Source of the DNA: a virus
Lineage: Duplodnaviria; Heunggongvirae; Uroviricota; Caudoviricetes
DNA: 64,000 bases
Virus record (IMG/VR): IMGVR_UViG_3300043219_000435
Strand: one strand, 5' to 3'
Part shown: piece after piece, positions 1-64,000 of the stretch
Numbering within the stretch: position 1 is the first letter of the stretch
Layout: every line of letters starts with the position of its first letter
Position numbers and translations under genes: made by a program
Notes under the pieces: model-generated
The model's database searches: none
The model's input: the letters and a program-made list of their open reading frames with translations, nothing else
What the model was told of the DNA's origin: nothing

Positions 1-127
1 TTAATAAGGTTTTTAGTTTAGTAAAATATTTAACCATATATTCCACATTGACAGTGGCTATGGTGCTTGTATAACTCTTAAAAGCCTCTAGCTGTTCATT
101 TACCATATCATTAAATTCTTTATTCAT
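1..127 (-). CDS. hypothetical protein, N-terminal part (gene continues beyond window start)
   Basis: Reverse-complement reads ATG at 125-127 then MNKEFNDMVNEQLEAFKSY... with no stop before the window edge. Confidence 0.3.
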   Translation of the reverse strand, partial: MNKEFNDMVNEQLEAFKSYTSTIATVNVEYMVKYFTKLKTLL

Positions 128-232
128 AATATCCTCCGGTTAACTAAAGTATATTATAAACTGGTAGACATGTCAATATAATAAATGTACTTTAGTTTAA
201 GCCGGAGAATTGGAATACAGGTGATTCTCTAA

Positions 233-372
233 GAGTCTGTGGCGAAATAGATATGCTAAAAGCTCTGTAATGGGGTATAGTCAGTAGATGTGGTCCCTGT
301 AAACCGAAAGGCAGACGGGGTTAGTTCTGAGAAAGCCTTACATCTTGTAGGAATCGAATCCTTCCAGGCTCT
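233..372 (+). ncRNA. tRNA-like / Y-RNA-like structured RNA, copy 1 (approx. 140 nt)
   Basis: 5' GAGTCTG pairs with 3' CAGGCTC (one G-U); D-arm-like GGCGAAATAGATATGC follows the 5' strand; T-arm-like AGGAATCGAATCCT precedes the 3' strand; approx. 90-nt structured insert where the anticodon arm would be; ends in a T-run. Confidence 0.55.
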
Positions 373-396
373 TTTTTAAACTAAAGTGAGGTATTA

Positions 397-717
397 ATGT
401 CAATCGACAGACGTGATTATTTAGTAACAGGTTATAAATTACCAGGGGATTTCTTAAACGATTATGATGAAGAAATACTTTTGCCGTATATTGAAGGAAG
501 ACAAGGATTAGAATATCGTATTATTGCCGATAGTATGTGTGGTGAATATGTAGTATTTGGATATGTTCACAGCTCATCTTCTTCCGATGTAGGTTGGGAT
601 TTTGTAGAGATTAATATTGAATGTTACAATGATAACATACTTAAACAGTTTCATAGTTTATTTTTCAAAGAACCTGATGTACCGTTAACTACTTTTATAT
701 TCAGCGAATTCTGTTAA
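397..717 (+). CDS. hypothetical protein
   Basis: ORF with RBS GAGGTATTA upstream; follows the AACTAAAGT motif. Confidence 0.45.
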   Translation: MSIDRRDYLVTGYKLPGDFLNDYDEEILLPYIEGRQGLEYRIIADSMCGEYVVFGYVHSSSSSDVGWDFVEINIECYNDNILKQFHSLFFKEPDVPLTTFIFSEFC

Positions 718-729
718 AACTTTAGTTGT

Positions 730-873
730 GAGTCTGTGGCGAAATAGAAATGCTAATCATATAGGATAGGGTAGGCTTCCTTTGGGCGAAGCTAGAGAGT
801 GATGAATGGATCGTAACCTTACCAATGACCTTATATGGAACTCTCATGCAGGAATCGAATCCTGTCAGACTCA
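730..873 (+). ncRNA. tRNA-like / Y-RNA-like structured RNA, copy 2
   Basis: GAGTCTG...CAGACTC terminal helix; identical GGCGAAATAGAAATGC box; T-arm CAGGAATCGAATCCTG; internal long helix ATATAGG/CCTTATAT and GGTAGG/CCTTACC. Confidence 0.55.
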
Positions 874-924
874 TTTTTAAACTAAAGTAGTTATAGACGT
901 GTCAACAGAATTTGACTACTTTAG

Positions 925-1542
925 TTGCCAAAAAGGATTATAATGAAATATTTAATAATAATAGCTATAACACTAATTACTTCTTGTGTAACAGACCCTA
1001 CACCTCCTGATTTGTCCTCCATAGAAGCTAAACATGAGGCACTTCAAACTAAAGTAGATTCATTGTCACAGATACCAACTAAAGTAGATACGGTTGTTAT
1101 TAATGATACTGTTACTGTGTTTGACACTTTAGTTGTGAATGACACCTCGTTTGTTGTTACTAAGGATACAATGTTTTTTGTTACTAATGATACTATGGTA
1201 GTTCGAGATACTTTAGTTGAATTTGTCCAACAAGATGTTGTAAAGTCGGTTGGTGTTGAAAGATTCAATAGAGCAGATTTTGATTTGGCAGACCTGGGCT
1301 ATCATATGTATAGTCAGGAATATACATACTGTTCAGAAGATAATCCCAGGTTGATAATTATCCAACTGTCAGGAACAGACGATGGTGTTTTTGTTCCATT
1401 ATCGTTGATTGTGGATTTATTTGATAGACACGACATGTTTTTAAGTTTTGTTCATAACAACTGTAGTTTTTCATTTGCTACAAACGATTTAGATTATCTA
1501 CTAGCAAACTATCAATATTATAAAATAATTATGATAGACTAA
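925..1542 (+). CDS. lipoprotein with degenerate V.NDT/DTLV repeats
   Basis: Signal peptide and lipobox (LITSC); 6 short repeats encoded by reiterated ACTAAAGT/ACTTTAGTT-like DNA. Confidence 0.5.
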   Translation: MPKRIIMKYLIIIAITLITSCVTDPTPPDLSSIEAKHEALQTKVDSLSQIPTKVDTVVINDTVTVFDTLVVNDTSFVVTKDTMFFVTNDTMVVRDTLVEFVQQDVVKSVGVERFNRADFDLADLGYHMYSQEYTYCSEDNPRLIIIQLSGTDDGVFVPLSLIVDLFDRHDMFLSFVHNNCSFSFATNDLDYLLANYQYYKIIMID

Positions 1543-1584
1543 CAATACAGCAATCAAATATTAAACTAAAGCAAATAGGAAGTT

Positions 1585-2169
1585 ATGAAAACAATATTAT
1601 TAATCATAATATCATTAAGTGTTTTGTTATCAGCTCAAACAAATAATGGTATATTACAAGCTAAAGACTCTTCATACATCATGGTGGGTATTGGTGCATC
1701 TAGTAGGTATAAGATGAATCTATCAATGGGGTATATTGGAAAAGATAGTGATATTGGAATTTTAGTTAATATAAAATTTGATCCTTCGTCTGATATTACT
1801 GATGAACTAGTATATACAGATTTAAGTAAAAATCCTTTCGGTGATAAAAATGTTACTCAAGATTACAAATCTAGTCAGTGGAATGTGGAATTGATGATAC
1901 GAATGTATGATTATCTTTACTTGAATCCAATTATTGGATGGGGAACCGATGATTATTACAATAAACTTCAGGACAACACTGGTATCCTTAGTAATGGTGG
2001 GGACTATTACTATACACCTGCATACACAGATCAATATTTTGTAACAGGTTTGGGTGCTATGTTAAAAATAGGTTATGTAGTTGCATTATTGGAACTTGAA
2101 GTACCTTTAGGCAACTCAGAAAATAACATATTAGTAGGATTTAACATAGGCTGTATGTTGGGTTGGTAA
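1585..2169 (+). CDS. secreted protein, possible outer-membrane beta-barrel
   Basis: N-terminal signal peptide; alternating hydrophobic strands; C-terminal ...GCMLGW ending in an aromatic residue. Confidence 0.45.
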   Translation: MKTILLIIISLSVLLSAQTNNGILQAKDSSYIMVGIGASSRYKMNLSMGYIGKDSDIGILVNIKFDPSSDITDELVYTDLSKNPFGDKNVTQDYKSSQWNVELMIRMYDYLYLNPIIGWGTDDYYNKLQDNTGILSNGGDYYYTPAYTDQYFVTGLGAMLKIGYVVALLELEVPLGNSENNILVGFNIGCMLGW

Positions 2170-2194
2170 TTAACTAAAGTAAAAAGGAAATAAC

Positions 2195-3253
2195 ATGAAG
2201 ATATTAATACTATTAGTATTATCAATTTTGTCTATTGTAAGTGGTGCAAACATAGATGAAGATTATTTAATTTGTCGAGAATTTGAAAAGAAAAAAGATT
2301 GGACTAAAGTAATTGAGTATTGTGACAAATCTATAAAGAACAAACCTGATGGCAACAACCCATATCATAAGTTATGTATAGCACATAGTATGGTAGGCAA
2401 TAATGAGAAAGCTATTGAAAATTGTACCGTAGTTATAGTTCGTAAAAAATTAAGTAAAGATTTACAATACTCGTCATATTATTATAGAGCATTTGCAGGT
2501 TATAAGTTAAAGTATTATGATAAAGCTCTAATGGATATAGAGAATGCTATCACCTTAAACCAAAAAGGTATGGATCAATATATATTACAAGGTAAAATTA
2601 GATATAGCTTAAATGAATATAAAAAAGCTGATATAAGTTTTTCTCGTGTTATCAACCAGGATCGCAATAATTATACTGCGACATATGGTAGATATCTCAC
2701 AAGGTTAAAGTTAGGTAATTACAAAGGTGCATATACTGATATAACATATGCCATAGATATTAATAAAAGTAAACCTTCTACAAAAGACCTATCCAAGTTA
2801 TATGTATTACGTGGTATAGTATCGAGTAAATTGACTAGATACAAGCAGTCATTTGTAGATTTTAATCATGCACTTAGTGTAGATTCTACAAATTATAAGT
2901 CGCATGTTGGAATAGCGCAACTTAAACATAAGTTGTGCGACTATTATGGTGCTATTCAATCATACAACAATGCTATAAAATTAAGTAAAATTAATTCATC
3001 ACTTTTAACATATCGTGCAGAATCATGGTCTGAATTAAGTGAATATAAAAATGCACTGGCAGATTGCAACAGTGCCATTAAAATAGACGCTAACTACGCA
3101 AAAGCATATTATATGCGTGGTATGATACGAATAAAACAAAATATACTAGACAATAAAGGTTTGTATGATTTGTCTATAGCTGCAAATTTAGGCATGTTTA
3201 AGGTGTATAACGTTTTAAGAAAAATACACAATAAACGGAATTCACCAAACTAA
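2195..3253 (+). CDS. secreted TPR-repeat protein
   Basis: Signal peptide; repeated A..Y..A/KA.Y.RG TPR-like helices. Confidence 0.5.
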   Translation: MKILILLVLSILSIVSGANIDEDYLICREFEKKKDWTKVIEYCDKSIKNKPDGNNPYHKLCIAHSMVGNNEKAIENCTVVIVRKKLSKDLQYSSYYYRAFAGYKLKYYDKALMDIENAITLNQKGMDQYILQGKIRYSLNEYKKADISFSRVINQDRNNYTATYGRYLTRLKLGNYKGAYTDITYAIDINKSKPSTKDLSKLYVLRGIVSSKLTRYKQSFVDFNHALSVDSTNYKSHVGIAQLKHKLCDYYGAIQSYNNAIKLSKINSSLLTYRAESWSELSEYKNALADCNSAIKIDANYAKAYYMRGMIRIKQNILDNKGLYDLSIAANLGMFKVYNVLRKIHNKRNSPN

Positions 3254-3279
3254 AGTAGTTTTGTTGAACAAGGAATATT

Positions 3280-3588
3280 ATGAGTAATGATCACCCCACA
3301 AATGATCCTGAGTTTGGTCTTGATTCAAGATACAGTTCTAATGCAGAATTAACTAAGGATACAATTGCTTTACTAAAGGCAAGATTAAATAGAAATAAGT
3401 TAATGTGTGAATCAGTTAAAAGTATGGCAGTAATTGATGTTGATACTTATGGTTCAGAAGCAGGATCTTTTTGTCCTATGTGTTATGGTAGACCTGATGA
3501 TAAAGGATTTGTTGATAACATATCAAAGATACATCATGAGTTAGACTGTGGTTATATTATAGCCATTGAATTATTAGAAGAAAACTAA
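3280..3588 (+). CDS. small Cys/His protein (CPMCYGRP..DCGY family)
   Basis: Paralog of 4534..4746; shared CPMCYGRP.DKGF.DN...HE.DCGY.IAIELL. Confidence 0.5.
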   Translation: MSNDHPTNDPEFGLDSRYSSNAELTKDTIALLKARLNRNKLMCESVKSMAVIDVDTYGSEAGSFCPMCYGRPDDKGFVDNISKIHHELDCGYIIAIELLEEN

Positions 3589-3602
3589 AGTAGGAATAGT
3601 AT

Positions 3603-3884
3603 ATGATAAAAATAATGTCATTGGCTGTAATATTGATCACTATGTGTTGGTTATGTTTTACCATCAAAATATACCATCTAACCGATAGTTTAGCAGCGAC
3701 TTTAGTTATTGGTTCTTTTGGATTGTTTATATCTTTGTATTTTTGGATAGATTTATATTTTGTAAGTTGTAGATACAGAGCTAGAAACTATATAAATGAA
3801 ACATTGTCCAATAACGACAAACCATCTGCTTCAGCTGCAGATCGAAACATTATGAAAATGATTAAAAACTGGAAACTAAAGTAG
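3603..3884 (+). CDS. small membrane protein
   Basis: Two predicted TM helices; RBS GGAATAG. Confidence 0.45.
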   Translation: MIKIMSLAVILITMCWLCFTIKIYHLTDSLAATLVIGSFGLFISLYFWIDLYFVSCRYRARNYINETLSNNDKPSASAADRNIMKMIKNWKLK

Positions 3885-3890
3885 GTTACG

Positions 3891-4070
3891 ATGAAAGATA
3901 TTAAGAAAGGTTACTACTGGGTGAAGTTTTACAACCATGATGTTATGCAAGTAATGTTGTTTAATGGCAAGAACTTTGAAGGTTTCAAGAGTGACAACTT
4001 AATACCCGATGAGATAGAGGGTTACGAGTATATTGATTACCCACCAGTGGGCTTGTGTAACGACAACTAA
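3891..4070 (+). CDS. hypothetical small protein (59 aa)
   Basis: ATG preceded by AACTAAAGTAGGTTACG; ends within the motif. Confidence 0.3.
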   Translation: MKDIKKGYYWVKFYNHDVMQVMLFNGKNFEGFKSDNLIPDEIEGYEYIDYPPVGLCNDN

Positions 4071-4210
4071 AGTACTTCCCATGGTTCTATATCTTCTTTT
4101 ACTAATATATCGTACATACGGGTTTTTGGATTATATTTGTATGTAGGACCATATTTTTTAACGGGTTTCGGTCCAACTAAAGTATCGAGGTGTTTAACGA
4201 GTTCTGTCAC
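4067..4210 (-). CDS. mini member of the LDTLV...WEV family (47 aa, GTG start)
   Basis: Translation VTELVKHLDTLVGP...EPWEVL; no ATG, so the start is uncertain. Confidence 0.3.
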   Translation of the reverse strand: MTELVKHLDTLVGPKPVKKYGPTYKYNPKTRMYDILVKEDIEPWEVL

Positions 4211-4216
4211 TTTAGT

Positions 4217-4516
4217 TTACTCAAAATTTATTCTGGTTGATCTATATAAGTGACCATCATTTATGTATTTTTGTATGTTATCCAAACCACATGTATATTG
4301 TTTTGAATAAAACCCAACTCTAGTACCAACATGTCCTTTTAAATACAACAATCTTATAACTTGATCAGACCTATCATAAATCAACAATGCAGCAGATCCA
4401 TTGCTCTTTAGTACATAATAAGCAAGTTCAAGTCGTATATGCTCTATCACTTTAGTTGCTGACATAACTACAGGCTGTATGTTATCTTCATGTTCTTCAT
4501 TAATAATTTGTTTCAT
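4217..4516 (-). CDS. hypothetical protein
   Basis: ORF with RBS GAGGGATAA; CACTTTAGTT lies upstream in sense. Confidence 0.45.
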   Translation of the reverse strand: MKQIINEEHEDNIQPVVMSATKVIEHIRLELAYYVLKSNGSAALLIYDRSDQVIRLLYLKGHVGTRVGFYSKQYTCGLDNIQKYINDGHLYRSTRINFE

Positions 4517-4533
4517 TTATCCCTCTTTTTAAA

Positions 4534-4746
4534 CTAAAGTGTTTTTAACAATTCAATTGCTATAGTATATCCACAATCTGGTTCATGTTCTATTTCGGCC
4601 ATGTTATCTGTAAAACCTTTATCATTAGGTCTTCCATAACACATTGGACAATATGAACCTGCTGTAGATCCATTAGTATCAAAATCAATTACAAGCATAT
4701 CTCTAATAGATTCACACATTGTTTTAATTTGTTCTTCATTAGTCAT
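4534..4746 (-). CDS. small Cys/His protein (CPMCYGRP..DCGY family)
   Basis: Paralog of 3280..3588. Confidence 0.5.
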   Translation of the reverse strand: MTNEEQIKTMCESIRDMLVIDFDTNGSTAGSYCPMCYGRPNDKGFTDNMAEIEHEPDCGYTIAIELLKTL

Positions 4747-5020
4747 ACTTTAGTTTCTCTATTGTAGATGTATAATTACTCAAGGCTTCTTTATTTAAAA
4801 ATACTACGTTAGTTCCGTCATGATATATTTCCAAATTTCGATAATATGTATATAATCCATATTGAGAAACCTTTTTCATATGAACTTTATCACCTTCAAC
4901 CTTTATCTGCTGTAAAGTAATAACAAATACCTTAAGCCTTTGATTATTATCTATATCATCGAAACCATATAATAAATTATCATCCATATCAAATATTAAA
5001 CACTTTTTAACTTCTTTCAT
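4739..5020 (-). CDS. hypothetical protein
   Basis: ORF; TACTTTAGTT plus RBS upstream. Confidence 0.4.
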   Translation of the reverse strand: MKEVKKCLIFDMDDNLLYGFDDIDNNQRLKVFVITLQQIKVEGDKVHMKKVSQYGLYTYYRNLEIYHDGTNVVFLNKEALSNYTSTIEKLKYD

Positions 5021-5052
5021 AATCCTATCTTATATCCATAACTAAAGTATCC

Positions 5053-5277
5053 TTACATATTGTCAATACTGTCTTTTAAATTCATTACAATACTATCAGT
5101 ATACAGTTTTTGTTCGTGCATACGGATTAAATTATGGTTCACCATTTTGTAGAGGATTTCAACATCTTCCTTCATACGTTCTATATGTACTTTTAAACGC
5201 ACTATTTCTTCATCGCCAGTATCTTCATCTAAAACACAGGAGGTTAATAATAGTGAAAATAGTATTACAAATTTCAT
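5053..5277 (-). CDS. small lipoprotein
   Basis: MKFVILFSLLLTSC signal peptide with lipobox. Confidence 0.45.
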   Translation of the reverse strand: MKFVILFSLLLTSCVLDEDTGDEEIVRLKVHIERMKEDVEILYKMVNHNLIRMHEQKLYTDSIVMNLKDSIDNM

Positions 5278-5631
5278 TTAGATTCCAATTATCCGTTTAA
5301 GTATGTCTCTTAAATCAACTAGATCTTGAGCGCAATATTCTCCTTCATCAATCCATTCATCAGACATCATTTCCAGAGCTTCTTTAATTGGGAATTTTTT
5401 ATAATTTCCATCTTCAGCGGTTAATCTTTTAGTGACATTTCCAACTAAAGTGTTTACAATTTTATCTGCAGCATCATCAATGTTTACATTGAATACTTTA
5501 GTTTCAGTTCTTTTTTCTCCACAACAGCAGTTTCCAGGTTCATTGCTATATGGAGAACTACAGTAAGGATTGTGGCATTGATATTTTGAATTTGTCCCTC
5601 TCAGGATATCTTTAATTTTTTCTTTATTCAT
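5278..5631 (-). CDS. Cys-rich protein
   Basis: Internal start MNKEK with a strong RBS GGAGGGAAAT; it overlaps the stop of the upstream gene (ATGAATAA). The longer track ORF 5278..5781 would overlap 5624..5971. Confidence 0.4.
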   Translation of the reverse strand: MNKEKIKDILRGTNSKYQCHNPYCSSPYSNEPGNCCCGEKRTETKVFNVNIDDAADKIVNTLVGNVTKRLTAEDGNYKKFPIKEALEMMSDEWIDEGEYCAQDLVDLRDILKRIIGI

Positions 5632-5971
5632 ATTTCCCTCCACATTCGCTGCAGAATTTATGTGGACATCCTGTTGTATAATCTTCATGCCAATGTTCGT
5701 AATTACAGTAAGGACAATTGTATTTAACATTTCTAAAGCTATCTCTTTCTGTAGTTGTAACAATTCTTTTCTTTGTTTCAACTAAAGTATTCATATGATA
5801 TTTTACTTTAGTTGCGAGTTTTTTGGCGCATTCTCCGCAGAATTCTACACCTTTATCTTCATAGCTCAAACTAAAGTAGTCACCGAATTCATCAGATATA
5901 TCATGTCCACACCATGAACCTACAAGTTCATATTCTTTTTTACATTTTTTACATATTGTCATATTTCCCAA
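5624..5971 (-). CDS. zinc-ribbon-rich protein
   Basis: Multiple CxxC pairs (CKKC, CGEC, CPYC, CSEC). Confidence 0.45.
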   Translation of the reverse strand: MGNMTICKKCKKEYELVGSWCGHDISDEFGDYFSLSYEDKGVEFCGECAKKLATKVKYHMNTLVETKKRIVTTTERDSFRNVKYNCPYCNYEHWHEDYTTGCPHKFCSECGGKYE

Positions 5972-6318
5972 CCTTGATATGTTAAATTGTTATTAGGATA
6001 CAAAATCAGTCTACATTTTTCATCTAAAGACATATAATCTGCACCTATACATTTGAAATCTGCAAATGAAGACATATAATCTGTGCTTCTTTTAAAGATA
6101 GAAATGATATTAACTTGATACATCCATACGGTGGTGTTTTTGTATTTTACAATATATATTACATTTTCATCATGAATATCTCTTTCTATGTGGAATTCTT
6201 CAAAAACTAAAGTGAAGTCATCATTATATTTTGTAGCCACCTCTAATATAACATCATACAATTTTTGATGTAATGGAGATCTTATTCCAACTAAAGTATC
6301 GAGATGTTCTGGTGTCAT
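5959..6318 (-). CDS. LDTLV...GWEV family protein
   Basis: MTPEHLDTLVG...YQGWEI; the track ORF extends to 6330 (MGSE-) using an ATG that lies inside the upstream gene's GWE codons. Confidence 0.55.
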   Translation of the reverse strand: MTPEHLDTLVGIRSPLHQKLYDVILEVATKYNDDFTLVFEEFHIERDIHDENVIYIVKYKNTTVWMYQVNIISIFKRSTDYMSSFADFKCIGADYMSLDEKCRLILYPNNNLTYQGWEI

Positions 6319-6575
6319 TTCACTTCCCAACCTTCGTGTTCATCATGTTTTTTATACAATTTTGTTGTGCGGTCGAATACCTTACATAATATATCTTCTA
6401 AAGTATCAAATGCCTTAAACTCTATTACATATACTACACCAAAAGCATGTAAGGAAACCCAATGTTTTTTGTTATTTAAATATTCTATTACTTTAGTTTT
6501 AGCTACATGGAATTCATATAATATAAACGGATCTATATCAGGCACAACTAAAGTGTCCAGGTGTTCCGGTGTCAT
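6315..6575 (-). CDS. LDTLV...GWEV family protein
   Basis: MTPEHLDTLVVP...HEGWEVK; ATGA stop/start overlap with its neighbours. Confidence 0.55.
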   Translation of the reverse strand: MTPEHLDTLVVPDIDPFILYEFHVAKTKVIEYLNNKKHWVSLHAFGVVYVIEFKAFDTLEDILCKVFDRTTKLYKKHDEHEGWEVK

Positions 6576-6733
6576 TTTACTTCCCATCCATTTTCAATAG
6601 GTCTATAATTAGCTTTGTATTTGATATCTAAATAACGGTTATCAACCGTATAAAATCTACAGTATCTCCCTTCAATTATACAATAGCCATAATTATCAGG
6701 TACAACTAAAGTATCGAGGTGATCGGGTGTCAT
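6572..6733 (-). CDS. LDTLV...GWEV family protein (53 aa, absent from the ORF track)
   Basis: MTPDHLDTLVVPDNYGYCIIEG...ENGWEVK; fills the gap between its neighbours and has the same junction repeat. Confidence 0.5.
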   Translation of the reverse strand: MTPDHLDTLVVPDNYGYCIIEGRYCRFYTVDNRYLDIKYKANYRPIENGWEVK

Positions 6734-6963
6734 TTCACTTCCCATCCAGGATGTTGTATTTCTTCCCGATATTCTTGTACGTAGAACAGTTCTTTAAATT
6801 CTTGTACTGTCATATGGAATGTTTCCCAACCTTTATCATTCCCGAACCATACAGCAAAATAATGTGACCATGGTCCATAGCATGTAATAGTACCTCGATC
6901 CCATTGTTTTATATCAAGATCTGGATGATCTATTTTGCTTATAGCTGTTCCATAATCATTCAT
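6730..6963 (-). CDS. GWEV-C-terminus family protein
   Basis: ...HPGWEVK; sigma70-like TTGACT-N17-TATACT lies immediately upstream of the ATG (leaderless-like). Confidence 0.5.
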   Translation of the reverse strand: MNDYGTAISKIDHPDLDIKQWDRGTITCYGPWSHYFAVWFGNDKGWETFHMTVQEFKELFYVQEYREEIQHPGWEVK

Positions 6964-7034
6964 CTTTAAAGTATAATAAAAATATATAGACGAGTCAATA
7001 AAAAATATGTACTTTAGTTAAAAAGGATTAATAT

Positions 7035-7307
7035 ATGACTGGTGAACAGTTAGATGAATACCATAGAAAGCAGCAAGTTGCTATAGATTTTTGGAAGAAG
7101 CGAGGAGCTACTGACAAAGAGATATTGTGGTTTGAGCGTGGTGCGTGTACTGGAATGCATAATTATCGTAATATGTTATATGAGAATAAACAACAAGATA
7201 ATATTATGGTTGAGATGGAAGCTATGAAAGCAGCTAATAAAGTACGAGAACAGAATAATGAAGCTTTAAAGTATTCAGAAGAGTCATTTATGGATTTGAT
7301 AGAATAA
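7035..7307 (+). CDS. hypothetical protein
   Basis: GTCAATAAAAAATATGTACTTTAGTT promoter-like box followed by RBS AAAAGGA. Confidence 0.45.
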   Translation: MTGEQLDEYHRKQQVAIDFWKKRGATDKEILWFERGACTGMHNYRNMLYENKQQDNIMVEMEAMKAANKVREQNNEALKYSEESFMDLIE

Positions 7308-7312
7308 AAGGA

Positions 7313-7600
7313 TTGAGTATGAAGCAATTAATTGGTTGGGTGATAGGAATTGTTATGTTTTGTGTTGTTATGTTTGTTATGACTTGGTTTATAAACGACC
7401 AGATTGGGTCTGAAGCGCAAGAACGTAAGATTAGAAATCGTGATTACAAGTACCAGGTAACATGTACTGTTAATGGTAAAACTATAACCGAATATTTTTT
7501 GGATTGTTATTCTGGTCAAAGTGGTTTGCGATGTGGTAATAGTCGTGCTACTACATTTTTATGTCAGGGTAATTACAGTTACACAATAGTCCCAAAGTAG
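7313..7600 (+). CDS. membrane protein
   Basis: One N-terminal TM helix; RBS AAGGATTGAGT. Confidence 0.45.
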   Translation: MSMKQLIGWVIGIVMFCVVMFVMTWFINDQIGSEAQERKIRNRDYKYQVTCTVNGKTITEYFLDCYSGQSGLRCGNSRATTFLCQGNYSYTIVPK

Positions 7601-7608
7601 GAGTAAGT

Positions 7609-7818
7609 ATGAAGATAATAATTTTATTAAGTTTAATGGTTATGTCATGTAGTTATGATGTAAAATCGATTAAATGTTATTCTGATGATAAGGTAATATA
7701 CGAGAGTAATAATGTGTATAGTTTGATGTTAAATTCAAACAATCGATATACTATAATAGAGAAAGGTTCTAAAAAACATATAAATGTAAGTGGCAATTGT
7801 ATAGTGGAGCATTATTAA
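7609..7818 (+). CDS. small lipoprotein
   Basis: MKIIILLSLMVMSC lipobox. Confidence 0.45.
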   Translation: MKIIILLSLMVMSCSYDVKSIKCYSDDKVIYESNNVYSLMLNSNNRYTIIEKGSKKHINVSGNCIVEHY

Positions 7819-7819
7819 T

Positions 7820-8083
7820 ATGTCAAAAGATTTAAGGGATTTAAAGTCTTATACGATTGAGTTTGCATCGTGGAATAATGGTGACGATGATAATTTAAGT
7901 ACGAAGTTTATCACATATGATACAGAGGAAGAGGCTTTAGCTGTTTTGAAGCTGTGTCAGGACTGTGATAGTGTGAATGAAATCAGTAAAGAGTTGGATT
8001 TTTTAGAACATGAGAATCCAGATAATTTTTTAGTTGAGTTTTATATTCACCAACGTAAGCAATACATTTGGAAGAAGGAGTAA
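7820..8083 (+). CDS. SW.NDGD...ALA.LKLC family protein
   Basis: Paralog of 8335..8745 (FASWNNGDDDN...EEALAVLKLC). Confidence 0.45.
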   Translation: MSKDLRDLKSYTIEFASWNNGDDDNLSTKFITYDTEEEALAVLKLCQDCDSVNEISKELDFLEHENPDNFLVEFYIHQRKQYIWKKE

Positions 8084-8307
8084 ATATGTCAGAAGTAGAA
8101 GTAGTAAACGTTTGGGTATCGATCTCAGGAGATTATTGTGCATTCCATGAGATGGGTTTTTCAGTAGTATATGACATAACAAATGATATTCAGTTTGATG
8201 ATATGACATTAAAGGAATTGAAAGCTTTCAAAAATGATGGTGATTACTGTGATTATGAGAAGCGTAAAGCATTGAAAGATGGTAAGAATTATTATGTCAA
8301 ATGGTAG
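8068..8307 (+). CDS. hypothetical protein (weakly related GDYC motif)
   Basis: ORF with RBS AGGAGTAAAT. Confidence 0.4.
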   Translation: MEEGVNMSEVEVVNVWVSISGDYCAFHEMGFSVVYDITNDIQFDDMTLKELKAFKNDGDYCDYEKRKALKDGKNYYVKW

Positions 8308-8334
8308 AAGCAACTAAAGTAAAAAGGAATAAAT

Positions 8335-8745
8335 ATGGCAAAGAAATTAATAGCTAACAAAGGTTATACAGTTGAAGTTGAATCCTGGGAAAATGATGGT
8401 GATTATCGTGCAACTGAAACCATTGTCTATGAAAACAAGGAAAAGGCTTTAGCATTACTTAAGTTGTGCAAAAAATTGTTTTCTGATGGGGACGGTGGTA
8501 TTGGTAATGGTATGGGTGGATCTGAAGAGAAGATTAAAGCGTATGCAAAAAAGAACCGCAAGGTTATATCTACACTTTTTGGTGAAGATATTGATATTGA
8601 TAACGGGGATCATATTGTAGACTCCATTCGTGATTTAAAAGGTGATATAATGGGTTATACTGAAATATATGACTCAAGAGTATTTGAGAGTGGAACTGTA
8701 TATTATTCACCTGAAGATGTATATTTAGAAGTGATAAAAAAGTAA
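8335..8745 (+). CDS. SW.NDGD...ALA.LKLC family protein
   Basis: VESWENDGDYRATE...EKALALLKLC; RBS AAAGGAATAAAT. Confidence 0.45.
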   Translation: MAKKLIANKGYTVEVESWENDGDYRATETIVYENKEKALALLKLCKKLFSDGDGGIGNGMGGSEEKIKAYAKKNRKVISTLFGEDIDIDNGDHIVDSIRDLKGDIMGYTEIYDSRVFESGTVYYSPEDVYLEVIKK

Positions 8746-8752
8746 CTAAAGT

Positions 8753-8944
8753 ATGAGCGATTGTATTTGTCATAAATGTATAAAAGAGAATAATTTAACG
8801 AATGAAGCTGGTTGGCCGTTAAGTTCTTGTGTAATGATAGTGTGTGACATATGTGGCAATAAACGCTGTCCAAAGGCTTCTGACCATGCTTTAGCTTGTA
8901 CTAATAGCAATGCACCAGGACAGCCAGGAAGTATCTACAGGTAA
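8753..8944 (+). CDS. Cys-rich small protein
   Basis: CICHKC...CDICGNKRCP. Confidence 0.4.
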   Translation: MSDCICHKCIKENNLTNEAGWPLSSCVMIVCDICGNKRCPKASDHALACTNSNAPGQPGSIYR

Positions 8945-8947
8945 CGT

Positions 8948-9145
8948 ATGGATGTAAAATTTAAAGATTTAGAGAATGGTGATATGTTTGAATGTTATGG
9001 TGATATTTTCATTAACTATAATTATTCAAAGATCTGCAGGTGTATTAAGATAGATGAGGATACCGCTCAGGAGATAGATGGTTGTAATTTTCTGGTGGAT
9101 CATAGTGATTATGTATATAAGGTGGATTCAAATGAAAGAATATAA
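8948..9145 (+). CDS. hypothetical protein
   Basis: ORF coupled to the upstream gene. Confidence 0.35.
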   Translation: MDVKFKDLENGDMFECYGDIFINYNYSKICRCIKIDEDTAQEIDGCNFLVDHSDYVYKVDSNERI

Positions 9146-9572
9146 AGTTTTTATGGATTCGAGCATTAAGATTTATACTAAAGAAGAGAATCCTGATATG
9201 ACCTATTATGGGTTTTTAGATTTCTTATATAATGAAGGTTGTAAAAAACCATATTATAGAACTAAAGATACTCAGTTTTATAATTCGATGTATGGTCCAT
9301 ATCATAATTGTTTACGTTTGATGAGATCTAGATATAACCAATCTGGATTTTATCCTGGATGGGACATCCGTGAAGATCGTAGAAAGTTACGTAGGTTGTT
9401 CTTCTATAAATTGGAAGAAGAGGTACAGGCAGCTTTAAATCCGTTAAAATTGGATGATACAATGACGTGGGCAGCTTTAAGTTTGGATCAAGGTGGTTAT
9501 ACATCAATTGATGTTGAATACACTTCACAGACTCTATTTTCAACTGGTAAAGGTTGGGAAATAAATAGTTGA
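9132..9572 (+). CDS. hypothetical protein with a GWEI-type C-terminus
   Basis: MKEYKVF... start with RBS AAGGTGGA; ends ..GKGWEINS. Confidence 0.4.
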   Translation: MKEYKVFMDSSIKIYTKEENPDMTYYGFLDFLYNEGCKKPYYRTKDTQFYNSMYGPYHNCLRLMRSRYNQSGFYPGWDIREDRRKLRRLFFYKLEEEVQAALNPLKLDDTMTWAALSLDQGGYTSIDVEYTSQTLFSTGKGWEINS

Positions 9573-9602
9573 CAAACTGAAGTGATTAATGTACTTTAGT
9601 TG

Positions 9603-9763
9603 TGCGCTGTTGGCGAAACATTGTGCAGACGCTCAGGGATCATAACTCTTATTTAAATTGACTAAGACAAGCATCCCTGGATTTGCGAATGGAAGATTGC
9701 GAGGGGTATACACCGGACAATTGGAAACGAGTAGAATAGGGGTTCGAATCCTTTACGGCGCAT
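9603..9763 (+). ncRNA. tRNA-like / Y-RNA-like structured RNA, copy 3
   Basis: TGCGCTG pairs with CGGCGCA (covarying relative to copies 1 and 2); TTGGCGAAACATTGTGC box; T-arm-like AGGGGTTCGAATCCTTT; starts directly after TACTTTAGTT. Confidence 0.55.
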
Positions 9764-9784
9764 TTTCAACTAAAGTGAATAAAC

Positions 9785-10093
9785 ATGAATAAAGATTGTC
9801 CTTTTTGCGGAGCTGTGGTATTTAAAAATGATTTTGGCAATGCATCTATAGAACATAAAAAAACTTGTTATTTCAACGAAATATATGCATTTCAAGGAAT
9901 ACAAATTTTAGATCTAGAAAAATGGAATAAGCGTGTTATCCCTTCAATGTATAGAGAAATAACAATAAAATCTGTTAAGAGTGTTCGAAGGATATCCAAC
10001 GCAGGTTTGAAAGAATCATTGAACGCACTTAAAGAATGTGACGGTGATATTGATAAAGCTGTAGAATTGTTGAAATTAACTAAAGTGAGATAA
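9785..10093 (+). CDS. zinc-ribbon protein with a UBA-like (EF-Ts N-terminal-like) domain
   Basis: N-terminal CPFCG...; C-terminal LKESLNALKECDGDIDKAVELL resembles the EF-Ts N-terminus (..CKKAL.E..GDIE.AIE.LR). Confidence 0.4.
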   Translation: MNKDCPFCGAVVFKNDFGNASIEHKKTCYFNEIYAFQGIQILDLEKWNKRVIPSMYREITIKSVKSVRRISNAGLKESLNALKECDGDIDKAVELLKLTKVR

Positions 10094-10095
10094 AC

Positions 10096-10302
10096 ATGAC
10101 AGATAATCAGATAAGTGCAGTAATAATATTTTCAATAGTAGAATTCTTCAATTTAATGTTTATGTTTATATTGTTATGTGATGGAAAATTCAGGACGAAA
10201 CTTCAGTTTTTAATTCATTTGTTTATACCATGGAGTTTAATGTATAGATTGTTCAGATATTGGTTTTTATCAGTAGAATCTGCGTGGGTCAGACTAAAGT
10301 AA
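10096..10302 (+). CDS. small membrane protein
   Basis: Hydrophobic helices. Confidence 0.4.
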   Translation: MTDNQISAVIIFSIVEFFNLMFMFILLCDGKFRTKLQFLIHLFIPWSLMYRLFRYWFLSVESAWVRLK

Positions 10303-10437
10303 ATAGGAATAATTATTATGGAAAAATTAGATGCACTTATAAAGATGATAAAGTTGTTTGTAGTCATATTTGTAATATATGGATTTGCATCATTGGTTCG
10401 TGATGTAATTAACTTACTTTAGTTTAAAAGGAAAACT

Positions 10438-10740
10438 ATGGCAGATAAAGAAAAGTGTGAAGAGATTATTTTAGAAGAGCACAAGAATGGTAATGTAGTA
10501 ACCTTTACAATAGAAGGCCCCGTAGCTCACAACCTAAAGGAATTTATCAAGCAGCCAGTTGACGGATTGTTATATGATTTGAATCGTTTAGAGGAAGTTG
10601 CGTTATCTTTGATAGATGATCCAAAATATGTAAATGATTTTGCAGTAGCTAAAGTGATCAGAGAATTATATAGACAATTAGAAGAATTAAAAGAAAAAGA
10701 AAAATTATATAAAGACGCATTAGAAGAGTGTAGACAGTAA
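10438..10740 (+). CDS. hypothetical protein
   Basis: TACTTTAGTT followed by RBS AAAGGAAAACT. Confidence 0.45.
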   Translation: MADKEKCEEIILEEHKNGNVVTFTIEGPVAHNLKEFIKQPVDGLLYDLNRLEEVALSLIDDPKYVNDFAVAKVIRELYRQLEELKEKEKLYKDALEECRQ

Positions 10741-10959
10741 TTACTTTAGTTTAAATAGTTACTCCGAATAATAATAACATAGAGCATATAAAGATAAGCC
10801 AACAGAAAACAATATACATGTCTGTAATTAAATCTCTTTTATTATCAACATTTTGTTGTATATCGTCTTTAGATTCTACCATTTGGTATCCTTTTTAATT
10901 TAAAGTAAATAAAAATATGGTAATGTCAAACAAAAAAATGTACTTTAGTTGTAAAAGGA

Positions 10960-11304
10960 TTGGCTATGAAAATATTAATTATAATAACATGTATGGTGTT
11001 TGGTTATGCTTTAGCTGATGACACGGAAGATATTACTCTTGTTGAGTTGTGTAAATATGCAGGATATGCACATATGTTAGGTGATGTGCATATATCTAAT
11101 GAGTTGCTACAGCAAGCGTTTACAAAAATACTAGTACCACCATGCGACAGTCTTAAAATTGAAACCCGTAGATGTTGGGATTTGTTTGATACTAGTAAAA
11201 AGATAGGTCTTCCTATTAGTGAACGTGAGTTAATAGGAAAAAAAATAGTCAAACTAAAGTTTATAGATATTCATCCTTCAATTTCCCATCCTTCTTTACA
11301 ATAA
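10960..11304 (+). CDS. secreted hypothetical protein
   Basis: Signal peptide MAMKILIIITCMVFGYALA. Confidence 0.45.
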   Translation: MAMKILIIITCMVFGYALADDTEDITLVELCKYAGYAHMLGDVHISNELLQQAFTKILVPPCDSLKIETRRCWDLFDTSKKIGLPISERELIGKKIVKLKFIDIHPSISHPSLQ

Positions 11305-11621
11305 AAATACCTTGATTGTAATTTATATTCTTGTGCAAATCCAATAAGTTTAATAGTCATTCTAATAAGAATTTCGTCTGGTTCAACTAATTTATAAGTC
11401 GGTACAGTCCTTCTAAATCTTCCTTTATATGTCCGTTTTAGTTTATTACTTTTGATTAGATATTTTCTTATAGAATCCATACTTTCAGGATCAAATGAAA
11501 ATATCAGAGTATTTCCAGTAGTATTTTCAATAATACCAATTAGTTTTTTATATGTGCTATCAAATACTTTAGTTGCTTTTTTATCCGCTACAACTAAAGT
11601 GTCCAGGTATTCATGGTTCAT
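11271..11621 (-). CDS. LDTLV...GWEV family protein
   Basis: MNHEYLDTLVV...KEGWEIEG. Confidence 0.55.
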   Translation of the reverse strand: MNHEYLDTLVVADKKATKVFDSTYKKLIGIIENTTGNTLIFSFDPESMDSIRKYLIKSNKLKRTYKGRFRRTVPTYKLVEPDEILIRMTIKLIGFAQEYKLQSRYFYCKEGWEIEG

Positions 11622-12052
11622 TCAATTTCCCATCCATCACCGGTTGTATGTTGAAGTCTGGTTGTATTTTCACAGATTCTTTGATATAGTAATTTGTCAA
11701 GTTCATCTACTTCTTTGCTTATATCTTCTTTAATATCAAATAATAATAGGTAGGTCGATATCCATTGATTATCTTTATCTGCTAACCATTTTTTATAATT
11801 AGTTACATCAGTTGATTGGTTCATCACTACTTTTTCTTCAGCCATGAGTATCATAGTAATTTTCATGATGTCTTTTTTGAAGTCATCCATGAAGTCGAAT
11901 TTTTGTTTGCCGTATGGATCGTTTAGATAACGAGATGAATCCTGGTTCATTATATTCAAAACAATATATTCTCTACATTTTTCATATTCTTTCTGCTGGT
12001 TGTGTGGTAGAATAACTCCAACTAAAGTATCAAGGTATTTCGGATCGTACAT
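11618..12052 (-). CDS. LDTLV...GWEV family protein
   Basis: MYDPKYLDTLVG...GDGWEIE. Confidence 0.55.
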   Translation of the reverse strand: MYDPKYLDTLVGVILPHNQQKEYEKCREYIVLNIMNQDSSRYLNDPYGKQKFDFMDDFKKDIMKITMILMAEEKVVMNQSTDVTNYKKWLADKDNQWISTYLLLFDIKEDISKEVDELDKLLYQRICENTTRLQHTTGDGWEIE

Positions 12053-12328
12053 TTAATATTCCCATCCTGTTTTAGGGTGAAAGATCATATCAATATAATA
12101 TCCGGCAATGATGCTAAACATTCTCGCTTCAAGATCATATACATCTTTAATACCATGTGAATCTACACTAATTATTTGAAATGATTCCTGACCTTGAAAA
12201 CCGATAAGTGTTTCACCATTTTCATAATGTTCAATTGCTTTAATTCTTTCTTTAAAGAATAGGTCTCTTACTTCAGTTGAGATTGTCGGTTTAACTAAAG
12301 TGTCCAGGTGTTTATAATTCATATTCAA
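12053..12328 (-). CDS. LDTLV...GWEV family protein
   Basis: MNMNYKHLDTLVKP...KTGWEY. Confidence 0.55.
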   Translation of the reverse strand: MNMNYKHLDTLVKPTISTEVRDLFFKERIKAIEHYENGETLIGFQGQESFQIISVDSHGIKDVYDLEARMFSIIAGYYIDMIFHPKTGWEY

Positions 12329-12557
12329 GTTCTTTTTGAGTATATTCTTTTCCGTTTATAACTTGTCTCAGAGTGACTACATCAATTTCATATGCTTTCC
12401 AATCTTCCAGGACGTAGATATAATGTTTAATCACTTTAGTTGATTCTCTGGGAGCCGGTTCGAGCATATCCATTTTATATGCATATGCAGCGTAATAAGA
12501 TCCTTCTATCAATGCAAAGTCACTGAATCTTCTTGATCTAAACAATGGAGCATTCAT
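12312..12557 (-). CDS. hypothetical protein inside the array (carries the motif in another frame)
   Basis: No LDTLV or GWEV; STKV is encoded by ACTAAAGT in a different frame. Confidence 0.4.
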   Translation of the reverse strand: MNAPLFRSRRFSDFALIEGSYYAAYAYKMDMLEPAPRESTKVIKHYIYVLEDWKAYEIDVVTLRQVINGKEYTQKELEYEL

Positions 12558-12709
12558 ATAACCTCCCAGCTACTGCATTTATTAATATAGAGATTTGAAA
12601 CAATTTTATAGACATAATTATGTCTGTCGTTATATGTAGTAAGCTTTGAGAAATCTATAGGCTTCTTTTTCCGAGGCCCAACTAAAGTATCCAGGTATTC
12701 AACAGTCAT
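12554..12709 (-). CDS. LDTLV...WEV family protein (51 aa, absent from the ORF track)
   Basis: MTVEYLDTLVGP...SSWEVI; ATGA overlaps on both sides. Confidence 0.45.
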   Translation of the reverse strand: MTVEYLDTLVGPRKKKPIDFSKLTTYNDRHNYVYKIVSNLYINKCSSWEVI

Positions 12710-13059
12710 ACTTCCCATCCTTCACCTTCACTATAACTACTGCAATGTTCACAATATTTTTTCATTTCTTTAATATGAAGTGGTGAGTCATCGAAATCAA
12801 ATCTTTTTATATGTCGTTTATTTTGCGAAGAGATAAAATGTTCGATTCGTATTCGATACATATTATTAGTATTTGGATGGTTTAAAATGGAATGATCTAT
12901 TAATAGTGTGATTAATACATAATTCAAAAATCCATATGAGCCTTTGAAATATATATTACTATATGTCAATGATTTTATGCCTTCATATATCACTTCAAAT
13001 AATTGATCTGACTTTAGTTTCTCCGGCCCAACTAAAGTATCCAGGTGTTCAACAGTCAT
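12706..13059 (-). CDS. LDTLV...GWEV family protein
   Basis: MTVEHLDTLVGP...GEGWEV; the track version starts at 13068 (MGSM). Confidence 0.55.
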   Translation of the reverse strand: MTVEHLDTLVGPEKLKSDQLFEVIYEGIKSLTYSNIYFKGSYGFLNYVLITLLIDHSILNHPNTNNMYRIRIEHFISSQNKRHIKRFDFDDSPLHIKEMKKYCEHCSSYSEGEGWEV

Positions 13060-13415
13060 ACTTCCCATCCTTCACCTGTTGTATCATTTGGGTCATATTT
13101 GAATGTTACAAGTGATACAATTTCAGTAAGTATTTTTTGATAGTCTTCCATTTTTCCAGATATTATATATCTGGCTAATGTTATTGTAATTCTATCGAAA
13201 TTATAATTGTACAACGGGAATAAGCGAGTATGGTGTATGAATCTTTCGGTTACTCTTCTAGTATCTGGATAAGCTATTTCTTTCATATCTGCAATAGTTT
13301 GATGGACACATATAAGTGCAGCCATATATTGTTCATCAGATATTTTTTTAGTTGTAGTAACTAAAGTGTCAAGATATTTTACTTTATAATTTTTTGTATC
13401 CAAAATTTTCCACAT
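13056..13415 (-). CDS. LDTLV...GWEV family protein
   Basis: ..YKVKYLDTLVTT...GEGWEV. Confidence 0.5.
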   Translation of the reverse strand: MWKILDTKNYKVKYLDTLVTTTKKISDEQYMAALICVHQTIADMKEIAYPDTRRVTERFIHHTRLFPLYNYNFDRITITLARYIISGKMEDYQKILTEIVSLVTFKYDPNDTTGEGWEV

Positions 13416-13423
13416 TTAAATAA

Positions 13424-13535
13424 AGAGTCTGGTAGGATTCTAACCTACAATTTAAGATCCGTTTATCGAGATTTTACCGTCTTTGACAACTTAAAGGAAC
13501 CTGACATCCTGCGATTATCATTTCGCTTCAGACTC
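13424..13535 (-). ncRNA. tRNA-like / Y-RNA-like structured RNA, copy 4 (minus strand)
   Basis: Minus-sense 5' GAGTCTG AA GCGA-AATGATAA-TCGC (clean D-arm) ... T-arm GTAGG-TTAGAAT-CCTAC then CAGACTC at the 3' end. Confidence 0.5.
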
Positions 13536-13639
13536 ATATAGAAAGTATATAAAAAATAAAGTTGAGTCAATAAAAATATAGACCAGTTAATAAAAACATA
13601 TTACTTTAGTTACTACGGATTAATAATTGGAGTATATAA

Positions 13640-14296
13640 ATGATAATGACACGGGATCAGATAAAGAAAGAAATATTAAAATTAAATGGATATGCTTTTA
13701 TATCATTTGAAGCGCAATATGACATATCTAAAAGTATCTTAAAAGCAGGTTCTAAGAAGGCTCAGGCTGCTTTATTGGAAAGTGGTATAGATAGATCTAA
13801 GATGTTCAAACGAGTTGTTACACATGCTCATTTGGCTACTACAAAGCGTGGTTATAATGAGTTTGTAGAGAATGAGTTTAAACGTGCTGGAATACCTACA
13901 GGGTTTAAAGAATGGAAGTCTTCCCAGGTAGAGAAATATGGTAAGACTTACAATGGTACATATGAGCGTATTGATGAGAATAATGCAGCATTGGAGATTG
14001 GTAAGAATGATACTGAGTATTTGGTGATATTTCGTGCTAAGAATTTAGAGACGGATTATTACTATATCGATGAGCAAACTAAAGAAAAACAAAAGATTTC
14101 TTTGGATGATTCCAAGCTTGTTGATTTTCAACCGAAGAGTTCAGTGAAGTATTTAGAGTATACTGAATATGAACAGATGGTGCGAAAGGTTCGTGATCGG
14201 ATTAATATACGTAAACCAAAATTAGATAACATACGATCAATCAACATTCTTGGTAATAATATTGATTTGATTGGTGATCACGGTTGGGAAGTTTAA
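13640..14296 (+). CDS. hypothetical protein with a GWEV C-terminus
   Basis: Ends ..IGDHGWEV; conserved GAGTCAATA..TACTTTAGTT promoter-like box upstream. Confidence 0.45.
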   Translation: MIMTRDQIKKEILKLNGYAFISFEAQYDISKSILKAGSKKAQAALLESGIDRSKMFKRVVTHAHLATTKRGYNEFVENEFKRAGIPTGFKEWKSSQVEKYGKTYNGTYERIDENNAALEIGKNDTEYLVIFRAKNLETDYYYIDEQTKEKQKISLDDSKLVDFQPKSSVKYLEYTEYEQMVRKVRDRINIRKPKLDNIRSINILGNNIDLIGDHGWEV

Positions 14297-14297
14297 T

Positions 14298-14666
14298 ATG
14301 TATAGCTTAAATTATAAACTAAAGTGTGAAGAATGCAAAAAGAATTTTACCGGTCGGATGAATGGTAAGTTTTGTTGTTCTTCATGTGCAACGAAGAATT
14401 GGAAGAATAACAATAAAGAGAAGATAAAAAAGAGATCACTGGAATGGTATAAAGAAAATCGTGAAGAACGTTTAAAGAAATCAAAGAAATATCGTGAAGA
14501 GAATCGTGAGAAGGCTTTAACATATGGTTTTTGGTATTATCAAAAGAATCGTCAAATAATTATTGATCGAGCGCAGGAATATCATAAAGCTAATCGTGAT
14601 AAATTATTACCTCGAATGAGAGCGTATATGGCTAAAAGACGTAAAGAAGAATTGGGGAACGTATGA
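14298..14666 (+). CDS. basic Cys-containing protein
   Basis: MYSLNYKLKCEECKK..CCSSC; K/R/E-rich; the ATG overlaps the junction GGTTGGGAAGT. Confidence 0.4.
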   Translation: MYSLNYKLKCEECKKNFTGRMNGKFCCSSCATKNWKNNNKEKIKKRSLEWYKENREERLKKSKKYREENREKALTYGFWYYQKNRQIIIDRAQEYHKANRDKLLPRMRAYMAKRRKEELGNV

Positions 14667-14875
14667 AATATTTAATAATTGTTTTTATTGTTACTTTAGT
14701 TGGGTGTGAAGGTGGAAATCATGTAGGTGATAGAACTTCAGTTTATGATACTGCATGTATAAATGGAGTTAAATATTATAGACGTGGACCTTCATTGGCA
14801 CCTGCATATGATAGAAGTGGTAATGTTGTTTTGTGTGAGGAGGAGGAGGAGGTTAATAAATGCAACCACAAATAG
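14663..14875 (+). CDS. small lipoprotein
   Basis: MKYLIIVFIVTLVGC lipobox. Confidence 0.45.
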   Translation: MKYLIIVFIVTLVGCEGGNHVGDRTSVYDTACINGVKYYRRGPSLAPAYDRSGNVVLCEEEEEVNKCNHK

Positions 14876-15051
14876 TATACACGTACATAGTAGATATGGA
14901 AATAGGTACAAATGGTGGTAGGGCTGTAAATAGTCTCGTAAAGATTCATCATTGTACCAACAACAAATATTATCGTGAGTCTCATGGTAAATTTGCCGGT
15001 GTATTAACTGAAGTATCTAAAGAAGAATTTGACAGTTGTAAACTAAAGTAA
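14860..15051 (+). CDS. hypothetical protein
   Basis: ORF ending in the AACTAAAGTAA motif. Confidence 0.35.
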   Translation: MQPQIVYTYIVDMEIGTNGGRAVNSLVKIHHCTNNKYYRESHGKFAGVLTEVSKEEFDSCKLK

Positions 15052-15237
15052 TATATTTAATCTGGAAGAATGAAGCTCACAGAAGGTACTAATGAAGCTC
15101 ATAATGTGGTACTGGCGAAATATAGTGGCTTATATTGGAACCGACCTCTACTTTAGTTTAGCCGATTAAAGGAATGTCTGAGAAACGGTTTGAGTTTTAC
15201 GAGTAAGTTCTTTCAGGTTTTTAAATAAGGAAAACAA

Positions 15238-15732
15238 ATGAAAAAATTTAAAAATGTAACTATAATAAAATATCCTGTATTCATATGGGATGTAGAGAAT
15301 GAATGTGTTGCGCTGAATGATATTGATAGAAATGTGACCTCTCATGTGATTAGAACATACAAATTTTCTGAAGACCAAACAATTGAAGATTTAATTGAAG
15401 ATCATAAAGATTATCATATTGTAATATGTGCAAACAATGAAACGTTATATTGGGATTATAATAAAAATCCTATTAAATTACCGAATATTAATCGTTCTTT
15501 TCCACCAAAACCAACAAGTGATAAGAGAGTGAGAATTTGTTTAATAGATAAAAATGGAAAATCTGTTGTACCATATGATTCAGAAATTTATATTGAAGGT
15601 AAAGCAATACGTAAATCAGATTTTATTAGAGAGATAGAATCTGGTGGAAGACCAGAATATCATATACGTGTAATTGATGGTGTAAAAACTCCATTTTTTA
15701 ATCCTGGCAAACCAAAAGATCATAGGGATTGA
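15238..15732 (+). CDS. hypothetical protein
   Basis: RBS AAGGAAAACAA. Confidence 0.45.
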   Translation: MKKFKNVTIIKYPVFIWDVENECVALNDIDRNVTSHVIRTYKFSEDQTIEDLIEDHKDYHIVICANNETLYWDYNKNPIKLPNINRSFPPKPTSDKRVRICLIDKNGKSVVPYDSEIYIEGKAIRKSDFIREIESGGRPEYHIRVIDGVKTPFFNPGKPKDHRD

Positions 15733-15755
15733 CAAACTAAAGTAAAGGTGAGTTT

Positions 15756-16004
15756 ATGAGCATGCGTGAAGAATATAGTAAATTGACTAGTTATCAAAAA
15801 TTCATTTTCAACAGTATAAGATATGGGTCAAAACTCGTATCATCTGAAGGTGAAAATTATAAATGTTGTTTAGATATACATGGTAATAAAAAAATGATAA
15901 GAAGAAACTCTGCAGAAATTGTTTGTGATAAAATGAAAGAGTATCTTATATTTGGTGACAATGAAGGTATTATATTTAAAAAACCTAAACGGAAGCAGGA
16001 TTAA
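15756..16004 (+). CDS. hypothetical protein
   Basis: ORF following the motif with RBS AAGGTGAG. Confidence 0.4.
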   Translation: MSMREEYSKLTSYQKFIFNSIRYGSKLVSSEGENYKCCLDIHGNKKMIRRNSAEIVCDKMKEYLIFGDNEGIIFKKPKRKQD

Positions 16005-16637
16005 ATGGATTATGGAAATATAGTAATATTGACGGGTGCAGGAATATCTGCAGAATCTGGAATTCCAACATTCCGTGGTGACGATGGATTGTGGGAAGGT
16101 GAGCCGATTGAAGAAATTGGTACTTCTGAAGGATATAGAAAAGATCCTGAAAGAGTTATTTCTTTTTTAAATGAATTAATAGATAAGTTTGCAGCAAAAC
16201 CAAATGCAGCTCATTACGCTTTAGCTGAAGCGGAAGCTAAAGCAGTATCAAAAGGTTATAAATTTACCTTGATAACTCAGAACATTGATGATTTACATGA
16301 GCAAGCAGGTAGTAAGAATATCTTACATATTCATGGTCAGTTGAACAAAACGGTAATTGATGATAATGGTGAACCAAGACCTGATGTTGTTTTGTTTGGT
16401 GAAAATCCATATCATGTTAAAGAGATTCAGAAGATGATGAAGTTCTGCAGATTGTTTGTATCTATTGGAACATCTGGTGAAGTATTACCGGCAGCATCAT
16501 TTGTTGATTTAGCATTTCGTGGTAGGACTGTAGAACTAAATTTAGAATCTACATGTATCAGTAAACGATTTCAAGAATATTCTTATGGCCCTGCAACTAA
16601 AGTAGTTCCTGAATTTTTCAGCAATATCAATAAATGA
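16005..16637 (+). CDS. Sir2-family NAD-dependent deacylase/ADP-ribosyltransferase (short form without a Zn ribbon)
   Basis: GAGISAESGIPTFRG Rossmann motif; QNIDDLH; HIHG catalytic His. Confidence 0.7.
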   Translation: MDYGNIVILTGAGISAESGIPTFRGDDGLWEGEPIEEIGTSEGYRKDPERVISFLNELIDKFAAKPNAAHYALAEAEAKAVSKGYKFTLITQNIDDLHEQAGSKNILHIHGQLNKTVIDDNGEPRPDVVLFGENPYHVKEIQKMMKFCRLFVSIGTSGEVLPAASFVDLAFRGRTVELNLESTCISKRFQEYSYGPATKVVPEFFSNINK

Positions 16638-16819
16638 CAATTGAGTATTTAGACAGTATTGTATTACCTGAAGAGATTATATATTTAGTTCCATACAACA
16701 TTTATACTATAGAACGATATATAAAATTTCTTAGAAAACAAAATATTTATCAAACGTTTTGGAGTCGTATTACTTTATTTCAAACAGAACAATTTGGTTG
16801 GGAAGTAAATGACAGTTGA
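16634..16819 (+). CDS. LD(S/T)(I/L)V...GWEV family protein
   Basis: MTIEYLDSIVLP...FGWEVNDS; the N-terminus is encoded without the ACTAAAGT motif. Confidence 0.5.
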   Translation: MTIEYLDSIVLPEEIIYLVPYNIYTIERYIKFLRKQNIYQTFWSRITLFQTEQFGWEVNDS

Positions 16820-16994
16820 TTATTTAGACAGTGTTGTATTACCGGAAAAATATTATTATATCGTGCCGTTTCAAGTTAAGTCATTAAGACAATATTTAAA
16901 TTATATGAATAAATATCATAATAGATTGTATAGTGATTATAATAGAATTGTCGTATATCGACCAAAACAAATAGGTTGGGAAGTAAATAGTTGA
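16809..16994 (+). CDS. LD(S/T)(I/L)V...GWEV family protein
   Basis: MTVDYLDSVVLP...IGWEVNS. Confidence 0.5.
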   Translation: MTVDYLDSVVLPEKYYYIVPFQVKSLRQYLNYMNKYHNRLYSDYNRIVVYRPKQIGWEVNS

Positions 16995-17024
16995 AAATGA
17001 ATAATTTTACAAAAGGAAGAAAAA

Positions 17025-17393
17025 ATGACTAAGTTAATAATCGTGCTAAGGAAAGACCTTAATATGCGTAAGGGAAAAATGATCAGCCAAGGTGCTCATG
17101 CCGTTTTAAAAATTTTTACTGATAGAATTACAGATACAGGTTTTTTAGAGACGACTGTAGAGATGGATGAATGGTTAAAAACTGATTACACTAAAATTGC
17201 TTTAGCTGTTAATTCTGAAGAAGAATTGTTGACATTACAAAAAATAGCAGAAGAACAAAATATACCAAATGCTTTAATTAAAGATCTTGGAAAAACTGAA
17301 TTTAATGGTGTCGAAACGTATACTGCTTTAGCTATTGGTCCTGCACAAATAGATATTATTGATGGTATAAGTGGTCATTTAAAATTATTATAG
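17025..17393 (+). CDS. peptidyl-tRNA hydrolase, PTH2 family
   Basis: LIIVLRKDLNMRKGKMISQGAHAV... matches the PTH2 core (GK.AAQ..HA). Confidence 0.7.
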   Translation: MTKLIIVLRKDLNMRKGKMISQGAHAVLKIFTDRITDTGFLETTVEMDEWLKTDYTKIALAVNSEEELLTLQKIAEEQNIPNALIKDLGKTEFNGVETYTALAIGPAQIDIIDGISGHLKLL

Positions 17394-17522
17394 GAATACG
17401 AACTAAAGTAATCAATTGACAATTTTAAGTACTTTAGTTAATATAAACGTGTACGGCACGAGTTTCACAGATGGGTTGTTTAGTCAAGTTCGAATCTTGG
17501 AGCTAAAACCGTATTAACTAAA

Positions 17523-17702
17523 GTAGGTTTTATGAATATTATTACGATTGATGAACAAAATTATGAGATAGTTTATACATCGAAGAAGAGAGATGTTGCA
17601 GCAAATATTTGTTACAAATTGTGCGAATACACACCAGAGCTTTGTCATTGTGAATGTCAATGTGATGATGGTAAAGAATATTATTTAAAGAAAGTAAAAT
17701 AA
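17523..17702 (+). CDS. small Cys-rich protein
   Basis: ..CYKLCEYTPELCHCECQCDDG; follows AACTAAAGTAGG. Confidence 0.35.
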   Translation, partial: VGFMNIITIDEQNYEIVYTSKKRDVAANICYKLCEYTPELCHCECQCDDGKEYYLKKVK

Positions 17703-17867
17703 ATGGAAGTACTTATTGGGCCAGTAGCATTTGGAATCAAATATGGCATATGTCCTATATGTGGTTATGATAAAATAGAGTTAACTGATATTGAATGTTA
17801 TAAATGTGATCAGCCTGTACAACCAGTAGAACGGATACTTACAATAGAATTAAAGGATAAGAAATGA
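17703..17867 (+). CDS. small zinc-ribbon protein
   Basis: CPICGY...CYKCDQ; ATGA overlap with tsf. Confidence 0.35.
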   Translation: MEVLIGPVAFGIKYGICPICGYDKIELTDIECYKCDQPVQPVERILTIELKDKK

Positions 17868-18739
17868 ATATAACAGCATCACAAGTAAAAGAATTAAGAG
17901 AACTGACAGGCATTGGAATGATGCATTGTAAGAAAGCTTTGGTTGAATCTGAAGGTAATATTGAGAAAGCTATTGAGAATCTTCGTAAACAAGGTGAAGA
18001 TCTTTCAAATAAGAGAGCCGGAAAAGATGCCAATGAAGGTTGTGTATTTATAGGTTCTTCTCTTGATAAGACAGCAATTGTTGAGATTAATTGTGAGACT
18101 GATTTTGTAGCAAAGTGTGCAATCTTCCAGGATTTCGGTAAAGCTATTGTTGATTTGTTACTTGAAGGTGATTTCAATGATGTAAATGAATTACTTGGTG
18201 TAGGTATTGATGAGGAAGAGAATATCGAAACACTTGGAGATGCTATTAAACGAATGTCTGGAATGCTCGGTGAAAAGATTGAGATTAAACATTTTGAAAC
18301 TGAAGTAATTGGTGAATTTAATATTGTTGGTACATATTCTCATATGGGTGGTAAGATCGGTGTTATTATTAATTTGACATACAGTGGTTATCATGCAGAT
18401 AAAACGGTTTTAGAGGGTATTGCAAAGAAATTATGTATGCAGGTAGCAGCCACTAAACCAATTGCTGTTCATTCCCATAACGTATCTGAAACGGTCTTAA
18501 ACAAGGAACGTGAGATATACAAAGAACTTGCATTAAAAGCCGGTACTAAAGAAGAATATATTGATCGTCAAATTGAAGGAAAGCTCAAGAAATATCTTAA
18601 AGAAGTTTGTTTGTCTGAACAGAATTATATAAAAGACAATAAGACTTCAGTTGCTAAACTTTTAACAAAAACTGAAGTGGCTATGGGAATTGTTGATTTA
18701 GAGATTGATTCATTTGTTCGTTTTGAGCTTGGAAACTAA
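17864..18739 (+). CDS. tsf: translation elongation factor Ts
   Basis: N-terminal ITASQVKELRELTGIGMMHCKKALVESEGNIEKAIENLRKQG (EF-Ts UBA-like domain); typical length for the family. Confidence 0.85.
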   Translation: MNITASQVKELRELTGIGMMHCKKALVESEGNIEKAIENLRKQGEDLSNKRAGKDANEGCVFIGSSLDKTAIVEINCETDFVAKCAIFQDFGKAIVDLLLEGDFNDVNELLGVGIDEEENIETLGDAIKRMSGMLGEKIEIKHFETEVIGEFNIVGTYSHMGGKIGVIINLTYSGYHADKTVLEGIAKKLCMQVAATKPIAVHSHNVSETVLNKEREIYKELALKAGTKEEYIDRQIEGKLKKYLKEVCLSEQNYIKDNKTSVAKLLTKTEVAMGIVDLEIDSFVRFELGN

Positions 18740-18773
18740 ATTGACAAAGACATTTGAAGCTGTTGCTGTAAAG

Positions 18774-18911
18774 ATGAAAGATGGCAATGTAGGTGTTTGG
18801 ACTGATGGAGTTATGATTCAGAGTGATCATTTAACACATCCATTAGGAGATTATTGTTTCCATAAATTTGTTCCTGGAAATAAGTACAAAATAACAATTG
18901 AGAAAATATGA
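18774..18911 (+). CDS. hypothetical small protein
   Basis: The track ORF begins at 18705 inside tsf; the internal ATG at 18774 is chosen, so the start is uncertain. Confidence 0.3.
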   Translation: MKDGNVGVWTDGVMIQSDHLTHPLGDYCFHKFVPGNKYKITIEKI

Positions 18912-19117
18912 TTGAAGCACAGTTGAAAGAATTAACTAAAACTCCTAAAACTATAGATGGCAATGCTGATCTATCGTTTCATGAAATCTGTTATTGTTCC
19001 AAACTAAAGTTCGGACATACTTGGTATTCCATGAAAGAGATTGAAGTAGGTATGCAGATGTTTGAAAAAGTTAGAGCTGCAGAAGAGTTAAAAAAAATAA
19101 TCGAGGATATTAAATGA
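18908..19117 (+). CDS. hypothetical protein
   Basis: ATGA-coupled ORF. Confidence 0.35.
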   Translation: MIEAQLKELTKTPKTIDGNADLSFHEICYCSKLKFGHTWYSMKEIEVGMQMFEKVRAAEELKKIIEDIK

Positions 19118-19410
19118 AAGAGATATTAAAGAATATAACTAGTGATCGTGACATGAATCTTAATATGTTAATAACGATTTGTATTTCTGGTATTCTGTTG
19201 ATAATAATTTACGGTATAATTTCAAACGTTTCTGCGAAGAATGATATTGATCGTGATAATGCAAAGAACAGGTGTAACTATCACCGGAATGAGGTAATCA
19301 GTAAACATGATAAGATTAAAGAATTGTATAGAGAGTTAGAGATTCAGCAAAGTGAAATAATTCGTTTAGAAGAATTCGAAACTAAAGTGTTAAATAGGAT
19401 AATGAAATAA
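19114..19410 (+). CDS. membrane protein
   Basis: TM helix LITICISGILLIIIYGII. Confidence 0.4.
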   Translation: MKEILKNITSDRDMNLNMLITICISGILLIIIYGIISNVSAKNDIDRDNAKNRCNYHRNEVISKHDKIKELYRELEIQQSEIIRLEEFETKVLNRIMK

Positions 19411-19412
19411 TT

Positions 19413-19718
19413 ATGGAAGAAGAATATTTAGAAAAAAGACTTAAGAGTCAAGAAGAAAAAGTGGAAGATATGATACAACATCATGATCGAAGATTAATGA
19501 GAATACTATCAGAAAATTTCATATCTCTTACCTGGATGGTAGCGTTTATTTGTATGACGTTTGTATTGTCTTGTTTTACAGACTGTGTAATGAAAAATAA
19601 CACAGAAGATAATAAACGCTATTATGATATGGAAAAGATTAAATTGGATAATGAGATTAGGCGTTTAAGAAAGTTGGAAAAGAAAGTTATAAACGATGCA
19701 ATTGGATATACAGAATAA
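19413..19718 (+). CDS. membrane protein
   Basis: TM helix LTWMVAFICMTFVLSCF. Confidence 0.4.
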   Translation: MEEEYLEKRLKSQEEKVEDMIQHHDRRLMRILSENFISLTWMVAFICMTFVLSCFTDCVMKNNTEDNKRYYDMEKIKLDNEIRRLRKLEKKVINDAIGYTE

Positions 19719-19886
19719 TTGTTGAATACAACTGAAGTAATTGTTACTTTAGTTGTATTGGTTTATAGCTAAAGCTGTCGGCTATTGTATATTCGTTAAA
19801 AAGGACACACCATAATGTCAGCCTCGCTTTCAAGGCCGAGACATAGGGAAAGCTTCGATGAATATTCATAAATCATACTAGGGAAA

Positions 19887-19912
19887 GGAGCAATAATTTG
19901 CTCCTTTTTTTA
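19887..19912 (+). terminator. rho-independent terminator
   Basis: GGAGCAATAATTTGCTCC hairpin followed by TTTTTTT. Confidence 0.6.
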
Positions 19913-20476
19913 TACCAATTCCTGGCATTCAGGGCACTTTTTCTCATCAGTTCTTATATATTTTTTATCTACAAAATCAACTAACCATACATCATTTCCT
20001 GTTTTATAAAAGTTAATTCCATCTTCAAACATTGCTTTAGCATCAATCAATGTAACCGCAGCTTTACCTCTTCTTTCTGCAACGTCTACTGCAGTATTAA
20101 TGTTGTCAGATAAATGTACATGATGCCTGGACATCTTTTTAATGCCAGTATTTAATATTGAAGACAATGATTTTATTGGGGTTCCGTGGAATAAAACATC
20201 CGGTGGTTTTATAGCTTCCAACTGAAGTATAACTTTTATCGAATGTCCTTGTTGGGCTTTGATTTTCAATCCATCTTCACTTAATATGAAGCGTTTTTTG
20301 TCATTCTTAGCCACAACTTCTTCAATTATGTCCCTGGTCAAGTCATATTTAGTAGTTTTTTGAATAAGTTCGTCAACATATGCCCAACCATGTTCATCAA
20401 TATTTAAATTTATAGATTCTGGTTTATGTCTTAATATTAAGCTTAAATATTTGGAGATGTGTGTTAATTTTTTCAT
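19910..20476 (-). CDS. kptA: RNA 2'-phosphotransferase Tpt1/KptA
   Basis: ISKYLSLILRHKPE...HGW..VDEL...KKRF.....G..I.A.QGHS...HGT...RHHVHLS aligns with KptA over the full length. Confidence 0.85.
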   Translation of the reverse strand: MKKLTHISKYLSLILRHKPESINLNIDEHGWAYVDELIQKTTKYDLTRDIIEEVVAKNDKKRFILSEDGLKIKAQQGHSIKVILQLEAIKPPDVLFHGTPIKSLSSILNTGIKKMSRHHVHLSDNINTAVDVAERRGKAAVTLIDAKAMFEDGINFYKTGNDVWLVDFVDKKYIRTDEKKCPECQELV

Positions 20477-20521
20477 ATGTTTTCTATTTTTATATAAAAT
20501 ATAATTACTTTAGTTGGAAAT

Positions 20522-20899
20522 ATGGACAATTCAGAATATTGTGAAACAAAAGTTGCTCAAGACTTAGGATTAGCACCAGATTGGAAAGAAAAACTGGCAA
20601 AATTGTTAGAGGGAAGTGAACCAACTCGATTTATGGAAATGCACCAATGTCAAAAAGATATTTTCGAGAAAATTCCCAATCATAAAGAATTTCTTGATCG
20701 TGAAATTGAATCAGTTGCTAAAAATTACTATGAACGATTAGAAAAAACAGCAAACATCATAAAAGACTCATTTGGACAGGGTTATTATATGAAAAATGAA
20801 AAAACTTTAGTTGATGCCTGGGAAAACAGCGAAGCTAAAGCAGCTTACGATTCAATTTTTGTAAAAATTGAAGAAAAAAAGAACTCCACGAATCAATAG
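20522..20899 (+). CDS. hypothetical protein
   Basis: ORF following TACTTTAGTT. Confidence 0.4.
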   Translation: MDNSEYCETKVAQDLGLAPDWKEKLAKLLEGSEPTRFMEMHQCQKDIFEKIPNHKEFLDREIESVAKNYYERLEKTANIIKDSFGQGYYMKNEKTLVDAWENSEAKAAYDSIFVKIEEKKNSTNQ

Positions 20900-20904
20900 A
20901 CAAT

Positions 20905-21438
20905 TTAATTTAAATAGTTCTCAACTAAAGTAATTTCATCTTCATAATAAGGAAAAACTGTATCAAAATCTGTAGAAAAAGTTTTTAATTCTTCCAGGTT
21001 AATCCATTTTACTTCAGAAAGCTCTTCTGTTTGAATGATGAATTTATCTAGATCTTTTTCTCTACATTTTACAATAAAAACATCATTTATCTCGTGATCT
21101 ATAAATTTTCCATTATTAGAAATGGATTTCTTTTTTAATGACTTTATAAATTTAACATCTGCAGGAAATAATATAATACCTAATTCTTCGAAGACTTCTT
21201 TAATGACAGTTCTGAATGATCGATCACCGGCAACAACATGGCCACCACAAGAAATGTCCCACATTCCAGGAAAGGAATCTTTATTCTCAGATCGTTTTTG
21301 AATAAGAATTTGTTTATCTTCATTTATTAACCAGACATGAACCGATAAGTGCCATAAGCCTTCTTTATGAGCCTGTTCCCGTGGTGCTGTATTTCCGGTT
21401 TGTGTTCCGTCTTCATTTAATATATCTAAATATTCCAT
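20905..21438 (-). CDS. Nudix hydrolase
   Basis: Nudix box GGHVVAGDRSFRTVIKEVFEELGI. Confidence 0.7.
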   Translation of the reverse strand: MEYLDILNEDGTQTGNTAPREQAHKEGLWHLSVHVWLINEDKQILIQKRSENKDSFPGMWDISCGGHVVAGDRSFRTVIKEVFEELGIILFPADVKFIKSLKKKSISNNGKFIDHEINDVFIVKCREKDLDKFIIQTEELSEVKWINLEELKTFSTDFDTVFPYYEDEITLVENYLN

Positions 21439-21704
21439 TATTTTTCCGGTTTTAATTTTGTAACTATACCATCAATATATCCAGGCCAACTATCCACAAA
21501 TGATGATTCATTGTGTTCACGAAATCCTATAAAAACAATTCTTAACATTTCAACAGGTGTAGCAACGACCACTGCAACCGCAATACATATAAATGCTGGA
21601 ATTGTAAATATCACATATATTAATCTTTTAATCATTCCTATCATATTGTTCTCGATTTTATTTCTTTTTCTTTTTTTAATAACCAATCTTTCAACTCCAA
21701 CCAT
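21438..21704 (-). CDS. membrane protein
   Basis: TM helix VIFTIPAFICIAVAVVVA. Confidence 0.4.
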   Translation of the reverse strand: MVGVERLVIKKRKRNKIENNMIGMIKRLIYVIFTIPAFICIAVAVVVATPVEMLRIVFIGFREHNESSFVDSWPGYIDGIVTKLKPEK

Positions 21705-21916
21705 ATTTTTTTGTCACAATCATTACCTAACATATCGGTTTTATCTCCATAATCAATATCTTTTATAATTTGATTTACAGAATTGCCATCTAATACATCA
21801 TGATAATTTTTTATTAATTCAGAAGATTCGAGAGTAGCATATGTTTTTCTTCCTAATGCATATCTGAAAGTACAGATTAACAAAGTTCTTAATTCAGTAC
21901 GAGGTATCATTATCAT
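21641..21916 (-). CDS. hypothetical protein
   Basis: ORF overlapping its neighbours. Confidence 0.35.
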   Translation of the reverse strand: MIMIPRTELRTLLICTFRYALGRKTYATLESSELIKNYHDVLDGNSVNQIIKDIDYGDKTDMLGNDCDKKIWLELKDWLLKKEKEIKSRTI

Positions 21917-22314
21917 GTGAACTTCTTTTTTAAACGTTCAAATTCATCTTTTTCTTCTTTTTCTAGTTCTTCTTTTTTAGCTTTAGCTTCAACGTCTTTA
22001 TGTTCTCTATCTGCTTTAGCAGCAAGTTCTTTTTTCATGTTTACAACAACAAGAATATCTTCATTCGACATATTCAATTCTTCAAATTGAACTGAAGTAT
22101 AAACCTCTTCACCTCTACAACAACTACAAGTTGTATCTTCATAGAATACTACTTCTAAATAATCGTTTTCATAATCAACTGAAGTGGCTGAATCATAAGA
22201 TGACAACTCTTCCGAACCATATCTTTTTAATGATGCAACTCTTATTGCAGCTTTATCAATTTCTGCTGTTTTAGTATAACATTCGGTTATATATTCTTTA
22301 GTAAAGGTTTTCAT
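21913..22314 (-). CDS. hypothetical protein with a K/E-rich tail
   Basis: ORF; CSCCRGEE motif. Confidence 0.4.
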   Translation of the reverse strand: MKTFTKEYITECYTKTAEIDKAAIRVASLKRYGSEELSSYDSATSVDYENDYLEVVFYEDTTCSCCRGEEVYTSVQFEELNMSNEDILVVVNMKKELAAKADREHKDVEAKAKKEELEKEEKDEFERLKKKFT

Positions 22315-22377
22315 AATTATCTAAGACTGAAGTACTTACACATCATTTAAATATTATTTAATGGCTTGTCAATAATA

Positions 22378-22593
22378 TTATTCTGGTATATTCATCCAGG
22401 CTACAATAAGACTGTCATCTATCCAAAACTTCCCGTTTCTACCCCAGCGATTGTGTTCTTTGTTGTACCAACCAAAAGTACACATCTTTACAGTATTTCG
22501 TTGATATTTAATTAAAACGGGTTCACCATCTTCCGGCAATCTATCTTTTACATCAATCCAATCTGAATTATTTGAATTCATTCCACTTACCAT
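22378..22593 (-). CDS. hypothetical protein
   Basis: ORF. Confidence 0.35.
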   Translation of the reverse strand: MVSGMNSNNSDWIDVKDRLPEDGEPVLIKYQRNTVKMCTFGWYNKEHNRWGRNGKFWIDDSLIVAWMNIPE

Positions 22594-22837
22594 TTTCTTG
22601 TTGAATTATCATTTCAAGATAATGAAGAGCCTTCTTAAGATCTTCCATTCCATTTTTAAGCTTATATCTGGTAACATACTTAACAACATTTCCTTGGAAA
22701 TAGTCCAGTTTGTTTGCATAAATATATTGGATAGGTTGAATAGCTTGTTTAGTATAATGATCGCCACCGATTTGATGATCAAAGGTTGTTTTAATTTCAC
22801 CTGTATTTATTATTTTATCTCTGCTACTAGGAGGCAT
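22568..22837 (-). CDS. hypothetical protein
   Basis: ORF. Confidence 0.35.
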   Translation of the reverse strand: MPPSSRDKIINTGEIKTTFDHQIGGDHYTKQAIQPIQYIYANKLDYFQGNVVKYVTRYKLKNGMEDLKKALHYLEMIIQQENGKWNEFK

Positions 22838-22896
22838 ATATACTCCGGTTATTGTTTAATAACTAAAGTACATATTTTTTATTAACTAGTCAATGA

Positions 22897-23322
22897 TTAT
22901 GGTGACGGTAGTAAATTTTTCCAGGCATCTTTTTTAAAACTGCCTTCGGAAATTTTATTTGGCTTAATATCAATCGAATGATTTATAGGCTTTGGATATG
23001 TCGCATCAATCCATCTTGATTGATTTCTACACCTGAATGGCTTGTCAGATAATCCATTTTGTTGTTGATAATACTCAGACATGTCTTCCATAAAATAAAA
23101 CAATTCAGCAGGACTCAACTTTAGTTTATACAATATATTACAAAAACTACCCATCGTTGGCAAATGATCTCCATGGATTATCCTCGACACTGAAGAAGGA
23201 TAGGTATTTAATTTAAAAGACATTTCTTTTGTACTTAAGTCATGTCTTTTCATATAAAGCCTAACTATTTTTTGAAACGGGTTATCGGAACGAATTCTTT
23301 TGACTTTTTTAACTTTGGGCAT
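22897..23322 (-). CDS. HTH (XRE/Cro-like) DNA-binding protein
   Basis: LSTKEMSFKLNTYPSSVSRIIHG helix-turn-helix. Confidence 0.5.
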   Translation of the reverse strand: MPKVKKVKRIRSDNPFQKIVRLYMKRHDLSTKEMSFKLNTYPSSVSRIIHGDHLPTMGSFCNILYKLKLSPAELFYFMEDMSEYYQQQNGLSDKPFRCRNQSRWIDATYPKPINHSIDIKPNKISEGSFKKDAWKNLLPSP

Positions 23323-23680
23323 TAAATATTAATCCTATAAATTTTTTCAAATATCTTATTTGTTCTAGATATGTACATATTTCACGATCAGGCTCTGCTT
23401 CAATATCAGAATATTTATTATTAGCATAATCAAAGGATCTTTTTATTAATTCATCCATGTATCCATATTGAAATCTTTCTTTAAGATAATTTTCTTGATG
23501 AATCCAAAACGCACCTGTACCTTTTGATTCATCTAACCATTCATCAAGACATGCATGTAAAAATTCTCTCCTCTTTTTTGTTAATTTTAAAAGATCACAT
23601 TCGGGAGGACAAATATCACTATGAATTTTCGTTCCATCGTCTTTGAGATATTCTATTTGTGCATGTACATTATTTTTCAT
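23309..23680 (-). CDS. hypothetical protein
   Basis: ORF. Confidence 0.4.
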   Translation of the reverse strand: MKNNVHAQIEYLKDDGTKIHSDICPPECDLLKLTKKRREFLHACLDEWLDESKGTGAFWIHQENYLKERFQYGYMDELIKRSFDYANNKYSDIEAEPDREICTYLEQIRYLKKFIGLIFNAQS

Positions 23681-24153
23681 CTACTATGATTCCAGGCAGT
23701 TCGATAATGAATATTTAATTTTTTTGCAATATCAGGCAAAGACATTTTTTTATATTGCAATTCTTTAACTTTTTTTCTTAAAGTAATGCGTTGAATTTCA
23801 CGCATAGTGATTTTAGTATTATCATGTTCTGGATGGTTTATAAAAAATTGAGTGATTAAATATCTTGAAATCGTTGCTTGTGCAATTCCAAGATCTTCAA
23901 TAATATCAGCAGTAGATTTTCCTTCCATATGCATTTCATAAACACGTTCCATTTTTTCTTTTTTTGATAATTTTAATTTTTTTATTGGTCCAACCATAGT
24001 AATCAATTCTCTTAGAGAATGACTATAAACTTTACTTTTATATCTTATTGATAATCTTCCAAATTTGTCATATGGAACAACTGTATTAACTCGATAAACA
24101 ATTTTTGTGTTTAAATCTATACAGTGATTTGGATACTTTGGTATTATTTTCAT
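23677..24153 (-). CDS. DNA-binding protein with two HTH motifs (regulator or sigma-region-4-like)
   Basis: ADIIEDLGIAQATISRYL and LPDIAKKLNIHYRTAWNH. Confidence 0.45.
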   Translation of the reverse strand: MKIIPKYPNHCIDLNTKIVYRVNTVVPYDKFGRLSIRYKSKVYSHSLRELITMVGPIKKLKLSKKEKMERVYEMHMEGKSTADIIEDLGIAQATISRYLITQFFINHPEHDNTKITMREIQRITLRKKVKELQYKKMSLPDIAKKLNIHYRTAWNHSR

Positions 24154-24419
24154 TTTTTCCCTTTAAAAAATAAATGAGTCGATAGGTTATTATCCTACTT
24201 GCCTTATCCACGTACATTTTAATCCTATTATAACCGAAGCTACCATTCCGATAATGTGGATTATATCAGAGGTAATTACGCTGTTTCACATTATAATACA
24301 GACTCACTTCACAGTGCAACTCATCTATCAATAAAAACTAAAGTAATTTATATCATTTTTAATGTCAATACATAAATGATATGTTATATTATAACAATGA
24401 AAATTTATTAAGGATTAAT
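24154..24419. promoter_or_regulatory. 266-bp divergent intergenic control region
   Basis: Largest non-coding gap apart from the RNA clusters; lies between divergent operons and contains AACTAAAGTA, GTCAATA-N12-TTATATT and an AAGGAT RBS. Confidence 0.4.
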
Positions 24420-25079
24420 ATGAAAGTACTTATAACAGCCGGTAGCACCAAAACAATGATTGACCAAGTAAGATGTATCACCAACGTCTTTAAAGGCCGT
24501 ACAGGGGCTGATATGGCAGAATACTTTGGTGCAAATGGTCATTATGTTGATTTATTAACATCGAATACAGATATCAAATTAATGAACAATGTAATGGTCC
24601 TTCCTCATTACAAAACATATGATGATTTGTTTGAGTCAATGAAAAAATTTATTACTATGAAAAAATATGATGTGATTATTCATAGTGCTGCAGTATCAGA
24701 TTATAAACCTGATGGGATATTTAAACCTGATATGTCGTCTGGTGAATTGGAATTAGAATGTGTTTCTTCAGCAACTAAAGTAAGTTCTGATCATGATGAA
24801 CTTTATATCAAAATGATTCCTACAGAAAAGATAATAGATAAAATTCGTTCTGAATGGGGTTTTGAAGGTACTTTAGTTAAGTTCAAGTTACAAGTTGATA
24901 TGAAAGATAAAGAGTTAATATCGGTAGCCCAGGAATCTCGCAAAGCAAGTAATGCTGATATTATTGTTGCAAACTGTTTAGAATGGGCAAGAGAAAGAGC
25001 ATATATTTGTGATGATAATGGACATTTAAATGTTAAACGTTGTAATCTATCTAAAAAATTATTGGAGAAGATTAGCTAA
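24420..25079 (+). CDS. coaB: phosphopantothenate-cysteine ligase (CoaB domain)
   Basis: MKVLITAGSTKTMIDQVRCITNVFKGRTG...AAVSDY matches the CoaB domain of CoaBC. Confidence 0.75.
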   Translation: MKVLITAGSTKTMIDQVRCITNVFKGRTGADMAEYFGANGHYVDLLTSNTDIKLMNNVMVLPHYKTYDDLFESMKKFITMKKYDVIIHSAAVSDYKPDGIFKPDMSSGELELECVSSATKVSSDHDELYIKMIPTEKIIDKIRSEWGFEGTLVKFKLQVDMKDKELISVAQESRKASNADIIVANCLEWARERAYICDDNGHLNVKRCNLSKKLLEKIS

Positions 25080-25639
25080 TGAATATATTATTAGGAATCA
25101 CCGGATCTATCAGTGCATATAAAGCATGTGATATCATATCTGGATTAAATGCTACCGGCCATGATGTTAAAGTAATAATGACTGAAGATGCTAAAAACTT
25201 TATAACTGAAATGAGTTTATCAATTATTTCCGGTAGAGAAGTTGTTTCAAAATTTTCAACTGAAGTAACTGGTCAGGTTGAACATATTGATCTGGCTGAG
25301 TGGGGAGAAATGTTATTAATTGCTCCTGCTACTGCCAATACAATTGCAAAACTTGCAAATGGAATTTGTGATAATGTATTGACTGCAACCGCTTTAGCTT
25401 TTCGAGGAAAGTTTAAAATACTTGCTCCTGCAATGAATACTCTAATGTATGACCATAAAACAACCAAAGGCAATTTAAAAAAACTTGGGGGTAAATTTTC
25501 TGAAAAAAATGTTTGGCATATTATTGAACCTGATGAAGGATTGTTAGCTTGTGGTGAAACCGGAGTTGGTAAATTACGAAAACCTAGAAGGATCGTTGAA
25601 ATAATAAACAAACTGGTAACTTTAAAAGAGGAAATATAA
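25079..25639 (+). CDS. coaC: phosphopantothenoylcysteine decarboxylase (CoaC flavoprotein)
   Basis: LLGITGSISAYKA..GH.V.V.MTE.A..FI; LIAPATANTIAKLANG; PAMN..M. Confidence 0.8.
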   Translation: MNILLGITGSISAYKACDIISGLNATGHDVKVIMTEDAKNFITEMSLSIISGREVVSKFSTEVTGQVEHIDLAEWGEMLLIAPATANTIAKLANGICDNVLTATALAFRGKFKILAPAMNTLMYDHKTTKGNLKKLGGKFSEKNVWHIIEPDEGLLACGETGVGKLRKPRRIVEIINKLVTLKEEI

Positions 25640-26835
25640 TGAGCAAAGCAGTATTCGCATTCTCTGCAGATCCAATAACATTTGGACATATTGATATAAT
25701 CAAAAGAGCATTAACTATGTTTGATGAAGTTATAATTGCCATTGGTAATAATACTGAGAAAACATATTTGTTTCCAACAGAAAAAAGAATTGAAATGACA
25801 ATTGATGCTTTAGCTACTATTGGACATGTAAATCAATATCCATATACAAATACAGTTAAAACATATGAAGGTTTATTAATTGATTTTGCATATGAACAAA
25901 AAGCAAATGTAATCGTAAGAGGAGTTCGAAATGCTGCCGATTTTGATTATGAAAAAAGAATGGCTTTGTGTGGTGAATCCCAGGATCTTGATATAGAAAC
26001 CGTTTTGTTAATGTCAAATCAAAAATATGAACATGTATCTTCTGGATCTGTAAAATCTCTTTTAAAAAGTGGGGGCTTCATTCATAAGATGGTTCCTCTC
26101 AATGTTAAATATAATCTTGAAAAAGAACTGCTAAAGCAATATATAATTGGTGTAACTGGTGAGATGGGTTCCGGCAAATCATTTGTTACTAAAAAATTAA
26201 TTGAAAAGATCGAATCAAAAGGTTATGAAGTTCATCATCTGGATCTTGATAAGATTGCTCACGAAGTATTGAAAGATTTAAAACAACCTGCTTATGTAAA
26301 TGTAAGAAAAATGCTGATAAGTACTTTTGGATTGGTTCATCAATGCAATGACGATTATATTGACCGTGCAGAAATAGGTAAAATTATTTTTGCTGATAAA
26401 AATGATATGGAAACATTTAATTCTATAATGCTTAAACCAATGCTCACAAGAATCAAGAAAGAACTGTTTGGCAAGAAAGGAATCATTCTTTTCAACAGTG
26501 CATTATTGGCTGAAGCAGATTGGAATTTGATCTGTAATAATTTTGTAATACTTATTAATACAACCAAAGAACTTCAGTTAAAGCGTTTACTAAATCGTGG
26601 CTTGGATGAAGATCAAATTAAAGAACGTCTTGATAATCAATTGAGTTTTGAAGATAAATACAATAAGATTTATTCTGATATAACAAAACATAATCAAGGT
26701 AAAACTTTTGTGTTCGAAAATACTTTAGATGATCTTGAACCAGAATTGGAAAGAGTCACAACTGAAGTAATTAGTTCAATTATTAATACTGAAAATTATG
26801 ATGCCTATTACCAAGAAGTAAATGGTTTACTTTAA
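25639..26835 (+). CDS. coaDE: bifunctional phosphopantetheine adenylyltransferase / dephospho-CoA kinase
   Basis: N-terminal AVFAFSADPITFGHIDII..RGVRNAADFDYE (CoaD); C-terminal IIGVTGEMGSGKSFV... with a P-loop (CoaE). Confidence 0.8.
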   Translation: MSKAVFAFSADPITFGHIDIIKRALTMFDEVIIAIGNNTEKTYLFPTEKRIEMTIDALATIGHVNQYPYTNTVKTYEGLLIDFAYEQKANVIVRGVRNAADFDYEKRMALCGESQDLDIETVLLMSNQKYEHVSSGSVKSLLKSGGFIHKMVPLNVKYNLEKELLKQYIIGVTGEMGSGKSFVTKKLIEKIESKGYEVHHLDLDKIAHEVLKDLKQPAYVNVRKMLISTFGLVHQCNDDYIDRAEIGKIIFADKNDMETFNSIMLKPMLTRIKKELFGKKGIILFNSALLAEADWNLICNNFVILINTTKELQLKRLLNRGLDEDQIKERLDNQLSFEDKYNKIYSDITKHNQGKTFVFENTLDDLEPELERVTTEVISSIINTENYDAYYQEVNGLL

Positions 26836-26841
26836 ATAAAA

Positions 26842-26880
26842 AGAGAGTTGGACATAGTGTACCCAACTCTCTCTTATTCT
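26842..26880. terminator. hairpin terminator between convergent genes
   Basis: AGAGAGTTGG-loop-CCAACTCTCT followed by a T-rich stretch. Confidence 0.5.
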
Positions 26881-26949
26881 TGGAAATGCATCAAACGATG
26901 CTCAAACAAAATAAATTAATTATTTTGTTTGGTCAACAATTATTATTTG

Positions 26950-27909
26950 TTATTTGCTACCTGCAGCTACTTCCGCAACTTTTTTGATAGTTGCTGCGTC
27001 AGCTTGTGCATTAAGAGCACTCTTAGCCATATCAGAAATTTGATTTACTTGATTTTCGATGATTGAATTTGATTTGTCAAGTTGAGCAATAAGATCTGTT
27101 ATTTTTTCCTCTAAAGAATTAATTCTTCCTTCCTGGATCTCAGCTTTAGATTCAGCACCCATTTTTGCCATACTAGAAGCATACTGTGCAGATCTTTTTG
27201 CTTTATCTTCACCGTCAACATATGATTTAGCAACTTTTTCTGCAGTCGAGTTTTCAAGCTCTGTGATCTTATTATTGAGAACTTCAACTTCTGCTTCACG
27301 TTGCTCAAGATCATCTTCACGACCATTGAGTTCCGTTTCACGAGTATCAAGAGATTTGAGTTTTGTACGAAGTGCATCATCAACAGCATCATTTGACATT
27401 GAACGTTTTCTGTCTGTCTCATATGAATAAACTTCAAGTTCACGTCTACGAGAAACTTCAAGATCATTTTTCTTGTCTGATGAATTCTCAATAATTTCAT
27501 TGTAATAAGTGTCAGCACGATCTCTGATGTCTTTTGCTTTTTCGTCAGCATCAGTAACCAGTTTTTCTTTAACTGCAGCTAAAGCAGCAAGATCATTTGC
27601 ACTTACTTCAATACCATGAACATCTTTAAGCTCAGCTTTTTTAGCTTCGATAGCAGTAATGATATCTTCATATTGACTTTTAAGATCAGTAATTTGACCA
27701 ACTAAAGTACTAAGAACACCATCAATAGCACTAATGTCCATTGAGTTTGCACTTGCAATAGAACCTTTGATTTTAGCTTCTGTTGCTTTAGCTGTTGTAG
27801 TGATTGGTCCACCTTGAATAGCTTCCAATTTTGCTTTTTGCTCTTTGTATGCATCCCACAAATCTTTTTTTGTTGAACCCATGAATTTAATTCCGTTATT
27901 ATCTGACAT
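26950..27909 (-). CDS. long coiled-coil protein (function unknown)
   Basis: Heptad-rich E/K/A sequence with no catalytic motifs. Confidence 0.4.
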   Translation of the reverse strand: MSDNNGIKFMGSTKKDLWDAYKEQKAKLEAIQGGPITTTAKATEAKIKGSIASANSMDISAIDGVLSTLVGQITDLKSQYEDIITAIEAKKAELKDVHGIEVSANDLAALAAVKEKLVTDADEKAKDIRDRADTYYNEIIENSSDKKNDLEVSRRRELEVYSYETDRKRSMSNDAVDDALRTKLKSLDTRETELNGREDDLEQREAEVEVLNNKITELENSTAEKVAKSYVDGEDKAKRSAQYASSMAKMGAESKAEIQEGRINSLEEKITDLIAQLDKSNSIIENQVNQISDMAKSALNAQADAATIKKVAEVAAGSK

Positions 27910-28134
27910 ATGTACTCCTTATTAATTCCGTTATTGTCATGTATAGAATATAATAACAATTAATATTACTTGTCAATACAATTAATAAAAAATATTAATT
28001 ATTATTAAATTTTATTAATAATAACTGTAATGAATATGTGTTTTTAAACTCAACAATAAGAACTTGTTGACAGACTAAATGGATATTGTTACTTTAGTTG
28101 TACAATCATTTTTGTTCATTATGATTGCCTTTTG

Positions 28135-28172
28135 AAAAAACAGATCTTTTGGCTAAGGATCTGTTTTTTTTT
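28135..28172. terminator. bidirectional rho-independent terminator
   Basis: A-run, then CAGATCTTT..AAGGATCTG hairpin, then T9. Confidence 0.6.
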
Positions 28173-28467
28173 ATGATTTGAAGCAATGTTTTATTTTATC
28201 TGCATATTTTAAGTAGAAGCCGGAGATCTCCGTCAACATATTTTTCTTAGTATCGAGTTTCGGATTTTCGAGGATACAATCAGCTTTTGATAAATGTAAA
28301 TTCATCTCACTAATCATATCTCTTTTCATCAACCGTTCTAAATGAACAACTTCAATTATTGCTAATAATGAATTTGGATCTTCAGCTAAAGCAACGATAA
28401 TTTGATAATGTTTTTCTTTATCAGAATCAGAAGAGTTAACTATTTCTGTAATCTTTTCCAGGTTCAT
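28171..28467 (-). CDS. hypothetical protein
   Basis: ORF. Confidence 0.4.
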   Translation of the reverse strand: MNLEKITEIVNSSDSDKEKHYQIIVALAEDPNSLLAIIEVVHLERLMKRDMISEMNLHLSKADCILENPKLDTKKNMLTEISGFYLKYADKIKHCFKS

Positions 28468-28924
28468 CTTTTATTCCTAATAGTTCATGAATTTCTTTTG
28501 GTGTGGGTGCCGGTGGCATATATTTCCAAAGTATTACAGGATCTATTCTATCTATCCTACATCTACCTTCGGGACCTTCAGCAGATGTCATATCAAAACC
28601 TGTTTTACGCATATAGCTATCTTCGTGTACATCCGGTTTATTTCCCATATGAGATACCCAGCAAGGATCATACTCAATAGCCAAAACACTCTTACCATAC
28701 ATTGGCTTAGGTACTTCAGGGAGGCCCTTACGCACGTCTATCCATGGATCTATATCATTAACTGTCAAGTTCAATGCTTTTATCAAATCTTTCTTACGTA
28801 CTTTAGTTGAAATAGTAGCTTTTTGTCCAACCGGATTAAGTCCACAGATTCTGTGACCATTAATATAAATGGTAGGATCTTTAGTAACATAAAATACATC
28901 TAATTCAATTAGTTCATTTTTCAT
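28436..28924 (-). CDS. hypothetical protein
   Basis: ORF of 162 aa. Confidence 0.4.
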   Translation of the reverse strand: MKNELIELDVFYVTKDPTIYINGHRICGLNPVGQKATISTKVRKKDLIKALNLTVNDIDPWIDVRKGLPEVPKPMYGKSVLAIEYDPCWVSHMGNKPDVHEDSYMRKTGFDMTSAEGPEGRCRIDRIDPVILWKYMPPAPTPKEIHELLGIKDEPGKDYRNS

Positions 28925-29106
28925 GAAATACCTTCTAAAAAATATCTTAATTTAAGTTCATGAGTATCTACTTGAATACCAATAATAGCATTTCTTAATT
29001 TATTATGATCTATTGGCTTTTCCTCTGATTCCAAGTTAATAGATTGTTGTACAATTGATAGTAATTTTTCCTCTATGATAGTAATTCTTTTTAAACCATC
29101 ACCCAT
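28921..29106 (-). CDS. hypothetical protein
   Basis: ORF. Confidence 0.35.
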   Translation of the reverse strand: MGDGLKRITIIEEKLLSIVQQSINLESEEKPIDHNKLRNAIIGIQVDTHELKLRYFLEGIS

Positions 29107-29263
29107 TCTTATACCATACTACAAATTTATCTATTATTGATGATATGACAGCACCGCCCATAAAGAACATAACACTGGTTTTCGGCAAATCAAAAAGCAT
29201 TGCTGCGAGGTTTATATTTATGAATATTAATGTCCATATCAATACTACCATCGTTATCTCACT

Positions 29264-29521
29264 TTAGTCTAATTTAAACAGTTTATGATCATTGTCTATC
29301 ATTGATACCAAATTCCCCAGGGAGAATATTAAATCATATGATTGATCTACAATATCAAAACCGATATCTGATCTGTTGGAAAAACTACATTCAGGATTAT
29401 GCTTGCTGCTTGTAGATGCACAACGATATTCCTTATATTGTTCTCTTATTTCTATAATAATGTAACACGGTTCACCAATATAAGGATTTTTACAACGTAT
29501 TACATCACCAAGTCTAAGCAT
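29264..29521 (-). CDS. hypothetical protein
   Basis: ORF. Confidence 0.35.
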   Translation of the reverse strand: MLRLGDVIRCKNPYIGEPCYIIIEIREQYKEYRCASTSSKHNPECSFSNRSDIGFDIVDQSYDLIFSLGNLVSMIDNDHKLFKLD

Positions 29522-29786
29522 GTTTATTATGCTTCGTTTTTAATAAATCTGTAAAATTGAAAAAATCTTCATGAGCCTTCCGTATTTTTGCTTTAAGCTC
29601 AACCATAAATACATCATTGAAAAAATGAAATCCATCATGAAATTCAACAACTAAAGTAACTTTACCTTGAGCAATTTTAACATAAACGATTCCTGCAGGA
29701 AATTGCATTTTATCATCTACCTTTAATGAAAAGAAAGATTTAAAGGGATTACCCTGTAACGATATTTGTATGCCATCTATAATCAT
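29514..29786 (-). CDS. hypothetical protein
   Basis: ORF. Confidence 0.35.
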   Translation of the reverse strand: MIIDGIQISLQGNPFKSFFSLKVDDKMQFPAGIVYVKIAQGKVTLVVEFHDGFHFFNDVFMVELKAKIRKAHEDFFNFTDLLKTKHNKHA

Positions 29787-30277
29787 TTATTAAGTTGTCC
29801 TCCAACTAATCTATCATATGCTTTCATATATTTGATTAATCGTCTAGAAAACGATTCTTGAGAATCTATTGACCAATCACCAAATACACGTCTTGACACA
29901 TCCAAATTGTGACGAAGATCTTCTATCTTAACTTCCCTGGCAATATCATTCTGTGCAACTATTTCAACATATTCTTCATAAGAATGTTTTTCTTTATCAT
30001 GAGTTAACGCACTGACTGCAGCTACAATTTCATAACTAAAGTCATATGACAAATCTTCTATAGTAATTTCATTCTTTTTACCCTTAGTATCTTCAACCAC
30101 ATCATGTAAGACAGCAACGATTAAAAATCTTTCATCAAAATTTTTTTCTTTTAATTTATGCATTACATGCATTGGATGAAATATATAAGGTCTTCCACTT
30201 TTATCCATTTGTCCTGCATGACCTGTAACGGATATGATTATTGCTCTATCTATATCATTCATAATTATCCTTTTCAA
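29783..30277 (-). CDS. small alarmone hydrolase (RelA/SpoT-type HD (p)ppGpp hydrolase)
   Basis: VTGHAGQMDKSGRPYIFHPMHV...VAVLHDVVEDT, the HD-domain signature of SpoT/Mesh1. Confidence 0.7.
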   Translation of the reverse strand: MKRIIMNDIDRAIIISVTGHAGQMDKSGRPYIFHPMHVMHKLKEKNFDERFLIVAVLHDVVEDTKGKKNEITIEDLSYDFSYEIVAAVSALTHDKEKHSYEEYVEIVAQNDIAREVKIEDLRHNLDVSRRVFGDWSIDSQESFSRRLIKYMKAYDRLVGGQLNK

Positions 30278-30350
30278 TCATCCCATAGATGATATAAGTT
30301 ATTAACATAACCATATTAATAACTTATTAAATGTAAGCAGATTTGTCAAT

Positions 30351-30380
30351 AAAAAAAGAAGAGAGCTGTGGAACTCTCTT
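30351..30380 (-). terminator. rho-independent terminator (minus strand)
   Basis: AAGAGAGCTGTGGAACTCTCTT hairpin; the A-run on plus gives a T-run on minus. Confidence 0.45.
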
Positions 30381-30440
30381 ATATAGCAGGAACACAAACT
30401 AAGTGGAAAAGCTTGTGCAGTATTAATATAAACTTTTATT

Positions 30441-30602
30441 TACGTTTCGTCAACTTTTTCTTTTGCATCTTCATATTCATCATGACATTTGAAACAACAA
30501 AAATTAAGTGTACCATTTGACAAACCATATTTAGTATAATTAAATTCTTTTTTACAAAAATCACATATTCTCAATCTTTCTTTTTGTTTTTCCCTGGGCA
30601 TT
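30441..30602 (-). CDS. small zinc-ribbon protein (53 aa, absent from the ORF track)
   Basis: MPREKQKERLRICDFCKKEF..CCFKCHDEY; its ATG overlaps the upstream stop (TAATG). Confidence 0.35.
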
Positions 30603-31041
30603 AATCAAACCCCCCACAATCACCACTGTCACAGCTAGATCCTGAGTCACATGATGAGCCTGAGTCATAGCTTGAAGAATCTGAATAACTATCACTCACA
30701 CAGCCACTCGCATCATCATAAGATGGTGATTCATCAGCATGTACATTAATGTTTGCTATAGTTTCATCTATCACATCACTTACATGATCCAACACAACTA
30801 AAGTATCATCTACCATATCTTCGACTTGTCTCAATGTGTTTTGCCTACGAATGTTTCTAACCAAATCATTTTCTTCATTACGATGATAATATGTATTTGT
30901 AGGACTAGCTGTTCTTCTCAGTTCTTCCATAGCCAGTTTCTTTTCCTCTTTCTCTTTTCTCTTGCGGTTATAAATTATAACAAAAGCAACTATTAAAGTA
31001 ACCAATACTACTGCTATTATAATTTCCATTTGCATTTCCAT
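30601..31041 (-). CDS. membrane protein with a Cys/Ser/Asp-rich tail
   Basis: N-terminal TM helix; C-terminal SSYDSGSSCDSGSSCDSGDCGG; RBS AGGAGTAAAA. Confidence 0.45.
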   Translation of the reverse strand: MEMQMEIIIAVVLVTLIVAFVIIYNRKRKEKEEKKLAMEELRRTASPTNTYYHRNEENDLVRNIRRQNTLRQVEDMVDDTLVVLDHVSDVIDETIANINVHADESPSYDDASGCVSDSYSDSSSYDSGSSCDSGSSCDSGDCGGFD

Positions 31042-31053
31042 TTTTACTCCTAT

Positions 31054-31082
31054 AAAAAAAGGGGGCTTATTATTAAGCCCCC
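31054..31082 (-). terminator. rho-independent terminator (minus strand)
   Basis: GGGGGCTTA..TAAGCCCCC hairpin; T7 on the minus strand. Confidence 0.6.
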
Positions 31083-31121
31083 TACTAAAGTAAATACAAG
31101 TTATTAACTTGTCAATATAAT

Positions 31122-32867
31122 TTATGCATCAGATTCTGGTACATCTTTTTTTGGAGTAATACATTCTGTTAAACCATTAAGAGAATCAGCATTCATACCA
31201 AGCTCGTTCAATAGATTATTGATCATTGGCGCTTGTGCTTTATACTTAAGAGCAGCTTCTGCCATGCTATCAGCCATATTAGTAGACTGTGGAGCACCTT
31301 CAACTGAAGTTCCTGTAGAAGAGCCTATACCGTTCAAACCTTCATATTGAACGATTTTAATTGATTCGATTGCTTCTATTGGTTTAACACTTTGCTCAAT
31401 GATTTTTGGAAGATTCTCAATAGTTTTCATTTTGATTTTCATTTCGATTATCTCAGGAGACAGAGAATTTTCGGCATCAACCATTTCTTTCTTACCGGCA
31501 GCATCAACAGAGTATTCTTTTTCTTTTGTTTCAGCTTTCATCATATCAGCGTTCTTATTAGCCTCAGCAATGATTTCAATTGAGTCCGCTTTGTCTTTAG
31601 AAGCTTTCTTTTCAGCATCAGCAGCAATAGTAATAGATACCGCATCTTTTTCAGCTTCTTCTTTTGCTTTAATGATTTCGATTTCTTTGTTACGATTAGC
31701 TACTTCAGTTTCTTTAACAGTAGTAACGTTCTCTTCCGCTTTAACAGCTAAAGCTCTTGCATCTTCAGCTTCTGCTTTAGCTTCAGACTCTTCTTTTGAC
31801 TTCTCACTGATAGCAATAGCTTTATCTTGAGAAGCGATCTCAAGGGTTTTGTTCTTATTAATCTCTGCAGATTGAATAGCTTGATTCTTTGTAATCTCTG
31901 CAGATTGAATAGCCTGTTCAGATTTAATGCTTTGCTCTTTGATAGCTTTTTGATTCTGAATAGTTTCTTCTTGAATTGCTTGGTTTGTAGAGAGTTGAGC
32001 TAAATCAATACTTTGTTGAGCTTTGATCTCTGCTTCTTCAGCTTCTTGTCTTTTCTCAGCTCGTTGTTTAGCAGTACTGGTAGATTCCTCTTGAGTTTTG
32101 ATAGAGATTTCTCTTTGCTGTTCAAGACGTGCATATTCATTATCTTTCTTGATAGACAGAGATTCTTTTTCAGCTTCAAGATTTTTCTTTTGAATTGCAA
32201 TTTTAGTTGACTGTTCAATGTCATTTCTTGATTTGTTACGAGATTCAATTTCTTGAGTAAGTTTCAATAAGCCTTCAGCATCAAATGCATTGTTCGGATT
32301 AAAGAATTCTTTATTAGTTTGATCCAATGAAGTAAGTGAAACAGATTCAAGTTCCATACCATTCTTCAATAAATCTTCTGTTACTGCTCGTTGAACTTTT
32401 TGAACAAAATCCGTTCTTTTTTCATGTAAATGTTCCATTGACATTTCAGCAGCTACAGAACGAAGTGCATCAACAAATTTACCCTCAACCAAATCTTTCA
32501 ATTCATTGATGACCAATGTTTTACTACCAAGAGTTTGTGCAGCATCTGCAATCGATTCATTTGTTGGTTTTACACGAACATAAAATTCTGCAGTAACGTC
32601 TACTCTCATTCTATCACTTGTAATTAATGAGTCCTTACATTTTCTATTAACGACTAATCTGATAGTGTTCATGTTTACCATAATGATGTCATGAAGAACA
32701 GGAAGTACTAACGCACCACCATTCATGATAACTTTTTGACCACCTAAACCAGTTCTTACAAAAGATCTTTCTTTAGTTGATCTGGTATATAATTTTGAAA
32801 ATACGATTCCCATTGTAAGTAATGCGACCACTGGTATTGCTATGAATAATATTAAACTGATATCCAT
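31122..32867 (-). CDS. flotillin-like SPFH/band-7 protein
   Basis: N-terminal TM, SPFH core (GGQKVIMNGGALVLP..), long EA-rich coiled coil; YqiK/FloT-like. Confidence 0.75.
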   Translation of the reverse strand: MDISLILFIAIPVVALLTMGIVFSKLYTRSTKERSFVRTGLGGQKVIMNGGALVLPVLHDIIMVNMNTIRLVVNRKCKDSLITSDRMRVDVTAEFYVRVKPTNESIADAAQTLGSKTLVINELKDLVEGKFVDALRSVAAEMSMEHLHEKRTDFVQKVQRAVTEDLLKNGMELESVSLTSLDQTNKEFFNPNNAFDAEGLLKLTQEIESRNKSRNDIEQSTKIAIQKKNLEAEKESLSIKKDNEYARLEQQREISIKTQEESTSTAKQRAEKRQEAEEAEIKAQQSIDLAQLSTNQAIQEETIQNQKAIKEQSIKSEQAIQSAEITKNQAIQSAEINKNKTLEIASQDKAIAISEKSKEESEAKAEAEDARALAVKAEENVTTVKETEVANRNKEIEIIKAKEEAEKDAVSITIAADAEKKASKDKADSIEIIAEANKNADMMKAETKEKEYSVDAAGKKEMVDAENSLSPEIIEMKIKMKTIENLPKIIEQSVKPIEAIESIKIVQYEGLNGIGSSTGTSVEGAPQSTNMADSMAEAALKYKAQAPMINNLLNELGMNADSLNGLTECITPKKDVPESDA

Positions 32868-32876
32868 GATATCTCC

Positions 32877-33542
32877 CTATTGTTTTTTTAATAATTGATT
32901 ATTGTTTTTTATTGCTTTGAATATATGATTGTTTTTTTCTGTTAAAATTACTTCAGTTCCTTGCTTAAACTCAACATTCTCTTCATCAGGCTCAACCATT
33001 ATATGATGAGTAGTGCCATGATGATCTTGAAATTTTGCCGAAGCCGGATAATTCAACTTTGCTGTACCTAAAGTTATAATAGCAACTTCACCGATAAACG
33101 AATCTTCTGATATTGATTGAGATTCATCATCAGGAATAATTTTATTTAACATGTTTGCACATGTTTTTATTATCGGTACAGAAATTACTATAGCCAGGAT
33201 ACTTGCAATGAATGAAGGAAAAAACTGAAGTAATATGGATTTTGATATTATCTGTATTAAATATCCAGACAAACCAAAAGTTGTTAATGCGAGTATTAAC
33301 AAAATTAGTATTGGTACTTTACCAATACAGAACCAAGTTAATATTCTTGAAAAGAAATCCGGTGTATCAAAATTATCTGGCACATCAGTATCAATATCAA
33401 AATCTGGTAATATTGAATCCAAAAGATTAGAAAATCCGACACCAATTAATAAACCAAAACCTTCCATAAATGATATAGTAATCATTATTCCAATTGCTAC
33501 AGTAAATGGAAGATTCTCGTTTGCTAAAATTAAATCAATCAT
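32877..33542 (-). CDS. NfeD-like membrane protein (flotillin partner)
   Basis: Multi-TM N-terminus plus a C-terminal soluble beta-domain; lies immediately upstream of the flotillin, as in yqiJ-yqiK. Confidence 0.5.
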   Translation of the reverse strand: MIDLILANENLPFTVAIGIMITISFMEGFGLLIGVGFSNLLDSILPDFDIDTDVPDNFDTPDFFSRILTWFCIGKVPILILLILALTTFGLSGYLIQIISKSILLQFFPSFIASILAIVISVPIIKTCANMLNKIIPDDESQSISEDSFIGEVAIITLGTAKLNYPASAKFQDHHGTTHHIMVEPDEENVEFKQGTEVILTEKNNHIFKAIKNNNQLLKKQ

Positions 33543-34201
33543 TACAGATTCTGTTTAAATTTTTGTAAACGAACTTCAATTTTATTTTTTCTTCTTATCT
33601 CTTTAAGTTCCTCGATTTCACGATCTGCTTTCATATCAGTACTTGATTTTGTAAGATCTTTGCCAACAATATTTGTAACAACTCTTTCAAATGCTGCTTC
33701 AGCTTTTGAAATATTATCTTCAATATTATGTTCTTTATCTGTTTGTGAATCAACTAATACTTTAGTTTCTTTTAACAGTGTTAACTCATCTTTCATTTCT
33801 CTAATTTTACTTTCAAGAGCAAGGATGAAATTTTCAAGTTCAATTTTCTTGTTATTGTTTTCTTTTAAAGACGATTCGATGATAGGTAATTGAGTTTCAA
33901 TATCAATTTGTTGAGAAATTACAGATTCTGCATGTTCATCTTTACCTTCATCAACAGCAATTTTGATAAGTTCATTATAGTCGTTGATTTTATTTTCAGC
34001 TTCTATTTTTCTCTTTGATCCTAGATAAAGAGCTGCTTCAATTTTACCAAGTTCAGATTTGATCTCACTCATTGCATCCTGAATTTCTTTTATGGATTGC
34101 TCCATCATAACTTCAGGCATAGAACTTTCTACAATGTTTATTAATTTGTGTGTGCTACCACTAATAATTCTGGTAACTTTTGATGATATACTTTCTTTCA
34201 T
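33542..34201 (-). CDS. pspA: PspA/IM30-family protein
   Basis: N-terminus ..MPEVMMEQSIKEIQDAMSEIKSELGKIEAA aligns with the PspA helix 1-2 region; all coiled coil. Confidence 0.55.
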   Translation of the reverse strand: MKESISSKVTRIISGSTHKLINIVESSMPEVMMEQSIKEIQDAMSEIKSELGKIEAALYLGSKRKIEAENKINDYNELIKIAVDEGKDEHAESVISQQIDIETQLPIIESSLKENNNKKIELENFILALESKIREMKDELTLLKETKVLVDSQTDKEHNIEDNISKAEAAFERVVTNIVGKDLTKSSTDMKADREIEELKEIRRKNKIEVRLQKFKQNL

Positions 34202-34279
34202 TTATTGATCCTTTAATTAAAAGTATTAACTAAAGTAATTCAAATGTATATTGTTGTCAATAAAAAAAATGGATCTAAA

Positions 34280-34312
34280 TAAAAAGAAATCAGCCTTTGC
34301 GGGACTGATTTC
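34280..34312 (-). terminator. rho-independent terminator (minus strand)
   Basis: AAATCAGCC..GGGACTGATTT hairpin with an A-run on the plus side. Confidence 0.45.
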
Positions 34313-34367
34313 TCTTAACATTAAGGAGAAGTCTACTGTAATTGACCTCAATAATAATATACATTAT

Positions 34368-34739
34368 TCATTTTCGATTGTCAACAGCCCATCCTTCAAT
34401 ATCGATCAATTTACGTCTTCTTTCATTAAAGATAGCAATTTGATTATATCCAATTATAAACATTTCTCCTTTCAAGAAAGCAATTTCATTGCTGATATCA
34501 CCAACTATTTTAAAGTTATGTTTATTTCCATCATCAATTAATTTGCCATCACACAGCATTTCTTCTTGTATCATTAATAAAGTATCACCAAAATTAGCTA
34601 TATGCATGTTACTTTCACATTCTAATTCTTTACGCACTACACAAGAAATAGTTTTATAATATGTTTCGATGAAGTCTGTACATTCTTTACTAAGTTTCGG
34701 TCTAACTAAAGTATTAAGATGTTTCACTTTAGTTGGCAT
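34368..34739 (-). CDS. L.TLV...GW.V family protein
   Basis: MPTKVKHLNTLVRP...EGWAVDNRK. Confidence 0.45.
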   Translation of the reverse strand: MPTKVKHLNTLVRPKLSKECTDFIETYYKTISCVVRKELECESNMHIANFGDTLLMIQEEMLCDGKLIDDGNKHNFKIVGDISNEIAFLKGEMFIIGYNQIAIFNERRRKLIDIEGWAVDNRK

Positions 34740-34979
34740 TCATTGTCCGGTTAATAACGATGATATCCATTTAAGGAATAATACAAATGAAGCAAGAATA
34801 AGAAAGACCGTTGCAAAAAATAATACAACAGGCCATATTAATATACATATCATAATAAACGGACCTTCATCTTCTACCTCTATAGCATTTATTCTTCCAA
34901 GAATTCCATAGCCAATTATTCCAATTACAACACCGGCAATCCATATTTTAAAAAGATGTGTATCAATAAATTCTATCAC
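34740..34979 (-). CDS. small membrane protein (GTG start)
   Basis: Two TM helices. Confidence 0.35.
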   Translation of the reverse strand: MIEFIDTHLFKIWIAGVVIGIIGYGILGRINAIEVEDEGPFIMICILIWPVVLFFATVFLILASFVLFLKWISSLLTGQ

Positions 34980-35137
34980 TTTTGTTTATCCATTTCTTCC
35001 AGGTAAAGTTCTTTAGTGAAATCATTCACTCTCTGGCTGAAATTTTTTATGACACCATCGGAACTTCTACCAATACCTTCATGTGCCATGCTATAACATT
35101 TATTCCATACTTCTTGATCTCTTTCATTTTCCATTTA
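34979..35137 (-). CDS. hypothetical small protein (52 aa, absent from the ORF track)
   Basis: MENERDQEVWNKCYSMAHEG...; RBS GGAGTATATAA. Confidence 0.3.
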
Positions 35138-35196
35138 TATACTCCGGTTAATAACTGATATTAACTAAAGTACATATAAAATATTTACATGTCCAT

Positions 35197-35224
35197 AAAA
35201 AAAGCCAGATCTCTCGATCCGGCT
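35197..35224 (-). terminator. rho-independent terminator (minus strand)
   Basis: GCCAGATCTCTCGATCCGGC hairpin followed by T7 on the minus strand. Confidence 0.5.
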
Positions 35225-35291
35225 CAACAATAAATGCACAAGATAATTACCCTGGCTGTATTATAATAAGTAATAATACTTTAGTTGTCAT

Positions 35292-35633
35292 CTAGTTTTT
35301 ATATAATTCACACCATTTGTCAAATTTATAATCTCCAACAAGTCGTTTTATTTGATTGAACATAGTAAATCGTATCATAGTATCTTTTTTGTTAACGAAA
35401 TTCATAACAATATATTTAAAACCATCTTCCATATCACATATTTTTTTAGAATCTCTTAACAGAGAATCAATCAAAAGTTGTACATCTTGTTTTGGTGTAC
35501 TGTATTTTTCTAATAATTTATGGCGAAGCTTCCAGTAATTACGTTCGGATTCCATAGCACTAAATTTGATCTCAGGAGATAACTCTAAATCTACAGGATC
35601 ATTAAAATCTGATTTTGATATTTTACTGTTCAT
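35292..35633 (-). CDS. hypothetical protein
   Basis: ORF. Confidence 0.4.
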   Translation of the reverse strand: MNSKISKSDFNDPVDLELSPEIKFSAMESERNYWKLRHKLLEKYSTPKQDVQLLIDSLLRDSKKICDMEDGFKYIVMNFVNKKDTMIRFTMFNQIKRLVGDYKFDKWCELYKN

Positions 35634-35811
35634 TATATGGCTCCGTTAAATATGCTCGTATATCAGTTTTAATATCTTCATATTCTTCTGACAACGATGA
35701 AAAAGGTATAGGACTTATACTTTCATGGTGCTTTTTAAGAATAGCCATTACACTTCTAACAGCTTTTTCGTCCTCTTCTTTTAATAACTCATTTATTACG
35801 GAATTTTCCAT
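35623..35811 (-). CDS. hypothetical protein
   Basis: ORF. Confidence 0.35.
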   Translation of the reverse strand: MENSVINELLKEEDEKAVRSVMAILKKHHESISPIPFSSLSEEYEDIKTDIRAYLTEPYNEQ

Positions 35812-35861
35812 GTTATCTCACTTTAGTTTTTCAACTAAAGTAAATCAATTAACTAAGTTTG

Positions 35862-36275
35862 TCATCTGATATTTCCACTTAAAGTGCTTACTGCACCTTT
35901 AATATTTTTAGCTTTAACATTACCACTTGTTGTTTTAATATCTCCATCGACATCACCACATTCAATATCACCGCTCGTTGTTGATATGTTACCATGGACA
36001 TCACCCATAACTTCAACATCACCACTCGTTGTAGATAACTTTCCAACATCACCACGAACTTCAATTGATTCACAATAATCAACAGTAAGAGTTAATATCG
36101 ATTTTTCAATAACAATATTAATATTTTTATCGTCGGAATCTACTTTCTTACCATCAATGATAACAGTTCCATTCTTCATAGATAATGAATTGCCATGATA
36201 ACTTTTACCATTTATACTAATGGTTCCTTTATTGTTAATTATTTTTTCTTTTAATTTTTTAAAAAACATATTCAC
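35862..36275 (-). CDS. beta-helix repeat protein, DUF4097/LiaG-like (bactofilin-like is an alternative)
   Basis: Four 14-residue repeats ..STTSGD(V/I)E..GDV.G.I.. Confidence 0.45.
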   Translation of the reverse strand: MNMFFKKLKEKIINNKGTISINGKSYHGNSLSMKNGTVIIDGKKVDSDDKNINIVIEKSILTLTVDYCESIEVRGDVGKLSTTSGDVEVMGDVHGNISTTSGDIECGDVDGDIKTTSGNVKAKNIKGAVSTLSGNIR

Positions 36276-36341
36276 TCCTTTTAATAACTAAAGTAAATAG
36301 AAATTATTGACACGTCTACACATTTTGTATATACTTTCTAT

Positions 36342-36698
36342 ATGAATCCTATTAATTATATAAAACAAAAACTGATGGTTAAGAAGCTCACTACTTTAGT
36401 TTTGCCGACAATTCACACAGAAGATATATTTTATGAGATATGTCAAGGATTGAGAGAGGTTAATAATCCTGGATCTCATTATACCAAACTTAATTTGAAA
36501 ATTGTGAATGAATCAGTTGGTGCAACTATAAGCAATGTGAAAATTTGTTATAATAATATACATTATATTGAAATAAGAAGATATGATATTATGCCAACTC
36601 ATTATTCTTATAATGATCTACAGGATTTGGAAACTTTTTGTGAGAGTATAAGCAGAAGTAATAGAGCTGACAAATATGAAGGATGGGAAGTTGATTAA
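36342..36698 (+). CDS. L.TLV...GWEV family protein
   Basis: ..KKLTTLVLP...YEGWEVD. Confidence 0.45.
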   Translation: MNPINYIKQKLMVKKLTTLVLPTIHTEDIFYEICQGLREVNNPGSHYTKLNLKIVNESVGATISNVKICYNNIHYIEIRRYDIMPTHYSYNDLQDLETFCESISRSNRADKYEGWEVD

Positions 36699-36735
36699 TA
36701 AAAAAATAAAATGGTACGAAAGCTTACAAGCAAGA

Positions 36736-37086
36736 ATGATTGATGAATGTATAATTGAAGAAAAATCAGTACAGGCAAAAGTTTGTATATCAACAGTCTT
36801 AGTAACGTTAAATGAAATCAAAAACACTTTAGTTGAGCAGAGAACAAAAGCTGTTGATATATTTAATAAGAAACATGATAGTGGAGATTTAGGAAATTAT
36901 CTTGAATATTATGCTTGGCCTCAAACCTTCAGTGGAACTAATCCATTTGGACCTGGGGGCTGCGCTATAACCTCTTTTACGATAGAGTGCTATCATAATG
37001 ACCTGTACAAGGATTGTGTCTTGTTCCTATGTGGGAGGCCACAATACCATGATAACTTTAAGCCCTTTATGAGATACAACACATGA
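36736..37086 (+). CDS. hypothetical protein (start uncertain)
   Basis: The track ORF starts at 36676, at the ATG inside the GWE codons of the upstream gene; the internal ATG at 36736 is used here. Confidence 0.3.
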   Translation: MIDECIIEEKSVQAKVCISTVLVTLNEIKNTLVEQRTKAVDIFNKKHDSGDLGNYLEYYAWPQTFSGTNPFGPGGCAITSFTIECYHNDLYKDCVLFLCGRPQYHDNFKPFMRYNT

Positions 37087-37313
37087 TTAATGAATATATT
37101 ATTGGAAGATTGAAATTAGGTCATTTGAAATCAAATAAAACCAAAGCAATTGCCATCTTTTTAAATAGTCCTACTTGTTGGGATATGGATGAAGCAAAAG
37201 GATCTATTATGAGTCATGGTGAAATCTGTGAACATGATACCGGATATATGTGCGAATGCAGAATCCAACATTTACTTGATTTTATTAATGATAATTTTAA
37301 TGAGAAACCTTAA
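37083..37313 (+). CDS. hypothetical protein
   Basis: ATGA-coupled ORF. Confidence 0.35.
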   Translation: MINEYIIGRLKLGHLKSNKTKAIAIFLNSPTCWDMDEAKGSIMSHGEICEHDTGYMCECRIQHLLDFINDNFNEKP

Positions 37314-37531
37314 CCACCCCACGGTACATGTTTACATGTTATTACTGCTTTACGGCTTCCACTATATTTTTTTAATTTATCTAAATCTTCTTGAGTATAC
37401 TTCTCTGGATGTGGATGGGGATTCTCAATTGAAACATTCAAACCATTTTCTTTTAAAGCTTTCTCAATGATATGAATCTCATAATCAAAAGTTGTTCCCA
37501 TTCCTTTTATTTCTATATGTATAGTATCCAT
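37310..37531 (-). CDS. hypothetical protein
   Basis: ORF. Confidence 0.35.
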   Translation of the reverse strand: MDTIHIEIKGMGTTFDYEIHIIEKALKENGLNVSIENPHPHPEKYTQEDLDKLKKYSGSRKAVITCKHVPWGG

Positions 37532-37722
37532 TACATCACTCTTTTAAATTTTTTATAAGATAATATTAAATCTGTAATAAAATATATATTGACCAATATA
37601 AGATTTATAATTATCAATATAAATATCGTTCCAAATCCAAAAGTATCATATATTATAATAGTAACACAAACAGATGCTGCTATTATTAATAATACACATA
37701 CAAACATTATTTTAATTAACAT
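37531..37722 (-). CDS. small membrane protein
   Basis: Two TM helices. Confidence 0.35.
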   Translation of the reverse strand: MLIKIMFVCVLLIIAASVCVTIIIYDTFGFGTIFILIIINLILVNIYFITDLILSYKKFKRVM

Positions 37723-37731
37723 TTTAACCCT

Positions 37732-37950
37732 TCACTTTAGTTCTTTAACATAGTCTACAATTTGTGTTGTATCACCAAAATTTATTGGATGTTCACCAAC
37801 CATTTTAGTACAAATAATAGCTATCTCATCAAGTATTTCTGTTTCTTCTTCTAATGTCAAATTACATTCACCAAAAGCAGGTAACTCAATATTTGATCCA
37901 ATAGTTGCAATTAACAATTTTGCTATTAATTTCTTTTTCTTTCTATTCAT
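37732..37950 (-). CDS. hypothetical protein
   Basis: ORF. Confidence 0.35.
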   Translation of the reverse strand: MNRKKKKLIAKLLIATIGSNIELPAFGECNLTLEEETEILDEIAIICTKMVGEHPINFGDTTQIVDYVKELK

Positions 37951-38354
37951 AATTTAAAAAATCGCTTTTCACTTACCGGCTTGTTTATGACATTTTCACG
38001 GATAACTTTAGTTGTACCATCAGGATACTCTTTTATTATGTCACATCCAGATAAGTATGTAATAGGAACGTTATTTGCTTTAGCTTCAAATACTGCCTTC
38101 TGACCACCAGCTAAAGCAAACTTTGCTATCTCTTCATCATATTCTATTATATATGATAAATCTCTTTTATCTTCAACTTTATCAAGTTCTTCATGAATAG
38201 AATTAAACTCTTCAATAGTTTTTGCTGCCATTAAACGATCTTCAAACTTCTTAGCAACATCATATATATTTTTCATTTGAATAGAAGTCAAATATCTACT
38301 ACGTAAATATTCTTGATAATCTTTCTGTTCCCATACTAATTCACTAATAATCAT
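37947..38354 (-). CDS. hypothetical protein
   Basis: ORF of 135 aa. Confidence 0.4.
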   Translation of the reverse strand: MIISELVWEQKDYQEYLRSRYLTSIQMKNIYDVAKKFEDRLMAAKTIEEFNSIHEELDKVEDKRDLSYIIEYDEEIAKFALAGGQKAVFEAKANNVPITYLSGCDIIKEYPDGTTKVIRENVINKPVSEKRFFKL

Positions 38355-38374
38355 AATTCACTTTAGTTTAAAAA

Positions 38375-38433
38375 GACGAGGGAGAGATTCGAACTCCCAT
38401 CTGCAGATATCTTGCCGGACCAAGAACCTCGTC
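38375..38433 (-). ncRNA. anticodon-arm-less mini tRNA-like element (59 nt)
   Basis: Minus-sense GACGAGG TT CTTG-GTCCGG-CAAG ATATCTGCAGAT GGGAG-TTCGAAT-CTCTC CCTCGTC; perfect acceptor, D- and T-arms, but only a 12-nt palindrome where the anticodon arm should be. Confidence 0.45.
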
Positions 38434-38437
38434 AGGA

Positions 38438-38725
38438 TTATAAATTCAACATACCTTTTAACTTATGCATACAGGCACGAATGTCTTTTTTATCTTCACG
38501 TAATCTGATTTCATTATCAACAAGGTTTTGACAATTAAATATCAAATAATATTTCTCAACTTCGGATTCAGCTAAATCTACCATATCAACAATATCATAT
38601 TTAAGAATCTCATTGGCTAACTGCCAACTCATTATTTCTAATTCAGATTGTTTAGTATATCTGACACATTTTTTAAATAATCGTTGAATCTCTGCTTGAT
38701 CTTTCTTACCAATCTTACCAATCAT
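38438..38725 (-). CDS. hypothetical protein
   Basis: ORF. Confidence 0.4.
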   Translation of the reverse strand: MIGKIGKKDQAEIQRLFKKCVRYTKQSELEIMSWQLANEILKYDIVDMVDLAESEVEKYYLIFNCQNLVDNEIRLREDKKDIRACMHKLKGMLNL

Positions 38726-38913
38726 AGTATACCAAATGTTATATCTAAGTAATAATATAACTAAAGTACTTTAGTTTGTCAATGGAATACAAATCATTTC
38801 AACATTTTCTATTGGATATTCTTTCCGTTCAGTAAATAACATCTTTAATTCAAATTCTTCGAAACTTGATGCTTCTTCATTAAATATGTAATCTTCTAAT
38901 GTCATCTTTTCAA

Positions 38914-39294
38914 TCATAATAAATTTGTAGCTCTCATTAAATCTTCATCTATTTCATCGAGTGGTGAAACAATCTGATACCAATCATAACCAGAGTCTTT
39001 GCGAAATATTCTATTATTTGTAGTTACGATGGTTGTAACTACATTTTGAGAAGAAACTCCATCATCTTTTGAATCAACTGAAGTAACATCCAACAATTTT
39101 ATATCTTCTGGTTCTTCAGGTTTCGTTGCATAATATTTACCTTTCAACTCTGTAAATAATGATCTTGCCTCACAGATAGCAGCAGTATGAATATGAGTTT
39201 CAGGATTTTTAATATGTTTAAAAGAACTTATTTCTTCACCTAAAAATTTGATCATATGATTTATATGTTCTATATCCACTTTAGTTTTCCTCAT
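38914..39294 (-). CDS. hypothetical protein
   Basis: ORF; MRKTKVD is encoded by the motif. Confidence 0.4.
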   Translation of the reverse strand: MRKTKVDIEHINHMIKFLGEEISSFKHIKNPETHIHTAAICEARSLFTELKGKYYATKPEEPEDIKLLDVTSVDSKDDGVSSQNVVTTIVTTNNRIFRKDSGYDWYQIVSPLDEIDEDLMRATNLL

Positions 39295-39415
39295 AATTTA
39301 TATGACAACGACAAGAGGCACAAACTGAAGTGCCATTGTGTCTACATGTATAACAATCACCTAACATAATATTCTCTACATTAAAAAACTAAAGTAATCC
39401 ATTTTTATTAATTTG

Positions 39416-39619
39416 TCAAGTCAATTTGACATGATAAGAATGTATTTTCATATCAACTTCTTCAAGATATTTTTCACACTCGTGGATCTTTTTGAGACAA
39501 CTTCCCAGATTAGTAGAACTTCCACAATCCATAGACATATGCGTTTCTGCAATTATGTCCATGTAAAGTTTTCGTAATTCTATTACAGCTTTAAAATCAT
39601 TATATTCTGTTTTTATCAT
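39416..39619 (-). CDS. hypothetical protein
   Basis: ORF. Confidence 0.35.
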   Translation of the reverse strand: MIKTEYNDFKAVIELRKLYMDIIAETHMSMDCGSSTNLGSCLKKIHECEKYLEEVDMKIHSYHVKLT

Positions 39620-39978
39620 TTCTTACTCCGATTAAAAGATTCATGCTGTACAGCTCTCGAATGTATTCTTTCTGACATCACCCGAACCACTACCGGAAAA
39701 TCATCTTCAGAAATACATTTGGAACAATTTACAGAATTAATAGAAGATGCATATTCTGACATTACTTCAGTTAACAACTCTTCAAGCTCATAATCAATAC
39801 CAGGAATGGTTTTGCTTTTAACATATTTGTCCGTTTCTTCCTGACTCTTCAGATCAATTAAAATACTCATAACTTCATTTCTCAATAAAGTATGATCCAA
39901 CACAACTTGATTCTTCTCCTGAGCAACAATATAATCAACCAAATTCAAAAGCTCATCCTTTACTTCAATTCCCATCAC
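39616..39978 (-). CDS. hypothetical protein
   Basis: ORF. Confidence 0.4.
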   Translation of the reverse strand: MMGIEVKDELLNLVDYIVAQEKNQVVLDHTLLRNEVMSILIDLKSQEETDKYVKSKTIPGIDYELEELLTEVMSEYASSINSVNCSKCISEDDFPVVVRVMSERIHSRAVQHESFNRSKK

Positions 39979-40190
39979 TTGTTTATTGCATCAGTAATTT
40001 TAGTTGTTGCATTAGGAAGCATCAATGCAACTAATACTTGTAGAGATACCATCTGCCAATATTTCAAAACTGGTAAACCGAAAACTTCAGGCATAACACT
40101 ATTCCATGTCCACATTGTAGGAAATGCAAACAATAATAACATTCCTGCAACAATTACCATTGTAATTATAAATCCAACTACCTTTTCCAT
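39975..40190 (-). CDS. small membrane protein
   Basis: TM helices. Confidence 0.4.
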   Translation of the reverse strand: MEKVVGFIITMVIVAGMLLLFAFPTMWTWNSVMPEVFGLPVLKYWQMVSLQVLVALMLPNATTKITDAINK

Positions 40191-40306
40191 AATTTACTCC
40201 TTTATTAACTAAAGTAACTAATTTTTATGTACTTGTCATTATTTAATTGACTTTAGTTAATATTTTTTATATACTTAAGTATAACTTACTTTAGTTGGAG
40301 AAAACT

Positions 40307-40492
40307 ATGAAAAGAAAACCCTCTGGATTTTATAACGATAAACAAAATGTATTGAATGCTGCAAATGTATGTGAATCTCTCGCAGAATTCCACAACTTAT
40401 TTAGAGGAGCTTATAATTCAGCTCTAAAAAATAAATGGCTAACAGAAATAAATAAATCATTTAAAATGATAGATCTCGCTTTAGCTGTTTAA
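40307..40492 (+). CDS. hypothetical protein
   Basis: ATG with RBS GGAGAAAACT (the track starts at a TTG at 40295). Confidence 0.4.
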   Translation: MKRKPSGFYNDKQNVLNAANVCESLAEFHNLFRGAYNSALKNKWLTEINKSFKMIDLALAV

Positions 40493-40879
40493 ATGAAACT
40501 TACAAATCAAATGGTTTCAGAGCAGTATAAGAATATTCAATTCTTTCTTATGCCAAGTGATTTTAAAGGTGCTTTAGCTTATTATATAGCTGTTCAAAAC
40601 CCAAATGCTATACTTGAAAATAATGAAGCTTTAATTGCTTATATGGATTTCTTATATTTTGTACACTTTAAAAATCCTAAAGAACCAATAAAATTTACTT
40701 GTGAGAAATTAAGGAATATTGTAAATGAAGATATATTCTGTGCCATACCTGAAGTTCGAGACCTCAATGAAATGAGGCCGGACTTTATCGATTTAGGTGC
40801 TTTAGCCAGGAATGTCTATTATATGATTATTAAACAAGTTATCATTGAAGATAATCTTGCAGATCCTTTAATGTTATAA
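40493..40879 (+). CDS. hypothetical protein
   Basis: ORF coupled to the upstream gene. Confidence 0.4.
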   Translation: MKLTNQMVSEQYKNIQFFLMPSDFKGALAYYIAVQNPNAILENNEALIAYMDFLYFVHFKNPKEPIKFTCEKLRNIVNEDIFCAIPEVRDLNEMRPDFIDLGALARNVYYMIIKQVIIEDNLADPLML

Positions 40880-40896
40880 CGACATATAACATGTTT

Positions 40897-41181
40897 TTAA
40901 CATTTTAAATGTACTGCAGTCAAAGTAGGTTCTTCCGGTTCCGTTACTTTAGTTGCTACTTCTTCTATAAAAACTTCAATAACTTGTTTTTTGAAGTGTT
41001 TGCGTTTCAAATATTCTTGATATTTACCAATTAAAAATCTTTCACAATAATCTAAACTATAACATGATTTTGTATCATCATAAGAATCTTTATAAATATG
41101 CCAAAATAAAAAAGTTTTATATTGAGGTATATACTGTTTATTTGCCATGGCATCTAATTTAATAATAATTCTATATTTCAT
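40897..41181 (-). CDS. MK(Y/T)RI-family small protein
   Basis: MKYRIIIKLD...; paralog of 41277..41591, 43115.., 43404.. and 44629..; RBS AAGGA. Confidence 0.45.
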   Translation of the reverse strand: MKYRIIIKLDAMANKQYIPQYKTFLFWHIYKDSYDDTKSCYSLDYCERFLIGKYQEYLKRKHFKKQVIEVFIEEVATKVTEPEEPTLTAVHLKC

Positions 41182-41195
41182 TTTAAATCCTTAAG

Positions 41196-41270
41196 CAGAC
41201 GTGGAAGGAATCGAACCCTCACTAGCGCTGATTTTGGAGATCAGTGTTCTACCGTTTGAACTACACGTCT
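41196..41270 (-). tRNA. tRNA, anticodon CCA (Trp)
   Basis: Minus-sense AGACGTG TA GTTC-AAACGGTA-GAAC A CTGAT-CTCCAAA-ATCAG .. GAGGG-TTCGATT-CCTTC CACGTCT; canonical cloverleaf, no encoded CCA. Confidence 0.7.
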
Positions 41271-41276
41271 ATAATA

Positions 41277-41591
41277 TTAATATTCTATTGTGATTGGGGC
41301 AAAGTCTACGTTCTCTATTTTTCTATCTTTGTCAAGATCTACCTTAGGTCTTTTGTCAAATCTCATAGGAACAATATTTATTTCAATTGGTTGTTGGCCT
41401 TCTATCAAAAATCTCTTGCGTCTTACCTTAAAGTCATTTAGTATATTATTTGTGACACTTTTAATATTACGGTTATCTACAAATGAATTAAATGACACGG
41501 GAACATCGTACCAACATATAAAGCTTTTCATTTCAGAACGATAATATACTTCTCCATCGTCATTTACTTTTACAATTATTCTATATTTCAT
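41277..41591 (-). CDS. MK(Y/T)RI-family small protein
   Basis: MKYRIIVKVNDDGEVYY.. start with RBS AGGAG; the longer track ORF to 41675 would run through the tRNA. Confidence 0.45.
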   Translation of the reverse strand: MKYRIIVKVNDDGEVYYRSEMKSFICWYDVPVSFNSFVDNRNIKSVTNNILNDFKVRRKRFLIEGQQPIEINIVPMRFDKRPKVDLDKDRKIENVDFAPITIEY

Positions 41592-41604
41592 TTTAACTCC
41601 TAAG

Positions 41605-41677
41605 CAGGTGTGACAGGCATCGAACCCGTAACCGTTGGATTTGGAATCCAGTGCTCTGCCAATTGAGCTACACACCT
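41605..41677 (-). tRNA. tRNA, probably anticodon CCA (one anticodon-stem mismatch)
   Basis: Minus-sense AGGTGTG TA GCTC-AATTGGCA-GAGC A CTGGA-TTCCAAA-TCCAA .. ACGGG-TTCGATG-CCTGT CACACCT. Confidence 0.6.
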
Positions 41678-41815
41678 ATTAATTATATTTATATAAAGTA
41701 CCAGATTACTCTGAACACTATTAAACAAGTTACCAGGAAAACCCAATTGAATTTCAATCGAAAATTTCCTATTTCTAATGAGATCCAAGCCCAACGTTTT
41801 TTCATCTTTGCCATT

Positions 41816-42919
41816 TTAAGCCTTTATGTTTATTAATGGAATAACTCGATGTTTTACTTCAACCAATTCTTCCTGTTCTTTCATTACATGGAAAATATCT
41901 TTATATGCAAATGGTGATTCATCAATTGTTCCTTGAATAACTTTTGCTTTAATACCTACCATAGATTCTTTAAAATCATCTAATGATATATTTTCTTTTG
42001 CTTGTCTTCTGCTAAGAATTCTACCGGCACCATGGGAAGATGAATAAAGAGAATCTGGATTTCCTTTACCTTCAACAATAAAAGACCCATCTCTCATATT
42101 CCCAGGTATCACACCTTCCATACCTGCTTCAGCATGTGTTGCACCTTTTCTATGAATCCACAAACCATCTTTAAATGTTGCATGATTATGATTTCTATTA
42201 ATCAATGATCTGAAATTTGCACCACCTTCACAATAATGTTTAATCTCTCTTACAACTCTTTCAAGCATTATCTCTCTATTACGAAGAGCAAACTCAAGAC
42301 AGAAATTAAGATCCATTATATAATTTTCACCTTCAACTGAAGTAACTTCTAAAGAATAATTTCCTTCTCTTGCTTTATTAGAATTTGAAGCAAGTTTCAT
42401 ATAATGTGTAGCAGTTTTATGACCAAGATTTCTAGATCCTGAATGAATAATAATCCAGATATCATCATTCTCATCATATCCTATTTCGATAAAATGATTT
42501 CCACTTCCCAGGGAACCCAATTGTTTTAATCCATTAATATCAAAATTTTCTCGACATGTTTTTGTACATTCAATTGCTTCAGCTTCTTTCCATGTACTTG
42601 AATGATCATTACGATTCATTCCGGTAGGAATTGCTCTATAGATACCATTAAAAATCTTTTCAGTTTGATCTACAATATCGCTCTTTTTAAAAGTGGTTTT
42701 TAAGGCACCTACACCGCAGCCAATATCATAACCAACCCATGCAGGGACAATATGTCCATCAGTGGCTACAACGGCTCCTATGGGTATAGAATAGCCCAAA
42801 TGTGCATCAGGCATCAATGCGCCACGTACAACAAAATCACATTTCATTGCATCATAAAATTGATTCATTGTTTTTGGTTCTATGTATTCAGCAAATACTT
42901 TATGTGGTTTTAATTTCAT
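41816..42919 (-). CDS. rtcB: RNA-splicing ligase RtcB (3'-phosphate/5'-OH RNA ligase)
   Basis: Full-length RtcB fold signatures: ..GCG.. Cys, NRNHNHA, SSSHGAGR, IPGNMRDGSFIVEG. Confidence 0.85.
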   Translation of the reverse strand: MKLKPHKVFAEYIEPKTMNQFYDAMKCDFVVRGALMPDAHLGYSIPIGAVVATDGHIVPAWVGYDIGCGVGALKTTFKKSDIVDQTEKIFNGIYRAIPTGMNRNDHSSTWKEAEAIECTKTCRENFDINGLKQLGSLGSGNHFIEIGYDENDDIWIIIHSGSRNLGHKTATHYMKLASNSNKAREGNYSLEVTSVEGENYIMDLNFCLEFALRNREIMLERVVREIKHYCEGGANFRSLINRNHNHATFKDGLWIHRKGATHAEAGMEGVIPGNMRDGSFIVEGKGNPDSLYSSSHGAGRILSRRQAKENISLDDFKESMVGIKAKVIQGTIDESPFAYKDIFHVMKEQEELVEVKHRVIPLINIKA

Positions 42920-43143
42920 TTTATCATCCTCTTGAGAAAAATTTCTGGGTAATCAGGTAATGGCATCCACCATTCTACATCTTTAGTATCACAGAAATAA
43001 TCATCTCCTTCTTCATCATCCCAACATTTATGATGGTCATTATAACACAGTATTTTCTGTGTTCCTTTATGTATAGCTAATACATAGGGATGTTTTTCAG
43101 GAGGTACTTGTACTTCAGTTTTTATCCAATCCGTCTTTTTCAA
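42916..43143 (-). CDS. hypothetical protein
   Basis: ORF. Confidence 0.35.
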   Translation of the reverse strand: MKKTDWIKTEVQVPPEKHPYVLAIHKGTQKILCYNDHHKCWDDEEGDDYFCDTKDVEWWMPLPDYPEIFLKRMIK

Positions 43144-43429
43144 AGAAAAACTCTTCTGTTAATTGTTGAATTTTCTTACCTGGATGTTCATCATATATGT
43201 AATCATGATATTTGATTGTAGTTACTTGGCTGTGTCGGCCTAAAAATCTACGTGCTTCATCAATATCGTAGAAATATATTTCATCACTACATTCAGGATG
43301 TGTATGTCTATCATACGTCCACCACATTGGAAATATCCAAAACAATCGGAATAAATGTTGTGGGTAAAACTTACTCTTACCGTTCTTCTTAACTTCTTTA
43401 ATTCTATACTTCATGGTCTGTCTCATCAT
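43115..43429 (-). CDS. MK(Y/T)RI-family small protein
   Basis: ..MKYRIKEVKKNGKSKFYPQ.. Confidence 0.4.
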   Translation of the reverse strand: MMRQTMKYRIKEVKKNGKSKFYPQHLFRLFWIFPMWWTYDRHTHPECSDEIYFYDIDEARRFLGRHSQVTTIKYHDYIYDEHPGKKIQQLTEEFFFEKDGLDKN

Positions 43430-43658
43430 GATATTTTACAACAGGAATACTATCAATTTTTTCTTGTATGAATGTTCTAGCATCTTTTATTGATTGGAAG
43501 GATATATTTCTTTTAATAGGTTGCATCTGTGGGAATGTAGGTGATGATGACATAATTTGATCCGTTTTTGTAAAACAAACCCATCCACTTAAATCTGCAT
43601 ACTGAGGGTAGAAACTACTTTTACCTTTAACAATTGATTCTTTTATTCTTGTTTTCAT
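43404..43658 (-). CDS. MK(Y/T)RI-family small protein
   Basis: MKTRIKESIVKGKSSFYPQ.. Confidence 0.4.
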   Translation of the reverse strand: MKTRIKESIVKGKSSFYPQYADLSGWVCFTKTDQIMSSSPTFPQMQPIKRNISFQSIKDARTFIQEKIDSIPVVKYHDETDHEV

Positions 43659-43744
43659 ATTAACTCCATAACTAAAGTATATAATTTTTATACACAGGTG
43701 TCAATAATTTTTATATACTCTTAATATAATTAAACGGAGTTAAT

Positions 43745-44632
43745 ATGAAAACAACATTTAAACGGTATGATAGTTCAGAAGGGAATGTCTGGAAGTATGT
43801 ATTTGATTTTGGTGACGCAATAGCTGAAGCGGTACTATATAAATATGAAGATTTTTATGAGCGTACAGTGATATGCATATCGGTCCAAAGTGGCTGTCCT
43901 GTAGGATGTACATTTTGTGGGACCGGCAAGAAATTTATTCGTAATCTTAATAGGCTTGAAATTGTTGAGCAAGTTGAAATTATTTTAGCGGATATGGATA
44001 TTAAAGATATAAGTCGTAATGGAAGAAGATTTCAAATAATGTTTATGTCTATGGGCGAACCATTTTTAAATTATGATGAGTTTAGTAGTGCGCTTGAGAG
44101 ATTAAATAGTTGTTATGTTAATGCTGAATTATTGGTATCAACAATTGCACCAAAAAAAGATGAAGAGAATTATGGTCATTTTATTGGTATGTCACAAACA
44201 TTTAGTAGAATTGGACTTCAGTTTTCAATCCACGAATCCAGTGATTATAGACGGAATATGTTGATACCATATAAGAACAAATATAATCTGAGAGAGATTC
44301 GAGATCTTGGATTAACTTGGCATATGAAAACGAATAGACCGGTTTATATTAATTATTGTGTTCACGAACATAATTCAGATATCACTGATTTTATATCTTT
44401 GAAAGATCTTTTTTCTCCCCTGGCATTCAGATTTACATTCTCAGTAATATGTTCTGCAGATGAGACTATGAAAGATGCAGGTGAAAAGAATATGGATTTA
44501 TTAACTAAAGTAAGTCAGAACTTTTTGAATGATGGTTATAATGTAAGAGTATTTGATCCGGCTGGACAAGATGATATTGGCGGTGGCTGTGGTCAGTTAT
44601 GGCATGTACAACAATGGATGAAAGAGCATTAA
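43745..44632 (+). CDS. radical-SAM RNA methyltransferase, RlmN/Cfr-like
   Basis: CISVQSGCPVGCTFCGTGKKFIRNL matches the RlmN ...SSQ.GC...C.FC.T...G..RNL motif; MSMGEPFLN; N-terminally shorter than RlmN. Confidence 0.6.
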   Translation: MKTTFKRYDSSEGNVWKYVFDFGDAIAEAVLYKYEDFYERTVICISVQSGCPVGCTFCGTGKKFIRNLNRLEIVEQVEIILADMDIKDISRNGRRFQIMFMSMGEPFLNYDEFSSALERLNSCYVNAELLVSTIAPKKDEENYGHFIGMSQTFSRIGLQFSIHESSDYRRNMLIPYKNKYNLREIRDLGLTWHMKTNRPVYINYCVHEHNSDITDFISLKDLFSPLAFRFTFSVICSADETMKDAGEKNMDLLTKVSQNFLNDGYNVRVFDPAGQDDIGGGCGQLWHVQQWMKEH

Positions 44633-44850
44633 GCTCTTTCTTTAGTAATATCTATAGGATAATGATATTTAGAAGCAGGGAATCTATTATTAATATATTC
44701 CACTGCTTCTTCATGTGTATAAAATTTTGTTGTTTCATACAAACTAAAACTATTTATTTTAGAACAATTCATCCACCACCAAAGAAGTTTTGTTTGTGGA
44801 ATGAATTCACTATACTTATGGTATTTTAATTCTAATATTCTTGTTTTCAT
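44629..44850 (-). CDS. MK(Y/T)RI-family small protein
   Basis: MKTRILELKYHKYSEFIPQ.. Confidence 0.4.
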   Translation of the reverse strand: MKTRILELKYHKYSEFIPQTKLLWWWMNCSKINSFSLYETTKFYTHEEAVEYINNRFPASKYHYPIDITKERA

Positions 44851-44883
44851 AAAAAAATGAGAGCCTTTCGACTCTCACCCATA

Positions 44884-45447
44884 TTATCTTCTTCTAGATT
44901 TACTTTTACTTCTACTCGGAGATGATTTTCTGATATTCATTCTACTTGGTGATTTCTTCTTAAGATTTAATCTTTTATTAGATTTTTTCTTAAGATTAAT
45001 ACGATTTGATTTTGCTTTAGCTGCAGGTTTCTTTTTTAAATCAATTCGTTTTTTAGCTGTTGGTTTAACAGATTTTTTAGTAGTTGTTTTTTTAGTAACT
45101 GTCTTTGTTTTTTTAACAATTTTTTTATTTGGATGTTTCTTTTGATAAGAATCTTGAGTAGGATAACGATCTCTTGTACCAGTATGATAACTTGAATTAT
45201 ATCCTACACTACCTACAAATATAAACACGCCAAGTGGACTGTAATAGCCACGATTACTATAAAAGTCTTGTTGATATACTCCTTGAGCATTCATATGACC
45301 TTGATCATAATAATCTTGCTGTACAGTTACCGGCTGAACAGGTACATGTACTACAGCTCTGCGTGTTGGTATACTTGTGATAATAATAACCAGAATCACT
45401 ACAGCAATTAATGATCCAAATATTAGTGTTGTTTTATTTCCATTCAT
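44884..45447 (-). CDS. membrane-anchored highly basic protein
   Basis: N-terminal TM helix; C-terminal K/R-rich tail with INLKKKS repeats. Confidence 0.45.
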   Translation of the reverse strand: MNGNKTTLIFGSLIAVVILVIIITSIPTRRAVVHVPVQPVTVQQDYYDQGHMNAQGVYQQDFYSNRGYYSPLGVFIFVGSVGYNSSYHTGTRDRYPTQDSYQKKHPNKKIVKKTKTVTKKTTTKKSVKPTAKKRIDLKKKPAAKAKSNRINLKKKSNKRLNLKKKSPSRMNIRKSSPSRSKSKSRRR

Positions 45448-45669
45448 TTTGTTTCTCAGTTAAATTAATAATATTAATAGTATATTAAATAAATCAATAT
45501 TATTCAAGGGTGTTTGTTAATTAAACATTCAAAGTTTTTTTGTTATAAAATCTTTACAAGTATCGATAATTGATATATTATTCATATATAAACCCTTTTA
45601 TTTGTTATAATATTATATTAATATTACGTTTAATGAATAGGTGATAATACTTTAACTAAGGACTAATTT

Positions 45670-46410
45670 ATGAAACAAATACTTAAAGATCCGGCAATTA
45701 TGGCAATAATATTTCTCGTATCTTGTACATTAGGTATATGTGTTTTTTCATTTATTACTCGTGAATGTGACATAAATAAACCATGTCCAGAAAAAACTAA
45801 AGTAACAGCAAACATTTATAATAAATTAACTGAAATTAATAATACTTTAGTTATTACAAAAACTGAACAGAAACAAAATGATAAACTTACTCATGAGTTA
45901 ATTAAAGATGTGAAAGATGATATTGTTGTCATACAAAATCAATATAAAGAACCATCATTTAATTATTTAATAACAGGCAGTATAATATTCATATTCGGGA
46001 TTGCTTTAGCTTTATATTTAAAATCAAATCCATTAAAACGAATGTCATATGAAAGAAGCTTATTTCTATTAAGTAAACTTGAACAAGAATTACTTGATCG
46101 TAAAATGTTATTAGAAGTACATAAACATGATATGATTGACAAATTAAAAAATTGTGATACTGAAAGTTCGGCTATTCAAAAAAATAATGTTGTATGTTTA
46201 TTAGATACATATACAAATTCATATCTTATGACTTTAGAAAGAATGTGTCATTTGTTATTATCTAATAGAAAATTAATATGGACTATACGTTATCGTTATA
46301 TGGATCAAATACACATGGTCTTAAAACAATATCCAGAAGAATTAAATTCTGTGACTACAGATTATAGAAGTGTTGTAAAAGTTTATAACAAATGGATGCA
46401 TGGTGAATAG
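45670..46410 (+). CDS. membrane protein
   Basis: Two TM helices. Confidence 0.45.
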   Translation: MKQILKDPAIMAIIFLVSCTLGICVFSFITRECDINKPCPEKTKVTANIYNKLTEINNTLVITKTEQKQNDKLTHELIKDVKDDIVVIQNQYKEPSFNYLITGSIIFIFGIALALYLKSNPLKRMSYERSLFLLSKLEQELLDRKMLLEVHKHDMIDKLKNCDTESSAIQKNNVVCLLDTYTNSYLMTLERMCHLLLSNRKLIWTIRYRYMDQIHMVLKQYPEELNSVTTDYRSVVKVYNKWMHGE

Positions 46411-46588
46411 AAAGAAACATCTAAAAATACCGACACGAAAACCAATGGTTTCAATGTCTTTAAAAGAATTACAACAAACATTTTGTAATGAAGCTTGTTG
46501 TCGAGACGTAGATTGTAATGAATGTATATTTAAGGATCGTCATTTTAAACAATTTGAGAAATGGGTTAAAAAACATGGAATAATATGA
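46400..46588 (+). CDS. Cys-rich small protein
   Basis: CNEACCRDVDCNEC. Confidence 0.35.
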   Translation: MVNRKKHLKIPTRKPMVSMSLKELQQTFCNEACCRDVDCNECIFKDRHFKQFEKWVKKHGII

Positions 46589-46773
46589 GTTTAATAGATG
46601 AAGAACCTGACAATGAATTCGTTCCTGTGTGTTTAGGAGTTGATGGTAGATGGCATCACAAAAAATTGGGATCTGATACTACGTTATGTGGCATAAAAAC
46701 AATTAAAGATTATAAAGTAGACAAACAACAAAATGTATCTGGTCGTCATGGTTGTTATGAATGCTCTTATTAA
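46585..46773 (+). CDS. hypothetical small protein
   Basis: Coupled ORF. Confidence 0.35.
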   Translation: MSLIDEEPDNEFVPVCLGVDGRWHHKKLGSDTTLCGIKTIKDYKVDKQQNVSGRHGCYECSY

Positions 46774-46782
46774 AAGGAAATT

Positions 46783-47315
46783 ATGAATAGTACAAATCTT
46801 ATAGAAGCTGCTAATAAAGCACATGATCGTTTAAAACATAAGAACTATGATAGAGTAAGTTTTACGAATGGATTTTTTGAATGCTTTGCTCATATGCTTA
46901 CAAAATATGAATCATTACAAATAAATGGTAAATTCTATACCCGTGATCAAATAGAATTAGCATTACACAGATTTGATCCACCTCCTGTAAAAGGATTTTG
47001 TGAATACTGCATGATAGTAGTTGAAGGTAGACCAGATCATGATGGAATGGGAACTTATTGTACGACTACTGAATGTGGTAGATTAGCTTCTACTTACAAA
47101 TTCGAAAAATATAAAGATGGTGAAAAGATTAAAAAACAATATGGTCTCGGTGAAGAAAGAACTATTGAAGATCATGTAGATGGATGTGGTTGTAGTGACT
47201 GTATTGGTGATACTGGATGGTGGTGTGAAAAATGTCAACCATACGACAGAGAACAAAACAAAATAATATTTCCAGGTACATATGACAAATGTCATTTTTG
47301 TGAGTCAAAAAGATA

Positions 47316-47316
<1 letters not shown>
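46783..47316 (+). CDS. Cys-rich protein (multiple zinc-ribbon-like motifs)
   Basis: CEYC, CTTTEC, CGCSDC, CEKC, CHFC. Confidence 0.4.
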
Positions 47317-49531
<2,215 letters not shown>

Positions 49532-49538
49532 GGATCTG

Positions 49539-49925
49539 ATGAAAATAATGCCCAACAAATTGACCGATGAAAATGTAGCTGATATAACCGTATCTGAAGT
49601 AGTTAAAATTGATTGTCCCATCTGCACTGATGGGATTGATCCATTCGGTGATAAATGTGATCATTGTAAAGGTTTAGGTAGTTCTATGAGAACTGTAGTT
49701 ATGTCTGCAGACAATATAAAATCTTTATATGATACTTTAGTTGAAAAATTAGGTGAACCAACTAAGCCTATCGCAAACACACCAACTAAGCCTATTGCAG
49801 ACATAGTAACTAAAGAAGCTACTAAAACAACAAAAGTAGCGAAATGTATTGATTGTGGTAAAGAAATCAAAATAGCAATCCGTGCTCGTCGTGAAACTGC
49901 TAAATGTCTAAAATGTAAAAAATAA
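49539..49925 (+). CDS. zinc-ribbon protein with a PTKPIA tandem repeat
   Basis: CPICTDG..CDHCKG at the N-terminus and CIDCG..CLKCKK at the C-terminus. Confidence 0.4.
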   Translation: MKIMPNKLTDENVADITVSEVVKIDCPICTDGIDPFGDKCDHCKGLGSSMRTVVMSADNIKSLYDTLVEKLGEPTKPIANTPTKPIADIVTKEATKTTKVAKCIDCGKEIKIAIRARRETAKCLKCKK

Positions 49926-50206
49926 TTTATAGATCCTTAATAATATGTATTATATTTACTAATACATATTATTAAAAGGTTTATAATGATTAATACATAT
50001 TTTAGAATAATTAAAGAACATCCTATTGCACATATTGTAGCATTCGTAACTGGAATATTTGTTTATAATTATATGTTTTAATGAATAGACGAACTAAACA
50101 CGCTATACAAACTCTTTTATTTTTCATGATTATAAACGCACTCACTTTTTGTGCATGTTACATGATTGCTTATGACCCCAATATATACTAAAGAACCCTT
50201 CGGCTT

Positions 50207-50365
50207 ATGAAACTAAAGTGTTTTAATTGTGGCGAAGAATATGATGGACCAGAACTGGAATATTGTTGTAATGGTAGTGATTGTGGATGTAATGGTCTTC
50301 CAATAGATCCTATTCTATGTGAACCATGCGAACATATATATTTTAACGGAGGTAATTATGAATGA
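50207..50365 (+). CDS. small Cys-rich protein (52 aa, absent from the ORF track)
   Basis: MKLKCFNCGEEY..CCNGSDCGCNG..CEPCEH; its ATG lies within the motif. Confidence 0.3.
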   Translation: MKLKCFNCGEEYDGPELEYCCNGSDCGCNGLPIDPILCEPCEHIYFNGGNYE

Positions 50366-50759
50366 TATTTTGAATATGTTATTTGATGATTTAGAAGATG
50401 ATGAAGTACAATTAGATTCCGATATTCAAGAAGAACCAGAATTAACTGAAGTACAAATTCATTACGACAAATTAGTTAACAAAACTGATAAGAGTTATTT
50501 GTTTGAAATTAATGGTATTGAGCTTTGGCACCCAAAGAAATTAATCACTGGCCTGGACACTGCAGAACAAACTTTTTTCATACCGGAATGGTTATATGAA
50601 AAAAAGAAAGATGAATATAATACAGCTATAATCACAGAGTTCAAGAATATATTCCATGATTTTTTAGATGAAAATGACATTACTATTACTAATCTTAATA
50701 ATAATTTGATGTTCAATGTCGAGGATTTAATGATTCCAATAGAGGACTGTATAAAATGA
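50358..50759 (+). CDS. acidic hypothetical protein
   Basis: Start MNDILNML with RBS GGAGGTAATT (the track starts earlier at 50319). Confidence 0.4.
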   Translation: MNDILNMLFDDLEDDEVQLDSDIQEEPELTEVQIHYDKLVNKTDKSYLFEINGIELWHPKKLITGLDTAEQTFFIPEWLYEKKKDEYNTAIITEFKNIFHDFLDENDITITNLNNNLMFNVEDLMIPIEDCIK

Positions 50760-50965
50760 GTTATATAATATATTATATCTGCACAATAATTTTTTCACTA
50801 TGTTTATTAATGTCATGCCTACATACCATTTTTATTGTTAAGCTCTATGTTCCAGGAACTATTGCTGCAGTAGGGACCATTGTATTATGTTTAATAATAA
50901 TAGATGCCATAAGAGCAACTAAAAGCAGAAATTTAAAATGGAATGAAAAATATAACCAGGACTAA
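50756..50965 (+). CDS. small membrane protein
   Basis: Two TM helices. Confidence 0.35.
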   Translation: MSYIIYYICTIIFSLCLLMSCLHTIFIVKLYVPGTIAAVGTIVLCLIIIDAIRATKSRNLKWNEKYNQD

Positions 50966-50967
50966 AG

Positions 50968-51192
50968 TTATTCAACTTCTTCAGCAATGAAACCTATATG
51001 TGGTTCTTTATCTGAAGGAATAATACCAGGACTGAATTGTTCAGCTTCTATGATAAGAAATATACCTTCAACTTTTCCTTCAAACTTCATTTCTTTACCA
51101 ATATAATCTTTAAAGTCAGGGAAGTGTTCACCGCAGCAAGCTCTTCCTCGACCTGTTATATTAAAAGAATCTTGTACGATAAAGGTTTTCAA
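50968..51192 (-). CDS. hypothetical protein
   Basis: ORF. Confidence 0.35.
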   Translation of the reverse strand: MKTFIVQDSFNITGRGRACCGEHFPDFKDYIGKEMKFEGKVEGIFLIIEAEQFSPGIIPSDKEPHIGFIAEEVE

Positions 51193-51650
51193 AACTCACC
51201 TCTTATTGGATTGATTTCACCTTCAAGAACCTGGATAACCGGCAATTTCATTTCTATCCATTTATTAACAACTTTGTTTCGATCTTCCAGGATAAGTGCT
51301 ATATCTTCCGGTTTAATTCCTGCCTTGACGAGTAATTCAGGCTTTGCGATAGTATCACACCGTCTATCATTTTCTTCCTTCATAAGCAGCTTAAAATCAG
51401 AAATATTGATGTGTTGTTTTAGCCAAACTTTAGTTTCATCATAGATCTCTTTGCTTCTACCAGTACAAAATACAATCTCATAGCTTTTAGAAAGCATCTC
51501 GACTAATTGTATAATTTCTGGAATAGGGGTATCAAGAGTGCATAATTTAAAAAAGGTTCTGTAATCTTTTCTTTTTCTCTCGATAAAATGTACTCGATGT
51601 TGTATATCTGCAACTGTGCCATCAACATCAACGATAACTATATTTCTCAT
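51189..51650 (-). CDS. HAD-superfamily phosphatase (phage Pnkp-phosphatase-like / 5'-nucleotidase-like)
   Basis: Motif I IVIVDVDGTV, motif II FCTGR, conserved Lys, motif IV LEDR; 153 aa. Confidence 0.55.
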   Translation of the reverse strand: MRNIVIVDVDGTVADIQHRVHFIERKRKDYRTFFKLCTLDTPIPEIIQLVEMLSKSYEIVFCTGRSKEIYDETKVWLKQHINISDFKLLMKEENDRRCDTIAKPELLVKAGIKPEDIALILEDRNKVVNKWIEMKLPVIQVLEGEINPIRGEF

Positions 51651-51731
51651 ATATATCCAAGTTAATATTTATTAATGATTATATCATAATAATAAATAAA
51701 AAACAAGGAAAATATATAAAAAGTATTAATC

Positions 51732-52049
51732 CTACTTTCTTTGCATTACATAATCAATAATTAAATTGATTTCTTCAAGTTCATGTGAATTAGCTTTTTT
51801 TACTTTTTCAATTATCATATCCTGTTCTCGATTCAATCCATGATCGGAACCTGTTAACTCTTTTGCATTACATTCAAAAACTTTACATAATTTGAAAATC
51901 ATTGATTTTGTTGCAATTCTCTCACCGGTTTCAAGTTGGGAGATAGCTGCTTGTGATACCCCACTTGATTTTGACAACTGAGTTTGGGTTAATTCTTTAC
52001 AATTTCTTAAAAACTTTAAATTCTCTGAAAATATAGACATCTTATGCAC
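51732..52049 (-). CDS. XRE-family HTH transcriptional regulator
   Basis: LTQTQLSKSSGVSQAAISQLETG. Confidence 0.65.
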   Translation of the reverse strand: MHKMSIFSENLKFLRNCKELTQTQLSKSSGVSQAAISQLETGERIATKSMIFKLCKVFECNAKELTGSDHGLNREQDMIIEKVKKANSHELEEINLIIDYVMQRK

Positions 52050-52221
52050 CTCTCAAATTAATCTTGCAGATATAAAATAAATATAGAAAAAATATGTAAC
52101 ACTTTAAATAAAACATAACAACTTTACATAAAACGACACACTTGCAACTAAAGTAAAAAAGTAGTTCCTTATTATCGTTCTATTTAGATGCCCAGGAACT
52201 ACTTCGAAGTGTCTCATATAA

Positions 52222-52509
52222 CTATTTTATTAGGGATTTTCTCTTCTTTTCTTTGAGATATTTAGATAACTTGTGAATTAAATCTAACACTTCATCGGAT
52301 TTAAGTTCCAATCCTACACAAATCTTTGTAAAAACTTCCATTGAAGGCAAATGTATTCCATTCATGAGACGATTTAATGTTGTAGTATTCAATTTTGTTC
52401 TAGCTATCATATCACCAACCGAGCCATGCTTTTTATAATTTTCAATCAATAAATGCTGAACAGGATTGTTATCGAATGCAGGTAAATGCTTTTTAAATGC
52501 AGACTCCAT
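52222..52509 (-). CDS. HTH (XRE-like) DNA-binding protein
   Basis: Internal start MESAF with a 1-nt overlap with the upstream stop; TTTLNRLMNGIHLPSMEVFTKIC. Confidence 0.45.
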   Translation of the reverse strand: MESAFKKHLPAFDNNPVQHLLIENYKKHGSVGDMIARTKLNTTTLNRLMNGIHLPSMEVFTKICVGLELKSDEVLDLIHKLSKYLKEKKRKSLIK

Positions 52510-52787
52510 TAACTTGCACCTACTATATGTGTTAGCATAGATGCAAAATGAGGCACTTCTGAGCAAATAACTGTTTGTGTCATAGGTGTTATAGCACAAG
52601 CAGATAATGACGTTGAATGGGTTTCCTCGTCCTTAACTGAAGACAATTGAAAATCTTCACAAGATTCACAAGCCTCAGATCCTACTATAATTAATTTACC
52701 CTTACATTTTTTTTTATATGGGCATTTTTTTTCTTTTCCATTTTCATCAAGTGAAGAAATTTCTTGAGTGTAAATTTTATTTGCCAT
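52509..52787 (-). CDS. Cys-rich small protein
   Basis: CPYKKKC..CESCEDF. Confidence 0.35.
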   Translation of the reverse strand: MANKIYTQEISSLDENGKEKKCPYKKKCKGKLIIVGSEACESCEDFQLSSVKDEETHSTSLSACAITPMTQTVICSEVPHFASMLTHIVGAS

Positions 52788-52977
52788 TATTATCCTTTAA
52801 TTGTAAACTTTAGTTTACGGTGTTGCTTTAATTATTTGAAATATAACATAATATAACAAATTGGTCTGTAATTTTAATTATTTGGGAATTATATGCTGTT
52901 ATTGTAAAATAATGTACACATAAAGTTAAAAGTTATTTAAATTACCATAAAGCTATTACTTATTTGCTTGGAGGCAT

Positions 52978-53382
52978 ATGATTAACAAACAAGAATTAAC
53001 TACTTTGGTTGCATCTGATTTATTACATCCAGAAATGTCTGTACGTAAGCATCCTGAGTTGCTGTTTAACTTTTATTATAATCTCCATGAGATGTCTGAA
53101 ATTTATATAGATATTAATCGTCAAAAATCGTATTTTGTTAATATTCATACTAAGTTTTTATCTGAAAGTATCCAGTTCCTCAATGATTACAAAAAACTAA
53201 ATGAATCTTCTTATAACGTCGAATTCTGTCAATCATATGTTACTTATCATTATCCTTTCCATACTAATGATGAGTTTTGTTATTATCTCGATATTCTGGT
53301 AAAAGAAAGCGAAGATGATATAAAGTTATGGAAACGATCAGATGGTATCATGACAGATATCTTCGACATATTCAAAAAATAA
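52978..53382 (+). CDS. hypothetical protein (N-terminus QELTTLVASD resembles the family N-terminus)
   Basis: ORF; no GWEV C-terminus. Confidence 0.4.
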   Translation: MINKQELTTLVASDLLHPEMSVRKHPELLFNFYYNLHEMSEIYIDINRQKSYFVNIHTKFLSESIQFLNDYKKLNESSYNVEFCQSYVTYHYPFHTNDEFCYYLDILVKESEDDIKLWKRSDGIMTDIFDIFKK

Positions 53383-53406
53383 GAGGCTTACGCCTCTTTA
53401 TTTTTA
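53374..53406. terminator. bidirectional rho-independent terminator
   Basis: A7, then GAGGCTTACGCCTC hairpin, then T8. Confidence 0.6.
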
Positions 53407-53615
53407 TAATTATTACACCATTTTATTTTCCAAGTTGGATCGAAGTTGATAGGATAGAAAAACCATCCATTTTGTATACCATATCCTTCACCTTTCATAT
53501 TTGGATCTGGAACAGCACATGATGAGTGACAATCACCTGGACAGGTGCGTCTATGTTCACAACTATAGCATTCATTCTGTATGGTTCTTGCATCACCTGC
53601 CATAATATTCCTCAA
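53388..53615 (-). CDS. Cys-rich small protein
   Basis: CYSCEHRRTCPGDCHSSC. Confidence 0.35.
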   Translation of the reverse strand: MRNIMAGDARTIQNECYSCEHRRTCPGDCHSSCAVPDPNMKGEGYGIQNGWFFYPINFDPTWKIKWCNNYKNKEA

Positions 53616-54528
53616 TCATATCAATCATTATTTTTTCAATATTATCTCTATCGGGTTCTTCTGGAAAATCTGATTTTTCATAAAGAACTTCAATATCAGC
53701 TTGAAGATCATTTGCCAACTGAAGTAAATCCTCATATTTCCATTTTCCAAATCTAATATCTTTCAATTGATCAGCATCAATTCCAGTACGATCAACAATA
53801 ACTTCACCGGTTTCAAATATTTCTTTAGATTGCTTTAGCAGCCTGATAACATGCATTGCATGTTTAGTATCATAACCTACTTTTAATTCCTGTTTAAGAC
53901 GGTCTACATTACGATTTTTCATGTGAGAGACATAATCATTGTATTCTTGTAATTGCTTCTGATAAAGCTTCTCTGCCTTTACTTGATCATGTATACCAGG
54001 ATTTAAATATTTTTCTGGAATTGATAATATTGCTTTTCCGTGAATTTCAAATTCATCTTTACGTACAGGCTTTACAACGTTCTTATCGAGCCAAGACTTG
54101 TGTCTCTTCAATCGATGCAATTGAGCTTGAGCATAACAAGTATAAGTATTTTTGATTCTTTTTGATATGAATTGATATCGGTTGTCATAGATTTCCATCC
54201 AGATAGAATCACAATAAGTCCAAAATTCAGGAGGTGCAAATAATATATCCAACATATTAGGATTGTTATTAAGCATTAACTTTAAAGCTTTTTGTAATGA
54301 ATAAATTACGTTGTCAGTATCTCGATCTTCGAATTGTTGATAGTCTTTGAACCCCAGGATATATTCTTTGGGAGGTATTGCAATACCTTTATAATCATGA
54401 TCTGATTCGTCACAAAAAGTACCGTATAATCGTGATCCAGTAAGTGTTTTGAAAATACAATTATTAGTTGCTATTTTCTTTTCGTTATCATAGTTTATTA
54501 CATCTTGTTCTGTTTTTAATTCTTTCAT
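53593..54528 (-). CDS. Pol-beta-superfamily nucleotidyltransferase
   Basis: N-terminal LTGSRLYGTFCDESDHDYKGI (hG[GS]..G....D.D minimal NTase motif) plus a helical C-terminal domain. Confidence 0.5.
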   Translation of the reverse strand: MKELKTEQDVINYDNEKKIATNNCIFKTLTGSRLYGTFCDESDHDYKGIAIPPKEYILGFKDYQQFEDRDTDNVIYSLQKALKLMLNNNPNMLDILFAPPEFWTYCDSIWMEIYDNRYQFISKRIKNTYTCYAQAQLHRLKRHKSWLDKNVVKPVRKDEFEIHGKAILSIPEKYLNPGIHDQVKAEKLYQKQLQEYNDYVSHMKNRNVDRLKQELKVGYDTKHAMHVIRLLKQSKEIFETGEVIVDRTGIDADQLKDIRFGKWKYEDLLQLANDLQADIEVLYEKSDFPEEPDRDNIEKIMIDMIEEYYGR

Positions 54529-55070
54529 TTTATACAGTTATCCTTTCTAAAATCTAATATGCATTTGAATTCTCTATCATCAAATAAAAGATTCCATTCT
54601 TCTTTAACATCAATCCACATGTTTAAATAATCACACTGATTTTTAGGTGGCATATATTTACAAGGATCTCTGGCACCCTTTTTTCTATTCTCTGATGCTT
54701 TAACCGCAATCAAATGATTAGGATTTTTTAAATAGTTAGAATATTTTTGTTTCTTTTTTTTATTCCATTCATAAGCACCCGATACATATGCTTCTTTTAA
54801 TGGGACCAAATGGTCAATGTCAAGTTCAGAAGCGTTGTATATAGTATCCCCAGAATAGAAACAAATCCATAAGCCTGTAACAACTTTTCTTCCATCTTCA
54901 GACATGGTAACTTTAGTTGATAAATTTTCTTCTAGCAAAACTTCGTGTCTGGTATTGATTTTATCTTTGTCCATATCTTTCCAACCACCGAATTCTCCAC
55001 GGTTATAACCGTTGCTGAATGCTATTTGGAATAATAATAGTAATGGTATTATATATTTAATATTTTTCAT
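54525..55070 (-). CDS. secreted HNH-type (DUF1524-like) nuclease
   Basis: Signal peptide; DIDHLVPLKEAYVSGAYEWN...NHLIAVKASENRKKG HNH-like core. Confidence 0.45.
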   Translation of the reverse strand: MKNIKYIIPLLLLFQIAFSNGYNRGEFGGWKDMDKDKINTRHEVLLEENLSTKVTMSEDGRKVVTGLWICFYSGDTIYNASELDIDHLVPLKEAYVSGAYEWNKKKKQKYSNYLKNPNHLIAVKASENRKKGARDPCKYMPPKNQCDYLNMWIDVKEEWNLLFDDREFKCILDFRKDNCIK

Positions 55071-55081
55071 ATATTTACTTC

Positions 55082-55612
55082 TTATTTACAATGTATTCTT
55101 TTTAGTTTTTTTATTTTCTTTTTTTCATAACGATCCATACTTAAACCCCACCAACTTTTAATTGATGTCCATTCGTTTAAGTATCCACATTTATTAATTT
55201 CGGGAAGCCATAATGTAGGCTCTCTACTCTTTCTTTCATATGCTAATTTTTTTTTAATAACAATTAAATGTTTTTCATAGTCAAGATAATTTGAAAATTT
55301 ATTTTTCTTTTTAGTATTCCATCTATTACCACCAGATCTCCAAGCTTCTCTTGTAGAAACTAAAGTGATAACTGAAATATTTTTCGGTTCGGTTATAGTA
55401 TCACCACTAAAAAAACATATCCATTTACCGGCTAATATATGTTTATAATCAGTTGATAATGTAATAGGTTCGATACTTCGGTCTATTAAAACTACATCTC
55501 GTATAGTACGTCCATAAGTAGATTCATAAAACATTTTCCATTCATATGATTTGTATGGTATAAGAGAGAATGTGTTGCTGATAAGTATGATAATTAAAAA
55601 GATATATTTCAT
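55082..55612 (-). CDS. secreted paralog of 54525..55070 with a degenerate HNH core
   Basis: Same architecture (GKWICFFSGDTI..), but the catalytic His positions are replaced (VITLVSTREAW). Confidence 0.4.
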   Translation of the reverse strand: MKYIFLIIILISNTFSLIPYKSYEWKMFYESTYGRTIRDVVLIDRSIEPITLSTDYKHILAGKWICFFSGDTITEPKNISVITLVSTREAWRSGGNRWNTKKKNKFSNYLDYEKHLIVIKKKLAYERKSREPTLWLPEINKCGYLNEWTSIKSWWGLSMDRYEKKKIKKLKRIHCK

Positions 55613-55690
55613 TTTTGTCCTGAATAGACAGTCCTGCAGCGATTAGGGTGGGGACGTGGGTGTTAATCGTTATCTGCAGGACTTTTGGGA

Positions 55691-56101
55691 TTATGAGTTA
55701 GTTAAATTTGCTACTTCTTCTTTTACTTTAGTTACTTCGAGAGCATCGAATTTTTCAAGAAAAGTATTTATTTCATGTAATTTTTTAATTGTATTAAGAG
55801 CAAGTTCTTTATAATAAAACTTGGATTTCTTTTTTGATTTAAAATCTTTAATCAGTGCCTCAAGCATTTCAGGTTGTTGTTTGAATTGTTCAATTGGAAC
55901 GATTGCTTCAATACCTTCGTCTGTCTTAACATGGCCATTAAATGTAGGGTCGTCGAGTAAATCTTTGGTTTTTTCTAAAATTGTCATTTGAGTTGATAAA
56001 TGTCTCTGCTCCATATCTTTATCGTCACAAAATTCTTCGATCGATTTTTCTAGTAATCGAAGTTCGGAGCCATCAAAAATTAATTTGTTTTTCATATTCA
56101 T
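55691..56101 (-). CDS. hypothetical protein
   Basis: ORF. Confidence 0.4.
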   Translation of the reverse strand: MNMKNKLIFDGSELRLLEKSIEEFCDDKDMEQRHLSTQMTILEKTKDLLDDPTFNGHVKTDEGIEAIVPIEQFKQQPEMLEALIKDFKSKKKSKFYYKELALNTIKKLHEINTFLEKFDALEVTKVKEEVANLTNS

Positions 56102-56165
56102 AATACATTCCTTTCGTTTTGGTAGTTATAATATAACATAAAAATTAATAATTGTACTTATTTTT

Positions 56166-56384
56166 TTATGTTTTTTTAAATAAAAACTCAAGTACTCTAG
56201 ACTTATTAATATCAACTTCAGTATTTTGGCCTTTAGGAGCTGAATCTATTACATATTTAACGTATTCTGCTGATGATGAAGTGCTTCCAAATAATTTAGT
56301 ACAGGCATTTAAATACATCCCCAATGTGTGTTTATTTTGATTTTTTAATTTCCCCATTGCCACTAAATCTTTTTTTTCTCTCAT
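56166..56384 (-). CDS. hypothetical protein
   Basis: ORF. Confidence 0.35.
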   Translation of the reverse strand: MREKKDLVAMGKLKNQNKHTLGMYLNACTKLFGSTSSSAEYVKYVIDSAPKGQNTEVDINKSRVLEFLFKKT

Positions 56385-56619
56385 CTTTTTTCTTACCAGT
56401 ATTTAAATTAATGTATTTTATCTTCTTTATTTTCTTAATTAAAGCCAATCTAGATTTCAATTTATAAACTAAAGTTTTTTCATACATTCGAGTTATTATT
56501 TTTAATTCTTTTAACAAATCATTCTTTTCTTTATCTTTTAATTCGTCATCTTTACACCATCTATCATAAAGATCGTTAATAATAACCCATTTCGTTCTAT
56601 CGGATATATAATCAAGCAT
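56332..56619 (-). CDS. basic hypothetical protein
   Basis: K-rich ORF. Confidence 0.35.
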   Translation of the reverse strand: MLDYISDRTKWVIINDLYDRWCKDDELKDKEKNDLLKELKIITRMYEKTLVYKLKSRLALIKKIKKIKYINLNTGKKKDERKKRFSGNGEIKKSK

Positions 56620-56878
56620 CGATATTTAAAACCCTTTCAGGATCTGTATTATTTCTAATACAGTCTATATGTTTTTCTAATTGATAAAGACTGTCCGATT
56701 TTAATAATGTATTTAAATAATCTACAAGAGATTCATTGGTCATACCACCCCAGGACGTAGATAATTCCATTGTAACAATATCATTCTTGTTTACAATTCG
56801 TAACCACCATCCCAAAGTATTACTAAAGCCAAATATCAGCTTATTATCGTTTTTAGTATGACCTTGAAATACAGACAT
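56612..56878 (-). CDS. hypothetical protein
   Basis: ORF. Confidence 0.35.
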   Translation of the reverse strand: MSVFQGHTKNDNKLIFGFSNTLGWWLRIVNKNDIVTMELSTSWGGMTNESLVDYLNTLLKSDSLYQLEKHIDCIRNNTDPERVLNIDA

Positions 56879-57924
56879 TAATTAGTAATACCTAATATGA
56901 ATTCACCTACTGTATTGGCCCACGCAACTCCAATACCTCTTGATAAAGTATAGAAAGCATATACAGCATAACAAGTAAGAAGGAAGGCTGCAGTCTTATA
57001 ACCTAATTTTTTTAACGAAAGGAAAATGAATAATAAGACTACAGTCAATCCTAAGAGCAATATTCGTAGTTCAGCAACACCAGCATCTATTGTTATGGTT
57101 GGTTCTTTTATTAAAGTAAATGCTAATAATGGGACTCCAAGACAAATACATATATCAAATATATTTGATCCTACAGCATTACTTACAGCATCATCATAAT
57201 TACCTTTTTTAGCATCTTTCATACTGATAATTGTATCGGGGACTGAAGTGGCTGCAGCAGCAATAATAACGGCTATAAAGAACGTAGGTATCTCTAAAAT
57301 CTTTGCAATTTCAACTACTGAGAAGGACATGATAAAACAACCTATACCAATTGATACAATTGCTCCAAGTAATAATAACCATGCTTTTTTGGTAGTCATT
57401 CCATTAAAGTCTTCTTCATCATCATCTTCAGAACGCACTTTAGTTGAAATTTTATTATGGATGTATAGAGTTAAAGCATAAAGGATATAAATTCCTATTA
57501 AAACAGCACCCATCCACCATTCTAATTTACCATCTGTTAATATTAATATTAAAGCCAATTCAGCAAGAATAAAGAAAAAACCATCTCTTATAATAACAAC
57601 TTTATTTATTGAAATGTTTTTGAGATTTGGTATAAATTTTAAAGCTGATACAATTACTAAACCAGGAATAATAAATGCATTAAATACACTAGATCCGGCA
57701 GTAGTTCCAATTGCTGCTGCAAATTCCTTTTCACCAAAAATAAACAAGAAGATAATAGTTGTCCATAATTCGGGCATAGAGCTGCCTATAGCGTTTATTG
57801 TGGCACCTTTAATGCCTGGGCCGAGATTTCTTCCAAGATAGCTTGAAGCGTCCTCAAACGGGTCACATGACTTCATTATCCATAAACAACCTACAATTAC
57901 TAATGCTAACCATAAAAATATCAT
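56878..57924 (-). CDS. Ca2+/cation antiporter (CaCA family, YrbG/NCKX-like)
   Basis: 10-TM-like hydropathy with two alpha-repeat signatures, GSSMPEL and GSNIFDI. Confidence 0.65.
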   Translation of the reverse strand: MIFLWLALVIVGCLWIMKSCDPFEDASSYLGRNLGPGIKGATINAIGSSMPELWTTIIFLFIFGEKEFAAAIGTTAGSSVFNAFIIPGLVIVSALKFIPNLKNISINKVVIIRDGFFFILAELALILILTDGKLEWWMGAVLIGIYILYALTLYIHNKISTKVRSEDDDEEDFNGMTTKKAWLLLLGAIVSIGIGCFIMSFSVVEIAKILEIPTFFIAVIIAAAATSVPDTIISMKDAKKGNYDDAVSNAVGSNIFDICICLGVPLLAFTLIKEPTITIDAGVAELRILLLGLTVVLLFIFLSLKKLGYKTAAFLLTCYAVYAFYTLSRGIGVAWANTVGEFILGITN

Positions 57925-57933
57925 TATATCTCC

Positions 57934-58542
57934 TTATTTTATAATTTTCATATTAAAATCATCTTCATTTTCATCATAAGTGATTACACATGGTGATTTT
58001 GGTTTAACTTGCCATTCATCAAGTGTTTTATAATTTGAGTTTCCATCATAAATAGTAACTTCATGATCATCATTAAATGATGGCAATTTTCTTAATTTTT
58101 TAACAAGATCAAAAATATAAATGGCATATGCTTCATAAGCATGAATACTTTCATCGAGATCATGTGTAGAATAAAACTCTTCCATAAAATTAGAGCAATA
58201 TATTTCCCATTCAAATGCAGAACCCATACGAACATTCCAACCAGATAATTTAGCTTCATTACAAATATGAAGAAATGCTTTAAATTGTGCTTGGATAGTA
58301 GGCATTTGAAATATAACATAACATTTTTTCAAAGAATGCGATTTAGGTTCTTCTTCACCATCATATGAAAAACCACAACAAGAAAATTTTGTAGGGATAC
58401 CTATTCGGTGCATCTCATATATAAGAGGTTTCATAGGTCTGTCAATCGAATTCCAAACAGATTTTTCATTACTATCAGCATTTAAAGATTTTAATCTTTT
58501 GCTATAGTTTAAATAATTGGAATCTTCCACTATATTTGTCAT
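57934..58542 (-). CDS. hypothetical protein
   Basis: ORF of 202 aa. Confidence 0.4.
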   Translation of the reverse strand: MTNIVEDSNYLNYSKRLKSLNADSNEKSVWNSIDRPMKPLIYEMHRIGIPTKFSCCGFSYDGEEEPKSHSLKKCYVIFQMPTIQAQFKAFLHICNEAKLSGWNVRMGSAFEWEIYCSNFMEEFYSTHDLDESIHAYEAYAIYIFDLVKKLRKLPSFNDDHEVTIYDGNSNYKTLDEWQVKPKSPCVITYDENEDDFNMKIIK

Positions 58543-58593
58543 ATATTTCCTTTAAATTAGGTATGGGGAAAGGCCATCCCCCACACCTAAATA

Positions 58594-59211
58594 TTATGGA
58601 TTTGTTTGAAATCCAAATGAGTGCAACAGGTCGCCAAGATCTTCATTTGATCCTTGACCTTGTGGGTGGAATTTCCACGCATCATTCTTTTTGTAAATTT
58701 CAAATACTCTCATGAATTTGAATTGACTATAATCTTCAGTAAGATCATACTCAACCAATTTTTCACCACTTGCATCATCAACAATACTAATTTGAGCGTT
58801 AACAGCTTGACCAAGATTCAAACCTGTCTGACCTTCTTTTTCATCAATTGAAATAAAGAAAGCGATTTTTGCTTTTGGTACTGTAGAAAGTTTTGCAACG
58901 ATTTCTTCAACTGAAAGACCGTCAGTTCCACCGTCAAGAACATCACCTGAGTGCATGATTGCACCTTCAGCAATAATTTTCTTGCCATCAGAATTTACAG
59001 TTTCGGTATTATAAAACAATAAATCCTCTGCACATAACATTTTGTCATTTTCATCAAGCATGATTGCAGATAAATCCAAATCAATTGCTTCAGTCATTGC
59101 AGGACTTTTTCCCCAACTTAAAACAGCTTTTACTTTGTCAAGTCCTGGAAGTGCTTTTGTAAGGTCGATTCTTACACCAGTTTGTGCTTTTTGTAAATTA
59201 ATTACAGTCAT
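58594..59211 (-). CDS. TerD-family protein (TerZ/TerE-like)
   Basis: VRIDLTK..LDLSAIMLD...GDVLDGGTDG...KFMRVFEIYKKNDAWKF matches the TerD fold signature. Confidence 0.7.
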   Translation of the reverse strand: MTVINLQKAQTGVRIDLTKALPGLDKVKAVLSWGKSPAMTEAIDLDLSAIMLDENDKMLCAEDLLFYNTETVNSDGKKIIAEGAIMHSGDVLDGGTDGLSVEEIVAKLSTVPKAKIAFFISIDEKEGQTGLNLGQAVNAQISIVDDASGEKLVEYDLTEDYSQFKFMRVFEIYKKNDAWKFHPQGQGSNEDLGDLLHSFGFQTNP

Positions 59212-59263
59212 ATTATTTCCCTTCCTAAATCATTTGAGGCCGAAGCCCCAAACGATAAGTTAA

Positions 59264-59740
59264 TTAAGCTTCTTCTGTGTCTGCAACGTCTTCAGTTGTT
59301 TCTACAGTAGTTTCAGTAACAGTTTCTTCTACAACAGTTTCTTCTGCTTCAACAGCAGGGAGAAGTGCATAAAGTTCGTCAAGAGCAGGATCAATTGATG
59401 TTGCTTTAGCTTTGATCTCTCTAAGAAGAGCTTGTTCGTTGTCATCTAATGAACCATCACCAGAGATTTTGTCAAACAGATATTTTGCTTCGTCTGCATC
59501 AACAACACCTGGAGTTTTTTCATCAGCAAGAACACCATCAGTAATAGCTTTAACAAATAGAGTTTTGAATGATGAATCGAAGTTGCCACTTTCTGAAACA
59601 GCATCATTGAGATCAAAAAGAACATCCATTTCTTCTTTATCAACAATACCATCTGCATAGATAGTAGTTTCGAGTTGTTTTACTTCTTCTGCGTCAATTT
59701 TACCGTCAGCAAGTATATCTTCTTTTAATTTTTGTAACAT
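59264..59740 (-). CDS. terB: TerB-family protein
   Basis: Repeated DG.ID.EE...L acidic helical motifs typical of TerB. Confidence 0.55.
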   Translation of the reverse strand: MLQKLKEDILADGKIDAEEVKQLETTIYADGIVDKEEMDVLFDLNDAVSESGNFDSSFKTLFVKAITDGVLADEKTPGVVDADEAKYLFDKISGDGSLDDNEQALLREIKAKATSIDPALDELYALLPAVEAEETVVEETVTETTVETTEDVADTEEA

Positions 59741-59808
59741 AAGTTACTCCTTTTTCGTTATTAGGTTAAAAGCGCATTTAACCCTGCGCTACAGGTTAAT
59801 TTTTTTGA

Positions 59809-60489
59809 TTAGTTCATCAATCCACGAAGTCTTCCCATAATCCCACCACCGGAATTACTAGAAGATGAATCTTGACTTGGAGTAGAACCGGAACTATAAT
59901 CTTTTGATGCAATAGCTCGTTCCATTTCTGCAATATTATTATGATTTGTAGCAATACCGAGGGCATTGAATTTCCATTCACCATTGTGACGATATACTTC
60001 ACCAAAGAAAAGGGCTTTATTGTCAGCAACAGATTTATCATCACTCAAAGTAAACTGATATAAATCTTTTTTAGAATCTGCATTTGAAAGACGAATCCAT
60101 GCATTTTTAAGATCTTTGAATTTGAAACCACTACTAAAAGTATTCATTATGATAACACATTTATCAACATCAGCAGCTACAGAATCAAAAATAACATCAA
60201 TTTTTTCATTTGGTGCATCAGCTCTTCCACCACCATCCAAATCGTCACCATGATGCTTAACACCTCTACATGAACTATTAAATTTTTGATATGAAACGGT
60301 TTCTTTAACTTTACCATCAGCTTTAACTAATACAATAGAAGCATCAAGATCGATTGTTCCCATTCCTTTTTTAGCCCAACCCATTCCCAACTGAAGTTTC
60401 TTCAAACCATCATGTTTTTTAGTAAGATCAATTCGTTGACCTTTATCTATTTTCTCTAAATTAATTACACTCATATGCACTCCTACCAA
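59809..60489 (-). CDS. terD: TerD tellurite-resistance-family protein
   Basis: QRIDLTK..IDLDASIVL..HGDDLDGGG...IDVIFDSV...FGEVYRHNGEWKFNALG. Confidence 0.8.
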   Translation of the reverse strand: MVGVHMSVINLEKIDKGQRIDLTKKHDGLKKLQLGMGWAKKGMGTIDLDASIVLVKADGKVKETVSYQKFNSSCRGVKHHGDDLDGGGRADAPNEKIDVIFDSVAADVDKCVIIMNTFSSGFKFKDLKNAWIRLSNADSKKDLYQFTLSDDKSVADNKALFFGEVYRHNGEWKFNALGIATNHNNIAEMERAIASKDYSSGSTPSQDSSSSNSGGGIMGRLRGLMN

Positions 60490-60575
60490 TTAAATTTTTA
60501 TTTCCGTTATACCATATTAAGTATTAATTTTTTGTCAGTCAATATATTTTTTAAATATTATTACTTTAGTTGTAA

Positions 60576-60603
60576 ATAAAAAAAAGACACTCAAAAGAGT
60601 GCC
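60576..60603 (-). terminator. rho-independent terminator (minus strand)
   Basis: GGCACTCTTTTGAGTGTC hairpin followed by T8 on the minus strand. Confidence 0.5.
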
Positions 60604-60630
60604 TTATAATCAGACGAATATCATGTACAA

Positions 60631-60713
60631 AGTTTTGATAGGATTTGAACCTATAGTTACTTGGCGTTAACCAAGTAGCCGGTTTATGAGACCAGTGCGT
60701 TTACCAATTTCGC
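60631..60713 (-). ncRNA. tRNA-like element (canonical arm order, CAU anticodon loop, extra variable-arm hairpin, mismatched acceptor)
   Basis: D-arm GCG-AAATTGGTAAA-CGC, anticodon arm CTGGT-CTCATAA-ACCGG, hairpin ACTTGG..CCAAGT, T-arm ATAGG-TTCAAAT-CCTAT; the complementary 5' strand GGTTTTG lies about 35 nt upstream of the D-arm. Confidence 0.4.
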
Positions 60714-60855
60714 TACGATGTAATTGTACATTGCAGTACTGATTAATCAAAACCTGGACTGTAGTTATATAATAATGAAATTATAAAAATTAACTACAGC
60801 CAGGATTTTCAATCATATAAATGGGTAAAAGTCAAAATAAGCGTTTTCTCCCGTT

Positions 60856-60911
60856 GCTCTACCAACTGAGCTACTTGCCCCCGTTATGGGCAAAGATGGA
60901 TTTGAACCACC
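60856..60911 (-). ncRNA. circularly permuted tRNA-like module B (YrlA-type Y-RNA-like)
   Basis: Minus-sense T-arm GGTGG-TTCAAAT-CCATC, acceptor 3' TTTGCCC, loop ATAAC, acceptor 5' GGGCAAG, TA, D-arm GCTC-AGTTGGTA-GAGC; preceded by the GTGTTGCAG..AGATACTTCG box. Confidence 0.5.
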
Positions 60912-61005
60912 GACACACAGCTTTACATACGAAGTATCTTATTCCTGCAACACCATTTAAAACATAAAAAAATTATAGGAAAAAATCAATCAGAGAGAAT
61001 ATCGT

Positions 61006-61061
61006 GCTCTACCAACTGAGCTATTCCCCCATGTTACGGGGAAAGATGGACTCGAACCACC
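61006..61061 (-). ncRNA. circularly permuted tRNA-like module C
   Basis: T-arm GGTGG-TTCGAGT-CCATC, TTTCCCC, G TAACAT, GGGGGAA, TA, GCTC-AGTTGGTA-GAGC; same flanking box. Confidence 0.5.
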
Positions 61062-61218
61062 GGCCACGTCGTTAAAAGCGAAGTAACTCTAATCTGCATC
61101 ACTACAATTTTTTTTATCACTCTCTAATCTTTGATCTACATAATAAAGAACATGATCTCAGAATGATAAAAATCAAATAAATAAATGGGTAAAAATCGTT
61201 AAGAGAATCTATATCGTT

Positions 61219-61275
61219 GCTCTACCAGACTGAGCTATCTCCCCACGTTACGGGGAAAGGTGGATTCGAACCACC
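61219..61275 (-). ncRNA. circularly permuted tRNA-like module D
   Basis: T-arm GGTGG-TTCGAAT-CCACC, TTTCCCC, G TAACGT, GGGGAGA, TA, GCTC-AGTCTGGTA-GAGC; same flanking box. Confidence 0.5.
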
Positions 61276-61381
61276 GACACACGGCTCCTAATGCGAAGTA
61301 ACTCTACACTGCAACACCATTTATTTAATATTTTAAAAATACAATAAAAAGAATGGTAAAAATCAATATAACAAATTTTTT

Positions 61382-61434
61382 TCTCTACCAATTGAGCTAT
61401 ATCCCCCTGGGGGAACAATCGGACTCGAACCGAT
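61382..61434 (-). ncRNA. circularly permuted tRNA-like module E (short loop)
   Basis: T-arm ATCGG-TTCGAGT-CCGAT, TGTTCCC, CCA, GGGGGATA, D-arm GCTC-AATTGGTA-GAGA; variant flanking box. Confidence 0.4.
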
Positions 61435-61541
61435 AACCTTTTGTATTTCAAACAATCGAAGTAAGTCATATTTGCAACACATTCTTTTTATTTTATTCTT
61501 AAAAAATTAGTAGGTAAAAAACGTAATAAGTGGTCTTTTGT

Positions 61542-61611
61542 TTACAATACCGGGATTGAACCAGTAACGTTTGATTAGCTATCAAATGCTCTACCAGTTG
61601 AGCAAATTGTA
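61542..61611 (-). ncRNA. tRNA-like element, canonical order but atypical (A33 in anticodon loop TAGCTAA, terminal acceptor mismatch)
   Basis: D-arm GCTC-AACTGGTA-GAGC, anticodon arm TTTGA-TAGCTAA-TCAAA, T-arm ACTGG-TTCAATC-CCGGT, acceptor GTACAAT/ATTGTAA; preceded by the flanking box. Confidence 0.35.
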
Positions 61612-61797
61612 CGAAGTAACTTATAACTGCAACACTACTAAAAGTTTTAAATTATAATAATCAGGTAAGTATCGAGGATAGTGTCTAGTTTTTTATTTTG
61701 AGAAAAAATTTTTCGAAGTAACTATTCCCTGCAACACTAATTATTATTTTTTATTAATTTCTTATCTATATATAAAGATAATAAAGATCAAAGTTAT

Positions 61798-61833
61798 AGT
61801 CAACCATTATCTTTCAAATGGCTGACTTTTTTA
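61798..61833. terminator. hairpin plus T-run abutting the Ro60 stop codon
   Basis: TAGTCAACCA..TGGCTGACT followed by TTTTTT on the plus strand; orientation relative to a transcript is unclear. Confidence 0.35.
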
Positions 61834-61834
61834 A

Positions 61835-63517
61835 TTATAAATCTACAGCATTTACCATGTCAATAATACCATGCTTCATAGTTTCCATTTCAACTACACT
61901 CTTAAGAAGATTATCACTCCATCCGCTAAGATGCATGTAATTATTATTCTTAGGATCTAACTGAGTAGAACTATCATTTGCTGCCAAGTTAAATTCATAA
62001 ACCTTAATTGACTTATTCACTTTAGTTTGATAAGTTTTAAGATCCTGGAACAAACTTGATCCACCATTATATGATCCGTTAAACTGACAATCAGTGAATA
62101 CGAACATTTGATCAACATGTATATTTCGCTTTGTAATATCTTGCATTACAGAAGCAAAATTTGTTGAATGACCAACTGAAGTACTCATGATCTGTTTAAC
62201 TCGATCAAGAGGATTATGTTTACGTTCATCAACTGCTACTATTTTCTCATGATTACCGAAACCATAAATAATTGATTTATCACAATACTGTTGCGCCAAT
62301 GAACCCATAACAGCACCGATTTCCATATAAGTAACAGATCCTTCTGCAGACAAAAGAGTATTCATAGAAGCTGACAAATCAACAGCAATTACGGTATTAC
62401 CATTCATCTTTGGTACATTCTTACCGGAATGCCATAATGCTTTATTAAGAGCACTTAAATAACGATCCCTGACAGTTCTAGTGTTTTCAGTGCCAGACCC
62501 ACCATATTTAGAATCGAAGGGATCTGTATTTTTATGTCCCCAACCACTCGTATTATATCCAGAGTTTCCACCAATAGCTTTATACGCACTCCAATATCTG
62601 AAAGGGAATTGTTTGCCTTTTTCTACTGCAGTCTCATTGGATAAAAACTGAAGTGCCATTCTATGTGCTTCTTCTGACAAACCACTTTCAATGATGTTAC
62701 GAATATTTCTTAACAAAGCCATATAAGGAAGTTTTTTAGCAAGAATTAATTGTTCCCAATTATCTTTTTTGGCAGCATCAACTTCTTTTTTCACTTCAGT
62801 TTTAGTCTTACCTTTTTTATCAATCTGACCGGCACCTGAAATTTTATTTTCCCAGGTATTTGCTTTCTCAAGAGTACCGTTCATAAATTTCTTCCAAAGC
62901 TCAGCTTGATCAGAATCAATTGGTTTAGGTCTAAGAATTCTGAAAATATCTCTCAATTTAACTTCTTTCTTAGCAGCTTTGTATTTGTCCAACTGATAAG
63001 CATCAAATTTTGAAATAGAATTTTGTAAACCAATTCTCAATTGTTTTGAAAGTTTTTTCTTGATATGTCTAGAACCATGTACAGTTGTTTTTTCTTTACT
63101 GTAATTATAAATCAAGTAAGAGATAATTTCTGTAATATCATCAACACGACAAGTAACTCTTTCAGCAACAGTTTTAACAACTGAAGTATCAACATCTTCT
63201 TTTTCATTTAACTTAGAAACAATTCTTGAAAGTTCCGCAGTCAATACATGAGAAACACTTCTTAGATTAAACTTTTCACGGCTTAATACAGCAAGTTTAG
63301 CAAGAAATACAGGATCTTCTTTACCGACTTTGTCGATAAGTTTATGTAGTTCTTTATCAGATTTGTATCCGCTTTTATAAAATTTATCTTGACCATAGAA
63401 ACACGTTAAAACTCTATCACACAAATCTTGATAGATAGATTTTTCAAATGCTTTTACTCCATCACATGAAGTAGTCATTTTACGTGTTTTTTTCGGAGTG
63501 GTATTAAACTTAGACAT
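61835..63517 (-). CDS. rsr: Ro60/TROVE-domain protein (Rsr orthologue) with a C-terminal vWA/MIDAS domain
   Basis: 560 aa; a helical TROVE-like N-terminal two-thirds and a C-terminal VIAVDLSASM (DxSxS MIDAS)...T...D vWA; adjacent to the tRNA-like RNA cluster, with rtcB in the same genome region. Confidence 0.6.
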   Translation of the reverse strand: MSKFNTTPKKTRKMTTSCDGVKAFEKSIYQDLCDRVLTCFYGQDKFYKSGYKSDKELHKLIDKVGKEDPVFLAKLAVLSREKFNLRSVSHVLTAELSRIVSKLNEKEDVDTSVVKTVAERVTCRVDDITEIISYLIYNYSKEKTTVHGSRHIKKKLSKQLRIGLQNSISKFDAYQLDKYKAAKKEVKLRDIFRILRPKPIDSDQAELWKKFMNGTLEKANTWENKISGAGQIDKKGKTKTEVKKEVDAAKKDNWEQLILAKKLPYMALLRNIRNIIESGLSEEAHRMALQFLSNETAVEKGKQFPFRYWSAYKAIGGNSGYNTSGWGHKNTDPFDSKYGGSGTENTRTVRDRYLSALNKALWHSGKNVPKMNGNTVIAVDLSASMNTLLSAEGSVTYMEIGAVMGSLAQQYCDKSIIYGFGNHEKIVAVDERKHNPLDRVKQIMSTSVGHSTNFASVMQDITKRNIHVDQMFVFTDCQFNGSYNGGSSLFQDLKTYQTKVNKSIKVYEFNLAANDSSTQLDPKNNNYMHLSGWSDNLLKSVVEMETMKHGIIDMVNAVDL

Positions 63518-64000
63518 CGCACAGCTCCTTTTAATTAGTTTTAAACCGACACATTCGGTTTGTTAATATAAGTATAGCAACTTTTATATTAACCGTCAAT
63601 ACTTTTAAGTAACTAATTTCATTTTATATAAATTGGAGTGTAATTACATTAATATTTTCAATAAATTTAAACTTATTATCATAATGATCTATATGCATCA
63701 TTTCATGAATATAGATTTTATCCTTATTAATAATTTTATAATAATGAACCACAACATTGTAGTTATTTTGTAACGCGAAATCTTTTGAATACATGGCTAA
63801 TCCTTAATAGAGATTATATACTAAGTTATTTATTTAACGTTGTCAATAAATTTATAAATATAATATAAGGATGAGACCTGAGAGGCAGAATGAATACTTT
63901 AACTAAAGTAGATTTTAAAGAATTAATAGCACAATTTATAAATTTATACGGACAGAATTTTATATGGTTTATTATAATTTTTATTTCTTTTTTCTTTTTA

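Follow-up and report, generated by a model that had tools for sequence, protein, structure and literature searches.

The 64,000-nt phage sequence analyzed here (the window) is densely populated by a single 9-mer, AACTAAAGT, which reads ACTTTAGTT in the opposite orientation. We interpret it as a clade-specific DNA word maintained genome-wide by selection, in the manner of USS or HIP1, that also provides the core of promoters and a PeSL-like joint for recombination, and we assign this reading a probability of about 0.5. Under this interpretation, a clade of huge T4-related phages would keep the word throughout its genomes at ~1–3 copies per kb, on both strands and both in and between genes. Where TTGACA or TAGACN lies at 17 bp, TACTTTAGTT would supply the −10 and start region of early promoters, while copies in genes would be read on the DNA by a hypothetical clade-specific protein acting independently of transcription direction. 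Such independence points to replication, recombination, or packaging rather than to RNA. Among the 25 commonest of 64 Pfam families for 118 window proteins, no methyltransferase or obvious sequence-specific nuclease was found that could be this reader.

Abundance, Form, and Placement of the Word

The window contains 121 exact copies of AACTAAAGT/ACTTTAGTT (65 on the plus strand and 56 on the minus strand), whereas dinucleotide-preserving shuffles of the window yield 1.46 ± 1.25 (maximum 5), bearing out an earlier note that had reported more than 100 occurrences where about 2 were expected. Enriched ~80-fold, the word is the commonest 9-mer in the window, far ahead of the next. Its density is ~2 per kb over both strands, with copies both in genes and outside them, or ~1 per 0.7–1 kb on each strand, with crowding at 1–16 kb (~3.5 per kb) and thinning at 40–64 kb (~1 per kb). 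This clustering in the small-ORF region (spacing CV 1.17) counts against our preferred reading, as a pure "coverage" function would not predict it.

Around its core AACTAAAGT, the DNA word extends to ~11 bp and is both quasi-palindromic and asymmetric; its general form is (not G)-A-R-C-T-R-A-A-G-Y-(A/G), in which R at 2 and Y at 9 are complementary. Across both strands, the exact copies are accompanied by 34 copies of AACTGAAGT and 25 of AGCTAAAGC. The family follows the form R-CT-R-AAG-Y, and its end bases must pair as complements: ACTAAAGT occurs 126 times and GCTAAAGC 31 times, mixed forms only once or twice, and for N-CTAAAG-N the end pairs A..T (126) and G..C (31) are followed by at most 13 for each other combination. 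GCTGAAGC is present in 7 copies where 1 is expected. The flanks are asymmetric, with a strict A on the 5′ side and A or G, with T avoided, on the 3′ side. The ACTTTAGTT strand ends in GTT, its last T almost invariant, and the variant GCTTTAGCT ends in GCT; within this GNT ending, middle bases other than those of GTT and GCT are not enriched. The requirement for complementary ends points to base pairing or to a reader that is symmetric, although no single known recognition mode fits both complementary ends and asymmetric flanks, a second difficulty for our reading. The earlier note mentions neither this complementary-end variant family nor the genome-wide selection and clade-wide presence of the word.

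Placement was assessed against our own crude gene calls (126 genes). Thirty-one of the 121 copies are found in the 40 nt that precede a called start (10.7 expected), in front of 30 of the 126 genes and leaving 96 without such a copy, and 63 lie wholly within ORFs in both orientations, 34 sense and 29 antisense, with no bias toward the direction of transcription. The claim that most copies sit 8–25 nt upstream of starts is therefore not borne out, and with half of the copies in ORFs in either orientation, a main role as a gene-start signal is disfavored. Stop codons embedded in the word, also claimed before, do occur, but as a minor feature (7 copies overlap a gene end versus 1.9 expected). A transcript-processing site, one of the roles first suggested, finds no support, since a signal read on RNA would be expected to keep to the transcribed strand.

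A Subset of Copies Resembles Promoters

About 16 intergenic copies, all in the TACTTTAGTT orientation, have TTGACA or TAGACN 17 bp upstream. A −35 element matching at least 5 of 6 bases at 16–18 bp accompanies 10 of 58 intergenic copies (background 2%), and four TAGACN modules come in addition to these. With the hexamer at this distance, the ~16 copies look like the −10 and start region of sigma-70-type promoters, and we infer that TACTTTAGTT with an upstream −35 contributes the −10 hexamer (TACTTT) and the start of putative promoters of this type, which are presumably early. From them, transcription is predicted to begin at the 5′ end of a tRNA-like gene or immediately ahead of a Shine–Dalgarno sequence (SD). 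Between genes, the word is found in either orientation between a stop codon and the next SD. No −35 above background was found in the window at copies in the other orientation or in ORFs, so the promoter or −10 role proposed earlier finds support at the ~16 TACTTTAGTT copies and not at the rest.

Several modules illustrate this arrangement. A back-to-back module, AACTAAAGTA-N36-TACTTTAGTT, occupies 142..197 with overlapping −35s (TAGACA on the plus strand, TTGACA on the minus strand); it is predicted to serve a minus-strand gene ending at 127 and a tRNA-like RNA gene at ~229–377, and is 89–92% conserved in two places in the related contig L063. The module TAGACnnGTCAATA-N9-TACTTTAGTT recurs at 189, 918, 7011, 13603, and 36286; the GTCAATA box described previously is real and belongs to this module, and both of the near-identical blocks described with it exist, at 7011 and 13603. 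The putative plus-strand promoter TAGACG-N17-TACTTTAGTT at 6987..7019, with a near-identical counterpart at 13579–13611, carries the GTCAATA box in its spacer and is followed by the SD and ATG of gene 7035–7307. At 9569..9601 (plus strand), TTGACA-N17-TACTTTAGTT precedes a tRNA-like RNA gene, and its spacer holds AACTGAAGT (9575), which can pair with the −10 copy via a G-U pair. The TTGACA-N17-TACTTT arrangement noted earlier is exact: TTGACA-N17-TACTTTAGTT lies at 34228..34260 on the minus strand, followed by a 26-nt leader that contains AAAGGA and then by the ATG of gene 33542–34201.

A first alternative is that a global DNA-binding regulator encoded by the phage uses the word as its operator; copies over the −10 and start region of early promoters would then repress initiation, and junction and in-gene copies would act as roadblocks like the "stoperators" of mycobacteriophage L5. 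The word is invariant over the −10 hexamer and four more bases, beyond what sigma-70 needs, which suggests a second reader at promoters. Its enrichment at starts and stops, clade specificity, and quasi-palindromic core also fit an operator, and an Xre-type HTH gene lies at 51732–52040. However, half of the copies lie in ORFs without strand bias, unlike L5 stoperators, an asymmetric site of 9–11 bp falls short of what an HTH dimer typically needs, and why a lytic phage of the T4 type should require about one roadblock per kb is not obvious. We regard an operator as possible but improbable.

The word could alternatively be a promoter element only, a −10-like sequence for host sigma-70 or a phage sigma factor, with in-ORF copies representing internal or antisense promoters or near-misses. 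The ~16 convincing arrangements and the positions of their predicted starts speak for this, yet in-ORF and other-orientation copies match a −35 at background level only, sense and antisense copies are equally frequent, and most genes lack the word. In addition, the AACTAAAGT orientation lies 0–23 nt from the ATG, leaving no room for a start site and SD. No TAnnnT peak was found downstream of copies in the window, which excludes a MotA-box-like −30 element as well. A role confined to promoters is thus unlikely.

Selection on the DNA Within Genes and Across the Clade

The 63 copies in ORFs compare with 11.5 (maximum 22) after synonymous-codon shuffling and 1.2 after codon-order shuffling. In ORFs the word is translated as Thr-Lys-Val or Thr-Leu-Val. 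TKV tripeptides number 29 (5.2 expected) and use the exact motif codons in 26 cases, and TLV tripeptides number 30 (4.4 expected) with the exact codons in 27, whereas chance use of these codons would be ~11–13%. The excess of tripeptides together with the use of exact motif codons indicates that both protein sequence and codon choice are bent toward the DNA word. The abundance of the word is kept up at the DNA level, and the tripeptide, codon, and shuffling tests agree with the earlier view that it acts on DNA or RNA and is not a coding constraint.

Of the in-gene copies listed previously, those in a CoaBC-like ORF (24773), a Sir2 gene (16595), and LigA were recovered, while the flotillin gene lacks exact copies and contains the variants AACTGAAGT and AGCTAAAGC instead. 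LigA carries four in-frame copies on the plus strand (47854..48778), at 47854 (TKV), 48302 (TLV), 48493 (TKV), and 48770 (TLV), three of them at positions variable among LigA homologs. In the 63% identical LigA ortholog of contig L123, two copies have the same word, one is a G variant, and one is lost. A minus-strand copy at 6289..6297 encodes part of M-x-x-E-H-L-D-T-L-V-G-P, the conserved N-terminus shared by a tandem family of paralogs, with further copies in other members at 6546, 6704, 11592, 12020, 12293, 12680, 13030, and 34704. The plus-strand copy at 14317..14325 reads Y-K-L-K-C, and at these codons of the L129 ortholog the word is inverted (ACTTTAGTT, read as H-T-L-V-C).

In related phage contigs, the word reaches 0.9–3.4 copies per kb: 28 in 8.3 kb of L063, 18 in 7 kb of L129, 11 in 12.7 kb of L085, 11 in 12.5 kb of L123, 23 in 20.5 kb of L131, and 18 in 20.5 kb of L130. 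All of the regions sampled, in the window and in these relatives, lie outside the structural and late genes. The clade encodes a T4 gp62-like clamp loader and conserved HNH genes. The word is absent from 44 kb of DNA of Fibrobacterales, the candidate host lineage and the nearest cellular lineage by LigA. Between L130 and L131, 8 of 21 copies have the same word and 3 show an A/G switch, against 8% for all aligned 9-mers; between the window and L123, 5 of 13 copies are conserved against a background of 3.65%. Diverged relatives retain copies and their A/G variants at rates far exceeding background, while individual copies turn over.

Turnover, together with a genome-wide, orientation-independent distribution blind to coding status and a quasi-palindromic shape like that of methyltransferase sites, could reflect a neutral by-product of biased mutation or repair, for example repair of the very-short-patch type linked to a DNA methyltransferase, which would leave the word itself functionless. 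An origin of this kind was once proposed for cyanobacterial HIP1. A neutral process nevertheless sits poorly with copies retained 5–10 fold above background between relatives, with specificity over 11 positions including asymmetric flanks, with stereotyped positions and −35 partners at promoters, and with the lack of a methyltransferase among the Pfam families considered above. We consider it about as improbable as a purely promoter-based role, and for HIP1 itself conservation has been argued to reflect selection (PMC5861425).

Inverted Pairs

Every inverted pair listed in the earlier note is present (142/189, 880/918, 4175/4209, 17401/17431, and 40207/40250/40288) and can fold at −7 to −16 kcal/mol. 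Neighboring copies are inverted in 16 cases versus direct in 2 (permutation p = 0.00065), an exact inverted partner lies no more than 70 nt away for 31 copies (~15 expected), stems reach z-scores down to −6.9, and 3 of 4 mixed A/G pairs give G-U, not A-C, on the sense strand. A 15-bp hairpin formed by AACTGAAGT (19730) and ACTTTAGTT (19746) lies at a convergent gene junction (19726..19758, plus strand; −15.2 kcal/mol, z = −6.1), and at 38759..38776 two abutting inverted copies make the perfect 18-bp palindrome AACTAAAGTACTTTAGTT.

The pairing counts, stem energies, and G-U pairs would fit a functional unit that is an RNA or single-stranded DNA hairpin of two inverted copies, serving as a terminator, attenuator, or processing site, with single copies as decayed halves. 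Against it, ~75% of copies are partnerless even with one mismatch allowed, slippage is expected to remove close direct repeats anyway, and several pairs are merely back-to-back promoters. A T-run follows few pairs, and a terminator scan of 1–20 kb gave 3 sites versus 5.7 expected, none at a copy. As the hairpin also leaves the complementary-ends rule within each copy unexplained, we think it very unlikely.

Copies at the Edges of Mosaic Blocks

High-identity homology blocks between relatives start exactly at a copy, and cassettes flanked by copies appear in differing gene orders. A TPR gene cassette lies between two direct copies at 2172..3259 (plus strand), the left (2172–2180) before the SD and the right (3248–3256) containing the stop TAA. 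It is 90% identical to L063 2126–3202 with unrelated flanks, and homology runs from the first base of the left copy to 3 nt past the right copy. A second plus-strand block, 3873..4084, is 94% identical to L063 7565–7776; it begins at the copy 3874–3882 and stops 11 nt past the copy 4065–4073. A junction copy at 8312..8320 (plus strand, AACTAAAGT orientation) lies between the stop of 8086–8307 and the SD and ATG of 8335–8745; in L129, the gene matching 8335–8745 is preceded by a promoter-type TACTTTAGTT copy, and homology begins directly after it.

Because relatives' homology blocks start and stop at copies, the earlier suggestion that gene cassettes recombine at the word is compatible with the alignments when understood as an evolutionary footprint. 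From these alignments, the word appears to be an identity patch common to unrelated neighbors, at which related phages probably swapped cassettes, although block edges could merely reflect the location of copies at gene boundaries. In T4-type homologous recombination, short identity patches suffice (PMC2839356).

That the word is instead the core site of a dedicated, integron-like recombinase or nickase moving cassettes would accord with these edges and shuffled gene orders, with the clade-conserved HNH genes, and with a core in which short inverted arms flank a central, asymmetric dinucleotide (AA or GA), as in serine recombinase crossover sites, but it is as doubtful as the hairpin: with sixty in-ORF sites per 64 kb, the deletions and inversions produced by such an enzyme would be lethal, no sequence is conserved past 11 bp, the sole recombinase seen is a tyrosine integrase (L130 2060–2884) missing from L131, which has the same word, and T4-type homologous recombination would already suffice.

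Comparison With Known Systems

The primases known to us read 3–5 nt, not 9–11. T4 primase gp61 primes at template 5′-GTT-3′ (GCT in vitro), with a 3′ T that is required and not copied (PMC4488733). The ending of ACTTTAGTT in GTT and of GCTTTAGCT in GCT, and the spacing on each strand, resemble such sites, but priming leaves the complementary 5′ base, the promoter role, and the clustering unexplained.

L5 stoperators and Cluster K start-associated sequences are oriented with transcription, almost wholly intergenic, and present at ~0.3–0.6 per kb. They are reportedly asymmetric 13-bp words, dozens per genome, near start and stop codons, as Brown et al. in 1997 and Pope et al. in 2011 are said to have described. 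The window word is likewise short, asymmetric, multicopy, and found near starts and stops, but it is orientation-neutral, half in ORFs, and 2–6 times denser.

The PeSLs (promoter-early stem-loops) of T4-type phages are repeated sigma-70-like early promoter modules with adjacent stem-loops that concentrate in hyperplastic regions rich in small ORFans, and genes are inserted, deleted, or replaced when these modules recombine with one another (PMC2839356, PMC4122927). The window shows promoter modules with inverted copies in a small-ORF region and block edges at copies, in a clade with the gp62-like clamp loader. PeSLs, however, span tens of bp, are intergenic, and have G/C-rich stems, whereas the window element is an 11-bp word with half of its copies in ORFs, including conserved LigA, and with both orientations at junctions.

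HIP1, the highly iterated palindrome, is perfectly palindromic and is associated with known methyltransferases and with one bacterial phylum. In cyanobacteria, HIP1 (GCGATCGC) is 15–300 fold over-represented, exceeds one copy per gene in some genomes, and is conserved within and between ORFs, implying selection, while an RNA, peptide, or gene-regulatory role is undemonstrated (PMC5861425). The phage word, ~80-fold enriched, is also conserved, but it is asymmetric and carried by phages, is without a known modifying enzyme, and clearly has an additional function in promoters.

The DNA uptake sequences, USS of Pasteurellaceae and DUS of Neisseria, are 9–12 nt words at ~1 per kb on both strands of coding and non-coding DNA, with intergenic enrichment, tolerated reading frames in genes, and frequent inverted pairs. 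They belong to naturally competent bacteria, uptake bias drives them, and USS are not promoter cores. The window word differs in its phage carrier, the lack of an uptake step, its absence from candidate host-lineage DNA, and its promoter-core role, but it has every one of these properties of size, density, placement, and pairing.

Abundance and form of the word

The 9-mer AACTAAAGT, which reads ACTTTAGTT on the complementary strand, is by a wide margin the most frequent 9-mer of the window (31% G+C), with 121 copies, 65 on the plus and 56 on the minus strand. Dinucleotide-preserving shuffles of the window give 1.46 +/- 1.25 copies and a maximum of 5, and the claim of an earlier note that the word occurs more than 100 times holds under the comparison with shuffled sequence that the note itself proposed. 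Two one-letter variants are enriched as well, AACTGAAGT (n = 34) and AGCTAAAGC (n = 25), the half-changed forms AGCTAAAGT and AACTAAAGC are each found a single time, and the double variant GCTGAAGC is found 7 times against 1 expected. When the end bases are tabulated as N-CTAAAG-N, A..T ends are found 126 times, G..C ends 31 times and each other pair at most 13 times; the mixed-end forms of the word are ACTAAAGC and GCTAAAGT. The element is therefore a family, R-CT-R-AAG-Y, with obligately complementary end bases, and this rule (A..T or G..C, with mixed forms rare) is a sharp constraint on any mechanism. Members of the whole family are spaced at about 0.7 kb per strand, slightly more evenly than random on the bottom strand (coefficient of variation 0.80; random range 0.82-1.21), and the main word, the A form of the family, is clustered (1.17).

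The base 5' of the word is G in just 2 of 121 copies, and the base 3' of it is A in 80, G in 26 and T in 11. The word equals the inner 9 nt of the Gram-positive LexA box (GAAC-N4-GTTC), yet a 5' G and a 3' T are specifically avoided, and this identification was rejected. So was a Tus-Ter site: AACTAAAGT lies within TerB, but the GTTGTAAC core is missing from the flanks of the word.

Copies within coding sequence

Our own gene calls, which are crude, place 126 genes on 83% of the window. On this gene map 50 copies fall between genes, 8 lie across a gene edge and 63 lie entirely within ORFs, as do nearly all G and C variants (30 of 34 and 23 of 25, respectively). Within ORFs 34 copies are sense and 29 antisense; since the sense strand is not preferred, an RNA-level role for the word is unlikely.

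The almost invariable in-ORF reading of the word is xxA-ACT-AAA-GTn, giving Thr-Lys-Val, or ACT-TTA-GTT, giving Thr-Leu-Val. Both tripeptides are in excess of the expectation from composition (TKV 29 against 5.2, TLV 30 against 4.4), and the exact motif codons are used in 26 of the 29 TKV and 27 of the 30 TLV, where codon usage predicts about 11-13%. The variant words give the same tripeptide and codon pattern with AKA, ALA, TEV and TSV. Shuffling synonymous codons within genes leaves 11.5 in-ORF copies (maximum 22) and shuffling codon order leaves 1.2, compared with the 63 observed. In the NAD-dependent ligase LigA, three of four copies fall at sites that are variable among homologs (NKTKVEF, RYTLVSS and CASTLVKPE). 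Together, the tripeptide excess, the shuffles and the variable LigA sites indicate that selection or drive on the DNA word has altered both codon choice and amino-acid sequence. Proteins have been visibly reshaped by selection on this 11-bp word, with a 6-fold excess of TKV and TLV that extends even to LigA, a housekeeping enzyme.

Gene borders, predicted promoters and inverted pairs

The 40 nt that precede start codons contain 31 copies against 10.7 expected, 18 of these copies reading TACTTTAGTT toward the gene and 13 reading AACTAAAGT, and 7 copies lie at or over stop codons against 1.9 expected. The enrichment at starts and stops is real, though it concerns a minority of copies. The earlier note was mistaken in placing most copies 8-25 nt upstream of starts, because just 31 of 121 are start-proximal, 63 are in ORFs and only 30 of the 126 genes have a copy within 40 nt upstream.

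Some of the intergenic copies are probably parts of promoters. With all copies oriented as TACTTTAGTT and matches to TTGACA counted 16-18 bp upstream, at least five of six -35 positions match at 10 of 58 intergenic copies (189, 9593, 22861, 24336, 28091, 34228, 35163, 35833, 39387 and 40207), against a background of 2%. Four further sites carry a TAGACN-type module, TAGACnnGTCAATA-N9-TACTTTAGTT (918, 7011, 13603 and 36286), and the register TTGACA-N17-TATACT-TTAGTT is found at 142 and 43670. In-ORF copies, and all copies in the opposite orientation, have -35 scores at background only, and a sigma-70-type -35/-10 arrangement is thus confined to a subset of about 16 copies in the TACTTTAGTT orientation. 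At these copies TACTTT supplies the T, A and final T of the -10 hexamer. For the copies at 189, 719, 9593 and 17431 the predicted start is the first base of a tRNA-like RNA gene, and for others it directly precedes an AAAGGA/GGAG ribosome-binding site; this predicted geometry fits the sigma-70 rule that transcription begins 6-8 nt past the -10 hexamer. Several inverted pairs pointed out in the earlier note are back-to-back promoter modules, as at 142-197, where TAGACATGTCAA is a shared -35 for both strands. With so much A+T in the window, scanning for generic sigma-70 promoters gives no information (128 matches; 124 in shuffles), and the module pattern has no match in metagenome contigs and matches only a 211-kb relative in IMG/VR.

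A T4-type late promoter (TATAAATA-like, with no -35), an element that reads with its gene about 6-7 nt before the start and leaves space for a leader with a ribosome-binding site, is rejected on the placement of AACTAAAGT-oriented copies, where the ATG is 0-23 nt away and the ribosome-binding site abuts the copy, and on the occurrence of both orientations. The MotA box of T4 middle promoters, a TGCTTYA-like element at -30, is resembled by T-R-CTT-Y-A, but the likeness does not hold, since there is no TAnnnT peak 11-13 bp downstream of copies. T3/T7-type promoters are rejected on geometry and on flanks that are not conserved.

Among neighbouring copies up to 60 nt apart there are 16 inverted and 2 direct pairs (permutation p = 0.00065), and an exact partner within 70 nt is inverted for 31 copies and direct for 4, with about 15 expected for either. 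Scarcity of close direct repeats would be the expected outcome of replication slippage anyway. The inverted pairs are predicted to fold at -7 to -16 kcal/mol; about 75% of copies have no partner even with one mismatch allowed, and a hairpin therefore cannot be the general unit. Intrinsic termination was also rejected, as a scan of 1-20 kb found three terminator sites (5.7 expected), none at a copy, and the stems are A/T-rich.

Conservation and turnover among relatives

The word is dense in relatives, in sampled loci that all lie outside the structural and late modules of every clade member. On the 211-kb IMG/VR contig 3300037245_001419 the main word occurs 28 times in 8.3 kb (locus L063), 18 times in 7 kb (L129) and 6 times in 6.2 kb (L074). 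Eleven copies lie in 12.7 kb of the 25-kb contig 3300043218_000062 (L085), 23 in 20.5 kb of a 249-kb JGI contig (L131), and 18 in 20.5 kb of the same phage beyond the window (L127/L130). A further JGI contig (L123), syntenic with window 47-57 kb and encoding a LigA 63% identical to that of the window, has 11 main words, 8 G variants and 4 C variants in 12.5 kb. Word-carrying genomes range from 31 to 36% G+C. The word is absent from the distant relatives L120 and L121, whose EF-Ts is about 50% identical, and the carrier clade is therefore narrow.

Comparison of 16 orthologous genes of the window with their L123 counterparts shows that 5 of 13 window copies persist, 4 as the same word and 1 as a change from the A to the G form, against a background of 3.65% identical aligned 9-mers. 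Where the tripeptide is conserved the word is retained in 4 of 6 cases, and identical residues share a codon in 50% overall. When L130 is compared with L131 (about 70% identical at the nucleotide level), the same word recurs at 8 of 21 family copies and another 3 are A/G switches, against a background of 8%. Every lineage has copies of its own as well. Gene 14298 begins with AACTAAAGT (Y-K-L-K-C) near its start in the window and has ACTTTAGTT (H-T-L-V-C) at the same codons in L129. Retention above background, A/G switches, private copies and this flipped site indicate that density is maintained, variants are interchangeable, orientation can flip and single sites are dispensable.

Two viral contigs drawn from the pattern scan, IMGVR_UViG_3300031867_000025 (L060) and IMGVR_UViG_3300037400_003374 (L117), are not relatives: they have 40% G+C, a different repeat and no protein in common with the window. 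They carry their own abundant words in 10-14 kb, AACTAACT 26-34 times and ACTAACTAA 22 times, which may be the same phenomenon in another phage lineage or a tandem repeat.

Mosaic joints

A TPR gene block at 2172-3259 is 90% identical to L063 2126-3202 between unrelated flanks; the identity sets in with the opening base of the upstream copy and runs to 3 nt past the downstream copy. A block at 3873-4084 (94% identical) begins at a copy, and a short block at 1563-1608 begins at a one-mismatch copy. The left edges of the blocks at 2172, 3873, 1563 and 8324 all lie within 3 nt of a copy, and right edges lie 3 and 11 nt past one. The homologs of window genes 10966, 7319, 8335 and 14298 are reordered in L129, with copies bordering each; gene 8335 is preceded by a junction-type copy in the window and by a promoter-type copy in L129, and homology begins just past the copy. 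Outside the window, copies at 2015 and 2895 of L130 flank a tyrosine-integrase cassette (2060-2884), and at the same site L131 has a 73-aa ORF between copies at 2323 and 2707. When this region (L130 1922-2895, about 18 kb beyond the window end) is compared with L131 2344-2715, the integrase gene is seen to lie immediately after a phage tRNA gene. The locus may be a small mobile element that targeted the phage tRNA, or a hint of lysogeny.

In T4-type phages, PeSL elements, early-promoter/stem-loop repeats of hyperplastic regions, bound gene insertion, deletion and replacement (PMC2839356, PMC4122927). The block edges at word copies match this end-point pattern, in that replacements between relatives end in the element. 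As to the make-up of PeSL elements, the small-ORF region has modules of a predicted promoter with an inverted-copy stem-loop (142-197, 880-926, 9575-9601 and 17401-17439) that may correspond to it; the stems, however, are A/T-rich, and most copies are single or in ORFs. Moreover, copies sit at gene borders, so gene-sized blocks end near copies regardless, and it is the base-exact edges alone that argue for the copy itself as the putative joint.

Genome content and candidate host lineage

The window encodes flotillin, Ro60/TROVE, RtcB, Tpt1/KptA, PNKP, RlaP, PTH2, EF-Ts, CoaBC/CoaDE, Sir2, TerD, a Na/Ca exchanger, LigA and many small ORFs with no annotated function. Cell-like genes unusual for a phage lie within 17864-18739, 31122-34201 and 56878-60474, namely EF-Ts, flotillin with a YqiJ/NfeD-like partner, two TerD proteins and the Na/Ca exchanger. 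Among the 25 most frequent of 64 Pfam families in 118 window proteins are RNA-repair and membrane-stress genes, and no evident methyltransferase or site-specific nuclease. A DNA search of 45-52 kb against INPHARED phages and an exact 40-mer search of IMG/VR gave no match; a 319-aa protein query retrieved no relatives and a flotillin query a distant match only. The window sequence is also contained in a 131-kb JGI contig and in Logan contig SRR11832402_32223. A relative's contig encodes a T4 gp62-like clamp-loader subunit (phrog_225), and the clade is therefore T4-related in its replication apparatus.

The nearest cellular homologs of LigA (47540-49531) come from Fibrobacterales MAGs (52-53% identity), above the INPHARED phage homologs (at most 45%), which is a possible clue to Fibrobacterales as the host lineage of an otherwise unplaced huge phage. 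Neither the word nor any of its variants occurs in the 44 kb around these Fibrobacterales ligA genes, and a literature search combining Fibrobacter with huge phages found nothing relevant.

Several other features of these genomes were observed. Eight tRNA-like RNA genes, on the plus strand at 229-377, 729-877, ~9603-9766 and ~17440-17515 and on the minus strand at ~38370-38440, 13424-13535, 60887-61030 and 61251-61406, measure 110-160 nt and combine an acceptor stem and a GGAATCGAATCC T-arm with a large insert inside; Rfam scores some of them as tRNA with long insertions, and ARAGORN does not detect them. They share the genome with RtcB, Tpt1/KptA, PNKP, RlaP, PTH2 and Ro60/TROVE, and could be tRNAs with introns or Y RNAs of the YrlA type, served by splicing and repair enzymes for RNA that the phage itself encodes. 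Two tRNA-Trp(CCA) genes (41195-41677, minus strand), separated by a 104-aa ORF (41277-41591), follow RtcB (41816-42919, minus strand) about 140-620 nt beyond its 3' end. Tandem paralogs of about 90-145 aa occupy 5959-6575, 6730-6963, 11271-12322, 12706-13403 and 34368-34739 on the minus strand, and the same family is found in L063 (3386-5448) and L129 (1-700); they begin M-x-x-E-H-L-D-T-L-V-G-P, with the word embedded, and end P-W-E-V, and their stops abut the next starts. These paralogs were considered as the protein that recognises the word and set aside, having no Pfam or PHROG match. The most over-represented tripeptide of the window is GWE (12 against 0.7 expected). Apyc1-like anti-Pycsar metallo-hydrolase, NUDIX and NAMPT genes cluster in both L130 (1034-5326) and L131 (1408-5102), and look like a module for counter-defence and NAD replenishment through NAD salvage.

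A proposed genome-wide signal and its known counterparts

No single known category covers all of these facts. The promoter reading accounts for about 16 copies, and a PeSL-like reading explains the intergenic copies of the small-ORF region. Left unexplained by both are the in-ORF copies, some 60 over 64 kb, which occur in either orientation and in conserved genes and are maintained at an amino-acid cost. On the best account, selection acts across the whole genome on the word as a DNA signal specific to the clade, and this signal is read regardless of transcription direction. Intergenic copies would then have become part of early promoters, in their -10/start region, and of intercistronic junctions, and would serve as short identity patches for the swapping of cassettes by T4-type recombination. 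Complementary ends suggest that recognition is symmetric or relies on base pairing, which conflicts with the asymmetry of the flanks and the centre.

More speculatively, and with a probability that we put at roughly 15%, the phage marks its whole genome with the word as a 'self' signal of its own, which the T4-type machinery of replication and recombination would read on DNA that is transiently single-stranded. In one form of this reading, the phage primase would start preferentially at the word. The T4 primase gp61 starts at template 5'-GTT-3' (GCT in vitro), of which the 3' T is required and uncopied (PMC4488733). The strand ACTTTAGTT terminates in GTT, its last T is almost invariant and the sole enriched alternative terminates in GCT, so that the word appears compatible with a gp61-type start site, at which Okazaki primers would have their 5' ends. 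The primer would be pppACUAA, and priming and strand-exchange sites would occur every ~0.7-1 kb per strand, with cassette exchange as a side effect. The primase idea accounts neither for the 9-11-nt specificity, nor for the complementary 5' base, nor for the clustering of the main word, and we regard it as a lead.

A protein that reads the word, if found, would show that the genomes of huge phages are organised at a further, new level, with priming, recombination, packaging or global regulation as its candidate scope, and would explain how phages of this clade shuffle accessory genes. The word would also be a compact sequence signature for spotting clade members in metagenomes.

Bacterial chromosomes are known to carry hyper-abundant DNA words under selection, namely USS/DUS, Chi and HIP1. 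To our knowledge none has been described for a phage, and a full-text literature search with either strand of the word returned incidental primer and sequence matches only. A Chi-type hotspot was rejected on the lack of strand bias, with both strands mixed along the window, and on absence of the word from candidate host-lineage DNA. An uptake signal of the USS/DUS type needs a naturally competent host that carries the word and binds it with its uptake machinery, and was rejected on the zero copies in 44 kb of DNA from Fibrobacterales, the candidate host lineage. The in-ORF copies nevertheless resemble both bacterial USS/DUS and cyanobacterial HIP1, which is 15-300-fold enriched and conserved within ORFs, with function unknown (PMC5861425). 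As in HIP1, hyper-abundance here is under selection and sites are conserved within and between ORFs. HIP1 differs in being a perfect palindrome with a cognate methyltransferase site, whereas the centre of the word (AA or GA) and its flanks are asymmetric, and no cognate methyltransferase of that kind is found among the 25 most frequent of the 64 Pfam families of the window. As a 'self' signal, the word would be the viral counterpart of bacterial USS, Chi or HIP1.

What the first reader, a model, noticed from the sequence alone, without database searches (positions are those of the whole stretch)
233..13535. Four dispersed 110-160-nt tRNA-like RNAs with a covarying terminal helix and a large insert in place of the anticodon arm
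Copies at 233-372 (+), 730-873 (+), 9603-9763 (+) and 13424-13535 (-) share a 5' strand followed by TG/AA and a GCGAAAT...GC D-arm-like box. Copy 4 has a perfect D-arm, GCGA-AATGATAA-TCGC. All share a 3' T-arm-like hairpin (AGGAATCGAATCCT, AGGGGTTCGAATCCTTT, GTAGGTTAGAATCCTAC) followed by the strand complementary to the 5' end. The terminal helix covaries: GAGTCTG/CAGACTC in three copies and TGCGCTG/CGGCGCA in copy 3. The 70-100-nt middle folds into long interrupted helices, for example ATATAGG/CCTTATAT plus GGTAGG/CCTTACC in copy 2. Copy 1 contains GTGGTCCCTG, reminiscent of the GGUCCGA Ro-binding strand. Copies 1-3 each end in a T-run, begin directly after the TTTAGTTGTG motif and precede a small ORF. 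They could be non-permuted Y-RNA-like partners of the Ro60 gene, intron-bearing tRNAs whose exons would need RtcB ligation, or a new phage tRNA-like regulatory RNA.
Basis: seen in the sequence. Interest (0 to 1): 0.8.

Follow-up and report, generated by a model that had tools for sequence, protein, structure and literature searches.

The report
tRNA-shaped leader RNAs in a phage
A large uncultured phage carries at least four (probably six) 60-160-nt RNA elements with a tRNA-like outer frame around an unrelated long arm; they lie just downstream of promoters or between genes, end in a U-run and most likely act as leader/terminator RNAs, not as decoding tRNAs, intron-bearing tRNAs or Ro60 partners.

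Summary
All four copies are at the stated coordinates. They share a 7-bp terminal helix, a GCGAAA(Y) D-like hairpin, a T-like hairpin that abuts the 3' strand, and a T-run. Copy 3 keeps the terminal helix through four double (compensatory) changes. Copy 4 passes Rfam's tRNA threshold with 56 nt in place of the anticodon arm. Copies 1 and 2 are only loosely tRNA-like, with an 8-nt T-loop.

I found two further relatives, at 24174-24323(-) and 38374-38433(-). The TTTAGTT motif is the -10 region of a phage promoter class, TTGACA-N17-TACTTTAGTT. Copies 3 and 4 start exactly 7 nt after it.

Every element is co-oriented with the next ORF and lies in front of it. Four sit just downstream of a promoter and two lie between ORFs.

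- **Intron-bearing tRNA:** not supported. ARAGORN's intron calls are no better than on shuffled interiors.
- **Y-RNA-like:** not supported. There is no YrlA match, the copies lie 48-62 kb from Ro60, and a separate YrlA-like cluster sits beside Ro60.
- **Best reading (inferred, confidence 0.4):** tRNA-derived leader/attenuator RNAs.

This is a new variant of a known kind and is moderately interesting.

The parts
165..197 (+). Promoter of copy 1 (TAGACA-N17-TACTTTAGTT). A leader follows at about 200-232, containing the hairpin GAGAAT...ATTCTC.
   Evidence: Pattern search: 11 matches with at most 1 mismatch, 0 expected. The promoter and leader are 92% conserved in the relative L006.
233..372 (+). 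Copy 1. 5' strand 233-239. D-like hairpin 242-256 (GCG-9 nt-TGC). Long rod about 260-346. T-like hairpin 347-364 (GTAGG-AATCGAAT-CCTTC, one T-T mismatch). 3' strand 365-371. T-run 372-377.
397..717 (+). 106-aa ORF that follows copy 1. There is no promoter in between. It lies between copy 1 and copy 2.
   Evidence: A 43%-identical homologue elsewhere has no such leader.
730..873 (+). Copy 2. 5' strand 730-736, 7 nt after a weak -10 (AACTTT, 718-723). D-like hairpin 739-753. Nested long helices. T-like hairpin 848-865. 3' strand 866-872. T-run 874-878. It sits at the 3' end of the ORF 397-717 unit.
9569..9601 (+). Exact promoter TTGACA-N17-TACTTTAGTT in front of copy 3. The -10 ends at 9597 and the helix starts at 9604.
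9604..9762 (+). Copy 3. 5' strand GCGCTGT 9604-9610 (an outer T-A pair 9603/9762 is also possible). D-like hairpin 9613-9626. T-arm AGGGG-TTCGAAT-CCTTT 9738-9754. 3' strand ACGGCGC 9755-9761. TTTT 9763-9766. ORF 9785-10093 follows.
13424..13535 (-). Copy 4. 5' strand 13535-13529. D-arm GCGA-AATGATAA-TCGC 13526-13511. Three small hairpins. T-arm GTAGG-TTAGAAT-CCTAC 13448-13432. 3' strand 13431-13425. T-run from 13424. Promoter TTGACT-N17-TACTTT at 13570-13542, whose -10 ends 7 nt before the first G. ORF 13415-13056 starts 9 nt after the helix.
24174..24323 (-). Probable fifth member. Terminal helix TGAGTTG/CGACTCA, which is copy 2's helix minus one base pair. GNRA hairpin in the D position. Long rod. 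Hairpin GTAGG-ATAATAA-CCTAT in the T position. TTTATTTTTT follows. Exact promoter at 24368-24336. An ORF with HTH domains follows at 24153-23677.
38374..38433 (-). 60-nt minimal relative. Acceptor-like helix GACGAGG/CCTCGTC. One hairpin (loop GUCCGG). T-arm GGGAG-TTCGAAT-CTCTC. TTTTTAAACTAAAGT and the next start codon follow. It lies between two ORFs.
   Evidence: Sub-threshold Rfam tRNA match of 24.1 bits.

Best explanation
These elements form a family of tRNA-derived structured RNAs that sit at the start or end of phage transcription units and act in cis.

**Shown directly**
- Each element is co-oriented with the next ORF.
- Copies 3 and 4 begin exactly 7 nt after the -10 hexamer of a sigma-70-type promoter, TTGACA/TTGACT-N17-TACTTT. 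Copy 2 has the same spacing after a weak promoter.
- Copy 1 and the fifth element have the promoter plus a short leader.
- No other promoter lies between an element and the following ORF or operon.
- The RNA can fold into a 7-bp clamp helix made from its two ends, a small D-like hairpin, one or more long variable arms in place of the anticodon arm, and a 5-bp T-like hairpin stacked on the clamp.
- A U-run follows the clamp at once. The phage's true tRNAs lack this U-run.

**Inferred**
- The clamp plus T-hairpin minihelix followed by the U-run works as a factor-independent terminator or attenuator.
- Transcription from these promoters would therefore yield an abundant, stable, tRNA-shaped RNA of 110-160 nt. 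Read-through gives the mRNA of the downstream genes.
- Copy 2 and the 60-nt element would end or punctuate the upstream cistron.
- The tRNA-like acceptor/T minihelix (G+1, mostly U-1) probably lets host tRNA-processing enzymes (RNase P, RNase Z) cut the element away from flanking mRNA. Plant mitochondrial t-elements work this way.
- The middle arm is free to vary or to be swapped.
For: **Promoters and start sites**
- The promoter class is real: 11 matches against 0 expected.
- The spacing to the first helix base can be read directly from the sequence.

**U-run**
- Five of six elements have at least 5 T in the 7 nt after the helix, and copy 3 has TTTT.
- The background rate for such windows is 6.4%.
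- The three true tRNAs have 0-2 T there.

**Helices**
- Compensatory changes maintain the helices.
- There are about ten G-U pairs and no A-C pairs. All six elements are co-oriented with their downstream ORFs. Both points indicate function on the sense-strand RNA.

**Comparison with the relative**
- In the only close relative (L006, IMG/VR contig of 211 kb), the slot of copy 1 keeps the promoter, leader hairpin, terminal helix GAGTCTG/CAGACTC, a 3' hairpin, TTTTTT and AAACTAAAGT, at 92% flank identity.
- Its interior cannot be aligned, and the D box and T-loop are gone.
- The conserved core is therefore the clamp plus the U-run.

**tRNA ancestry**
- Copy 4 passes the Rfam tRNA threshold.
- The ends of copy 3 are accepted by ARAGORN once an anticodon arm is supplied.

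**Context**
- Canonical hairpin terminators are scarce in 1-15500: 1 found against 4.4 expected in shuffles.
Against: - There are no expression data. The transcript ends are inferred from sequence alone.
- A helix that closes a 100-150-nt domain is not a typical intrinsic terminator, and no alternative antiterminator fold was found.
- Fold energies of copies 1-3 are not better than those of shuffles.
- If only the clamp and U-run matter, it is unexplained why copies 1-3 keep the GGCGAAA and TCGAATCC boxes while the clamp itself has changed at most positions. That pattern hints at a tRNA-specific partner.
- Only one relative could be found, so the covariation rests on a few paralogues. The alignments were hand-trimmed.
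- Canonical terminators do exist elsewhere in the phage.
Confidence: 0.4

Rival explanations
1. They are trans-acting, stable tRNA-mimic small RNAs. The tRNA-like frame acts as a protective scaffold and a handle for tRNA-binding proteins. The variable long arm carries the specific function. Possible partners include the phage's Ro60 or RNA-repair proteins, or host tRNA-directed defence nucleases for which the RNAs would act as decoys. The position in front of ORFs would be incidental.
For: - Copies 3 and 4 look like self-contained genes: promoter, RNA, U-run.
- The D and T boxes are retained while the clamp covaries.
- The window encodes many RNA- and tRNA-directed proteins: Ro60, RtcB, RlaP, Tpt1/KptA, a PNKP phosphatase domain, PTH2 and EF-Ts.
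- D. radiodurans Yrn1 has the same non-permuted topology, with a T arm and the 5'/3' ends forming the stem (PMC4201824).
- The pattern of conserved ends and swapped middles in copies 1 and 2 and in L006 suits a scaffold-plus-cargo design.
Against: - There is no YrlA match, the copies are far from Ro60, and they lack the motif shared by all Ro60-adjacent units.
- No antisense target above chance was found in the window.
- The relative's version has lost the tRNA-like boxes.
- Downstream ORFs have no other promoter, so read-through must happen.
- The T-loop of copies 1 and 2 is non-canonical.
Confidence: 0.25
2. They are tRNA genes interrupted by short introns. The introns would be removed by an unknown endonuclease, and the exons joined by the phage RtcB to give decoding tRNAs. 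Oversized tRNA genes with 'enigmatic introns' have been reported in Lak megaphages.
For: - RtcB and Tpt1 are encoded in the window.
- There is a literature precedent for oversized phage tRNA genes (bioRxiv 10.1101/356790).
- At an 80% threshold ARAGORN can parse copy 4 as a 72-nt tRNA(CAG) with a 40-nt intron that can be placed at position 37/38.
Against: - ARAGORN makes no call at default threshold.
- The relaxed calls also occur in 280-300 of 300 versions with shuffled interiors, so they carry no information.
- The same control shows that default-threshold intron calls on similar elements from other phages are also uninformative: 50-93% of shuffles are called.
- The native sequence after the D-arm of copy 4 forms a 4-bp stem with an 8-nt loop, not an anticodon arm.
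- The ends of copies 1 and 2 are not tRNA-grade.
- There is no group I or other intron match.
- No splicing endonuclease was found in the ORFs scanned.
- The U-run and the positions in front of ORFs or between ORFs are unlike the phage's real tRNA genes.
Confidence: 0.04
3. They are decaying tRNA pseudogenes or a repeated DNA module with no RNA-level function of its own. Examples would be leftovers of promoter-tRNA-terminator cassettes or recombination scars. The shared ends would be kept similar by gene conversion.
For: - The ends of copies 1 and 2 are nearly identical while the interiors are unrelated.
- The relative's slot shows cassette-like replacement with sharp boundaries.
- Fold energies are mostly no better than those of shuffles.
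- No homologues were found outside this lineage.
Against: - Four compensatory double changes keep the clamp of copy 3 intact, and the T-stems also covary.
- There is a G-U versus A-C asymmetry, and orientation is consistent with downstream genes in six of six cases.
- The U-run is present throughout.
- The start sits exactly 7 nt from the -10 in copies 2, 3 and 4.
- No TIR/TSD signature of a mobile element is present.
Confidence: 0.15

Closest known systems
tRNA (Rfam RF00005), class II type
   Same: - A 7-bp acceptor-like helix formed by the two ends.
- A 2-nt linker (UG in copies 1-3).
- A D-hairpin whose sequence GCGAAAU is typical of class II tRNAs.
- A T-arm that abuts the 3' strand.
- No encoded CCA, as in the phage's own tRNAs.
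- Copy 4 exceeds the Rfam gathering score.
   Different: - There is no anticodon arm. Unrelated sequence of 56-105 nt takes its place.
- The D-loops lack GG.
- The T-loop has 8 nt in copies 1 and 2 and lacks C56 in copy 4.
- ARAGORN finds none of the copies.
- A U-run follows, and each element sits in front of an ORF.
Oversized tRNA or pseudo-tRNA genes with 'enigmatic introns' in Lak megaphages and other huge phages (Devoto et al., bioRxiv 10.1101/356790)
   Same: - These are phage genes with tRNA-like ends and an insert of tens to about 100 nt that is not a group I intron.
- I found the same architecture in unrelated viral contigs: X1 (L071 and 11 identical copies), X2 (L074), X3 (L079) and L187.
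   Different: - Those genes are reported as decoding tRNAs, with anticodons assigned by tRNAscan.
- X1-X3 have tRNA-grade ends and no U-run.
- The elements here have weaker tRNA features and no recoverable anticodon arm.
- Some of the elements here have their own promoter, and all have a U-run.
YrlA / bacterial Y RNAs (RF02553) and D. radiodurans Yrn1 (PMC4201824)
   Same: - They are non-coding RNAs with a tRNA-like module in genomes that encode Ro60.
- Yrn1 shares the non-permuted order: 5'/3' stem, D-like features, an arm, then a T arm.
- GGCGAA in copies 1-3 resembles GNCGAAN0-1G.
   Different: - YrlA is permuted (T, closed acceptor-like stem, D), lies within 4 kb of Ro60 on the same strand and matches RF02553.
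- None of that holds for the elements here.
- The phage has a separate YrlA-like cluster beside Ro60.
t-elements of plant mitochondria (PMC1920247) and mascRNA-type tRNA-like processing signals (the latter from my own knowledge)
   Same: They are tRNA-like structures embedded in mRNA precursors, next to coding regions, that lack an anticodon function. They are cut by RNase P or RNase Z to define transcript ends.
   Different: - They occur in a different domain of life, and cleavage there has been shown by experiment.
- Here cleavage is only inferred.
- The elements here also carry a U-run, and several start at the transcription start site.
Promoter-proximal terminated leader RNAs of phages, such as lambda 6S RNA from pR' to tR' (from my own knowledge)
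   Same: The layout is a promoter, a short structured RNA ending in a terminator, and then genes whose expression needs read-through.
   Different: The lambda leader is not tRNA-like, and its terminator is a conventional hairpin. No antiterminator has been identified here.
tmRNA tRNA-like domain; engineered 'tRNA scaffold' RNAs (from my own knowledge)
   Same: The acceptor and T arms are formed by the two ends, and a large insert replaces the anticodon arm.
   Different: - There is no tmRNA call from ARAGORN or Rfam.
- There is no G3-U70 pair and no tag reading frame.
- The elements are far smaller than tmRNA.

Membership tests
tRNA (RF00005) | Score at or above the Rfam gathering score (29 bits) | tested here: inconclusive
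   Copy 4 scores 36.4 bits, but only with a 56-nt local insert. Copies 1-3 give no match at E<=10. The 60-nt element scores 24.1 bits.
tRNA (RF00005) | Anticodon arm (5-bp stem, 7-nt loop with U33) | tested here: not met
   No such arm is present natively. ARAGORN finds no gene.
tRNA (RF00005) | 7-bp acceptor helix, D-arm and T-arm of tRNA quality | tested here: inconclusive
   With an ideal anticodon arm swapped in, ARAGORN accepts copy 3 at default threshold and copy 4 at 90%. It never accepts copies 1 and 2.
Intron-containing tRNA | Removing one segment restores a canonical anticodon stem-loop better than chance would | tested here: not met
   ARAGORN -i makes no calls at default threshold. 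At 80% it calls copies 3 and 4, but also 300 of 300 and 280 of 300 shuffled interiors.
Intron-containing tRNA | A splicing mechanism is present (group I fold, or a splicing endonuclease gene) | tested here: not met
   There is no intron family match in Rfam. No endonuclease domain was found in about 45 ORFs scanned, though small ORFs and the rest of the genome were not covered. The ligase RtcB is present.
YrlA / Y RNA-like (RF02553) | Match to the RF02553 covariance model | tested here: not met
   No match at E<=10 in 1-14500. Sub-threshold matches of 25-38 bits occur only at 60830-61447.
YrlA / Y RNA-like (RF02553) | Encoded within about 4 kb of Ro60 on the same strand (PMC4201824) | tested here: not met
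   Ro60 is at 61835-63517(-). The copies lie 48-62 kb away, and three of the four are on the + strand.
YrlA / Y RNA-like (RF02553) | Permuted order: T arm, closed acceptor-like stem, D arm | tested here: not met
   The order here is D, insert, T, with open ends.
YrlA / Y RNA-like (RF02553) | GNCGAAN0-1G motif near the 5' end | tested here: inconclusive
   Copies 1-3 have GGCGAA at positions 9-14 but without the closing G. Copy 4 has AGCGAA. The string is also the D-stem and D-loop of a class II tRNA.
YrlA / Y RNA-like (RF02553) | Binding to Ro60 | not testable with these tools
   This needs immunoprecipitation or a binding assay.
Intrinsic (factor-independent) terminator | A stable helix followed at once by a U-run | tested here: met
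   A 7-bp helix with at least 3 G-C pairs stacks on a 5-bp hairpin, followed by 4-6 U.
Intrinsic (factor-independent) terminator | A short G+C-rich hairpin with a small loop | tested here: not met
   The helix closes a domain of 45-145 nt. The consensus terminator scan does not list these elements.
tmRNA | tRNA-like domain with G3-U70 and a tag reading frame; detection by ARAGORN or Rfam | tested here: not met
   No tmRNA call was made. Pair 3-70 is G-C in all copies.
tRNA-like processing element (t-element type) | Cleavage by RNase P or RNase Z at the element borders | not testable with these tools
   The only support is sequence context: G+1 in every element with a U at -1 in most, and an acceptor/T minihelix.

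The most novel reading that the evidence does not exclude
The phage uses a tRNA frame as a natural scaffold for a set of interchangeable RNA 'cargo' arms. Each cargo RNA would be made from its own early promoter. The released tRNA-shaped RNAs would work in trans, either with the phage's unusually rich RNA-repair and Ro60 toolkit or as decoys or sensors for host tRNA-cleaving defences. Their fate (intact, cleaved or repaired) would gate read-through into the downstream operons. That would be a new class of phage regulatory RNA. It might also give the 'enigmatic intron' tRNA genes of huge phages a function.
Probability: 0.12. Interest if true: 0.85.

Novelty: new variant of a known kind. Interest (0 to 1): 0.55.

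Why it matters
- If the elements are expressed as predicted, they are tRNA-shaped RNAs recruited as leaders, terminators or punctuation marks of phage operons. That use of the tRNA fold is known from organelles and eukaryotic nuclei but has not been described for phage transcription units.
- They occur in a genome that also encodes Ro60, a YrlA-like RNA cluster, RtcB, Tpt1, a PNKP phosphatase domain, RlaP, PTH2 and EF-Ts. This makes the phage a compact system for asking what tRNA mimicry does during infection.
- The shuffle controls give a practical warning. Once the ends of a gene are tRNA-like, intron-aware tRNA finders call an 'intron-containing tRNA' for almost any interior. Oversized phage tRNA genes reported with introns may therefore include non-decoding tRNA-like RNAs of this kind.

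Tried and rejected
**Searches for relatives**
- *Close DNA relatives among GenBank phages (near and distant modes):* none found. Searches with copies 3 and 4 hit only T-arm fragments of tRNA genes at non-significant E-values.
- *Exact-pattern scans of IMG/VR with the shared 5' end:* only chance hits in high-GC contigs.
- *Exact-pattern scan with the shared 3' end:* only the one relative contig.
- *Promoter-pattern scan of IMG/VR:* mostly single chance hits. Relatives were picked out by 9-mer density (L006, L007, L045, L060).
- *Protein-anchored retrieval of syntenic relatives:* this found one IMG/VR contig of 211 kb (L006; TPR protein 84% identical). Nothing was found in metagenome contigs, nothing with the ORF upstream of copy 3, and nothing with the DTLV paralogue alignments.
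- *Homologues of downstream ORFs in the 5.8-billion-protein set:* only the same sample, plus one 43%-identical protein that has no leader.

**Tests that were uninformative or negative**
- *My covariance model R1:* it found only copy 4 in full, because inserts of 90-105 nt exceed what local ends tolerate. It found real tRNAs in other loci and nothing in L006.
- *Antisense targets of the variable arms in the window:* nothing above chance.
- *MITE or transposon reading:* rejected. The inverted repeat is only 7-8 bp, there is no target-site duplication, and G-U pairs are strand-specific.
- *Retron, tmRNA, group I intron and riboswitch readings:* no Rfam or ARAGORN support.
- *The 'Ro-binding' GTGGTCCCTG of copy 1:* it occurs in one copy only and matches 5 of 7 positions, so I treat it as chance.

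Full report
**Setting**

The window has 30.8% G+C and no close relative among GenBank phages. It is clearly phage-like. It has many small ORFs and several tRNA genes. It also has a striking set of RNA-directed genes:
- RtcB (41816-42919, minus strand)
- Ro60/TROVE (61835-63517, minus strand)
- RlaP (53593-54528, minus strand)
- Tpt1/KptA (19910-20476, minus strand)
- a PNKP phosphatase domain (51189-51650, minus strand)
- EF-Ts, PTH2, NUDIX, SIR2 and an NAD-dependent DNA ligase

Identical proteins come from one sample (SRR11832402) and a 131-kb JGI contig. One related IMG/VR contig of 211 kb exists. Its locus L006 encodes a TPR protein 84% identical to the one in the window.

- Copies 1 and 2 share 26 of 27 nt at the 5' end and a 14-nt identical block in the T-like hairpin. 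Their middles are unrelated.
- Copy 4 is the only one any public model recognises. It scores 36.4 bits against Rfam tRNA (gathering score 29, E=1.3e-4), with 56 nt where the 17-nt anticodon arm belongs.
- ARAGORN finds none of the four.

I built a hand-trimmed alignment of the outer parts, with the middles replaced by a placeholder and one loop base removed from three sequences.
- 98% of cells in the terminal, D and T helices pair, against 32-47% when the 3' partners are slid.
- 4 of 7 terminal pairs and 2 of 5 T-stem pairs change on both sides.
- No shuffle out of 500 reached the observed values.

The better register for copy 3 is GCGCTGT/ACGGCGC. The T-stem then abuts the 3' strand and the UG linker precedes GCGAAA, exactly as in copies 1 and 2.

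The scan of bacterial genomes gives an independent control. Of 103 places that match the D-box/T-loop pattern at the right spacing, none has complementary 7-mers and a T-stem at the required positions.

**How tRNA-like are they?**

I swapped an ideal anticodon arm and variable loop into each element.
- ARAGORN accepts copy 3 at default threshold and copy 4 at 90%.
- It never accepts copies 1 and 2. Their T-loop has 8 nt and their D-stem has 3 bp.

The cloverleaf-like fold equals the minimum free energy for copy 4. It lies 3-5 kcal/mol above it for copies 1-3. Whole-element energies are not better than those of shuffles, except for copy 4 (z -2.2).

The box GCGAAAU matches the D-arm of the phage's own class II-like tRNA gene at 60716 (AGCGAAATTGGTAAACGC). 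This points to descent from class II tRNA genes.

**More members**

Two scans found further elements. One looked for a hairpin abutting a 7-nt strand that pairs with an upstream 7-mer. The other used my covariance model R1.
- *24174-24323 (minus strand).* It has the same T-stem, GTAGG/CCTAT, and its terminal helix is copy 2's minus one base pair.
- *38374-38433 (minus strand).* This is a 60-nt form with the T-arm GGGAG-TTCGAAT-CTCTC.

Both are followed by a T-run.

**Context**

In the form TTGACA-N17-TACTTTAGTT it is a sigma-70-type promoter class, with 11 matches at up to one mismatch against none expected.

Positions relative to promoters:
- The first G of copy 3 (9604) lies 7 nt after the -10 hexamer (9592-9597).
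- Copy 4 (13535) lies 7 nt after TACTTT (13547-13542), which follows TTGACT at 17-nt spacing.
- Copy 2 has the same spacing after a weak promoter.
- Copy 1 and the fifth element have such promoters plus short leaders.

Features shared by all elements:
- Each is co-oriented with the next ORF and precedes it by 8-70 nt.
- No other promoter intervenes, except after copy 2.
- Five of six have at least 5 T in the 7 nt after the helix, and copy 3 has TTTT. The background rate is 6.4%, and the real tRNAs have 0-2 T there.
- G-U pairs are frequent and A-C pairs are absent. The structure therefore belongs to the sense strand.

**The relative**

In L006 the slot of copy 1 keeps the following at about 92% identity: the promoter, the leader hairpin, GAGTCTG, a 3' hairpin, CCAGACTC, TTTTTT and AAACTAAAGT. 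Between the helix strands the sequence cannot be aligned, and the D box and T-loop are gone. The 21 kb of L006 contain no T-arm-type hairpin.

The core that survives is therefore the clamp helix plus the U-run. The interior behaves like an exchangeable cassette.

*Y RNA.*
- There is no RF02553 match at E<=10.
- Four sub-threshold YrlA matches (25-38 bits), in the expected permuted order, lie directly downstream of Ro60 at 60830-61447.
- All units there, including two tRNA-like genes, are preceded by TGCAR-N7-TTACWTCG. The 6 matches all lie between 60716 and 61733.
- Published criteria are a position within 4 kb of Ro60 on the same strand, a permuted order and the motif GNCGAAN0-1G (PMC4201824). 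The first two are not met and the third is ambiguous.

*Intron-bearing tRNA.*
- ARAGORN with introns allowed makes no call at default threshold.
- At 80% it parses copies 3 and 4. It does the same for 300 of 300 and 280 of 300 sequences with shuffled interiors.
- No intron family or splicing endonuclease was detected.

**Similar elements elsewhere**

I scanned with the gapped pattern TGGCGAAAYA-N95-125-TCGAATCCT. Among the 25 matches in viral contigs, three distinct sequences have perfect 7-bp terminal helices and T-arms: GGTGGTA/TGCCACC, GTTGAGA/TCTCAAC and GAGAGAG/CTCTCTC. A fourth came from a metagenome.
- One of them (X1) occurs as 12 identical copies and lies in a lambdoid nin-type region.
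- Their ends are tRNA-grade.
- They lack the U-run.

They resemble the oversized tRNA genes with 'enigmatic introns' reported for Lak megaphages (bioRxiv 10.1101/356790). ARAGORN's default intron calls on them are reproduced by 50-93% of shuffled interiors.

**Conclusion**

The finding is a real, strand-specific RNA family derived from tRNA genes. It is not a set of decoding tRNAs, intron-bearing tRNAs or YrlA-type Y RNAs.

*Best-supported reading (inferred, confidence 0.4).*
- The elements are leader or punctuation RNAs. Four lie just downstream of promoters and two lie between cistrons.
- The clamp plus T-hairpin and U-run terminate or attenuate transcription.
- This would give a stable tRNA-shaped RNA of 110-160 nt, while read-through expresses the downstream genes.
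- The tRNA-like minihelix probably serves as a handle for RNase P or RNase Z.

*Main rival (0.25).* The released RNAs are the point, acting in trans as tRNA mimics or scaffolds. This rival is favoured by the retention of the D and T boxes in copies 1-3.

Expression data would decide between these readings.

Noticed in passing
whole window, e.g. 189-197, 379-387, 719-727, 9593-9601: The 9-mer ACTTTAGTT/AACTAAAGT occurs 56+65 times in 64 kb, and 70 times in 21 kb of the relative L006. It has three uses. It forms the -10 region of the promoter class TTGACA-N17-TACTTTAGTT. In the opposite orientation it sits just upstream of ribosome-binding sites, often supplying the TAA stop of the previous gene. 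It also occurs in frame as T-L-V inside coding regions. No single explanation covers all three uses.
   Followed up: partly
window 60637-61733 (-): A cluster of permuted, YrlA-like tRNA-like units (Rfam YrlA 25-38 bits, below threshold) and odd tRNA-like genes lies directly downstream of the Ro60 gene. Each unit is preceded by TGCAR-N7-TTACWTCG (6 matches, 0.01 expected). The odd genes are a 'tRNA-Ser(GCU)' without a long variable arm and a CAU-anticodon tRNA-like gene with a long variable arm but no acceptor stem. These units are the likely true Ro60 partners.
   Followed up: partly
window 4217-6963 (-) and 11271-13415 (-): A tandem paralogous family of about 10 small proteins has the N-terminal motif M..EHLDTLV and the C-terminal motif GWEV(K). 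The genes overlap. The DTLV codons coincide with the 9-mer motif. Copy 4 is the leader of one such array.
   Followed up: partly
window 17441-17514 (+): Another intergenic RNA candidate lies downstream of a TACTTTAGTT box. It has a canonical T-arm hairpin (TCAAG-TTCGAAT-CTTGG) but no tRNA-like terminal geometry.
   Followed up: no
window 19910-20476 (-), 41816-42919 (-), 51189-51650 (-), 53593-54528 (-), 61835-63517 (-), 17864-18739 (+): The window holds an unusually complete RNA-repair and tRNA toolkit for a phage: Tpt1/KptA, RtcB, a PNKP phosphatase domain, RlaP, Ro60 and EF-Ts, plus PTH2, NUDIX and SIR2 nearby. This suggests the phage counters host nucleases that target tRNA.
   Followed up: partly
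L071:7841-7996 (-) and 11 identical copies; L074:1104-1234 (+); L079:2513-2669 (+); L187:6795-6930 (-): Unrelated viral and metagenome contigs carry genes with tRNA-grade ends, a class II-type D-arm and an insert of 80-105 nt between the D and T arms. One of them lies in a lambdoid nin-type region. None of 103 matches to the same pattern in bacterial genomes has this geometry.
   Followed up: partly
method: With tRNA-like ends fixed, ARAGORN's intron mode calls an intron-containing tRNA for 50-93% of shuffled interiors at default threshold, and for 93-100% at 80% threshold. Such calls on oversized phage tRNA genes are therefore not evidence for introns.
   Followed up: yes
L006:14468-14720 compared with window 125-400: The slot of copy 1 shows cassette-like replacement. 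The flanks are 92% identical up to the helix strands and the interior cannot be aligned. The window also carries about 1.2 kb that L006 lacks (a 106-aa ORF, copy 2, a promoter and a lipoprotein-like ORF).
   Followed up: partly
window 28067-28185 (+): An exact TTGACA-N17-TACTTTAGTT promoter is followed after about 50 nt by a canonical, bidirectional-looking hairpin terminator (AAAAAACAGATC...GATCTGTTTTTTTT). It may be a small RNA of about 85 nt.
   Followed up: no

Follow-up and report, generated by a model that had tools for sequence, protein, structure and literature searches.

Small phage proteins with conserved ends in head-to-tail arrays: a family probably diversified at a coding junction repeat

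Background

Among described systems, the closest to the arrays reported here are the promoter-early stem-loop (PeSL) cassettes of T4-type phages (Arbiol et al. 2010, PMC2839356; Comeau et al. 2014, PMC4122927). The locus studied here lies in a window of 64,000 nucleotides from the 131 kb contig (about 31% G+C) of an uncultivated large phage, in which copies of a 9-mer, ACTTTAGTT, are scattered. It resembles PeSL loci by its short repeats, which are concentrated in hyperplastic regions rich in small ORFans and mark where close phages differ by an insertion, deletion or replacement, by the modular shuffling proposed to proceed through recombination between copies, and by the window's own PeSL-like promoter cassettes, which are repeated and carry the 9-mer (D5; 6980-7033, 10911-10964 and 13572-13625). 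The differences concern the junction between family genes: it is coding, whereas PeSLs are intergenic, and it displays neither a correctly spaced -35/-10 pair (ATGACA-14 nt-YACTTT occurs instead) nor a stable stem-loop. Moreover, the invariant core is just 9 bp long and is also present on both strands inside conserved and structural genes, contrary to PeSLs. The PeSL likeness drawn in the initial annotation stands for shuffling at the junction but not for the junction itself; the proposed shuffling is best read as the coding counterpart of that attributed to T4 PeSLs.

Like the family described here, the T4 internal proteins IPI, IPII and IPIII combine a conserved short N-peptide with unrelated, rapidly turning-over small proteins at a plastic locus; the first 10 residues of IPIII suffice as a capsid-targeting sequence, and in T4-type phages diverse proteins bear such sequences, Alt having propeptides at both ends (PMC9026906). 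The present family differs in that it shows no sequence similarity to these proteins and no conserved protease cleavage motif, has a conserved C-terminus too, and occurs in an early-looking and not a late context.

Mycobacteriophages contain short regulatory motifs, the stoperators of Cluster A and the start-associated sequences of Cluster K, which are found as tens of short asymmetric copies genome-wide, often over stops or starts where the gap between genes is short, with one class of copies overlapping an early promoter. The 9-mer of the window is likewise asymmetric, with many scattered copies, stop and start overlaps and a promoter copy class. In contrast, it is found as often in one orientation as in the other relative to transcription, it is far denser (2.4 per kb), about 65% of its copies (101/155) lie fully inside called genes and we know of no repressor for it. 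DNA uptake sequences and Chi sites are bacterial-chromosome oligomers tied to competence or to RecBCD-type enzymes. The phage 9-mer shares with them its sharpness, a single tolerated variant, occurrence on both strands, preferred in-gene frames and frequent inverted pairs between genes, but displayed no link to competence or RecBCD-type enzymes in this analysis.

Results

A six-frame scan for [HYKN]L[DNT][TS][LIV]V, combined with [GSP]W[EDA][VIYL] at most 12 residues from the stop, revealed both terminal motifs in 14 ORFs of the window, ranging from 47 to 144 aa, of which 11 were on the minus strand and three on the plus strand (16634-16819, 16809-16994 and 36342-36698; Table 1). In these ORFs the motifs are [HY]-L-D-x-[LIV]-V-x-P and [GP]-W-E-[VI]. 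Three ORFs (6730-6963, 9132-9572 and 13640-14296) displayed the C motif alone, and the sole extra N-motif match was a 38-codon non-gene segment (897-1010), so that co-occurrence of the two motifs is almost perfect and far above chance. The small-protein family with conserved termini described in the initial annotation was recovered with every ORF in place and with the same total of 17; its split into 15 two-motif and two C-only ORFs becomes 14 and three, since 6730-6963 has no N motif. The middles, described there as unrelated, are so within the window but not across phages: the middle of 5959-6318 is homologous to three members of the related phage IMGVR_UViG_3300037245_001419 (L078/L139), distantly for L078 5083-5448, and two L078/L240 member pairs have detectably homologous middles.

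Judged from their sequences, the family ORFs are real protein-coding genes; their lengths reach 144 codons in 31% G+C DNA. Purifying selection is indicated for one member, 34368-34739, which displayed a dN/dS of 0.54 and intact termini when compared to its L241 allele (0.23 for the neighbouring PspA gene). Family and structure searches for homologs outside the phage lineage were negative in all libraries searched. An independent SRA assembly (L001) was 100% identical to the window over 17.6 kb, both large arrays included, which rules out an assembly artefact. Both arrays are preceded by predicted sigma-70-type promoters, which are consensus matches only; a generic promoter scan showed no enrichment over shuffles (90 found versus 84 expected). 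The neighbours of the arrays are early-looking ORFans, the structural genes of the window are all distant, and this context suggests early expression.

Successive array genes are joined by a junction repeat of 45-60 bp, which comprises the last codons of gene n, the overlapping stop and start codons, and the first codons of gene n+1. The coding block of about 45 bp reported initially was found again as a direct-repeat family (45 nt, six copies, 60-100% identity), whose reference copy encodes ..GWEVK-stop, an overlapping ATGA and MTPEHLDTLV. The window version supplies a GAAGGA Shine-Dalgarno sequence, GAA GGA TGG serving both roles; L078-type ends (CCA TGG) have no AAGGA. Decayed junctions occur inside 6730-6963 (DKGWETFHMTVQEF; GWETFHMTVQEF), which is therefore probably made of two fused cassettes, and inside 12312-12557 (an N-junction, ..STKVIKHYIYVLEDW..), and together they indicate fusion events.

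The 64 kb contain 121 copies of the 9-mer where 1.6 would be expected, and 155, over both strands, when ACTTCAGTT is included. The latter is the sole common variant (34 copies, versus 0-4 for each of the other single-mismatch variants), which gives the consensus ACTTYAGTT; the T-L-V codons of family members are one copy of it. Inside genes it is read as T-L/S-V or T-K/E-V in whichever protein it lies, frame 0 accounting for 40 of the 51 sense copies. Close pairs are mostly inverted (20/24), and the inverted partners of the N-terminal copy occupy differing reading frames. In relatives, the 9-mer itself supplies the C-terminal stop codon in either orientation (E-V-N-stop as GAA GTA AAC TAA AGT, E-V-L-stop as GAA GTA CTT TAG TT), so that the family ends are built on a genome-wide punctuation motif. 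Within the window, the TAG stop of 4067-4210 lies inside a 9-mer copy that also serves the stop of the convergent 59-aa gene, and the stop of 9132-9572 overlaps the -35 hexamer of a predicted promoter carrying the 9-mer.

Codon comparison was performed on the termini of 26 members. The Leu of the N motif is invariant (26/26) but written with five different codons, and its Pro, present in 20/26, uses all four; Asp is GAT or GAC, Glu is GAA or GAG, Val has three codons, and the G/P position of the C motif also varies synonymously. Conversely, T-L-V is invariably ACT TTA GTT in 22/26. Four members without the 9-mer (16634, 16809, L078 529 and L078 826) keep L-D-x-[LIV]-V-x-P. Two of them form the plus-strand pair, paralogs with 40% protein identity, which was correctly said to retain Y-L-D-S-[IV]-V-L-P and G-W-E-V-N through different codons (TTA GAC AGT ATT/GTT GTA). 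The protein-level selection on termini that had been suggested is supported by this synonymous variation, and the codon patterns argue for a dual constraint on the shared ends, as DNA and as protein.

Two related metagenomic phages share the 9-mer and the family but differ in array content. L078/L139 has 11 family members and a 9-mer density of 3.4 per kb; its conserved flanking genes are about 90-94% identical to the window in nucleotides (dS 0.2-0.36). Identical arrays would have refuted the initial proposal of cassette shuffling at the conserved junction; instead, L078/L139 has no array content orthologous to that of the window, which supports the proposal. The slot beside the conserved 59-aa gene is occupied by a 47-aa member in the window, but L078 has a 105-aa member there. 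Between L240 and L078, gene C has 98.9% nucleotide identity over 378 nt, its upstream neighbours differ, and the leaders (MNIKY.. versus MVDLIKH..) part inside the junction, just 5' of the N-motif codons. Homology blocks shared by the window and a relative (2172-3259 and 3873-4084) have both ends exactly at 9-mer copies, although some coincidence is expected anyway because the 9-mer occupies most gene boundaries; the second block continues through shared PWEVL codons and breaks after them. As judged from these comparisons, the 9-mer marks homology-block boundaries across the whole region, beyond the arrays.

Table 1. Family members, junction copies and associated features of the window
Coordinates	Strand	Feature	Length	Basis
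4067..4210	-	family member, ..VKHLDTLVGP..EPWEVL*	47 aa	ORF + motif scan
5959..6318	-	family member, array 1 last gene	119 aa	ORF + motif scan, L078 homology
6288..6332	-	junction copy, reference of family D2	45 nt	direct-repeat search
6315..6575	-	family member, array 1	86 aa	ORF + motif scan, codon comparison
6545..6589	-	junction copy, 87% identity to D2 reference		direct-repeat search
6572..6733	-	family member, array 1	53 aa	ORF + motif scan, codon comparison
6703..6747	-	junction copy, 91% identity to D2 reference		direct-repeat search
6730..6963	-	array 1 first gene, C motif only	77 aa	ORF + motif scan
6970..6998	-	sigma-70-like promoter TTGACT-17 nt-TATACT, directly upstream of array 1		consensus match
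9132..9572	+	C-motif-only ORF, ..GKGWEINS*		ORF + motif scan
11271..11621	-	family member, array 2 last gene	116 aa	ORF + motif scan, codon comparison
11618..12052	-	family member, array 2	144 aa	ORF + motif scan, codon comparison
12053..12328	-	family member, array 2	89-91 aa	ORF + motif scan, codon comparison
12312..12557	-	non-family ORF within array 2	81 aa	ORF list
12554..12709	-	family member, array 2	51 aa	ORF + motif scan, codon comparison
12668..12727	-	junction copy, reference of family D3	60 nt	direct-repeat search
12706..13059	-	family member, array 2, between two 60-nt junction copies (93% identity)	117 aa	
13018..13077	-	junction copy, 93% identity to D3 reference	60 nt	direct-repeat search
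13056..13415	-	family member, array 2 first gene	119 aa	ORF + motif scan, codon comparison
13424..13535	-	tRNA-like gene with long insert, between TTGACT-type promoter (~13545-13575) and array 2		
13640..14296	+	C-motif-only ORF, ..DHGWEV*	218 aa	motif scan, homolog comparison
16634..16819	+	family member, peptide termini without 9-mer	61 aa	ORF + motif scan
16809..16994	+	family member, tandem paralog of 16634-16819	61 aa	ORF + motif scan
34368..34739	-	isolated family member, ..KHLNTLVRP..EGWAVDNRK*	123 aa	ORF + motif scan, L241 allele
36342..36698	+	isolated family member, ..KKLTTLVLP..EGWEVD*	118 aa	ORF + motif scan

Discussion

On balance, we consider it probable that these genes form a lineage-specific early accessory-protein family whose diversity comes from recombination at the dual-coding junction. 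They are arranged head to tail with overlapping stop and start (ATGA) and would be transcribed from sigma-70-type promoters in an early hyperplastic region. The junction at once provides the [GP]-W-E-[VI] end, the Shine-Dalgarno sequence (window version), the stop/start overlap and the [HY]-L-D-T-L-V-x-P start, the relatives' stop codon being a second, often inverted, 9-mer copy. Since junctions are the sole sequence common to unrelated cassettes, recombination between them could exchange, delete, duplicate and fuse cassettes, within one genome as well as between co-infecting relatives, which would lead to fast array turnover with constant ends. The route would be either homologous recombination along the junction (45-60 bp) or a microhomology-mediated process that needs just the 9-mer; 9 bp are fewer than classical homologous recombination requires, and a dedicated enzyme may act there. 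As just three related genomes or fragments were at hand, we infer junction recombination as the cause of turnover from mosaic boundaries. Because selection on the protein keeps the ends, these very probably constitute a shared module, for handling or interaction, attached to variable bodies, themselves most likely, by analogy with the hyperplastic regions of other phages, accessory host-takeover or anti-defence proteins.

The termini might instead have no peptide function and reflect nucleic-acid signals that overlap them in frame, i.e. the 9-mer, the inverted copy that often accompanies it, the Shine-Dalgarno sequence and the stop/start overlap (translational coupling), in junctions homogenised by gene conversion. 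The fixed T-L-V codons, the recurrent reading of in-gene 9-mers regardless of the protein, the double use of GAA GGA TGG in the window and of the 9-mer as a stop in L078, the excess of inverted pairs with partners in other frames, and junction copies up to 93-100% identical in DNA all point that way. Such an origin nevertheless seems unlikely, as third-position variation with unchanged L, D, P, G/P, E and V is a signature of peptide selection and the N peptide persists in the four members devoid of the 9-mer. Furthermore, 4067, 11271, 34368 and 36342 keep [GP]WE[VI] with no downstream family gene, where a Shine-Dalgarno sequence is unneeded, L078-type ends do without AAGGA, and no stable fold is conserved among junction RNAs (z-scores -0.8 to +1.0).

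Alternatively, the N-peptide, possibly with the C-peptide, could be a targeting or processing signal sending variable payloads to a common destination. As with the T4 internal-protein capsid-targeting sequence, the payloads might for instance enter the prohead and be injected together with the DNA, proteolytic removal being optional. A conserved N-peptide of about 10 residues on small proteins that evolve fast, are otherwise unrelated and lie in a hyperplastic locus fits this form, and the diverse proteins bearing capsid-targeting sequences in T4-type phages offer a precedent (PMC9026906). We find it quite improbable, however, given an N-peptide that has no similarity to the T4 sequence, is followed by no conserved cleavage motif, of the L/I-x-E type or any other, and is preceded by a leader of 3-15 residues with E, K or D before [HY]LD and a variable -3 position; the placement of the arrays behind sigma-70-type promoters, amid early-looking ORFans and distant from structural genes, also argues against it. 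A very doubtful alternative is one ancestral fold, in which the members are diverged paralogs whose first and last elements pair (two-strand clamp or helix pair), the termini being conserved because they form the structural core and recombination being incidental. It draws on the middles that are homologous across phages and within the tandem pair, and on the extra motifs beside both ends in the 5959-6318 subfamily (SPxHQKLYDxIL ... LDEKCRxL), but has to accommodate the 47-144 aa length range and window middles with no detectable similarity. AlphaFold models of two members, both of low confidence (pLDDT 48-50), were mixed alpha/beta for one and all-helical for the other, with termini paired in neither; in the low-confidence model on the family alignment, the N motif was weakly helical and the C motif coil. 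Finally, the GWEV end is also carried by the unrelated 218-aa protein (13640-14296), where it points to a local acquisition since the homologs P0015 and P0016 end differently.

Members and shared termini

All ORFs listed in the initial annotation exist at their window coordinates. When the six frames of the window were scanned for [HY]-L-[DN]-[TS]-[LIV]-V near the N-terminus and [GPS]-W-[EA]-[VIY] in the last 4-8 residues, 14 ORFs of 47-144 aa were found to carry both terminal motifs. Outside the family, the N motif was encountered in a single other open segment of the window, a 38-codon non-gene, so that N and C motifs co-occur almost perfectly. All 14 members, and 12 relatives, had the form [HY]LDx[LIV]VxP inside their first 6-25 residues. 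In alignment A1, built from 24 members (window plus one relative), L, V and W were invariant and D, L and E almost so, and conservation went no further. The middles had been described as unrelated, which stands insofar as no significant pair was observed among window members once the termini were trimmed, but the tandem pair 16634/16809 was 40% identical over its full length.

ORF 6730-6963, initially counted as a full member, is not one: it lacks the N motif and contains an internal decayed junction (..DKGWETFHMTVQEF..), so that it probably represents two fused cassettes. A decayed N-junction (..STKVIKHYIYVLEDW..) is also found inside 12312-12557, a non-family ORF within array 2 (11271-13415). 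In the zinc-ribbon-like 115-aa ORF 5624-5971(-), an internal pair of inverted 9-mers (ACTTYAGTT) is read ..ATKVKYHMNTLVETKK..; it looks like an in-frame family junction and may reflect another fusion.

The isolated member 34368-34739 differs from its allele in locus L241 at 19 of 123 residues, none of them in the termini, and its dN/dS is 0.54, compared with 0.23 for PspA next to it; it is a genuine, faster-evolving gene. The 218-aa ORF 13640-14296(+) has homologs with 65% and 58% identity (P0015 and P0016, from metagenomic contigs ERR10503114 and SRR29965102), whose C-termini differ and lack GWEV. Its final ..DHGWEV is therefore a local acquisition, and its last ~10 residues were apparently replaced in the window phage.

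Distribution of the family

Searches of Pfam, PHROGs, NCBIfam, PADLOC and PDB sequences gave no family match passing a curated cut-off or E < 0.005. Profile searches of 5.8 billion clustered proteins and 1.84 billion representatives recovered this lineage only, and DNA-pattern scans of IMG/VR, JGI metagenomes and GTDB genomes did not find the family outside it. The N-motif DNA pattern gave isolated chance matches and no 9-mer-enriched locus in metagenome and genome collections, and the junction pattern GGATGGGAAGTRAAATGACACC had 0 matches in IMG/VR. As judged from these searches, the family is new and limited to a small phage lineage.

Selection on the termini

The initial proposal that the termini are also selected at the protein level was supported by codon tables covering 26 members. 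The N-motif Leu is invariant and encoded by five codons (CTG 11, CTT 8, CTC 4, TTA 2, CTA 1), Pro at +6 (20/26 members) uses all four of its codons, and Asp uses both GAT and GAC. C-terminal Gly appears as GGA or GGT, or is replaced by Pro (CCA, CCG or CCC), while Glu is GAA or GAG and Val is GTA, GTT or GTG. Such third-position-only variation is a hallmark of selection on the peptide. T-L-V was encoded by ACT TTA GTT in 22 of the 26 members, and the four without the 9-mer (16634, 16809 and, in the related locus L078, 529 and 826) retained L-D-x-[LIV]-V, T being replaced by S, R or A. A pure DNA-level constraint on the termini is contradicted by both the synonymous-site pattern and the members lacking the 9-mer. 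Since they are under selection as peptides, the termini probably form a common module on variable bodies, and would probably act as a partner-binding or handling signal.

A targeting signal on the N peptide, like the capsid-targeting sequence (CTS) of T4-type internal proteins, would fit in form, as it too is a conserved ~10-aa N-terminal peptide on otherwise unrelated proteins (PMC9026906). The propeptide of T4 internal proteins ends with the prohead-protease cleavage motif L/I-x-E, whereas the family alignment displays neither a conserved L/I-x-E nor another fixed cleavage motif around the N peptide; the early-looking context, with sigma-70-like upstream promoters, also argues weakly against a late or virion role. 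As for a single conserved fold in which the termini pair as a two-strand clamp, the confidence of the AlphaFold2 models is too low for a decision (pLDDT 50 for 5959-6318 with the family alignment, 48 for 11618-12049 as single sequence). Their predicted secondary structures differ and their termini are unpaired, and the GWEV end is also present on the unrelated 218-aa protein.

Junctions, candidate promoters and gene ends

The junction repeat was found as initially described, with 45 nt in six copies of 60-100% identity; the two copies flanking 12706-13059 extend over 60 nt with 93% identity. It sits inside two overlapping coding sequences, the array genes being coupled via ATGA overlaps. The only -35-like hexamer in the coding junction is ATGACA (the start codon plus ACA), 14 nt from YACTTT. 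A -35 matching at 5/6 or better and spaced by 16-18 nt was encountered for 12 of 155 9-mer copies, none of them in a family junction. Among the N-terminal 9-mers, 11 of 24 had an inverted 9-bp partner, with A+U-rich stems and loops of 10-35 nt. Eight junction RNAs folded no more stably than their shuffled versions (z-scores -0.8 to +1.0) and displayed no conserved structure, and a translational hairpin at the junction was dropped on this ground.

Candidate promoters precede both array 1 (5959-6963) and array 2 (see table). The -10 hexamer of array 1 ends 6 nt before the ATG of 6730-6963 (6963-6998, minus strand), a placement which suggests that the first cistron is leaderless or nearly so, or that its start is mis-assigned. 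A repeated 54-nt promoter cassette, AAATATATAGAC..AATAAAAAATATG-TACTTTAGTT-AAAAAGGATTAATA, includes the 9-mer and precedes three plus-strand genes; no obvious stem-loop was seen in it. Between 4000 and 17500 (13.5 kb), one intrinsic-terminator-like site was counted versus 4.7 +/- 2.4 in shuffles. Convergent gene pairs are many in this interval, and gene ends are marked by the 9-mer instead of terminators.

In junctions of the L078 type, a 9-mer copy, in one orientation or the other, supplies the stop of gene n. E-V-N-stop is written GAA GTA AAC TAA AGT and E-V-L-stop GAA GTA CTT TAG TT, the former being overlapped by the GTG that starts gene n+1. The full junction reads CCATGGGAAGTA-AACTAAAGT-G..AACACCTNGAT-ACTTTAGTT-GGGCC. 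By comparison, the window junction GGATGGGAAGTRAAATGACACC.. seems to be derived, its first 9-mer having decayed and GAAGGA serving as Shine-Dalgarno.

Positions of features in the window, and related loci
Feature	Position	Strand	Remark
Array-1 promoter	6998-6970	-	TTGACT-17 nt-TATACT; consensus match only
Array-2 promoter			Similar type, then tRNA-like gene; consensus match only
54-nt promoter cassettes	6980-7033, 10911-10964, 13572-13625		
C-motif-only ORFs	6730-6963, 9132-9572, 13640-14296		Six-frame scan
9-mer, example positions	142-150, 2172-2180, 38759-38776		
Palindrome and inverted-pair sites	38759-38776, 9575-9601, 19730-19754, 48493-48511		
tRNA-like matches	13424-13535, 60637-60716, 60887-61030, 61251-61406	-	Rfam
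RtcB	41816-42919		Genome also with tRNA-like genes
CCA-adding-type enzyme	53593-54528		Genome also with tRNA-like genes
Ro-like protein	61835-63517		Genome also with tRNA-like genes
Locus L240			JGI 3300043218; 1.3-kb array fragment
Locus L096			Sample of L240; same top k-mer (the 9-mer)
Locus L241	33524-34824		Allele of this segment, 95.8% identical
Locus L290			More distant relative; 12 copies of the 9-mer inside tail/structural genes

The motif ACTTYAGTT

The sequence ACTTTAGTT occurred 121 times on both strands of the 64-kb window, where 1.6 copies were expected. Since ACTTCAGTT was the sole other common form (34 copies) and the remaining single-mismatch variants were rare (0-4 each), the motif is ACTTYAGTT, with 155 copies. 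Its density decreased along the window (4.1 per kb at 1-8 kb, 0.6 per kb at 56-64 kb), and four copies lie in the DNA ligase gene. Fifty-four copies were not wholly inside a called gene. Orientation was balanced, both within genes (51 sense versus 50 antisense) and within 30 nt upstream of starts (18 versus 21), in contrast to stoperator-type phage repressor sites, which keep a single orientation relative to transcription. Close pairs were inverted in 20 of 24 cases, a bias reached in 6 of 5000 orientation shuffles. In-gene copies mostly read T-L/S-V or T-K/E-V, and others provide stop codons at gene ends (AAC TAA AGT; A CTT TAG TT). In some 12-20 copies, T-ACTTT serves as the -10 region of a sigma-70-like promoter whose TTGACA-type hexamer lies 17 nt upstream.

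That the 9-mer is simply a sigma-70 -10 element was rejected as a general explanation, as it holds only for those ~12-20 copies with a -35 at 17 nt. A phage RNA polymerase promoter, suggested by resemblance to the T3/T7 core ACTAAAG, was discarded because orientation is independent of gene direction. The likeness to E. coli TerB (..GTTGTAACTAAAGT) was treated as coincidence given mismatching flanks, loci L076, L119 and L125, which had seemed rich in the 9-mer, turned out to carry other repeats, and a literature search on the 9-mer returned no relevant match. The sharpness and density of the motif (155 copies per 64 kb, both strands) are unusual for a phage and merit a study of their own.

The window further contains one copy of a perfect 18-bp palindrome, AACTAAAGTACTTTAGTT, and several AACTGAAGT-N(1-9)-ACTTTAGTT inverted pairs, two of which separate the -35 from the -10 of a promoter-like site. 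The putative lipoprotein 925-1542(+) carries four 9-mers in a short internal repeat (..VINDTVTVFDTLVVNDT..VRDTLVEF..), a sequence which shows how the 9-mer can be accommodated as D-T-L-V in an unrelated protein.

Mosaic boundaries among relatives

A search of IMG/VR with inverted 9-mer pairs yielded one related contig, IMGVR_UViG_3300037245_001419 (212 kb; loci L078, L139 and L088). It has 11 family members, including a seven-gene head-to-tail array. Their ends read ..KHLDTLVGP.. and ..(E)PWEV(N/L) before the stop, L139 693-1004 ending with PWGVN. The 9-mer is the top k-mer of L078, at 3.4 per kb.

Two homology blocks between the window and L078, around a 352-aa TPR gene (90% nucleotide identity, dS 0.20) and a 59-aa gene (94%, dS 0.36), start exactly at one copy of AACTAAAGT and stop at another. 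The latter block runs through the common PWEVL codons of a convergent family member and then breaks, the slot being occupied by a 47-aa member in the window versus an unrelated 105-aa member in L078. The TPR gene and the 59-aa gene are separated by two small genes in the window versus ~4.3 kb with the seven-member array in L078. Between L240 and L078, 378 nt of a gene designated C are 98.9% identical, and the identity continues into the next junction. It breaks just 5' of the N-motif codons, with leaders MNIKYLDTLVKP.. versus MVDLIKHLDTLVKP... Upstream of gene C, L078 has a 62-aa zinc-ribbon-like ORF, while L240 has a homolog (34% identical over the middle, termini trimmed) of L078 7759-8076, an ORF lying 3 kb from gene C in L078. 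Array content thus clearly differs between relatives, in agreement with the shuffling proposed at first.

Proposed cassette exchange

The finding itself is real, and the cassette-shuffling interpretation is supported. The sequence patterns most likely reflect shuffling mediated by the junction repeat, with the repeat lying inside reading frames. The junction is the only sequence common to otherwise unrelated cassettes and, with 45-60 bp, is long enough for phage homologous recombination; elsewhere, the bare 9-mer could permit microhomology-mediated exchange. Recombination at junctions, within a genome or between co-infecting relatives, would explain how cassettes are replaced, gained and lost, why fused ORFs carry decayed junctions internally, how the GWEV end moved onto an unrelated protein and why an otherwise identical gene has an altered leader peptide. 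Alternatively, the phage might encode a dedicated recombination or nicking activity that recognises ACTTYAGTT or uses it for crossover, the whole early region being an integron- or shufflon-like cassette-exchange platform whose site was absorbed in the family reading frames. If true, any body would be swappable in-frame between fixed N and C peptides, in a natural 'Golden-Gate-like' system generating new early proteins. Precise block ends and the sharp motif are compatible with such a site, yet microhomology yields an identical pattern, and we consider this reading improbable. We know of no enzyme for recombination at ACTTYAGTT.

The closest known system is the modular shuffling of PeSLs (promoter-early stem-loops), intergenic promoter-plus-stem-loop cassettes of T4-type phages (PMC2839356, PMC4122927). 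Neighbouring PeSL copies recombine to give mini-circles. The resemblance noted initially holds for the setting, as repeats are concentrated in ORFan-rich hyperplastic regions, and for the boundary role, junctions and 9-mers lying at the ends of homology blocks in the window, L078 and L240 as PeSLs do at indel and replacement endpoints. It fails for the other hallmarks: PeSLs lie in intergenic DNA directly upstream of ORFans and combine a strong sigma-70-like early promoter (16-18 nt spacing) with a stable stem-loop (terminator or attenuator). The family junction is not a PeSL because it is coding and has neither a properly spaced promoter nor a stable stem-loop, although it plausibly works like one. 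Closer PeSL analogues are the 54-nt promoter cassettes.

If junction-mediated shuffling is right, the family would be a clear natural example of one repeat acting as recombination junction, translational-coupling signal and common coding termini, in which whole bodies are exchangeable in-frame while the constant N/C module is retained. The concept drawn from PeSLs, in which regulatory cassettes are points of shuffling, would thereby be extended from intergenic DNA to coding sequence. By analogy with other phage hyperplastic regions, we infer that the variable bodies are probably host-takeover or anti-defence accessory proteins. They offer a compact set to screen for such functions (~14 in the window phage, at least 13 in relatives), with the conserved termini as a built-in handle to fish for a common partner.

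Genomic setting

The source JGI contig of the window (131,247 bp, ~31% G+C) belongs to an uncultivated phage, of which a near-identical DNA search against 50,697 GenBank phage records detected no near relative; protein searches gave only distant matches to single genes. In L001, an independent SRA assembly, 17.6 kb were 100% identical, both large arrays included, so the window sequence is no assembly artefact. Small ORFans are very numerous, the junction region being hyperplastic and ORFan-rich. The window also encodes an NAD-dependent DNA ligase, RtcB, a CCA-adding-type nucleotidyltransferase, a Ro-like RNA-binding protein, Sir2, PTH2, EF-Ts and PspA. IMG/VR loci near homologs of Sir2, EF-Ts and DNA ligase displayed neither the 9-mer nor the family.

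Rfam tRNA matches in the window span 80-156 nt and cover model positions 1-71 (7-64 in the 80-nt match), and hence correspond to tRNA-like genes with long inserts, possibly introns; ARAGORN did not call them. A Tpt1-type 2'-phosphotransferase was seen in L001. Finally, the small paralogous ORFs 3280-3588(+) and 4534-4746(-), without a match in Pfam, constitute another small family within the hyperplastic region and have in common ..D(V/F)DT(Y/N)GS(E/T)AGS(F/Y)CPMCYGRP(D/N)DKGF.DN...I.HE.DCGY.IAIELL..
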